Source: Ruditapes philippinarum (lineage: Eukaryota). From it: a DNA stretch of 64,000 nt. A program made the position numbers and the translations under genes. The notes below the pieces were generated by a model. That model worked only from the letters and a program-made list of their open reading frames with translations, did no database searches and was not told the origin of the DNA. Of the stretch, positions 1 through 64,000 are shown piece by piece. Within the stretch, counting starts at the first letter, position 1. The number at the start of each line of letters is the position of its first letter. The DNA lies in NCBI RefSeq assembly GCF_026571515.1, contig NW_026867385.1, positions 124,001 to 188,000 of the forward strand. The letters run 5' to 3'.

Positions 1-3000
1 TACACATTCCTTAATACACGTATGAACATGCTAGATTGCACACCGTTTTCATAATTATTTTAATATTGAATTCTGCTCAGCGGTGCTGGGGGCGACAACT
101 AGCATTATACTATGCGGTTAATGAAAGGAACTCAATAAAACTGAGCATGCACTACTTTCATTTGATGAACTTCCTTTACTGACTGTTTGAATTAAATTTT
201 TAGGATATATTTAAAGTACAAACTGAAGTTGAATAGTTTCATGGCCTTTCTACATCAAACAATATACGTATTATGGTATTACATTTTATAAAACAGAAAA
301 TGCTGACTGGCAATTATTATTGAGAAGATATTAAGAATGTGAAGATTACCTACTTTTTTTACCCTTATTAAAAGGGCAACGAGGCTGTTTTGGGAAAAGG
401 GGGAATAGCCCGGTAAAATTTAAAGGAAAAGTAGATGCAGTTTTTCCATGATTTTTTGGGAAAATTTTAAACAAACCCTAACATCGTTTAAAATAGACGC
501 GATTTCCACCCAAATTTGGTAGCGACAAACAATATTGACCCTATAAGTCCTTTTTGATTAAAGGGTCATAAGATTGCCCCGCATTTTCCCGTTTGCTGTC
601 GCTAAAAAAAACAAACGAAAAGTTTTCTGATTATTGAAGTTTAGGGGAAAATTTGTAATTTTGAAACTTTTATTTTTTTTCTTATGTAGCATTTAGCAAG
701 CGCATAAGTTCAGGGAAAACAATTTGTAAACGAAATGCAAAAAATTGCACTTTAATCACGTCCCAAATTTTTAAAAATATTTTTTGACCAAACCCATATT
801 AAGAATGGTTAATAAAGTGTTTTTGCATTTTTTTAAGTTTTTTCCATTGCTTTTACCTTTAAAGGGGTTTTTTAATTTTTATAAATTTTTTAAAAAAAAT
901 TGTTTTAAAAAATTTCTTTTAAAATAATAAATTTAAAACTAAAGACCCTTTTTTGGAATCACTGATAACCGATTGCATATGTTTTTTTTGTTACTGTTAC
1001 TTAAGCTTTTAAATTTTACAAACCAAAACCTGTTTAAATTTCTAGTTTGGAACTTGAAAAAAATTTCCCCAAATTCGAATTTCCTTTAAATCACTCATGG
1101 AGCATTAAAAAATAGCTTTTTTCATATTGGCAACATAAAAAAAACCGGGTTTTCATTTGCATGGTTTGCTCTCTATGCTTTTGAAAAGGGGTTACGTTTT
1201 AAAATGCCCCTTTAAATAAACAAAGAATCGTTTTAATAGCCACTGACATAAACTTAACTGCTTATAAAATGGTTAAACTGAGTATCAAATACGACCTAGA
1301 CCCAATTACAGATTTACTTACAACTAAAATGTTTTACCAAACTCGCAGCAAATATGTGCAAAATTCAAATTATCTCCGAAAAAAAAAATTCAAAAAAATT
1401 GTTTTAAGGCAAACCCAGAAAGTTTATCCTGTTTTATTCACCTTTAAGTTTTAAACGCTCTTTTAAATTCCCCAAGAAAAAATTACCAGGGCCGGCCAAA
1501 AATTTAGTTTTTTGCCCTGCAGGGTTTAGCAAGTTTCAAATAAGTCCCAATATGATCAAATATAATAAAAACAAAAAACCCCAATAGCTCCGGTAAAATG
1601 AAGGGAAACGAATGACGTAAATACAGTTTGGGTTGTTGTCTCAGCTTTGAAAAATAACATTAGAATTTGTTTAAAAAAATTCGGCAAAGCTGACTTTCCC
1701 GGGGGGAATTTAGAAAATAAATAATCAATGAAATTTAACATTTTTTAAAAATGTTGTTTGATGAAAAAAAAAGGCTTCAATACAATTAATTTTTTTTTTG
1801 TTTTATTTTTTCATTAGCATTCTTAAGAGTAATTGAACTGTCCCGATAATACAATATTATAACGCCCACAACACAAGCTCTGTTTTAAGTTACAGTTACA
1901 TATTCCCGCAACTTTGAAATTAATTGGGTAAAATTAATATGACTATAGGGCTACATCATTCATACACATGCGTACAATGAATTACCTACTCATATACATG
2001 TACAGTGAGGTACCTTTTTTTCGGTTTACCAAAAGTTCAACAAATTTTGCCATTTTGCTGACACATTGATGCTCATACTTTGCGACTTTCCAGCACCCTG
2101 GTTTGACAACTGACATATACCTATATTAAAACCATCGACCTGGAAAGGTAACATTATTCGAATAAAGTTTGTGGCGACGTCTTGAAAGGCCATCACAAAT
2201 CATTGTGAATAAAAGATGAAATAGTACGTAAAATAGCATTTTCTTTCTTTTTAACTAGTAGCTGAACGTTTTCATTAATGCGCTCGAATTTTGTTGAAAA
2301 TTTTAAATCAATCAAAATTTACTGTATACAAGTGAAAATCACTTTACTTTTCCACCAAAATTTAAAAGTAATTGTTGTGATGGTTGGCCTAAGCTGTTAT
2401 AAAAAATCTGGATTCTTATATTATTAAAAAGTCATTTAAACAGTACAAAACTCTGTTTTATTGTTTCCAAGACCAAAACCCACACAACATCACGGCACAC
2501 AATTGAACCCAAACTTAAATTTTAACAACACTACTTCAAGACGATGATTGTTGTTAGTTTTCTCATCAGTACATATGCACTAAGTTTTGGTTTCCCGACA
2601 TAAAAAATTCCAGGCAAAAATACAATATCTTCTTAGAGGCACGAAGAAACATGAAATGCTGTGCTTATTATTCTATCACATTGTTAAGTTTTGTGAAAAC
2701 AGATTTTATAACTGTCTGTTGTTACTTTGTACAGAGATGTGAATTTTAAAAGGTCTACACTGAGGTTTATTTTGATATTGCAGGAATGGAAATATTTTTC
2801 GAGATATTTCAGCCATTCAGATATAGAACTGAACAAATATATTCTGTGCAAAATTTCATTCTACGCTCACTCCTTTTTTCAATATTTGTTTCCCAAATAT
2901 GAAAAGCGGTTAAACTTTTTTTAACTCAAAACCTATTAAGAATCACACAAGAAATATATTTTCAATCTAATTTCTTTATTATCATTTTCAGGTCTATATA

Positions 3001-3856
3001 ACCACTCAAATATAATAATATTAAAAGTCTTTGGACCTTTGGAGCTCAAGAGAGTTACTGAAACATCAAATCATCAACTTTAGTTAAGATATACTCCATT
3101 CATACGGCTGGGATGATTAAACAGTAGCATAGCCCAGACTTATTGCAGCAATATTTAGAACCTCATAATCAAATATTTAGTAAAAAAATTAAAGACTATA
3201 ATTATTATGAAATATGTTTATCATTACAACAACTTATTGGATTATTGGCATTGCATAGTAACTGGATATGTCCTTCAAATGATTCAACCTTATTTGAATG
3301 AAAATTCATATGGGTGTTTAGAACTTTAAACAAACTCTTTTAGTTGAAGAATCTTTATAACAATAAATGCGACAATGACTGGAAAATAAATGACATATGA
3401 AAGACTATTTTTCTACAACATAACAAATCTAAAAACCCATTATTTATGTGATTTAACAGATTTAATGAACATTAAGTAATAAATTGCTACTTTTTTCAAT
3501 AAGAATAATGTCGCCTACTAACATTCAATGGCTTTATATGGCTTCATGTCATTTGCTATATACGCATCAAAAGAAGGAAATGTCAGACCATGTGCAAATA
3601 TTTACTACTTCGTGTGTTTTTCTACTTTCCAAAGAATCCTACGCGAAAAGGTAGCTTGTTAGCACTCAGATAAACATATTATACCGACACTGTGTGTGTG
3701 GTATTAACATCGAAGTCACACACGTATAAAATATAACTTCATATGATATGGTAAAAGTACGTTGGATAGAAAGGTTTTGAAATATACAATGTTGAACAAA
3801 GGGTTAGCAGATGTAGTCGACATAGTTTCAAGAAAGCGCTGGGCTATTAAATAGTA

Positions 3857-6800
3857 CCTGTACGAAATTTTCTGCACGGAAATGGGGCGGAATTCAAAGG
3901 CAGATTCCGCCCAGAAATTTAAATTCTCCCCCGAATATACAAGTGTTAAACCATTTGCTTTTGGCACGGATTCCGGCCGGATTCCAGGCGGAAATGGAAC
4001 GGATTCTGGGCGGAATTGGGACGAAATATGCAAATGAGTTGGGGCGGAATTTTGAAGCGGAATCTTGGGGCGGAATTTTGGAGCGGAACCTTGGGGCGGA
4101 ATTTCGGAGCGGAATTGTCAAACAAGATTCTGGGCGGAATTCTGGGACAGAATTCAGGGGGCGGAATTTCATGAGTTTAACATGATCATATATTTTGGGA
4201 TAAAATTATCAATAATGTATCACATTAAATTTTCTTTCACAAAATTTAATAAAAAAAATATCATATCCTTTAGTCCAAATACAGAATAGAATACCCTACA
4301 TTCACTATAACACAGTTTTTGTCTAGCTGCAGGTTTTGGAATCTTAGAATCCAACACTTTGTGGTTTTTTTTTGCAATTATTTTGCTGGAAGTGTTTCAA
4401 TCATAAATTTGTTTCAAGTGTTTCTGATTATTTAAATTACTATTTCTTTAATCCATGTCTGTTTTAAGTCCACTGCCTGTGTTTCCTAGAACTTCTTGTG
4501 GTTGTGCTCACCTTTAATAATAAAATTAATAATTAATTAAACAAATATTTTGTAATGAATTGAGCCGTGTCATGACAAAACCAACATAATGGGTTTGCGA
4601 CCAGCATGGATCCAGACCAGCCTGCGCATCTGCGCGGTCTCATCAGGATCCATGCTGTTCGCTTACAATCCCTATTACAAGTAGAGAAACTGATAGCGAA
4701 CAGCATGCTGGTCTGGATCCATGCTGGTCGCAAACCCATTATGTTGGTTTTGTCATGACACGGCTTAATTATGTTTTATTGCATAATTATATGCAGTTAT
4801 ATTTTATTTTTAATAATATCAAATTTTATGTTTCAACAGTATTAAATATTAACTATGCTTATAAAGCATATTCAAAAATAGTAAAGCAACACAGAATCAG
4901 TTATTCAAGTGTACAAGTGTTTAAGAATTGCTCTGTATAAGAATTAACTGAGTCACTGACTGCTTTATGTGTGACACTATTTATTACTGGTTATGTATTT
5001 TTCAAGGAAAGATGTTGAATAGTTAAGCATAGAGATCTAAAAATATACCTTTTCAGGATTAATACTGCACATCATTATTAAACACCTGGCATCTCACAGT
5101 CAGCACTTAAGTCCCTGAGCAGCCTGCAAATTATGAGTGTAAAATGTAATTTTAGATTGTTCCATAGGAAAGACAACACAAACATGTAAAATAATAAATG
5201 ATTATGATGACCCTGTTCAACTGTACAAAACTACTGATTGTACCATTTAGTCCTATTAAATCAAATTCATTTAATTTGTTTAATTTCCAGGAAATGCAAA
5301 AGATATACTTACATGCTATTTATACAATATAGATTTACACAATCATTATATTAACAAAAAAATCATTGAATAATTTTTAACTTGCAAATATTAAATACAT
5401 GTATTAAAGATTTAAAACAATTATCAGAAAAAAAACAACAAATGTATGAAGTTGAAAATACTAAAACAACAATGACCTCTTGTTACAAATTTTAGTTGGC
5501 TACTAATAGTATTGATAGTCGTCATATAAAATTAATGTAACTAAAAGTTAATAATTACCTGATTATGCTATACATCTCCTTGTCCCATGTTATCATACCA
5601 ATTACTTTAACACTTTGAGATCTTAAACAAAACTTTACTCCAAAATTGTTAAAATATCAAGTACATCCTCTGTAATGCTGACCCAGATATCTTAGAATTC
5701 AAAATTCCCAACAGTTTACTGTATAATGGACCGGTCCATCATTATGTTAAACAGGGTTAATTTACTCATCATCTTAACTTTCATTCATTGAATGTAAAAG
5801 ATAAATCAAATAACAAATAGATATATATAAATTTTAAAAAACAATTACAAATTTTTGTACAAAAAAATTGCAATATGTCCTAGACAAATTCTAGTATCAT
5901 ATGCAATTTATAATGTTATCTCTCCCCAAAATAATTACATGGAACAGCCTGATCTGTTGGAATGACCAGTCATGCATAGATGATGGGAAACTGCTGGTCA
6001 GTAGAGTTTTATCAGAGCTCTGATCTGTGTAGTGTAAAATCTAGGTGAATATAATCTCAGTGAGAATATACATTGTAGTATTTATTTACCTACGGTAAAT
6101 AAAAGCAATTATTGGGCATATTGGTTGATCAATTTTATATAGATTAAAAGGGCATTATATACGAGATTATTTCATGCACTGTTTTGTTTTGTTTATTTTC
6201 TTTATAACAAAATCATGAATTCTTAGAATTTAAAATGGCAAGCACACTTATAATCTTGTCCCGATGTGACTGCCCTATATTCTATAGTATATTCAAATTT
6301 AAAAAGCATTCTTATTTTAATGTTGCTTTAAGATGATGTCCTAAAATCATATTTAAAAATTCATAATACAGTAAATGTATTATAATACAAGCTGTATGAA
6401 AATCTTTATATTATAAACTTAAGCATTTTGGAGGTGAATGTTTTCAAATTTTACACTAAGATTATTACAGTTGTTTTTCAGTACAAAAAATATAAATTAG
6501 TCTGACAATATATTATTAATGCCACATTTTTTATCTAAAAAGAAGGCCTATTTTCATGTCTATAAAAAAATAATATATTATTTCTAAAAATACACCTGTA
6601 ATTATTGGTTCAGCAAAAAACATAAGTACAGTAGGTAAAATTTCAATGTCTGCAAGTGCAAAAACAGGAGTACAATTATGATTTGGACATCTTATATGTG
6701 AAATTCTGTTCAAGAAAAATGTTTAAGTATAGAATTCCGCCCATAGTGAAGACTATTCCTACCCAAAAAAGTTTCAAAGTTGAAAATTCTGTCCAAGATG

Positions 6801-7007
6801 AAATGTTTAAGTATAAATTCTGCTCAAAATAAAATTCCAGCCGGAATTTTTCTAGTTTTCCGCCCAGAAAAGTGAACAAAATATTTTTTTTGTGAGACAG
6901 AATGGCACGGATTTTGCGTTTCCGTCCCTGGTCCGCCCAGAAATCACTGATTCCGTGCGAATTCCGTGCCAATTCCGCCCAGAATCCGTGCCAAAATTTC
7001 GTACAGG
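3857..7007. mobile_element. Non-autonomous DNA transposon with 15-bp TIRs, TA flanks and GCGGAATT subterminal repeats (CMC/EnSpm-like architecture; superfamily uncertain)
   Basis: Left end ta|CCTGTACGAAATTTT (3857); right end AAAATTTCGTACAGG|ta (ends 7007). Many GGCGGAATT/GCACGGA motifs at 3875-4170 and inverted AATTCCGCC/TCCGTGC at 6730-6995. No transposase ORF inside. Confidence 0.85.
4558..4770. mobile_element. MITE with ~60-bp near-perfect TIRs, nested in the 3857-7007 element
   Basis: AATTGAGCCGTGTCATGACAAAACCAACATAATGGGTTTGCGACCAGCATGGATCCAGACCAGC matches the reverse complement of the right end (...GCTGGTCTGGATCCATGCTGGTCGCAAACCCATTATGTTGGTTTTGTCATGACACGGCTTAATT). Confidence 0.9.
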
Positions 7008-8389
7008 TAAACAAATTGAAACACTTCTACTACATAAATGTATCACACACATATCAACGCAAGTCCTAAAGTAATTGGAATAAGGACAAATAATAAGAGT
7101 TTATTGTTACCATTCAAATAAATCTATGCTAATTTTTCCACTCTCAATTATATGTGGTACAACGTTTAACAGTATCCACTTATCACATGCAGCCCCTCAC
7201 ACGTTCCAGACATATGGTTAATGTAATCAGAATTTCTATTTGTTAATTGCAATTTGGTAGATTCAAGACGGCCAAACAATACAAAAAGTAAAACTGATAT
7301 TATGAATAATGACAACATTGACAATTAACGAAAAATGTCATTTAAAAGCAGCCAGCAAGTGCAACATCTCTCGCACCATTTGGTACATCGGCTTTAGCTG
7401 AATCCACTCATCAATGCAATCACTTTTAAGCTAATCAGGACCAAACGAGAGCATTGAAACCCATAAACTGCTGCAAGAAACGTCTAAACAATCGACTGAG
7501 ACTGACTCTTTATGAAATATGATTTATAAAACGATGGTTTCTGTTGAACGTTATAGCTCATGCGAAATAGCTGGTCAATTTACAGAGTTTATTGGATTTT
7601 CAGCCAGAGAAAATGGCAACTTTTTACTTGAAATAAACGAAAATAAAACAAGTATATCAATAAAAACTAAAATAAACTTAAAAATATTTTTAAAAAATCA
7701 TATTTATTGGATGATCTATTTCATGAACATGATATTCAGATGTAATTTAAAATCACAATTCAGGTGCATACATGTATGTTATACATGTACAACAATAATA
7801 TGATATGCACATTTTGGTTAAAACACTCTCCACGTAAATACATGTGTGTCATGTCCAACATTAGTATTATAGATTCATTGTCTTTGTACATGTTAACCCT
7901 TATTGTACTTAACGCTATTAAGTCAGCTTAGTTTACTCTCTGCATGCAGTTAAGGAGGAGATTACTAGAACATCGACTGTTCAAGTTGACATGACAATAG
8001 CATTGACGTAAATGCTTTAATCAAGTTACCCTTGAGATTTGTCTATATTCCACTACTTATCAATAATTAGTCTGAACAACATTGGAAATATTATCCGAGG
8101 ATGTGTTTTGGTAATAATCATTTTCTATATCAAATATAACGTTTAAACTTGTTTTCAATTTTTGTTTTGATTGACCTTAACGGAACATCACAACCTTCAA
8201 AGGAACGTCAATAGTAAACGATATGAAATAGAAAACAAAATATTAAAGAAATGTCAAATATAAAGAGAAGCTTAAATTTCCTGATGTATAACTTTATTTA
8301 CTACAAATGATTAAATAAAAAATGCACAAAACTGAAAATAATAGAATGTAGCGGGAATAAATTAGGCGTTTAATTTAAACAAATTTATC

Positions 8390-8566
8390 TTAATTCGATT
8401 GAGTTGGCAGCTATAAGCTTATTGAGACACTCTCGTATTCGTTCCGGGAACCAACCAGTACTAAGTAATGAATGTATAGTTTCTTGCTCAAGGAAATAAC
8501 AGCTTGCCCCTGACAGGGTCTGAACTCACGCGGTCAGCAATCCTTAGATTACTAAACCGCCACTCA
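8390..8566 (-). mobile_element. Degenerate tRNA-derived SINE with CORE-like segment
   Basis: Minus strand has a B-box-like GAGTTCAGACCC followed by TCCTTGAGCAAGAAACT...CTTAGTACTGGTTGGTTCC, resembling CORE-type SINE bodies. Confidence 0.6.
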
Positions 8567-9206
8567 AAATAGGCGTTTGAAATGGGTAATTTTTAATATA
8601 AAATCATATATTTTAACTTATGGTTACAATTGCATTTAAGGAAAATAGAATATAATACATGCATAACATGAGAACTATCTTCAGGTAATATCAGATTTTA
8701 GTAAGAGAAAATCATTGTTTAGTATGGACATAAAACTATGTTTTTTCATCTCCACCCATAATCTACTGAATTCGTGTTATTCATTCCAAAACTTTTGAAT
8801 AAGGAACAGTCCTTTTTAAAAGTGTAAAGGATCTCAATATCAGAACAGAAAAAGCTGCAAACAGTAAAGAGATTGGTAAGACTATGTCAAGATGCACAGA
8901 CTGCCCTGACTCTGCTGGCAGCAAAGGTTACTTCCTTTACATGTTAAGGCTTGCATTGAATTCCCATTTTTTGTGCGGTCTTTTGGGTTTATTCTCTAAT
9001 TTAATAGGAAAGCGCTGACATTCCATTCTTCTATGAATTGTTTAAGTAATAGAAGATTAATTATTATGTGTGATATCTAGATGCATAATAATTTATAGAC
9101 CATGAGACAGTGATAAATAGATAAGGCCGTTTCCACCACATTTTAACTATCATATTTGTTTTAATTTTGAAATAAAGTTGGTAAAAACACGTATACATTG
9201 GATGCA

Positions 9207-9644
9207 ACGGGCACCTGCTAAATCTCTATCACGTTCGCGCGACAAACTTGTCGATATAGGTCAATCCGAAAATTAAGAAAATTTGCAAATTATCACAAAA
9301 CCGGATTGACCTCCTTATTTTGTAAACAGAGAATTTTCGGCCAATGAGAACAAAGGAGGCAATCCTCTCTAAACCAATCAAAATTAACTTTATAAAGCGG
9401 GTGTTCGGTAGAACTTACAAAAACTACAAAATTTAAAACAAACTCTGCTAATTACAAACATGTAATTAATTATATGCATACCAATGTATACGGTTTATAA
9501 CATTTAAATAGAAACCAACAGTCAGCCCACAATGAATTGGTCAGAAAACGTTCCTGACATGCCTACTTCGCAAGTCTGCGAACTCTACAATATAGGTAAT
9601 ATTTTAAAATTTTTTAGTTACACTAAATATTAGATAGACCTGTT
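9207..9644. mobile_element. Probable non-autonomous DNA element with weak terminal and internal inverted repeats
   Basis: CpG-richer block. Internal 11-bp inverted repeat AGGTCAATCCG (~9258) / CGGATTGACCT (~9302). Loosely inverted ends AACGGGCACCTGCTAA / TTAGATAGACCTGTT. Confidence 0.4.
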
Positions 9645-12600
9645 ATAAAAGACGGTAACTTCTATAAACGTCTTGGCCAATTTTAAAATAAGTGCTTTTT
9701 AATAATTTAATTTTAGAAGTCTTAATCTTAGTATGGGATTGCCCCATCTTCCTCCCATGGCAGAGGTTGTACGTAGTGACTACCCTGTCATGGGGGATAT
9801 GGTATGCACATAAACACATGTACGGATATAACAATAAGTAATTAAACATCAGCTCCCCCTTTTTTTAAAAGGTTATAAATGAAGTATATGCTCGCCCATA
9901 TGGTCTCTTTCCGGTGGCGAGGGTAAACAAACCCAAACACACACACACATTCCATTGTCATATCGCAACATGCACGAATAAAACTAGAAAAACGAAGGTT
10001 ACTATACTTTAGCCTACTTTAAAATTCAGCTAAACGAATTAAATGTACTTCTCGTTTGTGGCAAGCTGCGGCGTTGTAATAATAATTCTAATTGGTACTG
10101 CAATTTTGAAATATAATCATTAAGTCAATTGATGAAATGTTTGTATCATGCAAATGTCACATTCATTTTCTGTTCCTGCAATTAAGAAACCTTTATGACA
10201 TTATATGTTCTCTTTTCCGTAATACTTGAAACACTAGCTGATTTTATTAAGTCACGTTTAAGTGTTCGTTTGGAATTATTGAAATATCGTCTGCTACAAG
10301 AATATATCTATGACGTAGGTGTTGACATATCGGAGATTCCCGGCAATCCTAATCAAGTTTACAGTCTTTCAATCAGAAAGAAAAATGAATGTTTAGTTTC
10401 CGATAACAAAATGTTTTAGGGTCTTATTCTTCATGAACTGGCTTGATGCTTTTTTGCATATGATGCCTTGCGAAAAAATGTACTTTTTTGCTTTTGCTTG
10501 TCTGTCCGTGGAAATTAGGTCTTTATTGAAAGTACACTGAATTATCTGAAGTAAACATAATAGATTTCCATCTACAAACTTTAAATATTTATTTTATGTG
10601 TTGATCGAAGTGAACTCCAAGAAAAATATGGTGAATAATAAACAGACACGTTTGAAGACAGTAACATAAAAAGATAGGGTTATGGTTTAGACTTTAATGG
10701 TAAGGTCATAATCGAATTTAACTCGTAATTTTAACAAATTATGCACGCAAAAAGTGCAAATTAACTATAAATTATTACTTTGGAACGAAATTAAAAATTA
10801 AAATATAGGTCATCAGTATATATATAATCTGATATAATCTTATTTAATCAGTCAACAAAAACATAAATCAATTTAAACATTTATTGGAGGTATATTAATG
10901 TTTGATACCAGTTACTTTTTCCATGTTTGCAGATTAGGACCTTTCAGAGCAAATACTTTGTTTTTCTGTCTCTGTTTTGGACTTGATGAATTCTATTGCA
11001 CAAACGCCACTGCAACAATCAATACACGTTAAAACCAAACAACAATGTTTCCAATCAGCGCAAAAGCACTGATGACGTCAGTCTACTTGTTTTTCATAAG
11101 AACAACAACTATAGTAAAACATCACGCTGTGAAGTCATCTCGGAATGTGTCTTTTAATTATTGCTGTTATATGTTGATATTGTCCGATTTTTGAAGAATG
11201 GATAATAGTTGGACATTTTAATGACAACGCAAAGTAAAACTATATGAAAACTTCTTTTCTGATATATTTCGTTTTTTATTGATTTTGCAATTTCGAGCTT
11301 TTTGAAAATGTCATTTAAATGTTTCAAGATAAATGATTAATATGTATTTTACCAAAATGTGGATACTGTAGACCATTCCTGAATAGATAACTTTCAAATC
11401 TGCTAATGAGAATTCGAATCCCTCTTTTTTGTTGTTGTTGTTGTTGTTGTTTTGTTTGTAAAAAATGATGGTTATACAAATACAAATTTCAAATTCCTTC
11501 TCTTTCTGTATACTTCCCTGAATGACGGAAGAATTTATACACGGATCAGGTTAAAAGAGCTTTTAATGATACAGAAATATTTCTTTTTCATAGCGATAAA
11601 CAATTTCTTACTTGCATTCATCTCATTATAATTTTTTTTAACATTCATAAAATGTCACGTATTAATTTTATAAAAAATGAGAGATCTGATTATTCTTTTG
11701 AAAATGCATGATTGTCAATTTTATAAAACATTTATAAAAAACATGATTTTGTAGTAAATGCCAATAACTTGTTTATTGTTGGCCTAAAATCAACATTCTT
11801 TCAGAAGTATCACTAATTATAGTATGAAGAGGCAATATGTCACAATTTTATATACATTAAATATTTGAACAGTCACCTGCTGAACTGAAAACAAAAATAT
11901 TTGACTAGCTTTCATTTTTTAAACTGTTTATTTTTTATTATGAAGATTTTAACCTGAAAATTTAAAAGTAGCTGCCCAACAAAGAGAAACATCATTTGTG
12001 GTAAATTGTTACAGAAATACTAAAGAGGGGTGTTTTGCTTTTGTTTGTTTTTTTTCTGTTTTTTTGTTTGTTTGTTTTTTTTTTTAGTATAATAATTTAT
12101 TTTCTTGATATTAGATATATTCGATTTCTGAAGAATGCATTACAGTCTAGCAATTTTACAGAGGTGCACATGAAAAACTATCTAAAAATTTCTTTCATGT
12201 CATTTTACAAGTTTGAGCTATTTCAAATGAAGCTTTTAAGATTTGAAGATAAAGGTTTCAGTATAATTTGCTCAAATTCCTGATTATGTGTATCATAATC
12301 TGCTAGATCTTATTTTTTATGGAGGATGAAGGTCAAAATCCTCCATATCCACTCTCTGAATGATGAAAAAATTATCCAATAAGCAGATCATTAAGCTTTC
12401 ACTATACTGAAAATTTTGCGCTTGAAGGCAATTAATAGTGACTTGCTTATTTTCATCTTAAAATTCCTTCTATCTTAAATGTCACGTACTGATTTTATAA
12501 AATTGAGACATTAAATTTTGTGCTAAAACGCATGGACTTGACCTTTACAAAACGTTAAAATAGAGTGAAATAGATTCCATAAAGAAGTCCAAAAAAGGCA

Positions 12601-14207
12601 AATCGAAATGGTGCAGGCTCGGTTTGATTGGCCCTGTTCATTGACGTTACTAAAAAGTTCAAGCTACGGTCCAAGCCCCTCTAGCACCTGCTTAAGCAGA
12701 ATTCAACATTAAACGTCAAATTGTATTTTTTATCTTTTTAATTATGATTTTGTGAAGGGCAATGACTTGTTTATCTTGAGAAAAATTATTGGAATGAATT
12801 CAAGATATATTGAAAATGTATATCCCTGTTTACGGTATGGTGTGGTATAATATCACTATTACAAATACATTGAACTTTGTAACTTTTAAATAGACCAGCT
12901 TCTGGTTTGTAAAAGAATAAAACTGTCCGCTATCTTCTTGGGGTTATAGGATGTAAATTAAATTTAAGGCGTTTTGGCATTTTAATGACAATTCTAATGA
13001 ATACTACATCAGTGTGGGATTTTGTTAAAAGCAATTTCTCCTCAGAAATGAAGAAATATTTATTTCTTTATCTAGACTGGTCAATCAGTTTTATAACCTT
13101 AATGGTATAAAAACATGTTAGATGGTTTCTACCAAAATTAAATAGCGCTAAATATAAAATAATATGTAACAAAAGGCTGCAAAATATACTCTAAACAGTA
13201 TTTTGACGTTCATACAAGATAATAAATCCCTATAAATGTACTAATTGCCAAAAAGCAACTGAAGAAGAAGACAGTTCAGGTAATTGGTTAACGAGTACCT
13301 TGGAAACTATAAAAATGAATTCATTTCTGGGGCGTAATGGGGCCTTGATACAAAATTCTGTTGTTTTTGTGGTTGTTTTAATTGTTATTGTAGCTTTTTT
13401 TAATATGTCACGTTTGAGTGTTTTCCTGGAATTATTAAAAAAATTCGTCTGCTGACAAGAAATACATCTATGACGTTTATTTAACAAATCGCTGATTCCC
13501 GCAAATTTGTCAAGGCAGTCATATGGGAAAGTAAATTCTTAAGTTCTAGAAGACGTGGCGTAATTTATTTTTCGTGAGGAACTGGCATTAGGCGCTGATG
13601 AGAGTCACACATTACAATTAAGATACTTTCTGTATCACTTATGCTTATCTGTCTTCGAAAATTAGGACTTCTCTGAAAGTATTTTGAGTTTACATATTTA
13701 AAAAGCATTGTCTTTAATTTATGCTTATGAACGTATTGAACTACAAGAAAAATGTACTAAAATATTTTAATAAAATAAAGACCATTCGTTCGTTTGTTTG
13801 TGTGTTTTGTATTTTGTTTTTGTTTTTGGGAGGGTGTTGTTGTTATTTTGTTGTTGTTTGTTTTTGGTGTTTTTTGTTTTTTTGTATTTTTGAATATGGT
13901 AGCATGAAAGAAAAGGTAATGGATTACAATTTCATGATAGGCTACACCGTCTGATTTCACACCTAACATAAGCAAAATGTGATAAAATGCAAATGAAATA
14001 TTAACTTTTAGTTTGGAATGCAATGGGGACACATTGGAAACCTTTATTATCAGTTTGTTCCATGTTAATCGTTTATGATTTAGCGTAGGTACTTTTGTGC
14101 CGAATACTCGTAGTTATATTTTACTTCTAGAGCGAAATACATGTACTTCCATTGACTTCACAAAACAAGAGCATCGACTGTAGTAAAACATTACACTGTG
14201 AATTCTT

Positions 14208-14330
14208 AACGGAACGCCGGTGGCTCTACTCAGGTGCCTGTTTGTGCCAGAGGGGCACCTGAGAATTTCCTGTACCAGTAAAGCTTGAAGATCGCCATAT
14301 GACCTATACTGTGATAATATAACTAAAAGT
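14208..14330 (+). mobile_element. 3' fragment of a tRNA-derived SINE (same family as 48903-49188)
   Basis: ACGGAACGCCGGTGGCTCTACTCAGGTGCC...GAGGGGCACCTG...CCAGTAAAGCTTGAAGATCGCCATATGACCTATACTGTG parallels CAGTAAAGCTGGAGAGTCAC..CATGACCTTTACAGTG at ~49125. It interrupts the array unit. Confidence 0.7.
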
Positions 14331-15536
14331 CTAAGCCAAAGTCTAAAACTGATGCTCCTATCTTCTTTTCTTTAAATTGTATTTGAAATTTCGAGTTTTT
14401 TGGGAGTGTCATTAAAATATTCCAAGATAATTTTTTATGTATTTTACTCTAATATAGATATTGCATACCATTCCTGGCTGGTCTATTTATTAATCTGCTG
14501 TTGAGAATTCGTATGTCCTGTATTTGTTTCTGGAAAATGATGAGAATGCATTAATTAAAAAGTTCAAAAAATCGCCATGTTATCTTTTTGTTTACTTAAC
14601 TGAATGATACTTCTTCCCTAAATGATGAAAAACTTTATCCAAGAATCAGATCATTATTAAGTGGTCTAAACGAACCTTTTCATAACATTTTACTCTAAAA
14701 AGCGATCGTTCCCTGTTTGTATTCATGTCATTATTTCATAACTTTTCTAAAATGTCTGGTACTGATTAATTTGATTAAATTGAGAGATTTAAACGCATGG
14801 CCGTTAATATTTATATAATGTTTACCATTATCTTGTAACGGGCAATGACTTTTGTATCTGAAATAAACTCTTGCCATAAAATCAAGACATATTGAAAATG
14901 AATATCAATACTTTCTGGTATGGTGAGGCATAATTTCGCTTTCATAAAAAACAGTACATAAATGGAACACGTGACCTGTAGACTTTTTAAATTGAACTGT
15001 CTGTTACAAATATTTGTTATTATTACGTGATTTTTTTATTTGTCGTAAGCTTTGGCGTCGTTGTTATAATAATAATAATACTAATTGAATGAGTACAATA
15101 TCAGTTTCATTTTTAAATAGAATCATTCACTCAAATGTCACATATATATATTCTATTCACGCAATTAAGAAACCTCCGATATTAATGACACTTATTTCAC
15201 TTATTATACTTTAACACTAGGTGATTTTATCAAGTTACGTTAAAGTGTCCACTGGCATTGAAATATCGTCTGCTGCAATGCAACATATATCTATGACGTA
15301 GGTTTTGACATATAGCTGATTCCCGCAAATTTGTACCAGAAAATCATTTCCAGACGACCAAATGTAATTTAGCGTTTTCTTAACGAACTGGCATTTTGGT
15401 GCTGATATGTGTCAGTTATTATAATTAAGATACTTTCTGTATCATTTTATTCATTTATGCTTATCTGTCTATTTCAGAAAAGTATTTGAAGTTTCAATAA
15501 TTAATATTACGTTTTACATATTTTATCTTTAATTAA

Positions 15537-15871
15537 AGGAGCTCCACCGTGGTCAAATAAGCCTAAAAACATAAAACTTGAAATTCTCACGTAAATCAAG
15601 TGAGGCAGAAAAAACTTGAAAGACTACAAAGAATGATTAAGATATGTACTCATAATTTAAATAGAATATCAATTTTTAGCAATTCTTAGCCCGATTTGAG
15701 CAAAGAAGGTTGCAACGCTTTTCACTTTTGGGACATTTTGCACAATAAAAATGGACACGGGGTGAGAGAGTGGTCTGAAAATTTGCACACAGACCAACAT
15801 TAAATGGTACACAAATCTCGGGAAAATATTACAAGAATCTTTATATATAAAAAAAACTCATTGACGTGCCT
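15537..15871. mobile_element. TTAA-flanked non-autonomous DNA element with AGG...CCT ends (Kolobok-like)
   Basis: TTAA|AGGAGCTCC ... GACGTGCCT|TTAA. The paralogous sites at ~13715 and ~10590 lack this 335-bp segment. Confidence 0.65.
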
Positions 15872-16159
15872 TTAATGTGTTTAGAGTATCAAACTACAAG
15901 AAAAAATAAGTAAAATATGGTTAAGACAATATTTTTGAAGACTGGCACAAGAAAATAAGTGTTATATTTAAATAGTTTTGGTTATATGTATTGCATATTG
16001 AATAAAGTTAAGAAAAATAAAAGTGAAATATAAATTATAATATTGTTTTACAATGCAGACAGATGCAAATCTTTATAATCAGTTCTGAATATATGTGTTA
16101 CCTGATATTACATGTATCTTAGAAATAAATATACAAACCAAAAACTGAATAACCTTTAC

Positions 16160-16290
16160 ATCTTTATTTTTAATTTTACGGCGCACAAACACAGTATTGG
16201 TCTATTGGCGCCGAAACATGAAAGATGATTTTGTCTGTACTCGGGTATTACAAACTTCAAAATCACCTCACCATCTGGAACTAAGAGATG
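16160..16290 (-). mobile_element. Degenerate SINE 3' tail fragment
   Basis: TTTTACGGCGCACAAACACAGTATTGGTCTATTGGCG resembles the reverse complement of the CGCCATATGACCTATACTGTG tail at ~14295. Confidence 0.35.
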
Positions 16291-18289
16291 CATAGACTCC
16301 AGTTATTTGTACAAGTTCAGCCGCCTCTTACGATCACGCAAAGACAAACGGTGGCTGCAATTCTTATGCTTCAACCATTAAAGGCGATCCTCTGCCACAA
16401 TTATTGTAGATAACCAATTACATATTCTATGTTCATGGTATTTTAGCGTTGACATTTCAAACTCATATTTTTGTGATATATTATTACAACAAATTAAGCG
16501 TAAATTGTTTTAACCAAAGAGCATTTTTTCAATAAACACAAAGGCATTGCTGACGTCAATCTCACTTTTTTTTCATAAAAACAACAATTGTAGTAAAACC
16601 CTTGTTAGCCTTTTTTGAGTCTTGTCTTTTGATTGGTATTGTGATAAAATGATATTGTCTGATTTCTTAAGTCGACCATTTCAATGGCAGTGTAAATGTT
16701 AAAGTATTTGGAAAATTCTATTCTGCTATAGTCCTTTTTTTTTTTTATTTTCAAAATTTGAGATTTCTCAGAAAAGTTTTTAGTAAAACACGTATTTTAC
16801 CCCAAAAGTAAATATTTTAAAAAAAATTTCCCGTTTTTCTTAAACGCAACTGAAAATTTGGGTTTCCCTTTATTTTTTATGAAAATGATACACTACAATT
16901 TTAATGTTCAAAAGCCTTCATATTCTGCTACAGCTCTTTAAGCTTAAAATTTAAATCTAGAATAAGATCAATATTAAGTGGTTAACGAGGCTTTTCACAA
17001 TATCAAATGTTTTGCTCTTCTTGTATTTATCTTTTTTATTTCTTAACATTTATAAAATGTCACGTACTGATTTTATAAACATGTGGGATTTTATTTCTTT
17101 TTAAGCACATGAACGTTACAATTATTATAGAATGTTTAACATGATTTTTGTAAAGGGCAATGACTTGTTCATATGTTACTCAACTTTGATTGTCTCCTCA
17201 GCACTCTTGTTAGGGGTATGTGAAAATAAAAGACCAGTTTTTGCTTAACTTTATACCCATTGTTGAATGTACTCTTCATTTATTTCTTAGTTACTATAGA
17301 AAGGGTAGCTGAGTTTACGAAAATCCCGGATTTGCAAACTTATTCCGGAAGCTGTTTGTATAAGATTATAAGCATAAATTCAAGATTTATTTGTTTTAAA
17401 AATATTTTTTACTGTTTATGGTACGGTGTGGCATAATATCGCTAGTTTACATACACATTGAACATGGAAACCATAATCTGTTGACTTTTTTTAAATAGAC
17501 AAGCTTCATTTTTTATGAACTGTCTGTAACCCAGTTCGGGGATTATATGATGAAAAATTTACTTTTGTAAAACTGTGGCGTTGTTATATGTGGCAATATC
17601 ATAGTCTAAATAATTACTTCATCAGTTTTATTTTTAAATATAATTATATATTCACCCGGTAAAATGTTAATACTATGCAAATGTCATATGTTTTGACATA
17701 TACGTATATGATTCCCGCAAATTAGTGCAAGACAATTATATGAAACAGTAAGTTCAAGACGACGAAATGCTATTCAATATTGAATTCTTGGCAAATGGAC
17801 ATTAAGTGCTGATGCGTCTGCATTAGTTGTGCTTTTCTGCCATTGAAAATCAAGTCTTTATTGAAAGAACATGCATTTCAATGTTCAATATTTAAAATTT
17901 CGCTGAACAAAAGTAAATAACGCAGATCATCCCTGAAAAAGTTACTCTCTAAATCGGCTATTAAAAGTTCGAATTTCTCTTTATTGTTCTTAGAAATTAT
18001 GATTTTTTTACAATAATAAAGTTTTATATTTTTCTTCTGTTTATCTCAAACAACGGAATAAAGCTTATCCAAGAATCAGAACATTATTAAGCGGATAACG
18101 AGTATATTTTTCTCTGCTCTTTGCATAAGGTATGTATTTGCAATGAAATACATGACTGTTGATACCTACTTATTTCCAAATTAGAACTGACCAACTTTTA
18201 ATATTTAAGACTGTCTATTTTTTTTTAATTTATAAGTAGCGTTGATGATTTAATGTTGCTATATACCCTCTTGATTTCAAAATAAGGTG

Positions 18290-18928
18290 GATACAAAAGA
18301 GCAGAAATGCAAACGGGTTTCCATATATATCCTTGTGTAAGGCTTTGGCTCATCATCTACACTTTTGACTGAGATTGTTTTTGTTGTTTTTTTCATTATG
18401 ATTTTTATTATTTTGTTGTTGTTTTTTTTAAATCAGACGGATAAATCTAATTTTGAATTTAGCAATCTTTAATTACTGTGACCTTTAAATTTTGGCTGAA
18501 TTAACTTAACTGAAAATAATGAAAACAAAACATTTACTAGCTGATAGCATAAATTGCATCGAAGGTTATTTTTGATATTTTACCCACATCAGACGGTGAA
18601 TATGATAGTTTTTACTAATCTGGACACCAGACCTGTGGCTTTTCTCATGGGGTAAGAGTAAAAGATTTCTTGGAGAAATGATTTAAACGATGACCAATGA
18701 AAATTCTACTTTTGATGCTCATAAACAATAATTCTTATCCAACCTACCTTATCTAATTCCCTTTCCAAAACCTTCTTTGCGGTTTTGAACACTTACCAAT
18801 GTAAATATGGTTTTTAAATGCGAACAAGCCTTAATTGTTGCCACTGGGCATTTAACGTCGCACGGAATCCTCAGCAATATACTTATGCTATTCTTAGACC
18901 ATATCCCTAGTGTTGTAGCAGCAAAACC
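18290..18928 (-). pseudogene. Possible decayed two-exon coding fragment of an unknown gene (paralogs at ~26715-27333, ~34405-35013, ~39975-40591)
   Basis: Minus strand acceptor TCTTTTATAG| then a composite reading GFAATTLGIWSKNSISILLRIPCDRSATTLNAQWQQLRLVRI*KPYLHW*VFKTAKKVLERELDKVGWIRIIVYEHQK*NFHWSSFKSFLQEIFYSYPMRK. Then a ~74-nt GT...TTTTCATTATTTTCAG intron and KLIQPNLKVTVIKDC*IQN*IYPSD...SAKSVEDDEPKTQGYIWKLVFISALLY. All copies have stops and frameshifts; family not recognised. Confidence 0.3.
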
Positions 18929-19789
18929 CTATAAAAGATATTTTAATAACATATATTTATCCTTTTGACTTTCTATTACTTATTAAAATCCAGACATTCT
19001 TTTTCCAAATATAAATTAGTATAATTAATATACTATTCAAAATTTGTTTTCATATTTATTTCCAAAATTAACAAGAAATAATAAATAACTAACTAAACAA
19101 TTCAATAACATGTGATGTTTGTGTATATTTAACATTTATTTATTCCATTAAATTTGTAATGTACATGCATATTATTTTGTGTTTCACTAAATAAGCATGT
19201 AATCACATCACTTCGTATACCTTTATGAGTAAATATTTTGGGTTTGTGATGTTATTATGACGATTTTGTAAATAATCAGTTTTAATGTTCATTTTTTTTT
19301 TATTTTCATGCAGACTTAATATATATAAAAATCTGAACACACAGTTTTCGACCTTAACCTTTAATGGCATTATTTACAAGTGTTATTTAATAATTGCAAC
19401 ACTAACTTATTTTATTAAGTCACGTTTAAGTGTTCGTTGGTTTAACTGAAATGTCGTCTGCAGAGAGAAAAGAATTGTCTATGACGTAGGTTTTGACATA
19501 TTGCTGATTCTCGCAGAATTGATATTCTAATCTTTATAAAGCAATCTTATGGGAAATCTGTGATATTTCAATAGAAATGAAAAATGAATATTCTGTTCCA
19601 GACGACAAAATGTAATTTCAATTTTCTAGATAAACTGACCTGAAGCGTTGGTGCGAGTCAAAAAATCATACTGTTATATCAATAGATAGTTATATTTATA
19701 TTAATGTGTCTCTAAATCAAACAAATGGTCATATGGTAATTCCATACAGCAAAACTGTAAATGATGCAGGTTGTTTCTTTACTAGTTAA

Positions 19790-20427
19790 CCCTTTCCCCC
19801 ATGAGCATATTGTGAAAAATGGCCGTTTTCACTGAAAAGCCTCCTGTTACAAGTTCAAACTGCTATGAAACTATGAAAAATGCTTCAATACTAATCAAAC
19901 TTGGCACAAATGTTGACTGGACCATTGCCTTTGTAACGACATGCTCAGTCTTAAATTTCCTGTTACCATGGCAACGAGGGGACATCTCAAAATTGCCAAA
20001 AATCACTATTTTGCCTCGAATTTTTTCCATCAAAATTTATTTCAAAGTGCTGCAACTTCTCAAGCGATTGAGATAGAGTCAAAGCTTTTCAGCGTGGTTA
20101 CACGTTACATTATGATCGACCTGGGGTCATTTTTTAAGCCTCTCACAAGTCCAAAAGTTTTTCTTGGCGAAATGAGGGGGACTACGCCCCCCCTTCAAAC
20201 CCCCCTAACAGAAGGTGGGCTACATCCCCCCTTCTGGCAACCCCCTGATGTATCGTTTTGGATGGGGGCGGCGCCGAAAAAGTGCTCATTTTTTTTAAGC
20301 AACATTTTCTCAAACGAAAAACATGTGTTTTTGGGCCCAAATAAGGACATTTTTTCACTATTTTAGGCCCTAACAAAGGGGGGAGGGGTCGAAAGTGCGT
20401 TGTTTCGCGTATATATGGGGTAAAGGG
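19790..20427. mobile_element. piggyBac-like non-autonomous element (TTAA flanks, CCCTT...AAGGG 13-bp TIRs), present only in U1
   Basis: TTAA|CCCTTTCCCCCAT ... ATGGGGTAAAGGG|TTAA. Empty single TTAA sites at 28190, 35869 and 41434. Confidence 0.85.
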
Positions 20428-23379
20428 TTAACAAAAAATGATGAAAAACTTTAGAATCACCTAAAAACTAGTTTTTCCATGTTAACATGTGGTCTTTCAC
20501 CAAATTTTGATGAAAAATTGTTGTTTTGTAACATTTACAATTTTTTTAGTTAAGGATGGCTTATTGTTCTAAAACAAGGAAGAACCCAAATCAACCCACA
20601 CTTTGTAGACACGCATGGAACGCCAATGGTTAAACGATTCCTCGCGTATTTATTGAAACCGGATTGATTATAATGATAATTAATTCCCTGTAACAGTGAT
20701 AATAAATTAGGTAATAATTAGAAGAAGTCTTATCAGTCAATAAATAACACATTACCCAAAGTTAGACTAAACAGAAATTTGAAAAATACTGCAATGCGAT
20801 AGGACAAAAAACAAGTTGATCATTACGTCTTTAAAATGTGTATGAAAAATATTTAGAACACATAATTGTACAAAAGAATACGTAATCGATATGTTGGCTG
20901 TCTAGAATTGCGTTTATACAGACACATTAAAACATTAACGTGTTCCCATTTGTATAATGTTTTTCTCTGCTGCGTAACACTACACTGTACAATATAAACA
21001 TTCGTACTTTAGGAGCTTTTATGACCTAAATGAATTCCATAGACTGCACGTACACCGCTGCAGCGATCGGATAACGTAAGTCCACTAGTTTTTTTAATAA
21101 GTACACAAGCTCTAATAAACATGTCACGCTCTTTTACGTTCTAGAAATTCCACTTATGCATGTTTAGACGTTTTGATAAAATATATAAAAATGTGATATA
21201 AAAGATCAGAAAAGCAATTTCTTTGTTTTTATATTCTACTGTAGAGAGTTATATTAAAGTAATTTTATATTACAAATATGAAATGATTTAGAAAAACAGA
21301 ATAATAATTTTCAGCCAAGTATTCAACAGCTGTTGAAACATGTTTCTTCATCTATTTTGCTATGATTTTTTTATATCCAATAAAAGAAAACCTAATCCAA
21401 ATTTATACCCTGCAAGTACGAAAGTAGTGATCAACAGGAGAGAGCAATATTCATAGATACCTGTCGATTTTATGTTAAACAAAAAAAGGAATAATTCACT
21501 GACCTATAAAATGTAAATAAGTATAAAGAAATATTTGCATACATACATTTGAAAAAAACAAAATTGGGGTGAATACCGTGCCTGACACTTCATTACCACG
21601 ACAATTTTTTAGAGCATGACCGCCGACGCCTTTTATCCTACTGATCTACTTCAGTTTTTATAATACAAAACAAAATGTCTGTAAAAGTCTAGTAAGAAGA
21701 TACATCTAGAGAGCAATTAAAACCTTTCAGACTTAAAGTTGCTAGAGCTTGTTTAATAAACAATAGTTCAACATCTCACACGCTCTCTCCCACCTCCTCC
21801 TAAAATCTTTAAAATAACACTTGTAAATCATACTTTTTTAAGTTTTGAAAACATCTTATGCATTAACCATATAAGGTGATTTTAAACAATTATGACATGA
21901 ATAAACAGACATGTTAATCATTACAGACGCTGACATTTACTGGAAGCAAAGTCTAGCTGAGATTAATGTACCTGTTGTAGAAAAAACAATATCCACAATT
22001 TTCGTTTAAATGTCATCAGCAGATTTATATTTCTTAATAAATTTTAGTTTCTAAAAAGCAAATGGCAAATGTTATTAATTTCGTGTCAATTGATGAAACA
22101 AATAATCTGAATATTAAAGTAAATAAAGAAATGATAACTCAAAGACTTTGTTTTGAAGGTCATCATATGACATATTAAAAATGTGCGTTTAACATTAGTG
22201 CATTTTGTCTTGTTTACATCGTTTATAAGCAATCATATAACGTTACCAAAGGTTAATGTTGCAGACAAAGACAACCTTTATCTACAATTATTATCTACCA
22301 TTTGTATCGATTTACTCTTTTGACTGGATAAATAAATGGTAAATAAATTCCAAAGACCTTTTTCTGATCTTTTAACCTGTTTACTTAGAAATTTGTATAA
22401 TAAATAAAAGTCGCAAAGTTTTCCAAGAAGGAGCTCGTCTCATCTTAAGGTAAATGCTAAGATATTGTCATTAAACAAAAAAATCTCGAGCAAGGTTACT
22501 GCTCTAGATGTCTTTATTTTATTATTTCTTATTTTTATGGAATGTTACGTACTGCCACAAAATGATAAAACTGCATTATTTGATACCAATTGATAACACA
22601 TTACCAACAATAAACATTAAAATCAAAAGGACAATGATTGTTTATCTCAAAAGATCATTGCTCAACCGCCTAGATACATTTAAAATAAAAAGAAAGAAAA
22701 TATGATATTACAAGTCACGTTTGGGTGATCATTGGAATTCTGAAATGTCATCTGCTGAGAGAGAAGAAATGGCTATGACGTAGGTTTTGACATATTGCTG
22801 ATTTCTGGAAAAGAAAACCTTATTCCAATCTGTACAAAGCAATAAATCTTATCATCAATAAGATTGTATTGTACTGCTTGTAATGAAGAATACAATGGTG
22901 TCGATTAACCTTTTTAGAAAAACGTTAAATGTGTTGTGCTTTAGTCTTAAGATTTCAAACATTTAGTATGATACTGAGGGCTTTCTTGAACAAAAAATTT
23001 TCTTTTAATTTTTTTATATTTAGAAAAGTAACCAGAATTTATATCTGATATTTTTGTAAAAGTTTATTTATTTTACCAAAAACTTAAACAATGCCTAACT
23101 TCATTTGTTTTAAATGTATGTACAATAATATAACGTTTTTGTAGTAAAAGACCCTTTCTCAGTGAGCAATATTTTTTAACTGTGTAGTCTGACCAGGCCC
23201 TTGAACTTTTGGCTGCACATCATTTTGTATTTTGTGATTGAAATCCTTTGATTTTTCAAATGACTTTACTAAATTCAAAGCAGGACAAGTCCATTAAAAA
23301 TAGATAAGCAGATTAAGTGTAAACCCTCAAAACATCTGAAACATGATTTTTGTTCAGTTGACAGATACACGATATTTGT

Positions 23380-23505
23380 TTACAGTATCAATTCCCATTA
23401 TTAGTGTTTTTTTTTCATTATTTTGTCCTATGTTTTACACATTCAATATGTAAAACATAGAACAAAGTAATAAAAATAACATTACCAATACGAAACTTAT
23501 TGTAA
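23380..23505. repeat. ~125-bp imperfect fold-back palindrome (copies 31061-31185, 38695-38820; left arm only at ~44305-44360)
   Basis: TTATTTTGTCCTATGTTTTACA-cattcaata-TGTAAAACATAGAACAAAGTAA: inner arms 20/22 Watson-Crick complementary, with looser pairing out to ~55 bp. Confidence 0.85.
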
Positions 23506-23744
23506 TTCGCAAAATTGTATACCATGAAGCTATTGTCCTTTTTTGTTGAAACGTAAGAAAAATTTAAGAAATTGGTTTAAACATACACATAAATTTAAGA
23601 AACTGGTTTAAACATACACATAAATTTTAATATAAGATATTCCGAAAACATTACATTACATTTTCTCCTAATAAATGATGTCCACATCCTCACAAGCACA
23701 CATCATACATGTATATCAGGTAACGTTGATGGCTGATTTTTGGT

Positions 23745-23995
23745 GGCGACCGAAACGAAATGGTTGAATCCCGCAACTTTACTGAAACACGTTCACCAAT
23801 ACGATGGAGCATTCAAAAAACATGAGTTACTGCTGTCGAGATGAAACTTGAACTTATCCGTGAAAAAAGCAAGTGCCCAGTCCTGCTACGTGAAGAAAAT
23901 GTATCCGCTGCATCAGACAAAACGTGCTACGCGATGATGTCGCTGGGGGAAAATCACGTATGGCTGAACGTCTTGGACATATGCCGCTTTTAAAA
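23745..23995 (-). pseudogene. Tc1/mariner (Tc1-type) transposase remnant, U1
   Basis: Frameshifted minus-strand peptides GICPRRSAIR and F.TD..KFHLDSS match the Tc1 segment RRP..RP.L....R..R.....W..VLFTDESRF around the first catalytic Asp. Confidence 0.75.
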
Positions 23996-24037
23996 TTGCT
24001 TTTTTCCAGAAATTTATTAATACCTAAGTGTATTTTC

Positions 24038-24101
24038 ATTGGTAATATATATAAAATCCTATGACGTAATAAAACATTAGTCTTTTCGTAAATTGGTGAG
24101 T
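24038..24101 (+). promoter_or_regulatory. Candidate TATA core promoter followed by a very short exon and GTGAGT donor (repeated at ~31674, ~39286, ~44967)
   Basis: ATTGG-TAA-TATATATAAAA-TCCTA-TGACGTAA-...TTAGTC (Inr-like, ~30 nt after TATA)...AATTG|GTGAGT. The donor is kept in all four units. Confidence 0.35.
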
Positions 24102-24860
24102 GACAGTAGTGTTTCATTTATTACAATCGCACCGTAAATATAAACTTCTCATTTTAGATCTCAAATATAGAGTTATTGATTTACTTTAAACAATAGTTCT
24201 AAGCTCATGTTCAAATAGCCCATTTAAGAATCATGAACAAGTTGATATAAATGCATGTAACATACATCTTGATGATACATTGCTTTCTGTGAAAATGAAT
24301 ACATTTTTCCCTGCTCTTTATCATAAAATATGTATTTTCAATGAAATACATGTTAAACTTTAACCTTTTTACCTACTTATTTCCATAATGGACTTGACCA
24401 ACTTTCCATATTTGTTTTTGTTGTATTAGTAGCGTTGATTATTAAGTATTGCTTAAGTGTTGCTATATACCCACTTGATATCAAAATAAGATCGTACAAA
24501 TCCCATTGGCCATAAATATGGCGGGGTGGATGACGGAAATTATGTGACTGAAATTAACGTAGATTTAGTTCATACATGACTACATGATTAAATAGATAAC
24601 TGTTTGACCGATATTAGGTAATTCTGCACAAAAATAAAGGGATAGTGGTGAACTAAATAATTGCTAGTGATTTTACCGCAATAGTTATGCATATAACTAT
24701 GCTGATGTATTCACGCCATCTGGCACCGGCTAGATAGGTACTCAATTTTTAACAACTAATGTGCTAGAATCAATCATCCTGAAAGACCAGAAAAATATAA
24801 CAACTCTGGATTTAAGTACGGGGCAACATTTTACAGCTGTAACATGGGTCTTAACAACTG

Positions 24861-25288
24861 ACCCCGCATTCACAAAGAAAAAATTAGGATCAAATGATCC
24901 TGATTTTATTTTCATTGTTTTATGACATTAGAAATTATCGTATTTTGCTAGAATTAAATGGTACTTAATCAAAATTTAAAGAATTGCTGATTTGCAGAAA
25001 AAAAAAACTTATTTTGGGATAAAATCGACGAATAACAAAACAAAATTAGGAATAATTGGATCAAAATAAGGATCAGTTTTCGGATCAAGATCAATATTTT
25101 GATCAACTGTAAAATGCCCATATCTTGCAAATATAACAATAAATTTATTCTAAAATTTCATAAACATGCCATTTCAAGTCCAATTTTATCAAGTTATTAT
25201 TAAATATTTAATCTATAAGGATAAACAATGGAGAATATTTGAGTTTTTAAATTTGATCCTGATCCTTAAATCTTTGTGAACACGGGGC
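24861..25288. mobile_element. PIF/Harbinger-like MITE with CTG target duplication and GGATCA subterminal repeats
   Basis: ctg|ACCCCGCATTCACAAAGA ... TCTTTGTGAACACGGGGC|ctg, with repeated GGATCA/TGATCC inside. Confidence 0.75.
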
Positions 25289-26103
25289 CTGCTGTTGTAT
25301 AAAGTATAAAAAATATAACCAGATAAATCATCTGAAAAAAAGATGATCCCTCGGAAGCATTTAAAACAACAAAATTACATGAAAATTGAAGACTCGGTTT
25401 GGTTGAGTCTGTACATAAGGAATAATGAAAAAGTGCAATATACCTCACGCCTCTACCACCGGATTGAGCGGTACTAAATTTTTTGATACTGAATGTGCTG
25501 GAATCAATGATCTCGAAATACCAGAAAAACCAACAACATAATAGCGGACAATATAGACAATGATCAGACAGTCTTTTATTACGGACTTCTACGGTCACCA
25601 AGCATGATATCTTGGTATCAATGAAACGCCTACATCTAGAATATTTTCTTTTGTATGATTTCCTCTTTTTTGCAATACGATAAGAACATGGGCAAATTTG
25701 TTATTCAACAGATACATTTTATTATTATCATTATTGCCACTACAGTATTCTTACATAGTATTGCATTTTGTATTGACGTTTAATGTAATTAAGGCTTCAT
25801 GAATACTCAGTATATAATGTTCGCTGCCCTGCAGGGTAGCTTTGCTGGGATCTTATGATATGACGAGGACCGCGTTCTGTAAAAGTCGCTTTGCCATAAT
25901 GGTCTGCGTTCTCATACTTAATTATCAGACAAAATCATTTGTATGAATTTATATAAACTCCATTTATGCTTTAGCACAATATCATATGACAGATGAATTA
26001 TCAAAGTATTTGGAAAATACCATGTTGAGAAATGGGTTATTGAGAAACATTTCATACTATTGCAGTTCAAAGTAAATTCCAGGCACTGCAAAGATTATTC
26101 GAA

Positions 26104-26165
26104 AGGCCAATATTATTATAAGAAGTTCAAAACCAATCATTTATTTCGAAAAGAGCCAATCAGAA
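26104..26165 (+). promoter_or_regulatory. Triple CCAAT-box cluster (also 33806-33866)
   Basis: GGCCAAT...AACCAATCA...AGCCAATCAG spaced ~24-27 nt. All three boxes are kept in U3. Confidence 0.45.
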
Positions 26166-29100
26166 AATATTATTTGATCGATATTAGGTACGGAATGACT
26201 AATTGTGAGTTCATAATTTCTGTAAATGATGAAAGCGTTGAAGCAAATAATAACTTTGAACAAAGATTGAACGTTTTTAGACATTTACCTGTATTATTAT
26301 TAGTAAGAACTATCTTAAAGAGATACGCATGATTTCTTAGTCAGTTCTGCGTGATTTCTAAATGAGAACAAAATATAGTAAACAAGATCAACAAGGAAAG
26401 GCGATGTTCAATGAACGCAACCCCAACACGATCCAGCAACAAGAACCGATGGAACAAGTTGTTATTTATTAAAACAGGGCCAATAAAATATCAGACCACG
26501 ATTATTTGTTACACGTTCTATTTCAAGGTTAAAGTTGTGTACAATTGTTTAAACTTTTATTGTTTTCACTTTAGCATATCATGTATTTTTTGTAAAATAT
26601 TATTCGTGTAGATATTTCTATTCTTTTTCTTTTTCAAATTTTCAATTATTCAGTATATCTCAATAAAAAAGACAGAACCAAATGACAATTACATAAAATT
26701 TAAAATAAGCAAACCTGTAGATTTTGACATACAAAAGAGCAGAAATGAAAACTAGTTTCCATATATACCCTTGTGTTTTTGGCTCATTATCTTCTACGCT
26801 TTTGGCTGAGGCATGTTACTTTATTATTTCATTATTTTTTCCATTTTTTAATCAGATAAAGCTAATTTTGAATTTAGTAATCTTTGATTACTGTGACCTT
26901 TTAAATTCCGGGGAAAATAATGAAAACACAACTTTTACTAGCTGATAACATAAATTGCATTAAAGGTTATTTTTAATAGTTTATTACAACTGATGGTGAA
27001 TAGGTAGTCATTTATCTGATCGCGTGACAAGTGGCGTTTCATGGGGTAAAAGTAAAAGATTTCTTGGAGAAAGGGTAAAATGATGACCAATGAAAATCCT
27101 ACTTTTGATACGCATAGACAAGCACTCTTATCCAAACTACCTTACCTAATGCCTTCCAAAACCTTCTTTGCGGTTTTGAAAACTTACAAATTTAAATATG
27201 GTTTTTAAATGTGTACAAGCCTTAATTGTTGCCACTGGGCATTTAACGTCGTTGCGGACCGATCGCACGGAATCCTCAGCAATATACTTATGCTATTCTT
27301 AGACCAGATCCCTAGTGTTGTAGCAGCAAAACCCTATAAAAGATATTTTAATAACATATATTTATCCTTTTGACTTTCTATTACTTATCAAAATCCAGAC
27401 ATTCTTTTTCCAAATATGAATTAGTATAAGTAATTACTATTCAAAATTTGTTTTCATATTCATTTCCAAAATTAACAAGAAATAATAATAACAATAATAA
27501 ATAACTAAACAATTAAAATAACATGTGATATTTGTGTATATTTAACATTTATTTATTCCATTATATTTGTAATGTACATGCATATTATTTTGTGTTTCAC
27601 TAAATAAGCATGTAATCACATCACTTCGTATACCTTTATGAGTAAATATTTTGGGTTTGTGATGTTATTATGACGATTTTGTAAATAATTAGTTTTAATG
27701 TTCATTTTTTTTATTTTCATGCAGACTTAATATATATAAAAATCTGAACACACATTTTTTCAACCTTAACCTTTAATGGTATGATTTACAAGTGTTATTT
27801 AATAATTGCAACACTTACTTATTTTATTAAGTCACGTTTAAGTGTTCGTTGGAAATGTCGTCTGCAGAGAAAAAAGAATTGTCTATGACGTAGGTTTTGA
27901 CATATTGCTGATTCTCGCAGAATTGATATTCCAATCTTTATAAAGCAATCTTATGGGAAATCTGTGATATTTCAATAGAAATGAAAAATGAATATTCTGT
28001 TCCAGACGACAAAATGTAATTTCAATTTTCTAGATAAACTGACCTGAAGCGTTGGTGCGAGTCAAAAATTCATACTGTTATATCAATAGATAGTTATATT
28101 TATATTAATGTGTCTCTAAATCAAACAAATGGTCATATGGTAATTCCATACAGCAAAGCTGTAAATGATGCAGGTTGTTTCTTTACTGGTTAAGGACGGC
28201 TTATTGTTCTAAAACAAGGAAGAACCCAAATCAACCTACTCTTTCAACCATTGTCTATGAATACTCCGTACAGACAAGCATGGAACGCCAATGGTTAAAA
28301 GATTCCTCGCGTATTTATTGAAAAGGGATTGATTATAATGAAATTATTTTCCTGTAACAGTGATAATAAATACGGTAATGATTAGAAGAAGTCTCATCAG
28401 TCAATAAATAACACATTAATAGCCTTAATAATGTGTATGAAAAATATTAAGATCGCATAATTGTACAAAAGTATACGTAATCGATATGATGGTCGTCTAG
28501 AATTGCGTTGATACAGACACATTAAAACATTAACATGTTCCCATTTGTATAATGTTTTTCTCTGTTGTGTAACACTTCACTGTGCAATATAAACATTTGT
28601 ACTTTAGGAGTTTTTATGACCTGAATGAATTCCATTGACTGCACGTACACCACTGCAGCGATCGATACGCGTATTAACCAAAAACCAATACTTTCAATCA
28701 GCGCAAAAGCACTGATGACGTAAGTCCACTTGTTTTTTAATAAGTACTCCAGCTCCAATAAAAACTCTGTCACGCTCTTTTGCGTTCTAGAAATTCCACT
28801 TATGAATGTTTAGACGTTTTGATGAAATAAAAAATTGATATAAAAGATCAGAAAAGCATATTTTTTTTATTTTATATTCTACTGGAGGGAGTTATAAAAA
28901 AGTTGTTCTTATTTTACAAATATGAAATGATTTAGAAAAAAAAGAAAAAATTTCAGCAAAGTACTCAACTGCTGTTGAAGCATGTTTCTTCATCTATTTT
29001 GTACTTAAGATTGATGTTAATCCGATAAAAGAAAACCTAATACAAATTTATACCCTGAAAGTAGGAAAGTAATGACCAAGGGGAGAAAGCAATATTCAAC

Positions 29101-31384
29101 GTTACCTGTCGATTTTATGCTAACCAAAATAGAAATAATTCACTTACCTATAAAATGTAAATAAGTATAAAGAAATATTAACATACAGACATTTAAAAAA
29201 CATAATTGGGGTGAATACCGTGCCTGGCACTTAATTACTACCACATATACACTTTTTACAACATGACCGCCGACGCCTCCTGTCCTACTGATCTACTTCA
29301 ATTTTTATAATACAAAACAAAATGTCTGTAAAAGTCTAGTAAGAAGATACCCCTAGAGAGCAATTAAAATCTTTCAGACTTAAAGTTGCTAGAGCTTGTT
29401 TAATTAACAATAGTTCAACATACACGCTTTCTCCCACCTCCTCCTAAAATATTTAAAATAACACTTATAAATCATCCTTTTTTTAAGTTTTGTAAACATC
29501 TTATGCATTAACCATATAAGGTGATTTTAAACAATTATGATATGAATAAACATACATGTTAATCATTAAAGACGCTGACATTTACTGGAAGCAATGTCTG
29601 GCTGAGATAAATGTACCTGTTGTAGAAAAAAACAATATCCACAATTTTCGTTTAAATGTCATCAGCAGATATATATTTCTTAATAAATTTTAATTTCTAA
29701 AAAGCAAATGGCAAATGTTATTAATTTCGTGTCAATTGATGAAACAAGTAATCTGAATATTAAAGTAAATAAAGAAAAGATAACTCAAAAACTTTGTTTT
29801 GAAGGTCATCATATGACATATTAAAAAATGTGGGTTTAAGGTTAGTGCATTTTGTCTTGTTTACATCGTTTATAAGCAATCATATAATGTTACCAAAGGT
29901 TAATGTTGCAGACAAAGACAACCTTTATCTACAATTATTATCTACCATTTGTATCGATTTACTCTTTTGACTGGATAAATAAATGGTAAATAAAGTCCAA
30001 AGAGCTTTTTCTGATCTTTTAACCTGTTTACTTAGAAATTTGTATAATAAATAAAAGTCGCAAAGTTTTCCAAGAAGGAGCTCGTCTCATCTTAAGGTGA
30101 ATGCTAAGATATTGTCATTAAACAAAAAAAAATCTCGAGCAAGATTACTGCTCTTGATGTCTTTATTTTATTCTTTCTTATGTTCATTGAATGTCACGTA
30201 CTGCCACAAAATGATAAACTGCATTATTTGATAATTATTGATAGCACATTACCAAGATATTATCAAACAGTTAACATTTAAAATCAAAAGGACAATGACT
30301 TGTTTATATCTCAAAAGATCACTGCTCAACCGCCTAGATACATTAAAAATAAAAAGAAAGAAAAATTATATGACTTTAAGTCACGTTTGGGTGATCATTG
30401 GAATTCTGAAATGTCATCTGCTGAGAAAGAAGAAATGGCTATGACGTAGGCTTTGACATATTGCTGATTTCTGGAAAAGAAAACCTTATTCCAATCTGTA
30501 CAAAGCAATCAATCTTATCATCAATAAGATTGTATTGTACTACTTGTAATGAAGAATACAATGATGTCAGTGAACCTTTTTAGAGAAACGTTAAATGTGT
30601 TGTGCTTTAGTCTTAAGATTTCAAACATTTAGTATGATACTGAGGGCTATCTTGAACAAAATTGTCAGTCATGCAAAATTTTTCTTTTAAATTTTTTTAT
30701 ATTTAGAAAAGTAACAAGAATTTATATCTAAAATTTTTGTAAAAGTTTATTTATTTTACAAAAAACTAAAACAACGCCTAACTTCATTTGTTTTAAATGT
30801 ATGTACAATAATATAACGTTTTTGTAGTAAAAGACCCTTTCTCAGTGAGCAATATTTTTACCTGTGTAGTCTGACCAGGCCCTTGAACTTTTGGCTGCAC
30901 ATCATTTTGTATTTTGTTATTGAAATCCTTTGATTTTTCAAATGACTTTACTAAATTCAAAGCAGAACAAGTCCATTAAAAATAGATAAGCAGATTAAGT
31001 GTAAACCCTCAAAACATCTGAAACATGATTTTTGTTCAATTGACAGATACACGATATTTGTTTACAGTATGAATTCGCATTATTAGTGTTATTTTCTTTA
31101 ATTTGTCCTATATTTTACACATTCAATATGTAAAACATAGAACAAAGTAATAAAAATAACATTACCAATACAAAACTTATTGTAATTCGCAACATTTTAT
31201 ACCATGAAGCTATTGTCCTTTTTTGTTGAAACGTAAGAAAAATTTAAGAAATTGGTTTAAATATACACATAAGTTTTAATATAAGATATTCCGAAAACGT
31301 TACATTACATTTTCTCCTAATAATTGATGTCCACATCCTCAAAAGCACACAACATATATCAGGTAACGTTGATGGCTGATTTTT

Positions 31385-31628
31385 GGTGGCGACTGAAACG
31401 AAATGGTTGAATCCCGCAACTTCATTGAAACACGTTCACCAATACGATGGAGCATTCAAAAATGTGACTTGTCGAGATGAAACTTGAACTTGTCCGTGAA
31501 AAGAAGAAGTGTCCAGTCCTGCTACGTGAAGGAATGTATCCTCTGCATCAGGCAAAACGTGCAACGCGATGATGTCGCTTGGGAAAAGCACGTATGGCTG
31601 AATGTCTTGGACATATGCCGCTTTTAAA
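31385..31628 (-). pseudogene. Tc1 transposase remnant, U2
   Basis: Paralog of 23745-23995. Confidence 0.75.
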
Positions 31629-32465
31629 ATTGCTTTTTTTCCAGAAATTTATGAATACCTAAATCTATTTTCATTGGTAATATATATAAAATCCTATGAC
31701 GTAATAAAACATTTGCCATTTCGTAAATTGGTGAGTGACAGTAGTGTTTCATTTATTACAATCGCACCGTAAATATAAACTGTCTCATTTTAGATCTCAA
31801 ATATAGAGATATTGATTAACTTTAAACAATAGTTCTAAGCTCATGTTCAAATAGCCCATTTAAGAATCATGAACAAGTTGATATAAATGCATGTAACATA
31901 CATCTTGATGATACATTGCTTTCTATGAAAATGAATACATTTGCTCTTTATCATAAAATATGTATTTTCAATGAAATACATGTTAAACTTTAACCTTTTT
32001 ACCTACTTATTTCCAAAATGGACTTGACCAACTTTCCATATTTGTTTTTTATTGTATAAGTAACGTTGATTATTAAGTGTTGCTTAAGCGTTGCTTTGTA
32101 CCAACTTGATATCAAAATAAGATCGTACAAATCCCATTGGCCATAAATATGGCGGGGTGGATGAGGGAAATTATGTGCCTGGAATTAACGTAGAAACTAG
32201 TTCAGACATGACTACATGATAAAATAGATAACTGTTTGACCGATATTAAATAATTCTGCACAAAAATAAAGGGATAGTGGTGAACTAAATAATTGCTAGT
32301 GATTTTACCGCAATAGTTATGCATATAACTATGCTGATGTATTCACGCCATCTGGCACCGGCTAGATAGGCACTCAATTTTTAACAACTAATGTGCTAGA
32401 ATCAATCATCCCGAAAGACCAGAAGAATATAACAACTCTGGATGTAACATGGGTCTTAACAACTG

Positions 32466-32905
32466 ACCCCGCATTCACAAAGAAAAAATTAGGATCAAAT
32501 GATCCTGATTTTATTTTCATTGTTTTATGACATTAGAAATTATCGTATTTTGCTAGAATTAAATGGTACTTATTCAAAATTTAAAGAATTACTGATTTGC
32601 AAAAACAAACTTATTTTGGGATAAAATCGACGAATTAAAAAACAAAATTAGAAATAATTGTATAAAAACAAAATGAGGATCAGTTTTCGGATCAAGATCA
32701 AAATTTGGATCAACTGTAAATGCCCATATCTTGCAAATATAACAATAAATTTACTCTAAAATTTCATAAACATGCCATTTCAAGTCCAATTTTATCAAGT
32801 TATTATTAAATATTTAATCTATAATGATTAACAATGGAGAATATTTGAGTTTTTAAATTTGATCCTGATTTTGATCCTGATCCTTAAATCTTTGTGAACA
32901 CGGGC
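32466..32905. mobile_element. Harbinger-like MITE, U3 copy
   Basis: Paralog of 24861-25288 at the same position in the unit. Confidence 0.75.
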
Positions 32906-35900
32906 CTACTGTTGTATAAAGTATAAAAATATAACCAAATAAATCATTTGGAAAAAAGATGATCCCTCGGAAGCATTTAAAACAACAAAATTACATGAAA
33001 ATTGAAGACCCGGTTTGGTTAAGTCTGTACATGAGTAATAATGAAAAAGTGCAATATACCTCACGCCTCTACCAACGGCTTGAGCGCTACTCAATTTTTT
33101 TATACTTAATGTCCTGGAATCAATGATCCCGAAATACCAGAAAAATATAACAACACTGAACCCTTACCACGTCGCCAATTATCTTAAATAGGCCGTATCT
33201 TTTATAAGGTTAAAACGATTCATCTCTTTAAAGGTTAATTTAAAACCAACAACATAATAGGGGACAATATAGATCATGATCAGACAGTCTTTAATTGAGG
33301 ACTTCTGAGGTCATCAAGCATGAAATTAACACTTCTTTCTTGGTATCAATGAAGCCGCCTACATCTAGAATATTTTCTTTTGTATGATTTCCTCTTTTTT
33401 GCAATACGATAAGAACATGAGCAAATTTGTTATTCAACAGATACATTTTATTATTATCATTATTGCCACTACAATATAGTTACATGGTATTGCATTTTGT
33501 ATTGACGTTTAATGTAATTAAGGCTTCATGAATACTCAGTATATAATGTTCGCTGCCCTGCAGGATAGCTTTGCTGGGATCTTATGATATGACGAGGACC
33601 GCGTTCTGTAAAAGTCGCTTTGCCATAATGGTCTGCGTTCTCATACTAATAATTTGTATGAATTTATATAAACTCCATTTAGGCTTTAGCACGGTATCAT
33701 ATGACTGATGAATTATCAAAGTAACTGGAAAATACCATTATTGAGAAACATTCATTCTATTGCAGTTCAAAGAAAATTCCAGGTACTTGCAAAGTTTATA
33801 CGAAAGGCCAATATCATTATCAGAAGTTCAAAACCAATCATTTATTTTGAAAAGAGCCAATCAGAAAATATCATTTCATTGATATTAGGTACGGAATGAC
33901 TAATTGTGAGTTCATAATTTCTGTAAATGATTAAAGCGTTGGAGTAAATAATAACTTAGAACACAAAATATTGAACGTTTTTAGACATTTACCTGTCATA
34001 TTATTAGTAAGAACTATCTTAAAGAGATACGCACGATTTCTTAGTCAGTTCTGCGTGATTTCTAAATGAGAACAAATATAGTAAACAAGATCAACAAGGA
34101 AAGGCGACGTTCAATGAACGCAACCCCAAACACGACCCAGCAACAAGAACCGATGGATCAAGTTGTTATGTATTAAGACAGGTCCAATAAAATATCAGAC
34201 CACGATTATTTGTTACACGTTCTATTTCTAGGTTAAAGTTGTGTACAATTGTTTAAGCTTTTATTGTTATCATGTATTTTTTGTAAAATATTGTTCGTGT
34301 AGATATTTCTATTCTTTTTCTTTTTCAATTTTTCAATTATTCAGTATATTTCAATAATAAAGACAGAACCAAATGACAATTACATAAAATCTAAAATAAG
34401 CAAACCTGTAGATTTTGACATACAAAAGAGCAGAAATAAAAACTAGTTTCCATATATACCCTTGTGTTTTTGGCTCATCATCTTCTACGCTTTTGGCTGA
34501 GGCTGGTTTCTTTTTTATTTTATTATTATTATTTCCATTTTTTAATCAGATAAAGCTAATTTTGAATTTAGTAATCTTTGATTACTGTGACCTTTTAAAT
34601 TCCGGGGAAAATAATGAAAACACAACTTTTACTAGCTGATAACATAAATTGCATTAAAGGTTATTTTTAATAGTTTATTACAACTGATGGTGAATAGGTA
34701 GTCATTTATCTGAGGCGTTTCGTGGGGTAAAAGTAAAAGATTTCTTGGAGAAAGGGTAAAATGATGACCAATGAAAATCCTACTTTTGAAACGCATAGAC
34801 AAGCACTCTTATCCAAACTACCTTACCTAATGCTTTCCAAAACCTTCTTTGGGGTTTTGAAAACTTACAAATTTAAATATGGTTTTTAAATGTGTACAAG
34901 TCTTATTTGTTGCCACTGGGCATTTAACGTCGATGCGGACCGATCGCACGGAATCCTCAGCAATATACTTATGCTATTCTTAGAAAAGATCCCTAGTGTT
35001 GTAGCAGCAAAACCCTATAAAAGATATTTAAATAACATATATTTCTCCTTTTGACTTTCTATTACTTATGAAAATCCAGACATACTTTTTCCAAATATGA
35101 ATTAGTATAAGTAATTACTATTCAAAATTTTATTCATATTCATTTCCAAAATTAACAAGAAATAATAAATAAATAACTAAACAATTAAAATAACATGTGA
35201 TATTTGTGTATATTTAACATTTATTTATTCCATTATATTTGTAATGTACATGCATATTATTTTGTGTTTCACTAAATAAGCATGTAATCACATCACTTCG
35301 TATACCTTTATGAGTAAATATTTTGGGTTTGTGATGTTATTATGACGATTTTGTAAATAATTAGTTTCAAGGTTCATTTTTTTTATTTTCATGCAGACTT
35401 AATATATATAAAAATCTGAACACACAGTTTTCGACCTTAACCTTTAATGGCATGATTTACAAGTGTTATTTAATAATTGCAACACTAACTTATTTTATTA
35501 AGTCACGTTTAAGTGTTCGTTGGATTAACTGAAATGTCGTCTGCAGAGAGAAAAGAATTGTCTATGACGTAGGTTTTGACATATTGCTGATTCTCGCAGA
35601 ATTGATATTCCAATCTTTATAAAGCAATCTTATGGGAAATCTGTGATATTTCAATAGAAATGAAAAATGAATATTCTGTTCCAGACGACAAAATGTAATT
35701 TCAATTTTCTAGATAAACTGACCTGAAGCGTTGGTGCGAGTCAAAAATTCATACTGTTATATCAATAGATAGTTATATTTATATTAATGTGTCTCTAAAT
35801 CAAACAAATGGTCATATGGTAATTCCATACAGCAAAACTGTAAATGATGCAGGTTGTTTCTTTACTAGTTAAGGACGGCTTATTGTTCTAAAGCAAGGAA

Positions 35901-38900
35901 GAACCAAAATCAACCTACTCGTTCAACCATTGTCTATGAATACTCCGTACAGACACGCATTGAACGCCAATGGTTAAAAAATTCCGCGCGTATTTATTGA
36001 AAAGGGGTGGATTATAATGAAATTATTTTCCTGTTACAGTGATAATAAATAAGGCTATGATTAGAAAAAGTCTTATCAGTCAATAAATAACACATTAATC
36101 GACGAAAAGTATTTAGAACACATAATTGTACAAAAGTATACGTAATCGATATGATGGCCGTCTAGAATTGCGTTGATACAGACACATTAAAACATTAACA
36201 TGTTCACATTTGTATAACTGTTTTTCTCTGTTGTGTAACACTTCACTGTGCAATATAAACATTCGTACTTTAGGAGTTTTTATGACCTGAATGAATTTTT
36301 GACTGCACATACACCACTGCAGCGATCGATTAGCGTATTAACCAATAACCAATACTTTCAATCAGCGCAAAGGCACTGATGACGTAAGTCCACTTGTTTT
36401 TTAATAAGTACACCAGCTCCAATAAACATGTCACGCTCTTTTGCGTTCTAGAAATTCCACTTACGAATATTTAGACGTTCTGATGAAATAAAAGTATGAT
36501 AGAAAAGATCAGAACAGCAATTTCTTTGTTTTTATATTCTACTGGAGAGAATTGTATAAGAAATTATTTCATTTTACAAATATGAAATGATTTAAAAAAG
36601 AAATTTCAGCAAAGTATTCAACTGCTGTTGAAGCATGTTTCTTCATCTATTTAACAAATATCACTACTTTGTACTTAAGATTGATGTTAATCCGATAAAA
36701 GAAAACCTAATCCAAATTTATACCCTGAAAGTAGGAAAGTAATGACCAAGGGGAGAAAGCAATATTCAACGTTACCTGTCGATTTATGTTAACCAAAATA
36801 GAAATAATTCACTTACCTTTAAAATGTAAATAAGTATAAAGAAATATTTACAAACAGACATTTAAAAAACATAATTGGGGTGAATACCGTGCCTGGCACT
36901 TAATTACCACCACATATACACTTTTACAACATGACCGCCGACGCCTCCTGTCCTACTGATCTACTTCAATTTTTATAATACAAAACAAAATGTTTGTAAA
37001 AGTCTAGTAAGAAGATACCCCTAGAGAGCAATTAAAATCTTTCAGACTTAAAGTTGCTAGAGCTTGTTTAATTTACAATAGTTCAACATACACGCTTTCT
37101 CCCACCTCCTCCTAAAATATTTAAAATAACACTTATAAATCATCTTTTTTTTTAAAGTTTTGTAAACATCTTATGCATTAACCATATAAGGTTATTTTAA
37201 ACAATTATGATATGAATAAACATACATGTTAATCATTAAAGACGCTGACATTTACTGGAAGCAATGTCTGGCTGAGATAAATGTACCTGTTGTAGAAAAA
37301 AAACAATATCCACAATTTTCGTTTAAATGTCATCAGCAGATACATATTTCTTAATAAATTTTAATTTCTAAAAAGCAAATGGCAAATGTTATTAATTTCG
37401 TGTCAATTGATGAAACAAATAATCTGAATATTAAAGTAAATAAAGAAATGATAACTCAAAGACTTTGTTTTGAAGGTCATCATACATATAAAAAAATGTG
37501 GGTTTAACGTTAGGGCATTTTGTCTTGTTTTTACATCGTTATAAGCAATCATATAATGTTACCAAAGGTTAATGTTGCAGACAAAGACAACCTTTATCTA
37601 CAATTATTATCTGCCATTTGTATCGATTTACTCTTTTGACTGGATGAATAAGTGGTAAAAAGATACCAAAGACCTTTTTCTGATCTTTTAATCTGTTTAC
37701 TTAGAAATTTGTATCACCTTAATAAAGATGAATGCTAAGATATTGTCATTAAACAAAATATCTCGGGCAAGGTTACTGCTCTTGATATTGTTATTTTTTT
37801 TCTTTCTTATGTTCATGGAATGTCACGTACTGCCACAAAATGATAAACTGCATTATTTGATAATTATTGATAGCACATTACCAAGATTTTATCAAACATT
37901 TAACATTTAAAATCAAAAGGACAATGACTTGTTTACATCTCAAAAGATCACTGCTCAACCGCCTAGATACATTAAAAATAAAAAGAAAGAAAAATTATAT
38001 GACTTTAAGTCACGTTTGGGTGATCATTGGAATTCTGAAATGTCATCTGCTGAGAAAGAAGAAATGGCTATGACGTAGGTTTTGACATATTGCTGATTTC
38101 TGGAAAAGAAAACCTTATTCCAATCTGTACAAAGCAATCAATCTTATCATCAATAATATTGTATTGTACTAATTGTAATGAAGAATACAATGATGTCAGT
38201 GAACCTTTTTAGAGAAACGTTAAATGTGTTGTGCTTTAGTCTTAAGATTTCAAAACTTTAGTATGATACTGAGGGCTTTCTTGAACAAAATTGTCAGTCA
38301 TGCAAAATTTTTCTTTAAATTTTTTTATATTTAGAAAAGTAACAAGAATTTATATCTGATATTTTTGTAAAATTTTATTTATTTTACAAAAAAACTAAAA
38401 CAACGCCTAACTTCATTTGTTTTAATTGTATACACAATAATATAACGTTTTTGTAGTAAAAGACCCTTTCTCAGTGAGCAATATTTTTTACCTGTGTAGT
38501 CTGACCAGGCCCTTGAACTTTTGGCTGCACATCATTTTGTATTTCGTTATTGAAATCCTTTGATTTTTTAAATGACTTTACTAAATTCAAAGCAGAACAA
38601 GCATTAAAAATAGCTAAGCAGATTCAGTGTAAACCCTCAAAACATCTGAAACATGATTTATGTACATGTTCAATTGACAGATACACGATATTTGTTTACA
38701 GAATCAATTCGCATAATTAGTGTTATTTTCATTATTTTGTCCAATGTGTTACACATTCAATATGTAAAACATAGAACAAAGTAATGAAAATAGCGTTAAT
38801 AGTACGAAACGTATTGTGATTCGCAATATTTCATACCATGAAACAATTGTCCTTTTTTGTTGAAACGTACGAAAAATTTAAGAAATTCGTTTAGTTTTAA

Positions 38901-38999
38901 GATAAGATATTCCGAAAACGTTACATTTTCTCATATTAATTGATGTCCATATCCTCACAATCACACATCACATATCAGGTAACCTTAATGGCTGATTTT

Positions 39000-39240
39000 T
39001 GGTGGCGACCGAAAGGAAATAGCTGCATCACTGAAACATGTTCACCAATACGATGGAGCATCCAAAAACGTGAGTTACTGCTGTCGAGATGATACTTGAA
39101 CTTATCCGAGAAAAGAACACATTCCAAGTCCTGCTACGTGAAGAAAATGTATCCTCTGCATCAGGCAAAACGTGCTACACGATGATGTCGCTGGGGAAAA
39201 TTACGTATGGCTGAATGTATCGGACATATGCCGCTTTTGA
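39000..39240 (-). pseudogene. Tc1 transposase remnant, U3
   Basis: Paralog of 23745-23995. Confidence 0.75.
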
Positions 39241-41500
39241 AATTGCTTTTTTCCAGAAATTTATAAATACCTATGTCTATATCATCGGTAATATATATAA
39301 AATCCTATGACGTAATAAAACATTTGCCATTTCGTAAATTGGTGAGTGACAGAAGTGTTTCATTTATTACAATTGCTACATTGATATTAGGTACGGAATG
39401 ACTAATTGTGAGTTCATAATTTCTGTAAATGATTAAAGCGTTGGAGTAAATAATAACTTAGAACATAAAAGATTGAAAGTTTTTAGACATTCATCTTAAA
39501 GAGATACGCATGATTTCTTAGTCAGTTCTGCGTGATTTCTAATTGAGAACAAAATATAGTAAACAAGATCAACAAGGAAAGGCGACGTTCAATGAACGCA
39601 ACCCCAACACGACTCAGCAACAAGAACCGATGGAACAAGTTGTTATTTATTAAAACAGGTCCAATAAAATATCAGACCACGATTATTTGTTACACGTTCT
39701 ATTTCTAGGTTAAAGTTGTGTACAATTGTTTAAGCTTTTATTGTTTTCACTTAGCATATCATGTATTTTTTGTAAAATATTGTTCGTGTAGATATTTCTA
39801 TTCTTTTTCTTTTTTAAATTTTCAATTATAAGATTTTTAATGTGTAAAATTCTTACAGATAACTTTTAGCAGGAGAAAAATCACACAAAAGACCTGAAAC
39901 AAGTGTGTAATCTGAGTATCTCTAATAAAAAAGACAGAACCAAATGAAATTTACATAAAATTTAAAATAAGCAAACCTGTAGATTTTGACATACAAAAGA
40001 GCAGAAATGAAAACTAGTTTCCATATATTTTTGTTTTTGACTCATCATCTTCTACGCTTTTGGCTGAGGCTGGTTTGTTTTTTATTTTTTATTTTTTTCC
40101 ATTTTTTAATCAGATAAAGCTAATTTTGAATTTTGTAATCTTTGATTACTGTGACCTTTTAAATTCCGGGGAAAATAAAGAAAACACAAATTTTACTAGC
40201 TGATAACATAAATTGCATTAAAGGTTATTTTTAATAGTTTATTACAACTGATGGTGAATAGGTAGTCATTTATCTGATCGCGTGACAAGTGGCGTTCCAT
40301 GGGGTAAAAGTAAAAGATTTCTTGGAGAAAGGGTAAAATGATGACCAATAAAAATCCTTGTTTTGATACGCATAGACAAGCACTCTTATCCAAACTACCT
40401 TACCTAATGCCTTCCAAAACCTTCTTTGCGGTTTTGAAAACTTACAAATTTAAATATGGTTTTTAAATGTGTACAAGCCTTTATTGTTGCAACTGGGCAT
40501 TTAACGTCGTTGCGGACCGATCGCACGGAGTCCTCAGCAATATACTTATGCTATTCTTAGACCAGATCCCTAGTGTTGTAGCAGCAAAATCCTATAAAAG
40601 ATATTTAAATAACATATATTTATCCTTTTGACTTTCTATTACTTATCAAAATCCAGACATTCTTTTTCCAAATATGAATTAGTATAAGTAATAACTATTC
40701 AAAATTTGTTTTCATATTCATTTCCAAAATTAACAAGAAATAGTAAATAACTAAACAATTAAATAACATGTGATATTTGTGTATATTTAACATTTATTTA
40801 TTCCATTATATTTGTAATGTATATGCATATTATTTTGTGTTTCACTAAATAAGCATGTAATCACATCACTTTGTATACCTTTATGAGTAACTAGTTTGGG
40901 TTTGTGTTATTATGACGATTTTGTAAATAATTTGTTTTAATGTTCATTTTTTCCATGCAGACTTAATATATATAAAAATCTGAACACATATTTTTTCAAC
41001 CTTAACCTTTAATGGCATTATTTACAAGTGTTATTTAATAATTGCAACACGAACTTATTTCATTAAGTCACGTTTAAGTGTTCGTTGGATTAACTGAAAT
41101 GTCGTCTGCAGAGAGAAAAGAATTGTCTATGACGTAGGTTTTGACATATTGCTGATTCTCGCATAATTGATATTCCAATCTTTATAAAGCAATCTTATGG
41201 GAAATCTGTGATATTTCAATCGAAATGAAAAATGAATATTCTGTTCCAGACGACAAAATGTAATTTCAATTTTCTAGATAAACTGACCTGAAGCGTTGGT
41301 GCGAGTCAAAAATTCATACTGTTATATCAATAGATAGTTATATTTATATTAATGTGTCTCTAAATCAAACAAATGGTTATATGGTAATTCCATACAGCAA
41401 AGCTGTAAATGATGCAGGTTGTTTCTTTACTGGTTAAGGACGGCTTATTGTTCTAAAACAAGGAAGAACCCAAATCAACCTACTCTTTCAACCATTGTCT

Positions 41501-41586
41501 ATGAATACTCCGTACAGACAAGCATGGAACGCCAATGGTTAAAATGAATACTCCGTACAGACAAGCATGGAACGCCAATGGTTAAA
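41501..41586. repeat. ~43-bp tandem duplication private to U4
   Basis: ATGAATACTCCGTACAGACAAGCATGGAACGCCAATGGTTAAA x2; single copy in U2 and U3. Confidence 0.9.
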
Positions 41587-44500
41587 AGATTCCTCGCGTA
41601 TTTATTGAAAAGGGATTGATTATAATGAAATTATTTTCCTGTAACAGTGATAATAAATACGGTAATGATTAGAAGAAGTCTCATCAGTCAATAAATAACA
41701 CATTAATAGCCTTAATAATGTGTATGAAAAATATTTAGAACACATAATTGTACAAAAGAATACGTAACCGATATGTTGGCTGTCTAGAATTGCGTTTATA
41801 CAGACACATTAAAACATTAACGTGTTCCCATTTGTATAATGTTTTTCTCTGCTGCGTAACACTACACTGTACAATATAAACATTCGTACTTTAGGAGTTT
41901 TTATGACCTGAATGAATTCCATTGACTGCACGTACACCGCTGCAGCGATCGATACGCGTACCAATACTTTCAATCAGCGCAAAAAGGACTGCATGATGAC
42001 GTAAGTCCACTAGTTTTTTTAATAAGTACACCAGCTCCAATAAACATGTCACGCTCTTTTGCGTTCTAGAAATTCCACTTACGAATGTTTAGACGTTCTG
42101 ATAAAATAAAAGTATGATTGAAAAGATCAGACCAGCAATTTCTTTGTTTTTATATTCTACTGGAGAGAGTTGTATAAGAAGTTATTTTATTTTACAAATA
42201 TGAAATAATTTTAAAAAAAATTTCAGCAAAGTACTCAACTGCTGTTGAAGCATGTTTCTTCATATATTTTGCTATGATTTCTAATATTAACAAATATCAC
42301 TACTTTGTACTTTACTTTGATGTTAATCCGATAAAAGAAAACCTAATCCAAATTTATACCCTGAAAGTAGGAAAGTAATGACCAAGGGGAGAAAGCAATA
42401 TTCAACGTTACCTGTCGATTTTATGTTAACCAAAATAAAAATAATTCACTTACCTATAAAATGTAAATAAGTATAAAGAAATATTTACAAACAGACATTT
42501 AAAAAACATAATTGGGGTGAAGACCGTGCCCGGCACTTAATTACCACCACATACACTTTTTACAACATGACCGCCGACGCCTCCTGTTCTACTGATCTAC
42601 TTCAATTTTTATAATACAAAACAAAATGTCTGTAAAAGTCTAGTAAGAAGATACCCCTAGAGAGCAATTAAAATCTTTCAGACTTAAAGTTGCTAGAGCT
42701 TGTTTAATAAACAATAGTTCAACATACACGCTTTCTCCCACCTCCTCCTAAAATATTTAAAATAACACTTGTAAATCATACTTTTTTAAGTTTTGAAAAC
42801 ATCTTATGCATTAACCATATAAGGTGATTTTAAACAATTATGATATGAATAAACAGACATGTTAATCATTAAAGACGCTGACATTTACTGGAAGCAATGT
42901 CTGGCTGAGATAAATGTACCTGTTGTAGAAAAAACAATATCCACAATTTTCGTTTAAATGTCATAAGAAGATATATATTTCTTAATAAATTTTAATTTCT
43001 AAAAGGCAAATGGCAAATGTTATTAATTTCATGTCAATTGATGAAACAAATAATCTGAATATTAAAATAAATAAAGAAATGATAACTCAAAGACTTTGTT
43101 TTGAAGGTCATCATACATATAAAAAAATGTGGGCTTAAGGTTAGTGCATTTTGTCTTGTTTACATCGTTAATAAGCAATCATATAATGTTACTAAAGGTT
43201 AATGTTGCAGACAAAGACAACCTTTATCTACAATTATTATCTACCATTTGTATCGATTTACTCTTTTGGCTGGATAAATAAATGGTAAATAAATTCCAAA
43301 GACCTTTTTCTGATCTTCTAACCTGTTTACTTAGAAATTTGTATAATAAATAAAAGTCGCATTTTTTTCCAAGAAGTAGCTCGTCTCATCTTAAGGTGAA
43401 TGCTAAGATATTGTCATTAAACAAAAACAATCTCGAGCAAGGTTACTGCTCTTGATGTCTTTATTTTTTTCTTTCTTATGTTCATGGAATGTTACGTACT
43501 GCCACAAAATGATAACACTGCATTATTTGATACTAATTGATAACACATTACCAACAAATAACATTAAAATCAAAAGGACAATGACTTGTTTATATCTCAA
43601 AAGATCATTGCTCAACCGCCTAGATACATTTAAAATAAAAAGAAAGAAAATATGATATTACAAGTCACGTTTGGGTGATCATTGGAATTCTGAAATGTCA
43701 TCTGCTGAGTTAAAAGAAATGGCTATGACGTAGGTTTTGACATATTGCTGATTTCTGGAAAAAAAAATATTCCAATCTGTACAAAGCAATCAATCTTATC
43801 ATCAATAAGATTGTATTGTACTAATTGTAATACAAAATACAACGATGTCGATGAAACATTAAATGTGTTATGCTTTAGACTTTAGATTTCAAACATTTGA
43901 GTATAATACTGAGGGCTATCTTGAACACAACTGTTAGTCATGTAAAGATTTTTTCTTTTAAAATGTTTTGTTGATTAGAAAAGTAACAAGAATTTATATC
44001 TGATATTTTTGTAAAAGTTAAAGTATTTTACCAAAACTGAAAAAATGCCTTATTTCAATTCTATAAATGTATACTACTTAACATTTTTTTGCGTTAAAAG
44101 CCCCTTCCCCAAGAAGCAATATTCTTACCCGTGCAGTCTGACCAGGCCCTTGAACTTATATATTTTTGTATTTTGTTATTGAAATCCTTTTACTTTTTCA
44201 AATTGACTTTACCAAATACAAAGCAGGACAAATCCTAAACAGCAGATAAAAAGTAAACGGAGGAATTGATATGTACAATTGACCGATAAATAATATTTGT
44301 TTCTAGTATAAGTTTCGTATTATTTATATTCTTTTCATTGTTCTGTTCTATGTTTTACTCATTACACAACATTTGACACAATGAGTTTTTTTTTGTTGTA
44401 ACGTTAGAAAAATGTAAAAATTGTTTTGGATATACACATAAGTTTTAGTATAAAATATTCTGAAAAGGTATATAAAAAAGTTTTCAGCAAGGTTTTTAAG

Positions 44501-44639
44501 TGACCTTTTGTTAACATAAGCTCATTTTCAATTGAAATGGCGTTAGTATCGCTTCAGATAGAGATTAGTGTTCACATACATTCTCTGAATTAAGTTCGTA
44601 TAATCGATGCATTTACAACGAGCGACAAAAATACTGAAA

Positions 44640-44925
44640 TACATGCTTGGCGAATACTTGTACCATCGTCACATATCGTTAAACGACGAAACGCAATTGT
44701 TGAATCCCACAACTTCATTGAAACACGTTTACCAATACGATGGTACACTTTTAAACAACTGTTGCTACTGTCGAGATGAAACCTGAACTCATCCGTGAAA
44801 AAGAACACGTGCCCATTCCTGCTTCATGGAAAAATGTAACGCCTACAGCGGGCAAAACGTGCTTAATGATTATCTGGCTAGGAATAAGCACATATGGATG
44901 AACGTCTTGGACGTATGCCTCCTTT
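44640..44925 (-). pseudogene. Tc1 transposase remnant, U4 (best preserved)
   Basis: ORF 44590-44808 reads FFTDEFRFHLDSSNSCLKVYHRIGKR, matching Tc1-type LFTDESRF.L...DGR.RV.RR.GER. Confidence 0.85.
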
Positions 44926-46286
44926 AAAAAAAATCCGGAAATTTATGATTATCAAGGTCTATCTACATTGGAAATACATATAAGATCCGAATATGACGTA
45001 ATAAAATATTTGCCATTTCGTAAATTGGTGAGTGGCAGAAATGTTTCATTAATTACAATTGTACCATAAACTCTCTCATTTTTATTCTCCAATACCTACC
45101 GATTGAGCTATGGGGTAAAGTATCTTCTTTTTTTAACTTTGAACAGTAGGTCTGAGTTCGTGTTCCATTAGCCCATTTGAGAATCATGAACAAATTGATA
45201 TAAATGTATGTAACATATATTTTGATAAAATATTGCTTTCTATGAAAAGGATTGGCTTTGATAGTCTCCTGGGACAATGTCACCACTGCAAACAATGTGT
45301 GCTTTCTGTTTATCAGATCATTTAGTCAGACAGTCAAAAACTATCCCTTATCAAAATTTATTAATTGTATCAGGTCTTCCAGAAGGATTGGGTAGATATT
45401 TTAGGCGACTGGCGCTTAATGATATAACATATATATTATAATAAAAGTACTTTAAAAGAAAATATCACAGGATTGTTACTGTTCTCTATTAAGGATGGTT
45501 GCTAGAGAATATTTGTTTGTTTTTCATGTATTTGTTATCGAAGATATCATTTTACATTTATTGTATGTTAGCTGAGGCCCACATTGAAGATTGGGAGCCT
45601 CATTAAATAAAGGTGTCACATTCTCATTTTTTTATTGAAGAGCATATTCTGAACAGTTTTGCTATTTGCTGCAATGTCTCCATCTTGCAGCTTTAACGGG
45701 AAAATATTTTAAAGCGCTATTCATCTATTCAAAAGTGTGCATGAATTTTATCTATTACCAATACAAGGAAGCAGATTTCTTTATCAAGCCCAAGGTGTCT
45801 GATATAGCAAGATTACAACATACAAACGTACAAAATATATTATTACAATCCTTGGATATTTCTGTATCTACATTAGAAAAGTTAACAGTTCTCCAAGCAA
45901 ATAAGTTAATATCATCATGAGTAGACCAAGTAAATCATGGGCATTGGTCATTTGTATTAAGTTCAAGATTTATTTTTTGAGAACAACTTGAGAAAATAGA
46001 GCTATCAAATGGAAAAACTCGCCATGACAAACATTATGAAATATTACAAGATACTTTTGAAAGGATGTATGAGAATGTATTCATACATGACTAAATGCAG
46101 ATATTCAGATATTTCATTAAATATTTAAACAAAATGAATATGTATTTTTTTCAATGCGATGGAGTTATTTGTGAGTACGTAAAATCGTAAACATTGGTAA
46201 ATGTTAATATTAACAGAAGCCTTTTTCAGTTAGATAAAAGCAGTTCTAACAAGTTTTTGCAAGATTTACTAGTTTATCTATCTTTA

Positions 46287-47606
46287 AACAGAATGTGTTA
46301 GACTCACGTGACAGAATATGAGAATAACGTTTAGTTATTACGCAGTTAATAATAAAAGTAACATAGTAACATACCCTTTTGAAAAGTTTATAGAAATATT
46401 ACAGAAAAAGCCTGCAATCTCTAACATTTTCCCATTTTGTTTCGTAAATCGAAAATATCAAAATGTAGATACATTTCCTCCTATATACAACAAAGCCATA
46501 AAAAGAAATAAGAAATAAGCAAGAAATAAATAGCAACTAAACTTTATTATTATGATCATTAACAAACATTCAGGGATCTCATAGCCACTTAGTTCACTTT
46601 CTAAAAATTGTCCTGTTATTTTTCAACTATCTCGCATTTTCTGGGGATGCGGAGTTGGAGATTTTACACAAGCAAATTTAAAATCATTATTATATTTGAA
46701 GGATAAGCTGGGTATTTAAGACAGTTTAACAAATTCATTTTTACAATAACTGACGAAAGTTTGATGTAATTGTCCAAGACATTTTACAATATAACGTTAA
46801 TTCATTTATAGAGGTTAGTGTATAATATATTTTTGGTGGATTTTTTTTCTATATTTTTTACAGTCTCTTAATGTTTTGATTATGTAAAGGATTTCTTTTT
46901 TAACCACTCTCTTTGCTTTACTTGGAAAATTTAGAAAAAACAACAGAATGTTTTAGACTCACGTGACAGAATATGAGAATAACGTTTAGTTATTACGCAG
47001 TTAATAATAAAAGTAACATAGTAACATGCCCTTTTGAAATGTTTATAGAAGTATTACAGGAAAAGCCTGCAATCTCTAACATTTTCCCATTTTGTTTCGT
47101 AAATCGAAAATATCAAAATGTGACATGTAGATACATTTCCTCCTATATACAACAAAGCCATAAAAAAAATAAGAAATAAGCAAGAAATAAATAGCAACTA
47201 AACTTTATTATTATGATTATTAACAAAAATTCAGGGATCTCATAGCCACTTAGTTCACATTCTAAAAAATGTCCTGTTATTTTTCAACTATCTCTAAAGT
47301 TTTCTGAGGATGCGGAGTTGGGGATTTTACACAAGCAAATTTAAAATCATTATTATATTTGAAGGATAAGCTGGGGATTTAAGACTGTTAAACAAATTCA
47401 TTTTTACAATAACTGACGAAAGTTTGATGTAATTGTCCAAGACATTATACAATATAACGTTAATTCATTTATAGAGGTTAGTGTATAATATTTTTTGGGT
47501 CGATTTTTTTTAATATTTTTTTACAGTCTCTTAATGTTTTGATTATGTAAAGGATTTCTTTTTTTAACCACTCTCTTTGCTTTACTTGGAAAATTTAGTA
47601 AAACAA
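46287..47606. repeat. Two-copy tandem duplication, period ~655 bp, high identity
   Basis: AACAGAATGT.TTAGACTCACGTGACAGAATATGAG at ~46287 and ~46942. Near-identical chance ORFs at 46318 and 46973. Confidence 0.95.
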
Positions 47607-48902
47607 AACTATGAGGCAAAACGAACTTTGTACAAAAAACAACATTTTGATTCTTAGGATACTCTACCCGAAACAACTGATGTCGCTTATTAAAGCGGAA
47701 CATGTTTTGATATTTATATCCTACCCCAATGAACAAGGATGCTCCAAATTCTAAACATGGCAAAGCAATTTCACAAGTTCAAGTTCGGCTGGTTCAGGGT
47801 TAAAATAATAATTGTTATTATATCAAGATAAATTGCCCATGACATCACAAGAGTGGGATAAATGTGTTTAAGTAAAGTGCATCAATCTGGATATAATCAG
47901 CCTGTTTACATTAACGTTTGTATTTCAAAACCAATCAGTACACCTACAGCAAATTATTCATGAAAAGATAAGGTCAAAACCATCTTATGACCAGTTTAGA
48001 GTAGAAAATAATCGAAGATGGTGTTTAAAAATGGTTAGGTTGCCCACAGATGCGTTACTAAATTTAGCAGTTTCGTTACAACTTTCCATTAGAAAGACTT
48101 TCAATGGAATTATCCGCCCGTAAGGTTTGAGTAATCTCTTAGGATTAATTATCTAGAATATTAGTTATGTGATAAAATTATGAACAAATTATATCACTTA
48201 AATTGATAGTTTTATTTCGACATATGAATATGAAGCAGTTGAACCACCTTTGGCATGAAATGAGACACTGATAAATTTGTTTTCTGAATAATGATGCTAC
48301 TTGTATTGTTGTTGTAAAACATCGATCAGTTTTTGTACACATTTACAGTATCCGTCAATTTTGCCTAAATTTACAATAAATCAATCGATAAAGAAATATT
48401 TAAATACAAAATATTATGGTATATTTTTCTTAACACTATTTTGTTATCATTAAATATAAACAGAGTATAAATGACATCTACGGGACTTTTTTGAGCCTGT
48501 GATATAACATTCTTGGTTATAACATTCTGATTTTGAGAACTACTCGACATTTCGCGCAAATGTGGTAAAACAATCCTATTTTTGAGGAAAACACTATATT
48601 CTCTAATGTGGACATAGTAAATGGGTATACTTATAAATCGTTTAATAAATTAAGTAATAAAATAGGGAATAAAGAAGGTGTAAAAAGGGTGTAATTGAAG
48701 TAATTGTCCTGCATATTGTTATTCGTAATGTAACCAAGTTCAAAATACAAAAACTTATAACTAACCCAACACTTAGTGGATATTTCACATGAGAGTTGTA
48801 ACAGTTACAGTTACTTTGTAGTGTTATTATTATTTGTCTCCACACAAAGTAAGTGAACGTTTGCACAAACATCTGATAGGCTTCATTTTACACTCTCATA
48901 GT

Positions 48903-49188
48903 GGACCTCCGTGCCAGAGTAGTTTTAGAAGGTAAGAAGAAGTAGTTTAAGAAGCCGACTTCAAATCACTTGTCCCTAATTTCTTTAAAAGTAAATCCCG
49001 TCAGGGCCTTTGGATTTTTCATTTAAGGAAGCTATCCAACTATATTGTCGATTTGTTTACGTCTCTATTCGTAGCCCGCTTGTGACTGAAATAATGCAGG
49101 AAGAAATATAAAGTATTTCTCCAGCAGTAAAGCTGGAGAGTCACGTCATGACCTTTACAGTGTCGGCGTAAAATTAAAGAATCAAACT
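48903..49188 (+). mobile_element. Degenerate near-full-length tRNA-derived SINE
   Basis: tRNA-like head GGACCTCCGTGCCAGAGTAGTT...GACTTCAAATCAC; body GAAGCTATCCA...CCCGCTTGTGACTGAAATAATGCA; tail TAAAGCTGG...ATGACCTTTACAGTGTCGG. Confidence 0.7.
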
Positions 49189-49871
49189 TCAATATTTACA
49201 ATATTTAAAGCTCAAATCGTTCTTGTCTGTTTTTGAAACATATGGCTGTATCATTTATCACAAAACAATCGCTCGTAGAATATTATATACGTTCAAAATA
49301 GGCATATCTAGCATGTATCAAATATCAGCAACGTGATCATGTGAAGGCCATAATTAATCTAAGAGGATGACGTATTAGACATAGGCAAATATCAGATATA
49401 TGACACGTGCCATTATGAATATCCATAATTAAACCTATATCAAGTTAAATCTATATGGATAAAAATATAATCTGGATATAATATATTAAATATAGAAACG
49501 TGTAGCTGTTTATACTTGGAAATAATTAAGGCGGCTCCAAATACGAATTGTTTTACTTGTGACCAAACCATGAAGACATTAAGTAATTACAAAAGAAAAA
49601 AAAATCATATCCAGGAATAGCTAAGCTGTTGGGAATTTTTCTAGCTATATATTGTGGGGTTATTATATATGAGCACAATGCCGAATTCTATTTGACGAGT
49701 AAACAGCCGTCAAAACTATATTGGACGAGGTGCTTGCCGAGTGTGATCCCTCGCAAGTATTATTCACAGTAAAAAATACATAAAAATTGCTGACTCGGTT
49801 TTTATTGAGTCTAGAACAACCAAGAATGATTTGAAAAGGAGCCTGTTTGACCAAGATGAGTATAAATAGAA

Positions 49872-50620
49872 AACAAGAGGGCCATGGTGGTCCTGAAATC
49901 GCTCACCTTCATGACGAGGAACATATATAAGTGCTATTGTAATCTATAAACGAAAGCAGATATAAAATCTAAATCTAAAACTGATATCACAAAGTTCATA
50001 TTTGTATCTGAAATAGTGCATGTGTAAAAACATTACTGGTTGGCATTGTTTAGGAAAAACAACTGTTCCAATAGATGTGTACATATAAGAATAATCAAAG
50101 ACCCCCGGGACAGGGCCAATTTTGGCCCCAGAGCATTTATTTGAACAAACTTGGTAGACACTCACTAGAAGATGTTCCGTGCTTAATATCTAAGCTCTAG
50201 CTTTTGGGTTTTTTTAAAAGAATATTTTTGTTTGTTTTTACTATATACATATGTATAGAAAATCAATGACCCCTGGGGCAGGCCAATTCTGACCCAGGGC
50301 TTTTAATTGAACAAATTTGGTAGAAATTCACTAGAACCTGATTCATGCTTAATATCTAAGCTCTAGCTCTATGGGTTTTATTAAAAGAAGACATTTTAAG
50401 TTTTTTCTTTCGGTAGCCGTGGCAACCAGAGTTTTGCATGGAATTAAATTATTTGAACATTTTTAAAGGTGACTACAAGAGGAACATTCCTGTGAAGTTT
50501 GGATGAGATTGGCTAAGCGGTGTATGATGAGATATCGTTTAAAGTAAAAGTTTATAGACGGACGACAGACGAAAAGCGATCACAAAAGCTCACAATGTCA
50601 CTTTGTGACAGGTGAGCTAT
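49872..50620 (-). mobile_element. Non-autonomous Helentron-associated (DINE-1/pearl-like) element with internal ~168-bp tandem repeats
   Basis: Minus strand: subTIR AGCTCACCTG with inverted GTGAGCT, GTCC/GTCT microsatellite, two core repeats (GACCCC.GGGG...GAACAAA.TTGGTAGA...AATATCTAAGCTCTAGC at ~50100 and ~50268), 3' GGTGAGCGA, short hairpin GGACCACCATGGCCC and TCTTGTT end. Confidence 0.85.
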
Positions 50621-53600
50621 AAAGTTTGAGTTTTGGGTTTTAGGAATATTAAATAGACTTCGCATGTGTATATAGAATAATACAGAATAGATAAAACACA
50701 TTAGTATGGTGAGTGAACGACATGATTTGACAGAACTTACCACATGGGAAGAGTCAATGAGTGATTCTACAAAAAATGATTAATGTATTTTCTATCCAGA
50801 AATTATAAAATTTTCTTTATTTATATATATGTATAAAACTTTTTCTCTCTAAATGCAAAGCATCATGAAGGTCCAACAATAACCGTTTTCCATTATGTAT
50901 TGTGATTCGTTTTATACATGTTAAAAGATTGCTAATGTTATGGGGGGCTTCCTTTGTGGGACTTTTGCATATATTGAAAAAAATAATTTTGTTCAGTCTT
51001 ATTTGATTTAATCAAGTGTTTCATCTCAATGACAGTCATGTATTTAATGAATTCTTTGCAATACTTGGTAAGAACGTTAAACAAAATACAAGGATTTCTA
51101 TTTCTTGGCGTATAATGAAAAATAAAAATGTCTTGCCGCATACATGCTTCCTCATTTAACAAGTATTTGCCTAAGCCAAACCAAATTATAATTTAGAAAG
51201 AAGTATAGCAACATATCACACACAAAAATTAACAGATTTCATCAAAACATATTTGTTAGCATAATAAAAACCAGATATCAGCAAATGATATCATCGCTTT
51301 TATTTACTTTACAATTGCGTCAAGCATTTATTCCTATTTTTAGTGAGTATTTTGATGATAATTACACGCGAAAAATAATAAAAATGTTAACGACGTAAGA
51401 TTATAACTGTTTGTCATGAATATATATTTTTTCATTGATATAAATGATGCGCACATCATAAAACGTATAATTACTAACAACATCATTATCTCCCTATTAG
51501 TAAACTATCCGCACAATCCGCTCACGCATACATCTCATTTGTTATAACAATTGTGAAAAAGCAAACGTTTTTCATTCATAGAAATAGGGCATTTTTCACT
51601 CTCTCACACGCTTAACTATTCATAGCACTGTTTATAATTATATTTGGCAACTATCACCAATATACCTCCGCTGGTGGCTGATAAAAATAACTATTTACCT
51701 GTCTAGTGACGTCACACACATATAGGCTAACATAAACATTTACAACAGGTATATCACTGATGACGTATGTATACACTGTTACAAAGAGAAACAACTATCT
51801 GACAGATTTATCGCTCTAATAAATTACACCGCCTTATTAACGCGTACCTATGATGCAAACATATCGTAACATCTGATACATTCATTGTTATATTTTGATA
51901 TAGTTTTTAATGGTTTACAAAGTAATGTTTTGAACGTTGATTTATGTACTTGCACTCAATTACTATCATAGAAATAGTAGAATAAATAAGTGTTGATATG
52001 ATAAAAGAATTTACAACAATCATCGCTTTTATTAACAATTCCAAGCGTTAAAATGTCTCGGCGGGATGGTCCTTCAATCTATAAATGAAATACTTCAATC
52101 TATATCATGGACAGGTGTTATCCCTCAAGAACAATTAGGTTGAAAATCGCAGACTGAAATAAAAGAGCCTTGTTTTTTTAGAGATTACAGAGCGTTCACC
52201 ATCTCTCGTATCCCCATACCCCAGTTTCAGCCTTTACTCATTTATTTCAGTCATCAACACTCAAGATATTGGAATCAATCCTTAAAAACCAGAAAATTAT
52301 ACCGGTAATCAGTTGATACTTGAGGCAACATATTCAGAACATCATTAAACACCTACTGCTATGAGTATAAAAGTTGTGCAGGAAAGCAATAAAAACAAAA
52401 CACAAATATTTTAAAATCACAGTCTTGATTTCAATGAGTATACTAAAAATAGAAAGAGCAATATTTTTTACGCCCCTTAGCACTTTTGTATGTAGTAATT
52501 TATTCTCAACAATTTCAATTTCAGAAATGAAGGTCCAGAAAACATATAACAAAACAACGTGACGTTAGTTTTGTTTGGATTTTATTGAGCATCTTTTCCA
52601 TTTAAACATTCCATAAAATTTATATAACACTTTAAATAGAATTGTTTATATTATATAAAATAAAAACTAGTTCAATAAAAAAAGATACAATCTTTTCTGG
52701 AAACAATGAATAATTATCTCAAAGTTTATCAAATTCCAAGTATGAAGGGGTTTAACCTCTCTTTATCAAGTTGCTGTTTATTTTCTGAATCACATTTTAA
52801 TCTTCCCTTTTCTTACACCAAGTTATTTACAAAAACAAAATCAAGATCAAATCAAATGTATTAAAATTGCATTCTGAAATATCAAACAAACTTTGCAGAC
52901 TTCGTATCTTGTCAGGTAGATCAAAGCCTTTCCATCCCCCTAGTCAAGTTCGTGACGTATTTTTAATTCTTTGGATAAAAATCTGCCAATTAAGCCAATT
53001 AAATTCTAAGTTATTAAAACACTTTTTGTTAACGTAATTGGTACGTGAACTAAGTTATATTTAAATATGAATTGCAAACTTGGGTCGTAAACTGTACTTA
53101 CAAATTAGAATAATTTATGCTGATGAACAGCCATTTATTTTAATTTATTTTACGACTTTTTCGTGCAATAAATAATTCCCTCAAGCGAATGCCTCAGGAT
53201 AAATCAAGACTTTGTGTTATCGTTACGGATTTTTCCTTTTATGGTCATGAATAAAAAGAAGATCTTAATCTAAAATTCATATCAGCGCCGACGTTAGCTA
53301 ACGTCCCATTGAACTATAAACACGAGCAATGTTGTTAAATTTGTTTGACGTGTTGTTTTTAAAACAGCACCACTCCCACGTGCAAAAGCCATGATATTAC
53401 AGTTTTATTTCTGTTTAAGCATTCTACGTAACGCCCGTGTACATTTGAAAAACTGAAATTAAAATATCATCATCGGAGAAAATGTTATTCCGTGCAACAA
53501 AAATGTCTTTGACATTTGTAGGAGAACATTGGGGGAAAAGGTCGTACAAGTATTAACGATTTAAATGATACCTTTGAAAATAATAAAATATAAAGAAACA

Positions 53601-55150
53601 AAAAGGTTACGTACTCTTCGAAGAATTACGGAGGTGGGCAATTACAATTAAATTCTGGTAATTTGCTAAACTAGCATGCACTTAACATGGTTCACGTGTT
53701 TTTATAAGATTATTGTTAATAAAGAGAACATTAACAAACATCCGATTTGTTTCTAAATGTCATTACTTGTGTGCCTCTGCATTTTCTTTGTGAAAACAAT
53801 TTATAACTTCTAAGTTACAAACAAAACCAGTAGGCATTGTGGAACACTCGTTTCATAATTTAAAGTGAAAGATTCATGGAGAAAGTTTTATCATAGTATT
53901 TGACATTAGAACACTCAACAATTTAACTTAAAATAGAAACGACTGATGCAATGAAGGACAAAAAGGAATTTTAGGGATAACCATTAAAATGGACTTCATT
54001 GAGGGTATTTAAATGATCAGACACTTAAAAGTTATTTTCCGAGACTTATATACCATTTCATGTCGGTCTAGGGAAATTACTTGTTTGCAAAATTTCAGAT
54101 CATTACCTTTCTTTATTATTTCTAGAATAATCATTTTTCATGATGCAGAATGACTGAAAAATGAAATGTGTCCAAGAATCGCACAGAAACAGTGTTCAAT
54201 TTAATTTAAAGCATATTTATTTAATATTTTTGCATATTTTTTCGTCAAATGTCCCAGATTATTTAAGAACTTCCAATGTTATGCTTAATGCCTTTGGACC
54301 TTAAAAGGGCAAAAACCATTGCTCGAATTTATTTTAGTTCGACTGTGAGAGTGTATATAATTTTATGAGCTTTTTGGTTCATTGCAATCTCAATTTTCGT
54401 TAATAGTACAGAACTGTATTTTTCAATGGCCATAGATTAAAATAGAACGTTAGGTTTATTGTAACAAACTTGCACTGTAAGAATGCTTAGGACACCCATA
54501 GATATATCAATAAAAAGCAAAGCTTATAATATTAGAATTACGGTGACTATCTATGTTAAGAATGCCCTTGTGACAACTACTACAATGTACTCATGTTGTT
54601 GTTTTCTAAAAAGTTAAATATCGTGTACGTGCAATTTGACAGTTGAAATCAAATTATTTTTCACTCTCCACCCAAATTGCCCATAATTGAATACAAAAAC
54701 TGTCAAATTATCTTTATACTTTATTCGAGCATGTTCAATTTGAATATCAACTTACTTCCAATAAAAAATAATCGCGTATGACATGTTATTAAAACAGATT
54801 TGTGCAAGAAAATAAACGATATGTTCGTAATAGTAACCCTTCGCATGCTAAATATCATAAAAAGACTTGTCCATTGTTAAGTCTGAACAAAACCTTTCAT
54901 AATATTCGAGAAAAGTTTAAAACAACTACTAACTGACTAGATAGTGAACAGTGCAGTTTGTGATAAGACGGAACGTATATGCTTACTTCTATTAGGTTGT
55001 GCTGGTCACATAGGAAGACTTAGGTGCCGTACGCCGGCTAAGGGTTAAAGCTATAACTAAAGAAGGCACTTTAATCTATTAATTTACACGCACAAGAACA
55101 TGAACAAGGACATAAACAAGAACAAAAACACGGTCAGAATGATAAGCAAA

Positions 55151-55581
55151 TAGAGAGAAATAAGAATCCCTAAAGAAAGCTCAACACGGCAAAATTGAAA
55201 ATGTTGCAGGCTAGGCCTGATTGAGCAAGCCCATTGACGGTACTGGTAAGTGCAAACTACCGTTCAGGCAGACCACATATCCTTGTGATTCAACAGTATT
55301 CAAGTGAGGAATACTGGAACCACCCAGCAAGAAAATAGCCGAATAGAATGAACTAAAACACACCAGTAATGTGGTGCTGAACAATCTTTAAAGATCGGAA
55401 ATATAACATACTGATTGAATGTACGGGGCCTCCAAATGGCACAAACAACGCTGATGTGACGAAAAAAGTAGAGAGAAATAAGAATCCCTAAAGAAAGCAC
55501 AACACGACAAAATTGAAAATGTTGCAGGCTCGGGCTGATTGAGCCTGCTCATGGACGGCACTGGTAAGTGCAAACTACCGT
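55151..55581. repeat. Two ~113-bp direct repeats (55151-55263, 55469-55581) in a probable mobile-element remnant (~55022-55606)
   Basis: TAGAGAGAAATAAGAATCCCTAAAGAAAGC...GGTAAGTGCAAACTACCGT occurs twice, 318 bp apart. Confidence 0.85.
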
Positions 55582-58304
55582 CCATGCCCCTAGCACCGGC
55601 ATAGGTAGAATTCAACATTTAACATGAACTTGTACAATTTTGAATTTTGAAACATCCGCAGATGTGTTAATATGGCGGTGATCATGGAACCTTCAATGTG
55701 ACACGTAAGTGTCATTCCATGAAAAGCAGCATGTGGTCCCCAATTAAAAAAATGTGTGTGCCCTAAACGAGAAAGTTCTTCTTCTGCATTTGTTTTACTG
55801 GTAGCTGCCAGGTAAAGACCGAACTGATGCTTTGTAACGATGTCTTTATCAATAATGAGGCAAATAAATTACATTCATGGAATTAATATTTCCGTGGTGT
55901 TAGGAACAATTGTTTTGGTGGTACGAGACGTGTGATAAGTTGGATCACTCATAGAACAGCAAACTTTTTATATTTGTTTCCCTTTAAGGTGTTCCTTATA
56001 CGCTATTTGTACACTTTGAGTAATCAATTTGCATTTTCGACTTTAAATCTAGATAACAAATTGAAAATAATTGAAGAATAACTGTTATTTCGAATATAAT
56101 TAAAATTGATAAGGAAAATAAACATATTTGTAAATGCTTGACTAAATGCTCATAATACTGTTTTACAACAAGAAAACTGACTCTGTCTTGCGGTGCACTG
56201 AATTGAAAAGTGTATTTTAATTATCTTAAAACTTCTAGCGTGATGAAACTATCAGACTGTGTGTCGTTTATGTTGTAGGCATTAATTGCTTTTTAATTGC
56301 AAGAAGAACGTTAAAGCGTCGTTTGTTTTATTACCCTCATTAGACGTAGGATTTAAACTTATTGTGTCTTTGCCATTTGCTGCTCAATTAATTGCTATTA
56401 TTATTACCTATATTTTGCAATGTTTCACACGCAGAAACGGTGCTCTAAAAACAAAGGAAGTACAGTTCTAATTTTATCCATACTATCCGTCAATTTTGAT
56501 TTATTTAATAACGACAAAAAACTTGTTTTTATTCATAAATATTAATAGTTGACAGTTGATTATTTGATATTTAACTGTGTCTTTTCATTCAAGTAACTCA
56601 TTAGGATTAATTCATCTTCGGCTAATGAGACAAAACTTCCTCAATTCTTATACAATTATTTTCGTCGCTTCAAATGTTTTTGCTATAAGACTTGCTCAAC
56701 CCGCGTAAATATCATTCTGTAAAGAAATCTCAATCTATTATCAAATACAGATTCATTTGATAGTCTGAGGAAAACATAAGATATCTTTGACAATGACTTA
56801 AAAGAAATCATTACAATAGAAGATTTCTTTTGATATTTGGACACACATTATTTTATAATCCGAACTATATCTATTCGAGACACCAACATTATTTAGTCTC
56901 TCCAAACTTTGGGAATGGACCAGAAATAGCCATTGTCGCTTAAAAGGTAATGAAAAACATTATATAGAAACAAATATACAGTAAATTGTGAATGAGGAAA
57001 AACTGTATTTTTGGTAATATTTTTGGTGTTTTAGAGGGTAGGGGAGAGTTGTTGGATTTTTGTTTAAACACATGCCAAGATATTTTCTTCCTACGATTAT
57101 CATTCAATGGTTTAATTATTATTAAAAGTCAACAGGAACTGAAAATTCAGAAAGGGCAGATCTGACTTTACTAAAAACCGTCATGAGACATGAACATTTC
57201 GCACGCACCCTACCAAAAGGCGTTTAAGCTGTTTTCAATATCTACAATCTCAACACTAAATGTATTGGAGTCAATGGTCCCGAAAGGACAAGTAAAACTG
57301 AAAACCACCGACATCTGAACACCGGGGTTGTATTTGGTGCTAAAGGATGATTTAGAGTACCTTCAAAAATTGAAATGACTCCGCTTACTTCATTGTTTAC
57401 ATTTCCATTTTACCGTTCGTGACATACAAATAAATTTTAAAAAGTAAAAGAAATTAAATAACTCGTCTTTTGTCATATCTCGGCGTTCAATACACCTAAC
57501 AGGCATTCCTAAATTACTTGCCAGTAACAAGCAAATTTCCACGCAAGTGACTGACGACTATTACAAAAGGATATTTTGCGTTCATTGAACGCCACCTTTC
57601 CTTGTTGAACTTGTTTACCATATTTTCTAAATCAGCGATAGGAGACAAAAGACCATTATACTTAATGTCCGAGATTAATGGTCATGTAGAAATCGAACTA
57701 AGATCCCATAGATAACTAATCCTATGCTCCCTCTATCAAGCTAAGCGGTCGAACAACGTCCAAGAAACACATACAGTTCATGCTCTATAATACAATTTTG
57801 GTAAATAGCTCTCATGAATTTTATTTTAAGGCTACAATAAACATTACAATTAGCTTTCGACATAATTCTTATTTGTAGGTAAACTGATAAATTTAGTATG
57901 TATATCTATTATTTGGATTTTATAATTACTTGTTACTTTCTGATAAGCACCGTATATGATTTCTGCTGCGCAAGATTTCATATAATAATGTTTGCACTGA
58001 AAGTGATGTCATGGCCCTGTATTCATTTCAAACATAGTTTGCACTGAATAACTTGTCATTTGAATCATAACGCCTCCTACGCCAGAAAAAATGTCTGTAA
58101 TAATGACGGGCCGTCTCCGGTTTAAATCCCCAAACATCACAACCGTTATTACAACCTACGCATATCATGAACTCATAACAAGCAATTTTTTTTTCAAAAA
58201 AATAAAGTTCCTAAGTAACACATCCTCTTTGAAATTTTCTTTTAATTATCAGCAATAAGTTGAAGGAGTTCGTTATCATGTCGGGAAAGGAAAATTAAAA
58301 TCAG

Positions 58305-58670
58305 TTCTAACCAATCAGATGTTCCAGAATTTCAAGAATAGACATGAATCATATAACTCCAGAATAGGAAATGCAAAGAGAGCTGAATTAATTTAATATC
58401 GTTATGAATTATATGTTTATGAAACGTAAAACATACCCAGAAATAGTAACAATATGAACGCCCAGGGAAATGTGATTCTTTTTGACAATGAGATTTTAAT
58501 TGGGTCGTCTCATATCAAAATAAGAATGGATGATAATGAAAAAAAGATATATCACGGCGTGACGTCACACGCTCATTAAGAAAACAAGATGATAGAATTG
58601 TAATAAATTATGAATGACACTTGTCTAATTCACAACAATGCGCATGTCAGAGCTTTGCTCTCATTGGCTA
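58305..58670 (+). promoter_or_regulatory. Candidate promoter region (CCAAT boxes and palindromic CRE)
   Basis: CCAATCAG at 58311, GTGACGTCAC at 58559-58568 and ATTGG at ~58663, upstream of candidate exons. Confidence 0.35.
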
Positions 58671-58862
58671 GCTTTATTTGTCAATTGAATAGGACTCATT
58701 CACAAACTAATTTTCCAGATATGTCCAGTCGTGACTAATTAATCTATTTCCATTAAGCCCATTAAAACGCAATAACAATAAAAATAAATTAATGCTTTAG
58801 AAATTATATTCAACAAGATGACGCTGCTCCCACGCTTTCATTTCCTCTGTCCGTCTCTACAG

Positions 58863-58924
58863 ACCTACCAAAGAGCTCGTCCTTCCCATTAGCTGTTTGA
58901 AAAGTCAAACTTGGTTCTTACTTG
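58863..58924 (+). other. Candidate 5' UTR exon
   Basis: Pyrimidine tract TTTCATTTCCTCTGTCCGTCTCTACAG| and donor TTG|GTATGT. Confidence 0.35.
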
Positions 58925-59385
58925 GTATGTTTAGTATATGATAATATATATATTTAGTTCTAGCGCCTAAATGACCATATCAAAAGAAAACATTTCGGTA
59001 AAGACAAAGAGTGAACATAAACGAGATAATAAGTATTAAGGTATAAAACATTGCTTGCGAAGATTTTGTATTTCATTAATTAGATGACATTAAAAATAAT
59101 CGTACCTTATTCTAAACTTGGTAGATGTATCTGTAATCACAACATAATAGATAACGCAAACTTTATCAGATCTTGCAATTTACAATCAATCGTTAACTGA
59201 TTTGTTAAAACTGAACCATAAGGATTTAAAGATTAACTTGTTGTTAAGTTAAAACAATGAATTAACATTACTTAATTTTGTTTTACATATATTCATAGTA
59301 TCGTACATTGAGAAATGCTAAAATGATATGTTTATTATGTCCATAACAGAGACAACTTGGGTGAATGCAAGGGATAGCTTGAAAG

Positions 59386-59481
59386 ATGACAAAAGAAAAC
59401 TTGGGGCGTGAAGGAAACGTTTTGGATACAGACATTGTGTCTTGTTTTGAAGTAATTGAGGAAATCCACAGGCACATTAAG
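59386..59481 (+). CDS. Candidate first coding exon of an unknown gene (MTKENLGREGNVLDTDIVSCFEVIEEIHRHIK; exon 59350-59481)
   Basis: Acceptor ...TGTCCATAACAG| at 59349; AAAGATGA start context with an in-frame upstream TGA; open frame to a phase-0 donor AAG|GTTAGT; locally GC- and purine-richer than its flanks. Confidence 0.4.
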
Positions 59482-60499
59482 GTTAGTCAATAACAAGTAG
59501 CTTCATCTTGTTTGCTTTGTTTTTTGCTTTTTAGAACGATGGACCCTTTTTGATTGACGTTTTGTGCATTCATCCCATCCAGTTTGACGGTGTCTATTTA
59601 ATTTAGTCATATACCTTTTTAGAAATATAGAGATTATTACAAAGAATCAATAAGCTAACAACAATCTTAATTGAGTCATATATCGTAAAGAGCAGGTTGT
59701 TCTTAAATGATACATAAGAAAAGTATTCATCAACAATGAAGATTTGAACATAAGACTAACATAAAACTTCCTTTACATTCTCCATGTGTTTTGGCCCCTG
59801 TATGAGGTTTGCTTCATCCTAACATCCAGTAAATTTAATGTTATAAAGAGACAGATACTGATAACAATTTTCATTTGCTAAAATAAAAATGCTACTTACT
59901 ATTTTAAGTTTTAGTTTCTTTAAGCTAGTACCTTGATGATATTTTAGTGTGTTTGTTAGCAAAGATAGTGTGCATTTTTCTGTTCCTAATTCCAATTAGT
60001 AAGTTCTATCTCGTATTTAATTAAAAAATATGAAAAACAAAACCATCAAGGAAGGGCGTCGTTCAATAAAGCCGTGGTTATATTTGATATTTTCCTCGAG
60101 TTTCTAATACTACTAAAATGTGTTCAAATTCTATTACAAGCCAAGGCCAATCTCCCTATTTAGAAAGTTCAATCAACTATTGGACATGAATAGGTAATCA
60201 GTTATAACTTTTTGTATTTCTGTTATAACTTTTTGTATTTCTGTACAAATGGAAGATTAAAAAAAACTGCACAGGTTTTTGACGGCTCAGATGTCCTGAA
60301 TTTGACAGTCTTAATCTAAGCTTTAGACATAAAACGTACATAACTAAGGCACGATTAAAATTTTGAATCGTGCATGCAATTGAAGCCAAATACCTTATTA
60401 AAAGAAAAAAATATCATCTGATAATATTATGATTGAGTCAGTGAAGGAGATGATGAACTGAACTTTATCTGAAGAAGGGACTTAATCACACGGAGGTCT

Positions 60500-60683
60500 N
60501 NNNNNNNNNNNNNNNNNNNNNNNNNNNNNNNNNNNNNNNNNNNNNNNNNNNNNNNNNNNNNNNNNNNNNNNNNNNNNNNNNNNNNNNNNNNNNNNNNNNN
60601 NNNNNNNNNNNNNNNNNNNNNNNNNNNNNNNNNNNNNNNNNNNNNNNNNNNNNNNNNNNNNNNNNNNNNNNNNNNNNNNNNNN
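60500..60683. other. Assembly gap (184 N)
   Basis: Run of N. Confidence 1.
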
Positions 60684-61895
60684 AATCAACCATTTCCAGA
60701 ATAATTATTTAACCCAACTCAGCAGTATAAGTGTACTGTGCTTTAAGCCTGTTGGGAGAGGCCGTCTGAGATCTTCCTTTCCACTATCTCATCTCTCATG
60801 ACCTGGCTCAATTACATTTTTCGACTATTTATTTATTTTTTTTCTGGTTGCTCTCAGGGGGATCTATCCTTTCCATGGATGTTTATATATATATAAACTT
60901 TATGCAAAATCACTTATTCAAATAGGAGTTAATTGTAGGACTTAATTGCAGATACATTTATAGATAATCTGTATAATGACCACAGCATTCAATTTTCTTT
61001 ATGGTATCATTTAACTAGTCACGTGTTTATACTAGAAACCTTATTATTAATAAATGCAGTTATTTATTTACTTATAAATGAATAAAGCACACATAACGAA
61101 TTCAACCGATTTACTCTAACCGGCACCCACCGCGCCTTTAGAAACTTTTGCGCACGTTTATCTGTGTGATTTGTTCTTCTATGTTTATGCATTGTGTCGA
61201 ACAACGTTACTGTGGTGCTTAGCAAAAAAATATATGTATTATATTATCGAATAGTGGGTGGTTTGCTAGTGCATGTTGATGGTATATTTACAAAATTAAG
61301 AGAGAAAGGAAAGCTATTTCAATACATTACTAAATAGATCTCGACTGCATAAGATCAACTGGTGCAATTAAAATCGAAAACAAAATATGCAAAAGATAAT
61401 AAGAACATACTTAATTAAAAATTGATTTTAAGTGGGATTCTTTGAACAAATTAAGTTAAAAGAATATAAGATGTGACTGGAAACAATTTTGCGAGATTAG
61501 TGTTCTATTTGATATACAGTTGGTCTAGACTAATAACTTGTGTGCAGAACTTCAGATCAATCGCTCACATCGTTTTTCTAGAGCACTAATTGTGAAAAAA
61601 AATGACACACAATTGAAAAGCGTTACAACGCGTTTTACTCAATTAGGGCTAATAATAGCAAAAAAGTGCAATTTTCAAATTATATCTGAGTATATTTCTT
61701 AATTATCTTTTGTTTATTTAATTATCTTTTTTTTATCATTCTCTTTAAAGTGTCCAAGCAGATCTATGTAAGAAATTCGGATTTTATGTTTTAGGCTTTT
61801 GAAGTAAATTAATTTTTCTATGACGATCATCTCTTTATCTAGATTTAAATGACACAAATACTAAAGAAATACTGTTACTTAATCGCTACATTCTA

Positions 61896-62632
61896 TGCAT
61901 TATTGTATACTTTAGAGGATCCGCAACAATTTTCCAAATTACAAATATTTAGATGTATGAACAATAACAATCACTTATTCGATTTATATAAAAAGATACA
62001 GTTATAACACTCTTTTCCCTTCTAAACTAAGATACTTTTTTAGAAACTCGTTTTCCTCCCACACGTTAATTGCCTGGTAAGCGTTTACCAAAAGGGTACA
62101 AAGAAATACTGATATGTAAATTCTAAGGTTCTTTTTTAAATTGTTATGTTTTTTTTTAAGTTTTTGAAAATTTGTTAAAAGATCATACTATCTATGGCAC
62201 ATTTCGGTTTATAGAGTCTGAAAAATGCCACATTTAATTTCACAAGGACGGAATAAGACCTCCCACTCAACCGTAATTTCCTGCACTAAGGAAATTTTGT
62301 AAGGTTTCACAGTATTAAAATAACGCGAAGAAATCTTTCAGAGCGATTATTGCAATCTCGAAAAAAAGAGGAGAAAATGAAAAAAAGAAGAGAAAGAGAA
62401 AAAAAAGAAGAGAAAGAGAAAAAATGTAAAAAGCTGAATCACTTTTTCATTCTTTGCATTATTGTATACTTTAAGAGACAACCGTAACAAATTTCCAAGT
62501 TTCAAATATTTACATTTACGGACAATAACTTCATTTATCCGATTTATATAAAAAGAACAGCCATAACACTCTTTTTCCTTCTAAACTAAGATACTTTGTC
62601 AGAAACTCGATTTCCTCTCACACGTTAATTGC
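61896..62632. repeat. Diverged ~178-bp direct duplication (61896-62073 and 62455-62632)
   Basis: TGCATTATTGTATACTTTA...CCTTCTAAACTAAGATACTTT...CACACGTTAATTGC occurs twice, ~559 bp apart. Confidence 0.85.
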
Positions 62633-62833
62633 ACGAAAAAAATGAACAAAAGCAGTTAAAGGGACAATAATTTCCATACAATTTGAATATAACGACAAAT
62701 TAAGCAATTACAACATGTCTGTCGTGGATAAGAATGAGAACGAGGCACGCAACAATGGAATGAGGTCCTCCTACACAGAAGTAAATATCTGCAAAGTGTA
62801 TCATTTTTCACAGTTTTTGTAATAACTCCACAG

Positions 62834-62911
62834 GAATGCATTGAAATTGCTTTGCGCTCAGGAAAGGGAAAAGACAAAAACATGTGCTTCCGTGACAAAA
62901 AAAAAGATTGA
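62834..62911 (+). CDS. Possible next or terminal exon for 59386-59481 (ECIEIALRSGKGKDKNMCFRDKKKD*)
   Basis: CTCCACAG| acceptor; phase 0 is compatible with the upstream donor. Otherwise unsupported. Confidence 0.2.
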   Translation, partial: ECIEIALRSGKGKDKNMCFRDKKKD

Positions 62912-63476
62912 GAAAAGAATTTGATACAGTTCATTTCGACTAGTAAAATCTTAAAAAGTCCGTGATTTAAAAGTTACGATTAAGAAATATTCAAACTTAA
63001 GGATACTATATGATGATTAGTCTGAAAAGTATACGTTCTATGACGTATATTTTCTTTTGTTGTCCTATGTTTGCTAATGTGTATAATGGCGTTTCGAGAT
63101 TAAGTTTTCCTTTTGTTGTGTCTTAGACCGTTAGTTTAAAATTACTACTGATTATATTTCTTTCTGTGATTAAATTTCTTTCTGTATGCTCGGATAAATA
63201 AAAATATTTGTGGTGTTCATTTTAGTAGCATCTAAAGAAAAACTAACCCAATATTTTGTGTACAATATAAAATTAAATGGAAGTATTTTAATAATTTTAT
63301 GTTGATACATGCATCGTTATTTAATTATGACGTGATTTATATTAATATTATTTCATATACGTTAAAAAAACATTTCCACTTTTTGACATGTTTTTAGAAG
63401 ATCAATTGTATATGACATTGCTGTTGTTAGAACAAGAACTTTTCTTTGTTCTCTTGTTCTTGTTACTGATCTTGAA

Positions 63477-63760
63477 GCCAGTTCACATTGCTCAATCGGT
63501 TAGACCACGAAACTTGTAATCTCGACATTGTCGGTTCGATTCCCAGACTGGCCAACTAAAATTTACTAATCAGTCTTTTAAATTAGACTTTAAATCGAGA
63601 TCCCGTGTATGAGTGCTTTAACAGCTAAAGAATAAGGAGAAGCTTTAAGAATTGGGGCATCTTTCTCTTTTATCCTTCAAAATCTAAATGACACATACTG
63701 TTTTTGAGTACTCGTCCATATGAGCTGTTGGCGAGTATGAATAAACACAAATACACACAA
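63477..63760 (+). mobile_element. tRNA(Thr, TGT)-like-headed SINE with Deu/Nin-like body
   Basis: GCCAGT...GCTCAATCGGTTAGA (A box)...CTTGTAA...GGTTCGATTCC (B box)...ACTGGC, then GTCTTTTAAATTAGACTTTAAATCGAGATCCCGTGT (cf. GTCTTTCGGATGAGACGTAAAACCGAGGTCC) and a CA-rich tail. Confidence 0.7.
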
Positions 63761-64000
63761 ATTAGCTGCTGGCGGGAACTGAATCTACCCATGTGACCAG
63801 CACGGACAAAGATCGGTCCGCACATCGGTGTAACTGTAATATTTACCACTAAATCAGTAAATATATCATACCTACCCTACAGATCATCAATGGCTTTGTC
63901 CAAATCGATAGATGGACCATTCCATTTCATATATTAAGCGTTGTTTTGATAATAAAATGACCGAAACATAAAATAGACTATGGCACCAATGATATGAAGT

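What the first reader, a model, noticed from the sequence alone, without database searches (positions are those of the whole stretch)
10060..45250. Two-tier (higher-order) tandem array with no intact gene
Seen: an old 2-3 kb unit (module, CCAAT/CRE block, ATGTCACGTACTG, GG.CAATGACTTGTTT, next module) occurs about four times at 10-18 kb. The same landmark order sits inside each ~7.6-kb unit (e.g. 27831, 28685, 30191, 30290, 30380), which was then quadruplicated. The young array begins (18108) and ends (~45250) at the same register. Inference: the locus was amplified in at least two separate episodes, unusual for inert DNA and suggesting a dosage-sensitive non-coding function or a recombination-prone locus.
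Basis: partly seen in the sequence, partly recalled or inferred. Interest (0 to 1): 0.7.

Follow-up and report, generated by a model that had tools for sequence, protein, structure and literature searches.

The report
Amplified enhancer-like array upstream of midnolin
A clam genome carries a repeatedly re-duplicated stretch of non-coding DNA upstream of its midnolin gene, and its 14 copies keep a short motif-rich block that likely acts as a signal-responsive enhancer.

Summary
The nested array is real and larger than reported. An old 1.8-3.2 kb unit with a conserved ~110-bp module was amplified in at least three layers: four old units at 10-18 kb, four units of 5.9-7.6 kb at 18.1-45.25 kb (87-95% alike, mosaic, older at both edges), and a missed array of three 11-15 kb units that ends at window 12,852. 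There are 14 modules, found only on this contig. Contigs from two other public runs hold unit-specific variants side by side, so this is not haplotypes assembled in tandem. No coding signal, Rfam family or conserved hairpin was found. The module core is more conserved than neutral simulations give (0 of 141 reach it), and what it keeps are CRE-like (TGACGT) and E-box-like (GTCACGT) words. The next protein-coding gene found downstream (31 kb) is midnolin-like; its promoter has GTCACGTGA and TGACGTCA. Best reading: unequal crossing-over multiplied a likely CRE-type enhancer, probably serving midnolin (0.45). Neutral duplication with gene conversion is a close rival (0.3). No expression or chromatin evidence was obtained.

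The parts
1..12852 (+).
10183..10469 (+). Module A3 (GTCACGT 10,249; TCGTCTGC 10,287; CTATGACGTAG 10,308)
10988..11137 (+). CCAAT/CRE block, full TGACGTCA at 11,073
13362..13613 (+). Module of old unit O1
15166..15419 (+). Module of old unit O2
16490..16624 (+). CRE block of O2, full TGACGTCA at 16,551
17625..17826 (+). Degenerate module of truncated old unit O3 (E-box and CRE words lost)
18094..24290 (+). Unit U1 (6.2 kb): modules at 19,417 and 22,712; 49-bp deletion removes CCAAT/CRE; lacks the 2.2-kb spacer
19786..20431 (.). U1-specific TTAA-flanked inverted-repeat element (piggyBac-like MITE; label recalled), dispersed in the genome
   Evidence: ends; 41 matches at ~94-95% from 40 scored of 4,311 candidates
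24291..31926 (+). Unit U2 (7.6 kb): modules at 27,829 and 30,378; CRE block 28,714; ATGTCACG 30,190; GGACAATGAC 30,291
31927..39376 (+). Unit U3 (7.45 kb): modules at 35,500 and 38,007; CRE block 36,378
39379..45251 (+). Unit U4 (5.9 kb): modules at 41,065 and 43,662; CRE block 41,995; last ~0.9 kb more diverged (about 80% where alignable)

Best explanation
This is a real, locus-specific array of non-coding DNA, likely built by repeated unequal crossing-over, whose repeated module likely works as a CRE/E-box-type signal-responsive enhancer, most likely for the midnolin-like gene 31 kb downstream. Shown: nested copies at three depths, mosaic exchange among the inner copies with older edges, a module conserved above a neutral model, the motif words, and the identity of the flanking genes. 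Inferred: an ancestral ~2 kb segment with the module was duplicated in tandem; the copies then seeded misaligned crossovers that copied two-module blocks (5.9-7.6 kb) and one-module blocks (11-15 kb); CREB/ATF-type and bHLH factors would bind the kept words and loop to the midnolin promoter, which carries the same two motif types. Selection probably preserves the motifs per copy; selection on copy number is not shown.
For: Structure. Unique to this contig: 12 of 12 DNA matches, 12 of 12 exact 22-mer matches with 0 for the reversed control. Mosaicism; older edges. Real multi-copy: runs X1 and X3 both hold a contig with U1's 49-bp deletion and U1 alleles; in X3 it lies beside a U2/U3-like contig at depth 50.8 vs 137.5, while module B collapses to one contig (depth 172 and 225, 0-2 differences in 272 bp); 30 of 36 listed variants checked equal an allele of U1, U3 or U4. 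Conservation: best 80-column window 60% invariant over four old lineages vs at most 55% in 141 matched neutral simulations; invariant runs of 10 (TCTATGACGT) and 8 (TCGTCTGC) vs at most 8. A3 is 96-100% like A1 from module to CRE block but 70-93% in other alignable windows. TGACGT sites: 23 in 31 kb with young copies collapsed vs 3.9 per 10 kb in 28 CpG-matched background windows; GTCACGT 11 vs 1.25 per 10 kb. Midnolin: 100% match to a protein named midnolin-like, first coding exon at contig 200,196; promoter has GTCACGTGA and TTGACGTCAA about 420 bp upstream. Mammalian MIDN is induced with immediate-early kinetics (PMC10617673, passages).
Against: No chromatin, reporter or RNA evidence. Among U1-U4 only module B is low in variation (3.0% vs 11.9% of columns; 6% of windows are as low); module C, the CRE block and the other two landmarks are not. 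U1 has lost its CCAAT/CRE block and O3 its motifs. The module CRE is a half-site (TGACGTAG), and U1-U4 hold no full TGACGTCA. Full CRE words are enriched about 15-fold over a dinucleotide model in unrelated parts of the contig too, and the collapsed count still includes old-tier copies. The neutral simulation has no rate variation or gene conversion. Module and promoter share motif types but no homology (no nhmmer hit there). A CpG-undepleted state is common (28 of 54 background windows). Other promoter-like CRE clusters (contig 96.2 kb, window 51.7 kb and 58.3-58.7 kb) and KLHL21 on the left are alternative targets. Motif names are recalled, not tested by a binding model.
Confidence: 0.45

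Rival explanations
1. Neutral, recombination-prone intergenic DNA: one duplication seeded further unequal crossovers, and old gene-conversion tracts, not selection, explain why the module looks conserved.
For: Conversion or crossover mosaicism is demonstrated. The 1-kb tract of 96-100% identity in the A array is longer than a motif cluster. Most landmarks show no reduced divergence among U1-U4. Motif loss is tolerated (U1, O3). Other small tandem duplications lie nearby (46,287-47,603).
Against: Conservation across the old lineages is spiky and centred on CRE- and E-box-like words, with variable spacers between them. CRE hexamers are kept in 6 of 6 old-tier pairwise comparisons (not independent, local alignments only) vs 9-21% for other hexamers. 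The module region is the most homogeneous part in both younger arrays. No comparable multi-kb direct array occurs elsewhere in 458 kb of the contig.
Confidence: 0.3
2. The units are promoters or exons of an unannotated non-coding transcript (lncRNA or small-RNA host), for example one starting at the double-CRE/TATA element at contig 96.2 kb and running through the array.
For: Double TGACGTCA followed by TATAAAA at contig 96,182-96,220, on the + strand; fixed order and orientation of all landmarks; an AT-rich ~65-nt hairpin near 23,405-23,481 with weaker copies in U2 and U3.
Against: No Rfam match at gathering score; the module does not fold conservedly (z from -4.2 to +1.5, only 1 of 14 copies below -2); no splice signal shared by all module lineages in the alignment (read by eye).
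Confidence: 0.15
3. Assembly artefact: haplotypes or noisy reads placed in tandem.
For: Homopolymer-rich, error-like stretches at contig 93-95, 97-99 and 124-126 kb, which affect the upstream A array; no listed contig spans even the 1.1-kb test stretch.
Against: Four units 5-13% apart cannot be two haplotypes; no such noisy stretch inside 10,060-45,250 apart from the GC-rich MITE; U1-type and other types coexist at about 1:2.7 in another run.
Confidence: 0.04
4. Decayed tandem protein-coding family; the landmarks are old exons.
For: A 145-codon open frame crosses one upstream module copy; GC-rich blocks exist at about 23.7-24.0 kb and contig 100.8 kb.
Against: Indels of 2 and 4 bases inside the module between lineages; no Pfam hit; no convincing synonymous bias; no parent copy elsewhere in the genome.
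Confidence: 0.04

Closest known systems
Multi-allelic tandem CNV of an enhancer at bovine GC (12 kb; PMC8328317, abstract read)
   Same: Non-coding unit of about 10 kb multiplied in tandem near a gene, proposed to raise expression through enhancer dosage.
   Different: That is one recent layer with eQTL and functional-genomics support; this is three nested layers with copies 55-95% alike and no functional data.
Tandem enhancer duplications in chicken (PMC13696352, PMC13639972; search listing only)
   Same: Tandem duplication of non-coding DNA beside a candidate target gene.
   Different: Single recent duplications tied to a phenotype; no old nested tiers as far as the listing shows.
Multiple CREB-bound enhancers of immediate-early genes (PMC12795507, passages; c-Fos example recalled)
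   Same: Several CRE-bearing elements spread over the non-coding region next to a stimulus-inducible gene.
   Different: Those enhancers are unrelated in sequence (recalled); here they would be paralogous copies of one module.
Higher-order repeats of satellite DNA such as alpha satellite (recalled)
   Same: Diverged monomers grouped into a larger unit that is amplified and homogenised, with diverged edges.
   Different: Kilobase-scale unique-sequence monomers, only 3-4 copies per tier, one locus, irregular unit length; not a satellite.

Membership tests
Tandem segmental duplication under concerted evolution | Head-to-tail copies >1 kb of locus-specific sequence | tested here: met
Tandem segmental duplication under concerted evolution | Mosaic ancestry among copies, edges older than interior | tested here: met
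Tandem segmental duplication under concerted evolution | Multi-copy in independent individuals | tested here: met
   exact copy number not measurable from contig depth
CRE-type inducible enhancer cluster | CRE-like words enriched and conserved | tested here: met
   about 1.9-fold over background, kept across old lineages; mostly half-sites
CRE-type inducible enhancer cluster | Purifying selection on each element among recent copies | tested here: inconclusive
   module B and module A low in divergence, module C and CRE block not
CRE-type inducible enhancer cluster | Open chromatin, factor binding, reporter activity, contact with target promoter | not testable with these tools
   no ATAC, ChIP or reporter data
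miRNA or structured RNA cluster | Conserved hairpin in each module | tested here: not met
Tandem protein-coding gene family | Frame-preserving, synonymously biased exons | tested here: not met
Transposon-derived tandem array | Unit sequence dispersed elsewhere in the genome | tested here: not met
   four unit segments and a 22-mer match only this contig; the inserted MITE, as a control, is dispersed
Satellite higher-order repeat | Short monomers in high copy number with regular period | tested here: not met

The most novel reading that the evidence does not exclude
A single CRE/E-box enhancer was multiplied 14-fold by three nested rounds of tandem duplication into a paralogous super-enhancer for midnolin, and its copy number still varies among clams and tunes how fast stress-induced transcription factors are cleared.
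Probability: 0.2. Interest if true: 0.6.

Novelty: new member of a known kind. Interest (0 to 1): 0.33.

Why it matters
If the module is an enhancer, the locus is a natural series of 14 paralogous enhancers of graded age (about 55% to 99% alike) that shows which motifs and spacings are needed, and it gives a testable copy-number candidate for midnolin regulation in a farmed, stress-exposed bivalve. Midnolin regulation in this clam genus was not found in the held literature (0 papers; none of 25 listed mention midnolin). If neutral, it is an ordinary but well-resolved example of concerted evolution in intergenic DNA.

Tried and rejected
No RNA holder listed for 10,000-19,900 (not evidence). RNA run X8 gave 0 reads on 27,740-28,860 with no positive control, so no test; run X6, labelled RNA-seq, gave 84 reads but their loose ends fall at the three GATC sites and complete GATCGATC junctions, so I treat it as Hi-C DNA and not as expression. 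A whole-unit read lay was not obtained, so transcription of the rest of the array is open. miRNA idea for the invariant 22-mer: rejected by folding. Rfam E-value hits were far below gathering scores. Weak Pfam hits on short ORFs (DUF7718, MobL, CBP_BcsR) taken as chance. A transmembrane-looking 40-aa ORF at contig 100.86 kb: no Pfam hit and no copy outside the array. CpG-undepleted domain as a special feature: rejected, it is common. Homology between module and midnolin promoter: none. Earlier findings: 3 look-ups, nothing. No congener genome is held, so synteny was not tested.
Full report
Setting. The window is G000:C15872:124001-188000 of a 1.41-Gb, about 30% GC animal genome. Flanking genes place it in a heterodont clam: a BTB-BACK-kelch ORF at contig 82.7-84.4 kb is closest to bivalve KLHL21/24-like proteins, and an exon at 239.5 kb is 100% identical to a protein its source names midnolin-like of Ruditapes philippinarum. 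Midnolin's first coding exon (ubiquitin-like domain) starts at contig 200,196 on the + strand, 31 kb downstream of the array. I found no other protein-coding gene between the two, but the search relied on ORF filters and 54 Pfam-scanned sequences and can miss short exons.

Observation. A profile of the module finds 14 copies at contig 106-168 kb, 12 in the window; 11 window copies keep both GT(C/T)ACGT and CTATGACGT, and the one near 17.7 kb is degenerate. The array from 18,094 to 45,251 opens and closes at one register and has four units of 6.2, 7.6, 7.45 and 5.9 kb, 87.3-95.4% identical by substitutions. Each holds two modules. Four unit segments and an exact 22-mer match this contig only, whereas the 646-bp TTAA-flanked element inserted in U1 is dispersed.

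Is it real? Contigs of runs X1 and X3 (two studies; kind not on record, whole-genome sized) were laid on 27,740-28,860. Both contain a contig with U1's 49-bp deletion and U1 alleles. In X3 it lies beside a U2/U3-like contig at depth 50.8 against 137.5, and in both runs module B collapses into one contig with 0-2 differences in 272 bp at depth 172 and 225. The tool warns that depth is not copy number, so I use this only as evidence for more than two copies. Of the 40 variant rows shown (44 more were not shown) I checked 36, leaving out 4 that come from cross-mapping of other module types; 30 equal an allele of U1, U3 or U4 and 6 match none, so these are probably other individuals. Both runs also show a module flank absent from 458 kb of this contig, a hint of structural variation. 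Error-like homopolymer stretches occur at contig 93-95, 97-99 and 124-126 kb, but inside the finding only the GC-rich MITE scores high; divergence figures for the upstream array may be inflated.

How it arose (partly shown, partly inferred). Informative sites among U1-U4 are clustered: 23 runs against 36.6 expected, 0 of 5000 shuffles (65 sites). The first 200 bp of U1 and the tail of U4 are 82.5% and 79.8% like their inner counterparts, which are 94-96% alike. This is the pattern expected when unequal crossing-over and conversion homogenise the interior of an older duplication. With old units about 55% alike overall, at least three depths of duplication are recorded.

What the module is not. 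No Rfam family; no conserved hairpin; indels of 2 and 4 bases between lineages; no Pfam or convincing codon-position signal.

What it keeps. Across four old lineages the longest invariant runs are TCTATGACGT and TCGTCTGC, with ACGTT, AGTGT and GATTC nearby. The best 80-column window is 60% invariant; 0 of 141 neutral simulations matched for overall invariance (of 180 run) reach that, the maximum being 55%. The model lacks rate variation and conversion. In the upstream array A3 matches A1 at 96-100% from the module to the CRE block and at 70-93% in other alignable windows. Among U1-U4 module B is low in variation (3.0% vs 11.9%, matched by 6% of windows), but module C (8.4%), the CRE block (9.1%) and the two short landmarks (14-15%) are not. 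With young copies collapsed, TGACGT sites number 23 in 31 kb against 3.9 per 10 kb (range 1-9) in 28 CpG-matched windows; GTCACGT 11 against 1.25 per 10 kb. The names CRE and E-box for these words are recalled. About 420 bp upstream of the midnolin start codon lie GTCACGTGA, TTGACGTCAA and TTGACAATA: the same motif types in the same order as the module, without sequence homology. In mammals MIDN mRNA is induced with immediate-early kinetics (PMC10617673, passages), and CREB is among the factors acting at such genes' promoters and enhancers (PMC12795507, passages). Neither paper concerns molluscs; supplements were not consulted.

Expression. No evidence either way: X8 gave 0 reads without a positive control, and X6 carries Hi-C-type GATCGATC junctions. 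Only 1.1 kb was laid.

Verdict. A genuine three-layer tandem array of non-coding DNA. The most likely function is a multiplied CRE/E-box enhancer for midnolin (0.45); neutral amplification with conversion is 0.3, a repeated non-coding transcript 0.15, artefact and decayed gene family 0.04 each. Tandem multiplication of enhancers is a known kind (PMC8328317, abstract); the nesting and age range are unusual but function is unproven. Interest 0.33.

Noticed in passing
run X6: Labelled RNA-seq but shows ligation junctions at every GATC site in the stretch; looks like a Hi-C library and should not be used as expression evidence.
   Followed up: partly
L007:2182-2220 (contig 96.2 kb): Two full TGACGTCA words followed by TATAAAA on the + strand, just left of the upstream array; promoter-like, no gene assigned.
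   Followed up: no
window 58,300-58,930: CCAAT, TGACGTCA and reverse CCAAT cluster followed by a possible splice donor; could be an upstream non-coding first exon or another transcript.
   Followed up: no
window 23,405-23,481 (weaker copies near 31.1 and 38.7 kb): AT-rich hairpin with a stem of about 30 bp; weak Rfam miRNA-model hit far below gathering score; largely lost in U4.
   Followed up: partly
window 46,287-47,603: Separate 655-bp tandem duplication, 95% identical.
   Followed up: no
window 300-1,900; contig 93-95 and 97-99 kb; 3' part of the KLHL21 ORF near 84 kb: Homopolymer-rich, error-like sequence; the kelch ORF's apparent break near its end may be an assembly error.
   Followed up: partly
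L004:8599-8904 (-): Geminin-like exon (Pfam E 3e-4, below curated cut-off); death-domain exon at L003:5119-5628 (+).
   Followed up: no
window 12,557-12,727, 55,148-55,269, 55,465-55,651: A short repeat of about 170 bp inserted in old unit A3 and present twice near 55 kb.
   Followed up: no

What the first reader, a model, noticed from the sequence alone, without database searches (positions are those of the whole stretch)
10251..43758. A ~95-bp non-coding module repeated 12 times across 33 kb: candidate amplified enhancer or alternative-first-exon array
Seen: copies start at 10251, 13407, 15234, 17690 (partial), 19419, 22714, 27831, 30380, 35502, 38009, 41067 and 43664, all in the same orientation. 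The blocks GTCACGTTT, GAAAT.TCGTCTGC, CTATGACGTAGG, TTGACATAT and GCTGATTCCCGC persist, including CpGs, while the spacers vary in length and sequence. The two module types within one young unit share little else nearby. Established: TGACGT(A/C) is a CREB/ATF-type bZIP core, CACGT a bHLH(-PAS) core, GTCTG a Smad core and TTCCCGC an E2F-like core. Inference: conserved blocks with free spacers suggest a multi-factor cis-regulatory module multiplied by duplication. GAC|GTAGGT is also a plausible plus-strand donor, so copies could be alternative non-coding first exons spliced to shared downstream exons (58863, 59350). On the minus strand each copy has a pyrimidine tract plus (N)AGCAG acceptor, a third possible reading.
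Basis: partly seen in the sequence, partly recalled or inferred. Interest (0 to 1): 0.8.

Follow-up and report, generated by a model that had tools for sequence, protein, structure and literature searches.

The report
Tandemly copied conserved non-coding regulatory module
A roughly 90-base non-coding DNA module found only at this one locus has been multiplied 14 times by nested tandem duplication and has stayed conserved while its surroundings decayed, so it is most likely a duplicated gene-control element, although no RNA from it was seen.

Summary
All 12 listed copies are at the stated coordinates on the + strand. Two more lie upstream of the window.

- **Not a transposon.** Whole-genome BLAST and a 22-mer scan find the module only on this contig, apart from one 2-mismatch hit at control level.
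- **Conserved.** Identity peaks at the module: 0.58-0.79 against mostly 0.29-0.52 in flanks. Across five diverged lineages, 45 of 98 module columns are invariant, against 3 of 20 upstream and 3 of 56 downstream.
- **Not coding.** No reading frame survives in all copies and spacer lengths vary.
- **Not a structured RNA.** Searches give nothing.
- **TGACGT is kept where the GT donor is lost**. The eight young copies add CCAAT- and TATA-like boxes 40-55 bp downstream.
- **No transcripts.** Four RNA-seq runs give depth 0 over both module types.

Best reading: a selectively constrained cis-regulatory, promoter-type module multiplied by segmental duplication. It was silent in the sampled libraries and its target is unknown. 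The alternative-first-exon reading has no support. Interest is modest.

The parts
10251..10339 (+). Module copy, O type. Two near-identical sisters lie upstream of the window at -17882 and -4911.
13407..13498 (+). Module copy, old and most diverged. It has TGACGTTTA: the CRE half-site is kept and the GTAGGT donor context is lost.
15234..15322 (+). Module copy, old lineage.
17681..17727 (+). Partial copy (3' half only). TTGACATAT and GATTCCCGC are kept and the CRE is lost.
   Evidence: E 0.0034
19419..19510 (+). Module copy, A type, young unit 1.
22714..22804 (+). Module copy, B type, young unit 1.
27831..27914 (+). Module copy, A type, young unit 2 (9-base deletion in spacer 1). Boxes at 27831, 27858, 27886 (TGACGT), 27897 and 27910.
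27931..27945 (+). CCAAT-like box (TTCCAATCT) and TATAAAG, 45-53 bp after the TGACGT box. The equivalent pair occurs in all 4 A copies (TATAAAG) and all 4 B copies (TACAAAG). It is absent from O and old copies.
27823..28165 (+). Most conserved stretch of the four young units (98.5-99.5% against 82-97% elsewhere): the A module plus about 230 bp downstream.
   Evidence: (family D1)
30380..30470 (+). Module copy, B type, young unit 2.
35502..35593 (+). Module copy, A type, young unit 3.
38009..38099 (+). Module copy, B type, young unit 3.
41067..41158 (+). Module copy, A type, young unit 4.
43664..43754 (+). Module copy, B type, young unit 4 (last copy).
28613..28763 (+). Second conserved block ('block 2'), about 780 bp after each A or O module: CCAAT, CAATCAGCGC and TGATGACGTAAGT. 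Sister copies at 10975-11119, 16507-16620, 20965-21154, 36226-36461 and 41847-42079. Old copies read TGACGTCAGT or TGACGTCAAT. Indels are not multiples of 3.
18291..45250 (+). Four young tandem units of about 5.6-8.4 kb (88-95% identical), each with one A and one B module.

Best explanation
The module is the selectively constrained core of a cis-regulatory element of proximal-promoter type. It was multiplied passively when the DNA carrying it was duplicated in tandem several times: three units of about 13-15 kb, three older single copies, and four units of about 7.7 kb with two modules each. It consists of five short boxes in fixed order and orientation. Two of them have ACGT cores, GTCACGTT and TATGACGTAGG, the latter holding the CREB/ATF-type half-site TGACGT. 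The spacing of the 5' half is free and that of the 3' half is rigid. Inferred mechanism: sequence-specific transcription factors, most plausibly bZIP proteins on the ACGT boxes, bind each copy. In the eight young copies a CCAAT-like and a TATA-like box follow 40-55 bp downstream. Those copies would therefore start + strand transcription near +140 to +150 from the module start (about 27970 in the 27831 copy), giving a short non-coding first exon or lncRNA. Shown here: the copies, their restriction to one locus, the conservation peak, and the lack of coding frame, RNA structure and reads. Inferred: factor binding, promoter activity, the start site and the target.
For: - **One locus only.** 12 of 12 BLAST hits and 12 of 13 22-mer hits are on this contig, with a control of 0 forward and 1 reverse. 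The profile search finds 13 full copies plus 1 partial in 224 kb.
- **Conservation peaks at the module.** Mean pairwise identity is 0.58-0.79 there and mostly 0.29-0.52 elsewhere across six diverged units. Among five lineages, 45 of 98 columns are invariant, against 3 of 20 upstream and 3 of 56 downstream. The A module plus 230 bp is the best-conserved part of the young units.
- **Box-and-spacer pattern.** Spacers measure 27-38, 21-25 and 24-25 bases. No frame is open in all 13 full copies, and 7 of 13 are closed in all six frames.
- **No RNA structure.** MFE z-scores are -0.85 and -0.79. RNAalifold gives -2.9 kcal/mol with 0 compensatory pairs. Rfam gives nothing at the module.
- **TGACGT tracks conservation, the donor does not.** Copy 13407 keeps TGACGT but reads GTTTAT. 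Block 2 reads TGACGTAAGT in young copies and TGACGTCAGT or TGACGTCAAT in old ones.
- **Downstream boxes.** CCAAT-like plus TATAAAG or TACAAAG follow in all 8 young copies.
- **Orientation.** All copies are on the same strand.
Against: - No transcript. Four RNA-seq runs from four studies (random-primed, polyA, cDNA, oligo-dT; 1.1-1.9 Gb read from each) gave depth 0 over the A module, block 2 and the B module. At 90% likeness the sister A and B copies would also have been laid.
- No indexed RNA run holds a twentieth or more of the words of 27400-35400.
- The O and old copies lack the TATA-like box, so a promoter architecture is seen only in 8 of 14 copies.
- No target gene or downstream exon was identified. 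The nearest recognisable + strand coding exons are about 70 kb downstream of the last copy.
- Factor binding is inferred from motif resemblance alone.
- High identity among young copies could come from gene conversion rather than selection.
- No other species could be compared.
Confidence: 0.5

Rival explanations
1. The copies form a distal enhancer array, an amplified or 'shadow' enhancer. They have no transcript of their own and act together on a neighbouring gene.
For: It rests on the same conservation and box-and-spacer evidence. Absence of reads fits an enhancer better than a promoter. The O and old copies have no TATA-like box. A conserved shoulder with further short blocks extends about 250-350 bp in the old copies.
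Against: Strict same-strand order is simply inherited through duplication, so it does not discriminate. CCAAT- and TATA-like boxes at promoter-like distances occur in 8 copies. No target gene is identified, and the region between the BTB-Kelch gene and the next coding exons is gene-poor.
Confidence: 0.2
2. The copies are alternative non-coding (or ATG-bearing) first exons ending at GAC|GTAGGT and spliced to shared downstream exons, as in protocadherin or UGT1A clusters.
For: GTAGGT follows GAC in 12 of 14 copies. A and B copies read ATG plus 11 codons up to the donor, and the 33-base distance is kept in A, B and the 15234 copy (my reading). Notes from other agents report promoter/first-exon cassette arrays elsewhere in this genome (unverified).
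Against: Depth is 0, and no listed joint or loose end lies at the donor in four runs. The O and 13407 copies have 29- and 31-base distances and no ATG. The donor matches only 6 of 9 consensus positions and is lost in 13407 while TGACGT stays. Block 2 keeps TGACGT but not the GT context. The proposed exon at 59350 is closed in all frames (my reading). No constant exons were found.
Confidence: 0.07
3. The module has no function. It stayed similar through gene conversion between paralogous units, or through a locally low mutation rate.
For: Tandem arrays undergo conversion. Identity among young units varies in broad plateaus, 96-99.5% over about 1 kb and again at 29286-29930. There is no transcript.
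Against: Conversion would homogenise a tract, not preserve 5-10-base boxes while the spacers between them change in length and sequence. The five lineages are 67-83% identical in the module while the flanks are near the random-alignment level. The B copies lost two CpGs, yet both ACGT cores are invariant in 13 of 13 full copies.
Confidence: 0.13
4. On the minus strand each copy is a splice acceptor (pyrimidine tract plus GCAG) followed by a short terminal exon with AATAAA. It would be driven from block 2 acting as a minus-strand promoter.
For: GCAG|A(C/T)GA is present in all 13 full copies, as the reverse complement of TC(G/A)TCTGC. An AATAAA lies just beyond it in O, 15234 and A copies (my reading). 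Block 2 has CRE, two CCAAT-type boxes and a TATA-like run in minus order (my reading).
Against: The strongest conservation, CTATGACGTAGGTTTTGACATAT, would be intronic. B copies lack the AATAAA. All three frames after the acceptor close within 43 bases (my reading). Depth is 0 on both strands.
Confidence: 0.04
5. It is a small RNA gene (snRNA-like, spliced-leader, miRNA) or a fragment of a transposable element.
For: The units are tandem and same-strand. GUAGGUUUUGA loosely recalls a donor followed by an Sm-like site (my recollection). The 5' end of one abundant repeat family (at least 962 candidates) reads TATGACGTCGCTTTGAGATAT, which resembles the CRE/box-4 part.
Against: Rfam has no hit at the module. 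There is no fold signal or covariation. There are zero reads even in the random-primed library, which argues strongly against an abundant spliced leader. The module occurs only at this locus. The repeat-family resemblance is 10 bits, does not extend, and typical copies differ by 4 or more positions plus an indel.
Confidence: 0.03

Closest known systems
CRE-containing TATA promoters (CREB/ATF target promoters)
   Same: A TGACGT half-site is invariant in 13 of 13 full copies. In the 8 young copies it lies about 45-55 bp upstream of a TATA-like box with a CCAAT-like box between them. A second TGACGT(A/C)A block with CCAAT boxes lies about 780 bp downstream.
   Different: No start site, no transcript and no binding or cAMP data. 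The site is TGACGTAG, not the palindromic TGACGTCA. The O and old copies have no TATA-like box.
Variable-first-exon clusters (clustered protocadherins, UGT1A)
   Same: Same-orientation tandem units, each carrying a conserved promoter-type sequence element and a donor-like GT.
   Different: No variable coding exon, no constant exons identified, no junction reads, and donor conservation is secondary to TGACGT.
Duplicated or shadow enhancers created by segmental tandem duplication
   Same: A short block-conserved non-coding module copied with its surrounding DNA, with flanks that decay or fill with transposon debris.
   Different: No chromatin or reporter evidence, and no target gene known.
Promoter/first-exon cassette arrays reported by this scan elsewhere in the same genome (s1-793997 tolloid, s1-794010 muscarinic receptor)
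   Same: Tandem amplification of non-coding 5' cassettes in the same genome (notes by other AI agents, not checked here).
   Different: Those arrays sit directly upstream of an identifiable gene. Here no gene body is within about 60 kb downstream.

Membership tests
Dispersed repeat / transposable element fragment | Many copies scattered over the genome | tested here: not met
   12 of 12 BLAST hits and 12 of 13 22-mer hits (up to 2 mismatches) are on this one contig, with a control of 0 forward and 1 reverse. The profile search finds no further copy in 224 kb.
Protein-coding exon | A reading frame kept open across copies, with indels in multiples of three | tested here: not met
   No frame is open in all 13 full copies and 7 of 13 are closed in all six frames. 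Spacer lengths are 27-38, 21/23/25 and 24/25.
Structured non-coding RNA gene | Match to a known family, or a stable conserved fold with compensatory changes | tested here: not met
   Rfam has no match at the module at gathering score or at E up to 5. Fold z-scores are -0.85 and -0.79. The consensus fold is -2.9 kcal/mol with 0 of 8 pairs compensatory.
Spliced-leader RNA gene array | Abundant transcripts carrying the leader, with reads ending at the donor | tested here: not met
   Depth is 0 in bin 27800-27999 and in bins 30200-30599 in four runs, including a random-primed one.
Alternative-first-exon cluster (protocadherin/UGT1A type) | Each unit ends in a functional donor spliced to shared constant exons | tested here: not met
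   No reads or listed junctions at 2 laid copies, nor at their 6 sisters within 90% likeness, in four runs. Other tissues and the O and old copies were not tested.
Alternative-first-exon cluster (protocadherin/UGT1A type) | A conserved promoter element before each unit, all in the same orientation | tested here: met
   14 of 14 copies are on the + strand and the boxes are conserved.
CRE-type (CREB/ATF) promoter | A TGACGT half or full site close upstream of a TATA box and start site | tested here: inconclusive
   TGACGT is in 13 of 13 full copies. A TATA-like box 45-55 bp downstream is in 8 of 14 copies. No start site is known.
CRE-type (CREB/ATF) promoter | CREB/ATF occupancy and cAMP inducibility | not testable with these tools
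   This needs ChIP or reporter assays.
Constrained cis-regulatory module | Conservation above neutral flanks, concentrated in short boxes with free spacers | tested here: met
   This compares paralogues within one genome only; no cross-species test was possible.

The most novel reading that the evidence does not exclude
The 14 copies form a promoter-choice or enhancer-dosage array. Each would be a cAMP- or stress-responsive ACGT-box module that fires only in a tissue, stage or stimulus not sampled here. They would drive alternative non-coding first exons, or jointly boost a distant + strand gene such as the unidentified one ending about 72 kb downstream of the last copy. That would make this a lineage-specific case of regulatory innovation by amplifying a control element rather than a gene.
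Probability: 0.1. Interest if true: 0.6.

Novelty: new member of a known kind. Interest (0 to 1): 0.3.

Why it matters
If the reading is right, this is a clean natural example of purifying selection preserving transcription-factor-site-sized boxes in paralogous copies of a regulatory element while everything around them decays. Together with similar arrays noted elsewhere in this genome (unverified notes), it suggests that tandem amplification of 5' regulatory cassettes is a recurrent mode of genome change in this clam. It offers 14 natural variants of one module for reporter dissection. As it stands the function is inferred from sequence only, and no transcript or target is known, so the value is modest.

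Tried and rejected
- **Transposon or satellite origin: rejected.** Searches place the module and block 2 at this locus only. The single off-locus 22-mer hit (C15090, 2 mismatches) lies in the 5' end of an abundant repeat family with at least 962 candidates. Typical members read TATGACGTCGCTTTGAGATAT. The similarity is 10 bits and does not extend. I judged it chance-level; exaptation is not strictly excluded.
- **Coding exon: rejected**. An ATG-plus-11-codon reading in A and B copies is not shared by the O and 13407 copies.
- **Structured RNA, tRNA or a known RNA family: rejected**.
- **Spliced-leader idea: rejected** on zero reads.
- **Weak read pile-ups come from other loci.**
  - The pile at 30800-30999 traces to a short repeat also present at window-equivalent 109266-109339, which carries the variant bases seen in the reads.
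  - Cover at 32200-33200 is at 90-95% likeness with 94-97% of laid reads running on into unlike sequence, which marks a dispersed repeat.
  - A 2-read joint from 27702 to 28912 with 8 unplaced letters was not taken as an intron.
- **Search for a gene body.** Stop-to-stop ORFs of 110 codons or more, and a home-made codon-usage score trained on only about 1,000 codons, found nothing coding inside the array except repeat-like ORFs. This method is crude and can miss short exons.
- **Pfam on two candidate downstream exons:** no family.
- **Cross-species comparison:** not possible with these collections. One metagenome scan for the module gave 0 matches.
- **Literature:** two full-text searches. I saw listings and abstract starts only, and none concerned amplified regulatory modules or first-exon arrays in bivalves. 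No paper was read, and supplements were not consulted.
- **Earlier findings by place:** none for this window.
- **Correction:** my notebook entry 2 says 8 of 13 copies are closed in all frames. The correct count is 7 of 13.

Full report
**Observation.** The window is AT-rich animal DNA, 28-35% G+C in 2-kb windows. Each of the 12 listed coordinates holds a same-strand copy of the module, and the one at 17690 is a 3' partial copy. Exact-block counts among the 12 copies are:

| Block | Copies with exact match |
|---|---|
| GTCACGTTT | 10 of 12 |
| TCGTCTGC | 7 of 12 |
| CTATGACGTAGG | 10 of 12 |
| TTGACATAT | 11 of 12 |
| GATTCCCG | 4 of 12 |

None of these occurs on the reverse strand. It reads GATTCTCGC in A copies and GATTTCTGG in B copies.

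**Extent and architecture.** The window is bases 124,001-188,000 of a 545,557-base contig in a 1.41-Gb assembly. Two more copies lie upstream at window-equivalent -17882 and -4911. They are 99% and 97% identical to the 10251 copy. A profile built from 13 copies and run over 224 kb (-70,000 to 154,000) returns 13 full copies (E at most 7e-26), the 17681-17727 partial (E 0.0034), and nothing else better than E 1.3. Self-comparison shows nested tandem duplication:
- three units of about 13-15 kb (-26,363 to about 12,850), each with one 'O' copy;
- three older diverged copies (13407, 15234, 17690);
- four young units of about 5.6-8.4 kb (18,291 to about 45,250; 88-95% identical), each with an 'A' and a 'B' copy.

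**Not a dispersed repeat.** BLAST of a 140-base module against the whole genome gives 12 hits, all on this contig. It missed the two most diverged copies. The 22-mer spanning the TGACGT box and the next box, with up to 2 mismatches, occurs 13 times forward and 0 times reverse. Twelve of those are on this contig, and the reversed control pattern gives 0 forward and 1 reverse. The one outside hit sits in the 5' end of an abundant repeat with at least 962 candidates. Its typical copies differ at 4 or more positions plus an indel, and the resemblance is 10 bits and does not extend. I treat this as chance. A second conserved block is also confined to this contig, with 8 hits.

**Conservation peaks at the module.**
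- In an alignment of six diverged units, mean pairwise identity in 40-column windows is 0.58-0.79 across the module.
- It is 0.55-0.59 on a shoulder of about 200 bp downstream, and mostly 0.29-0.52 elsewhere. Such a diverged alignment is uncertain outside the conserved parts.
- Taking one copy per lineage (O, 13407, 15234, A, B), 45 of 98 module columns are invariant, against 3 of 20 upstream and 3 of 56 downstream. Pairwise identities are 0.67-0.83.
- Among the four young units, the highest identity (98.5-99.5%) is at 27823-28165, the A module plus about 230 bp. The rest ranges from 82 to 97% where all units align. The B module shows only a small local peak of 95-96.6%.

**What it is not.**
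- No ORF of 90 codons or more overlaps any copy.
- No frame is open in all 13 full copies, and 7 of 13 are closed in all six frames. The three spacers measure 27-38, 21/23/25 and 24/25 bases.
- Rfam gives no match at the module at gathering score or at E up to 5. There are no tRNAs.
- Single-sequence folds are unremarkable, with z-scores of -0.85 and -0.79.
- The alignment fold is -2.9 kcal/mol with 0 of 8 pairs compensatory.

**Anatomy.**
- Two boxes have ACGT cores that are invariant in all 13 full copies: (C/T)ACGTT and TATGACGT.
- The B lineage lost the other two CpGs (TCG to TCA, and CCCGC or CTCGC to TTTCTGG).
- The donor reading and the TGACGT reading can be separated. Copy 13407 keeps TGACGT but reads GTTTAT. 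The second conserved block (28613-28763 and sisters, about 780 bp downstream of A and O copies) reads TGATGACGTAAGT in young copies but TGACGTCAGT and TGACGTCAAT in old ones. It sits next to CCAAT-type boxes and has indels that are not multiples of three. What is conserved is the bZIP-type site, not a GT donor.
- In all 8 young copies, a CCAAT-like box (TTCCAATCT) and TATAAAG (A) or TACAAAG (B) follow 40-55 bp after TGACGT. The O and old copies lack this segment.
- That TGACGT is a CREB/ATF-type half-site, and that CCAAT and TATA are core-promoter boxes, is established general knowledge. Their occupancy here is inference.

**RNA evidence.** No indexed run on record as RNA holds a twentieth or more of the sampled words of 27400-35400. 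This is a weak test for a short exon. I laid four raw-read RNA runs from four studies on 27400-33399 at 90% likeness: random-primed, polyA, cDNA and oligo-dT, with 1.1-1.9 Gb read from each. Depth was 0 in all runs and both directions in every 200-base bin from 27800 to 28799 and from 30200 to 30599. No listed joint or loose end lies at the module; 241 further loose ends were not shown. Because A sisters are about 99% identical and B sisters about 92-95% identical there, 8 of the 14 copies were effectively tested. The O and old copies were not. Cover at 32200-33200 (90-95% likeness, 94-97% of laid reads running on into unlike sequence) and at 30800-30999 comes from dispersed repeats.

**Context.**
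- A BTB-BACK-Kelch ORF lies at -41310 to -39964 on the + strand.
- A Death-domain ORF and a geminin-like exon (below the Pfam cut-off) lie further upstream.
- Downstream lie a LINE-like element at 129-133 kb and a CAF1-family ribonuclease-like exon on the minus strand at 134.7-135.2 kb (bits below the Pfam cut-off).
- An unidentified + strand gene has well-spliced terminal exons at window-equivalent 114,453-115,830.
- A crude codon-usage scan found nothing coding within the array apart from repeat-like ORFs.
- Notes by other agents call this genome the Manila clam and list promoter/first-exon cassette arrays elsewhere in it. I did not verify either point.

**Interpretation.** The best-supported reading (confidence 0.5) is a selectively constrained cis-regulatory module of promoter type, multiplied passively by segmental duplication and silent in the sampled libraries.

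| Rival | Confidence |
|---|---|
| Enhancer array | 0.2 |
| Non-functional similarity maintained by gene conversion | 0.13 |
| Alternative first exons | 0.07 |
| Minus-strand terminal exon | 0.04 |
| RNA gene or transposon fragment | 0.03 |

Promoter and enhancer readings differ only in whether a start site exists, and that needs CAGE or Iso-Seq.

**Comparison, novelty and limits.** The locus works like a duplicated CRE-type promoter or enhancer and superficially resembles variable-first-exon clusters. It fails the transcript and junction test for the latter in the samples available. It is a new, locus-specific instance of a known kind of thing. Two literature searches (listings and abstract starts only) showed nothing on such arrays in bivalves. 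The limits are:
- there was one reads call;
- tissues were unknown;
- no cross-species data were available;
- there is no chromatin data;
- the gene search was crude;
- supplements were not consulted.

Noticed in passing
window 28613-28763 (sisters 10975-11119, 16507-16620, 20965-21154, 36226-36461, 41847-42079): A second locus-specific conserved block with CCAAT-type boxes and a TGACGT(A/C)A site lies about 780 bp downstream of the A and O modules. It is confined to this contig.
   Followed up: partly
window 23392-23494 and 31056-31169, with sisters in the other B units: A palindromic element of about 100 bp gives weak miRNA-family Rfam hits on both strands (35 bits against gathering scores of 95-117). 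It is probably a MITE-like hairpin.
   Followed up: no
window 31340-31650 and 44590-44890, minus strand: G+C-rich ORF fragments look like Tc1/mariner transposase remnants. The resemblance is recalled and was not tested with Pfam. They lie about 1 kb after each B module.
   Followed up: no
window 32200-33200: A dispersed repeat is expressed from other loci. RNA reads lay at 90-95% likeness with many loose ends, at depths of up to about 85.
   Followed up: partly
window 19786-20423: An insertion specific to the first young unit includes a 141-aa ORF in a 61% G+C island. It is 76% identical to part of contig C15090, so it is a repeat.
   Followed up: partly
window 46287-47606: A local tandem duplication of a unit of about 657 bp, 94.6% identical.
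   Followed up: no
L021:453-1830 (window-equivalent 114,453-115,830), + strand: Three well-spliced terminal coding exons of an unidentified gene, with no Pfam match. These are the nearest + strand coding exons downstream of the array.
   Followed up: partly
L026:8690-9997 (window-equivalent -41310 to -39964), + strand: A long single-exon ORF with BTB, BACK and Kelch domains lies about 13.6 kb upstream of the start of the array.
   Followed up: partly
L029:2487-2696 and at least 962 candidate places genome-wide: An abundant young repeat (94-95% identical copies). Its 5' end holds an inverted ATATGACGT...ACGTCATAT pair.
   Followed up: partly
window-equivalent 79,649-80,518 (L016/L017 region): A tandem repeat that reads as a long repetitive ORF (units such as ...GNQVAAIVVQATRWQPLW...).
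   Followed up: no
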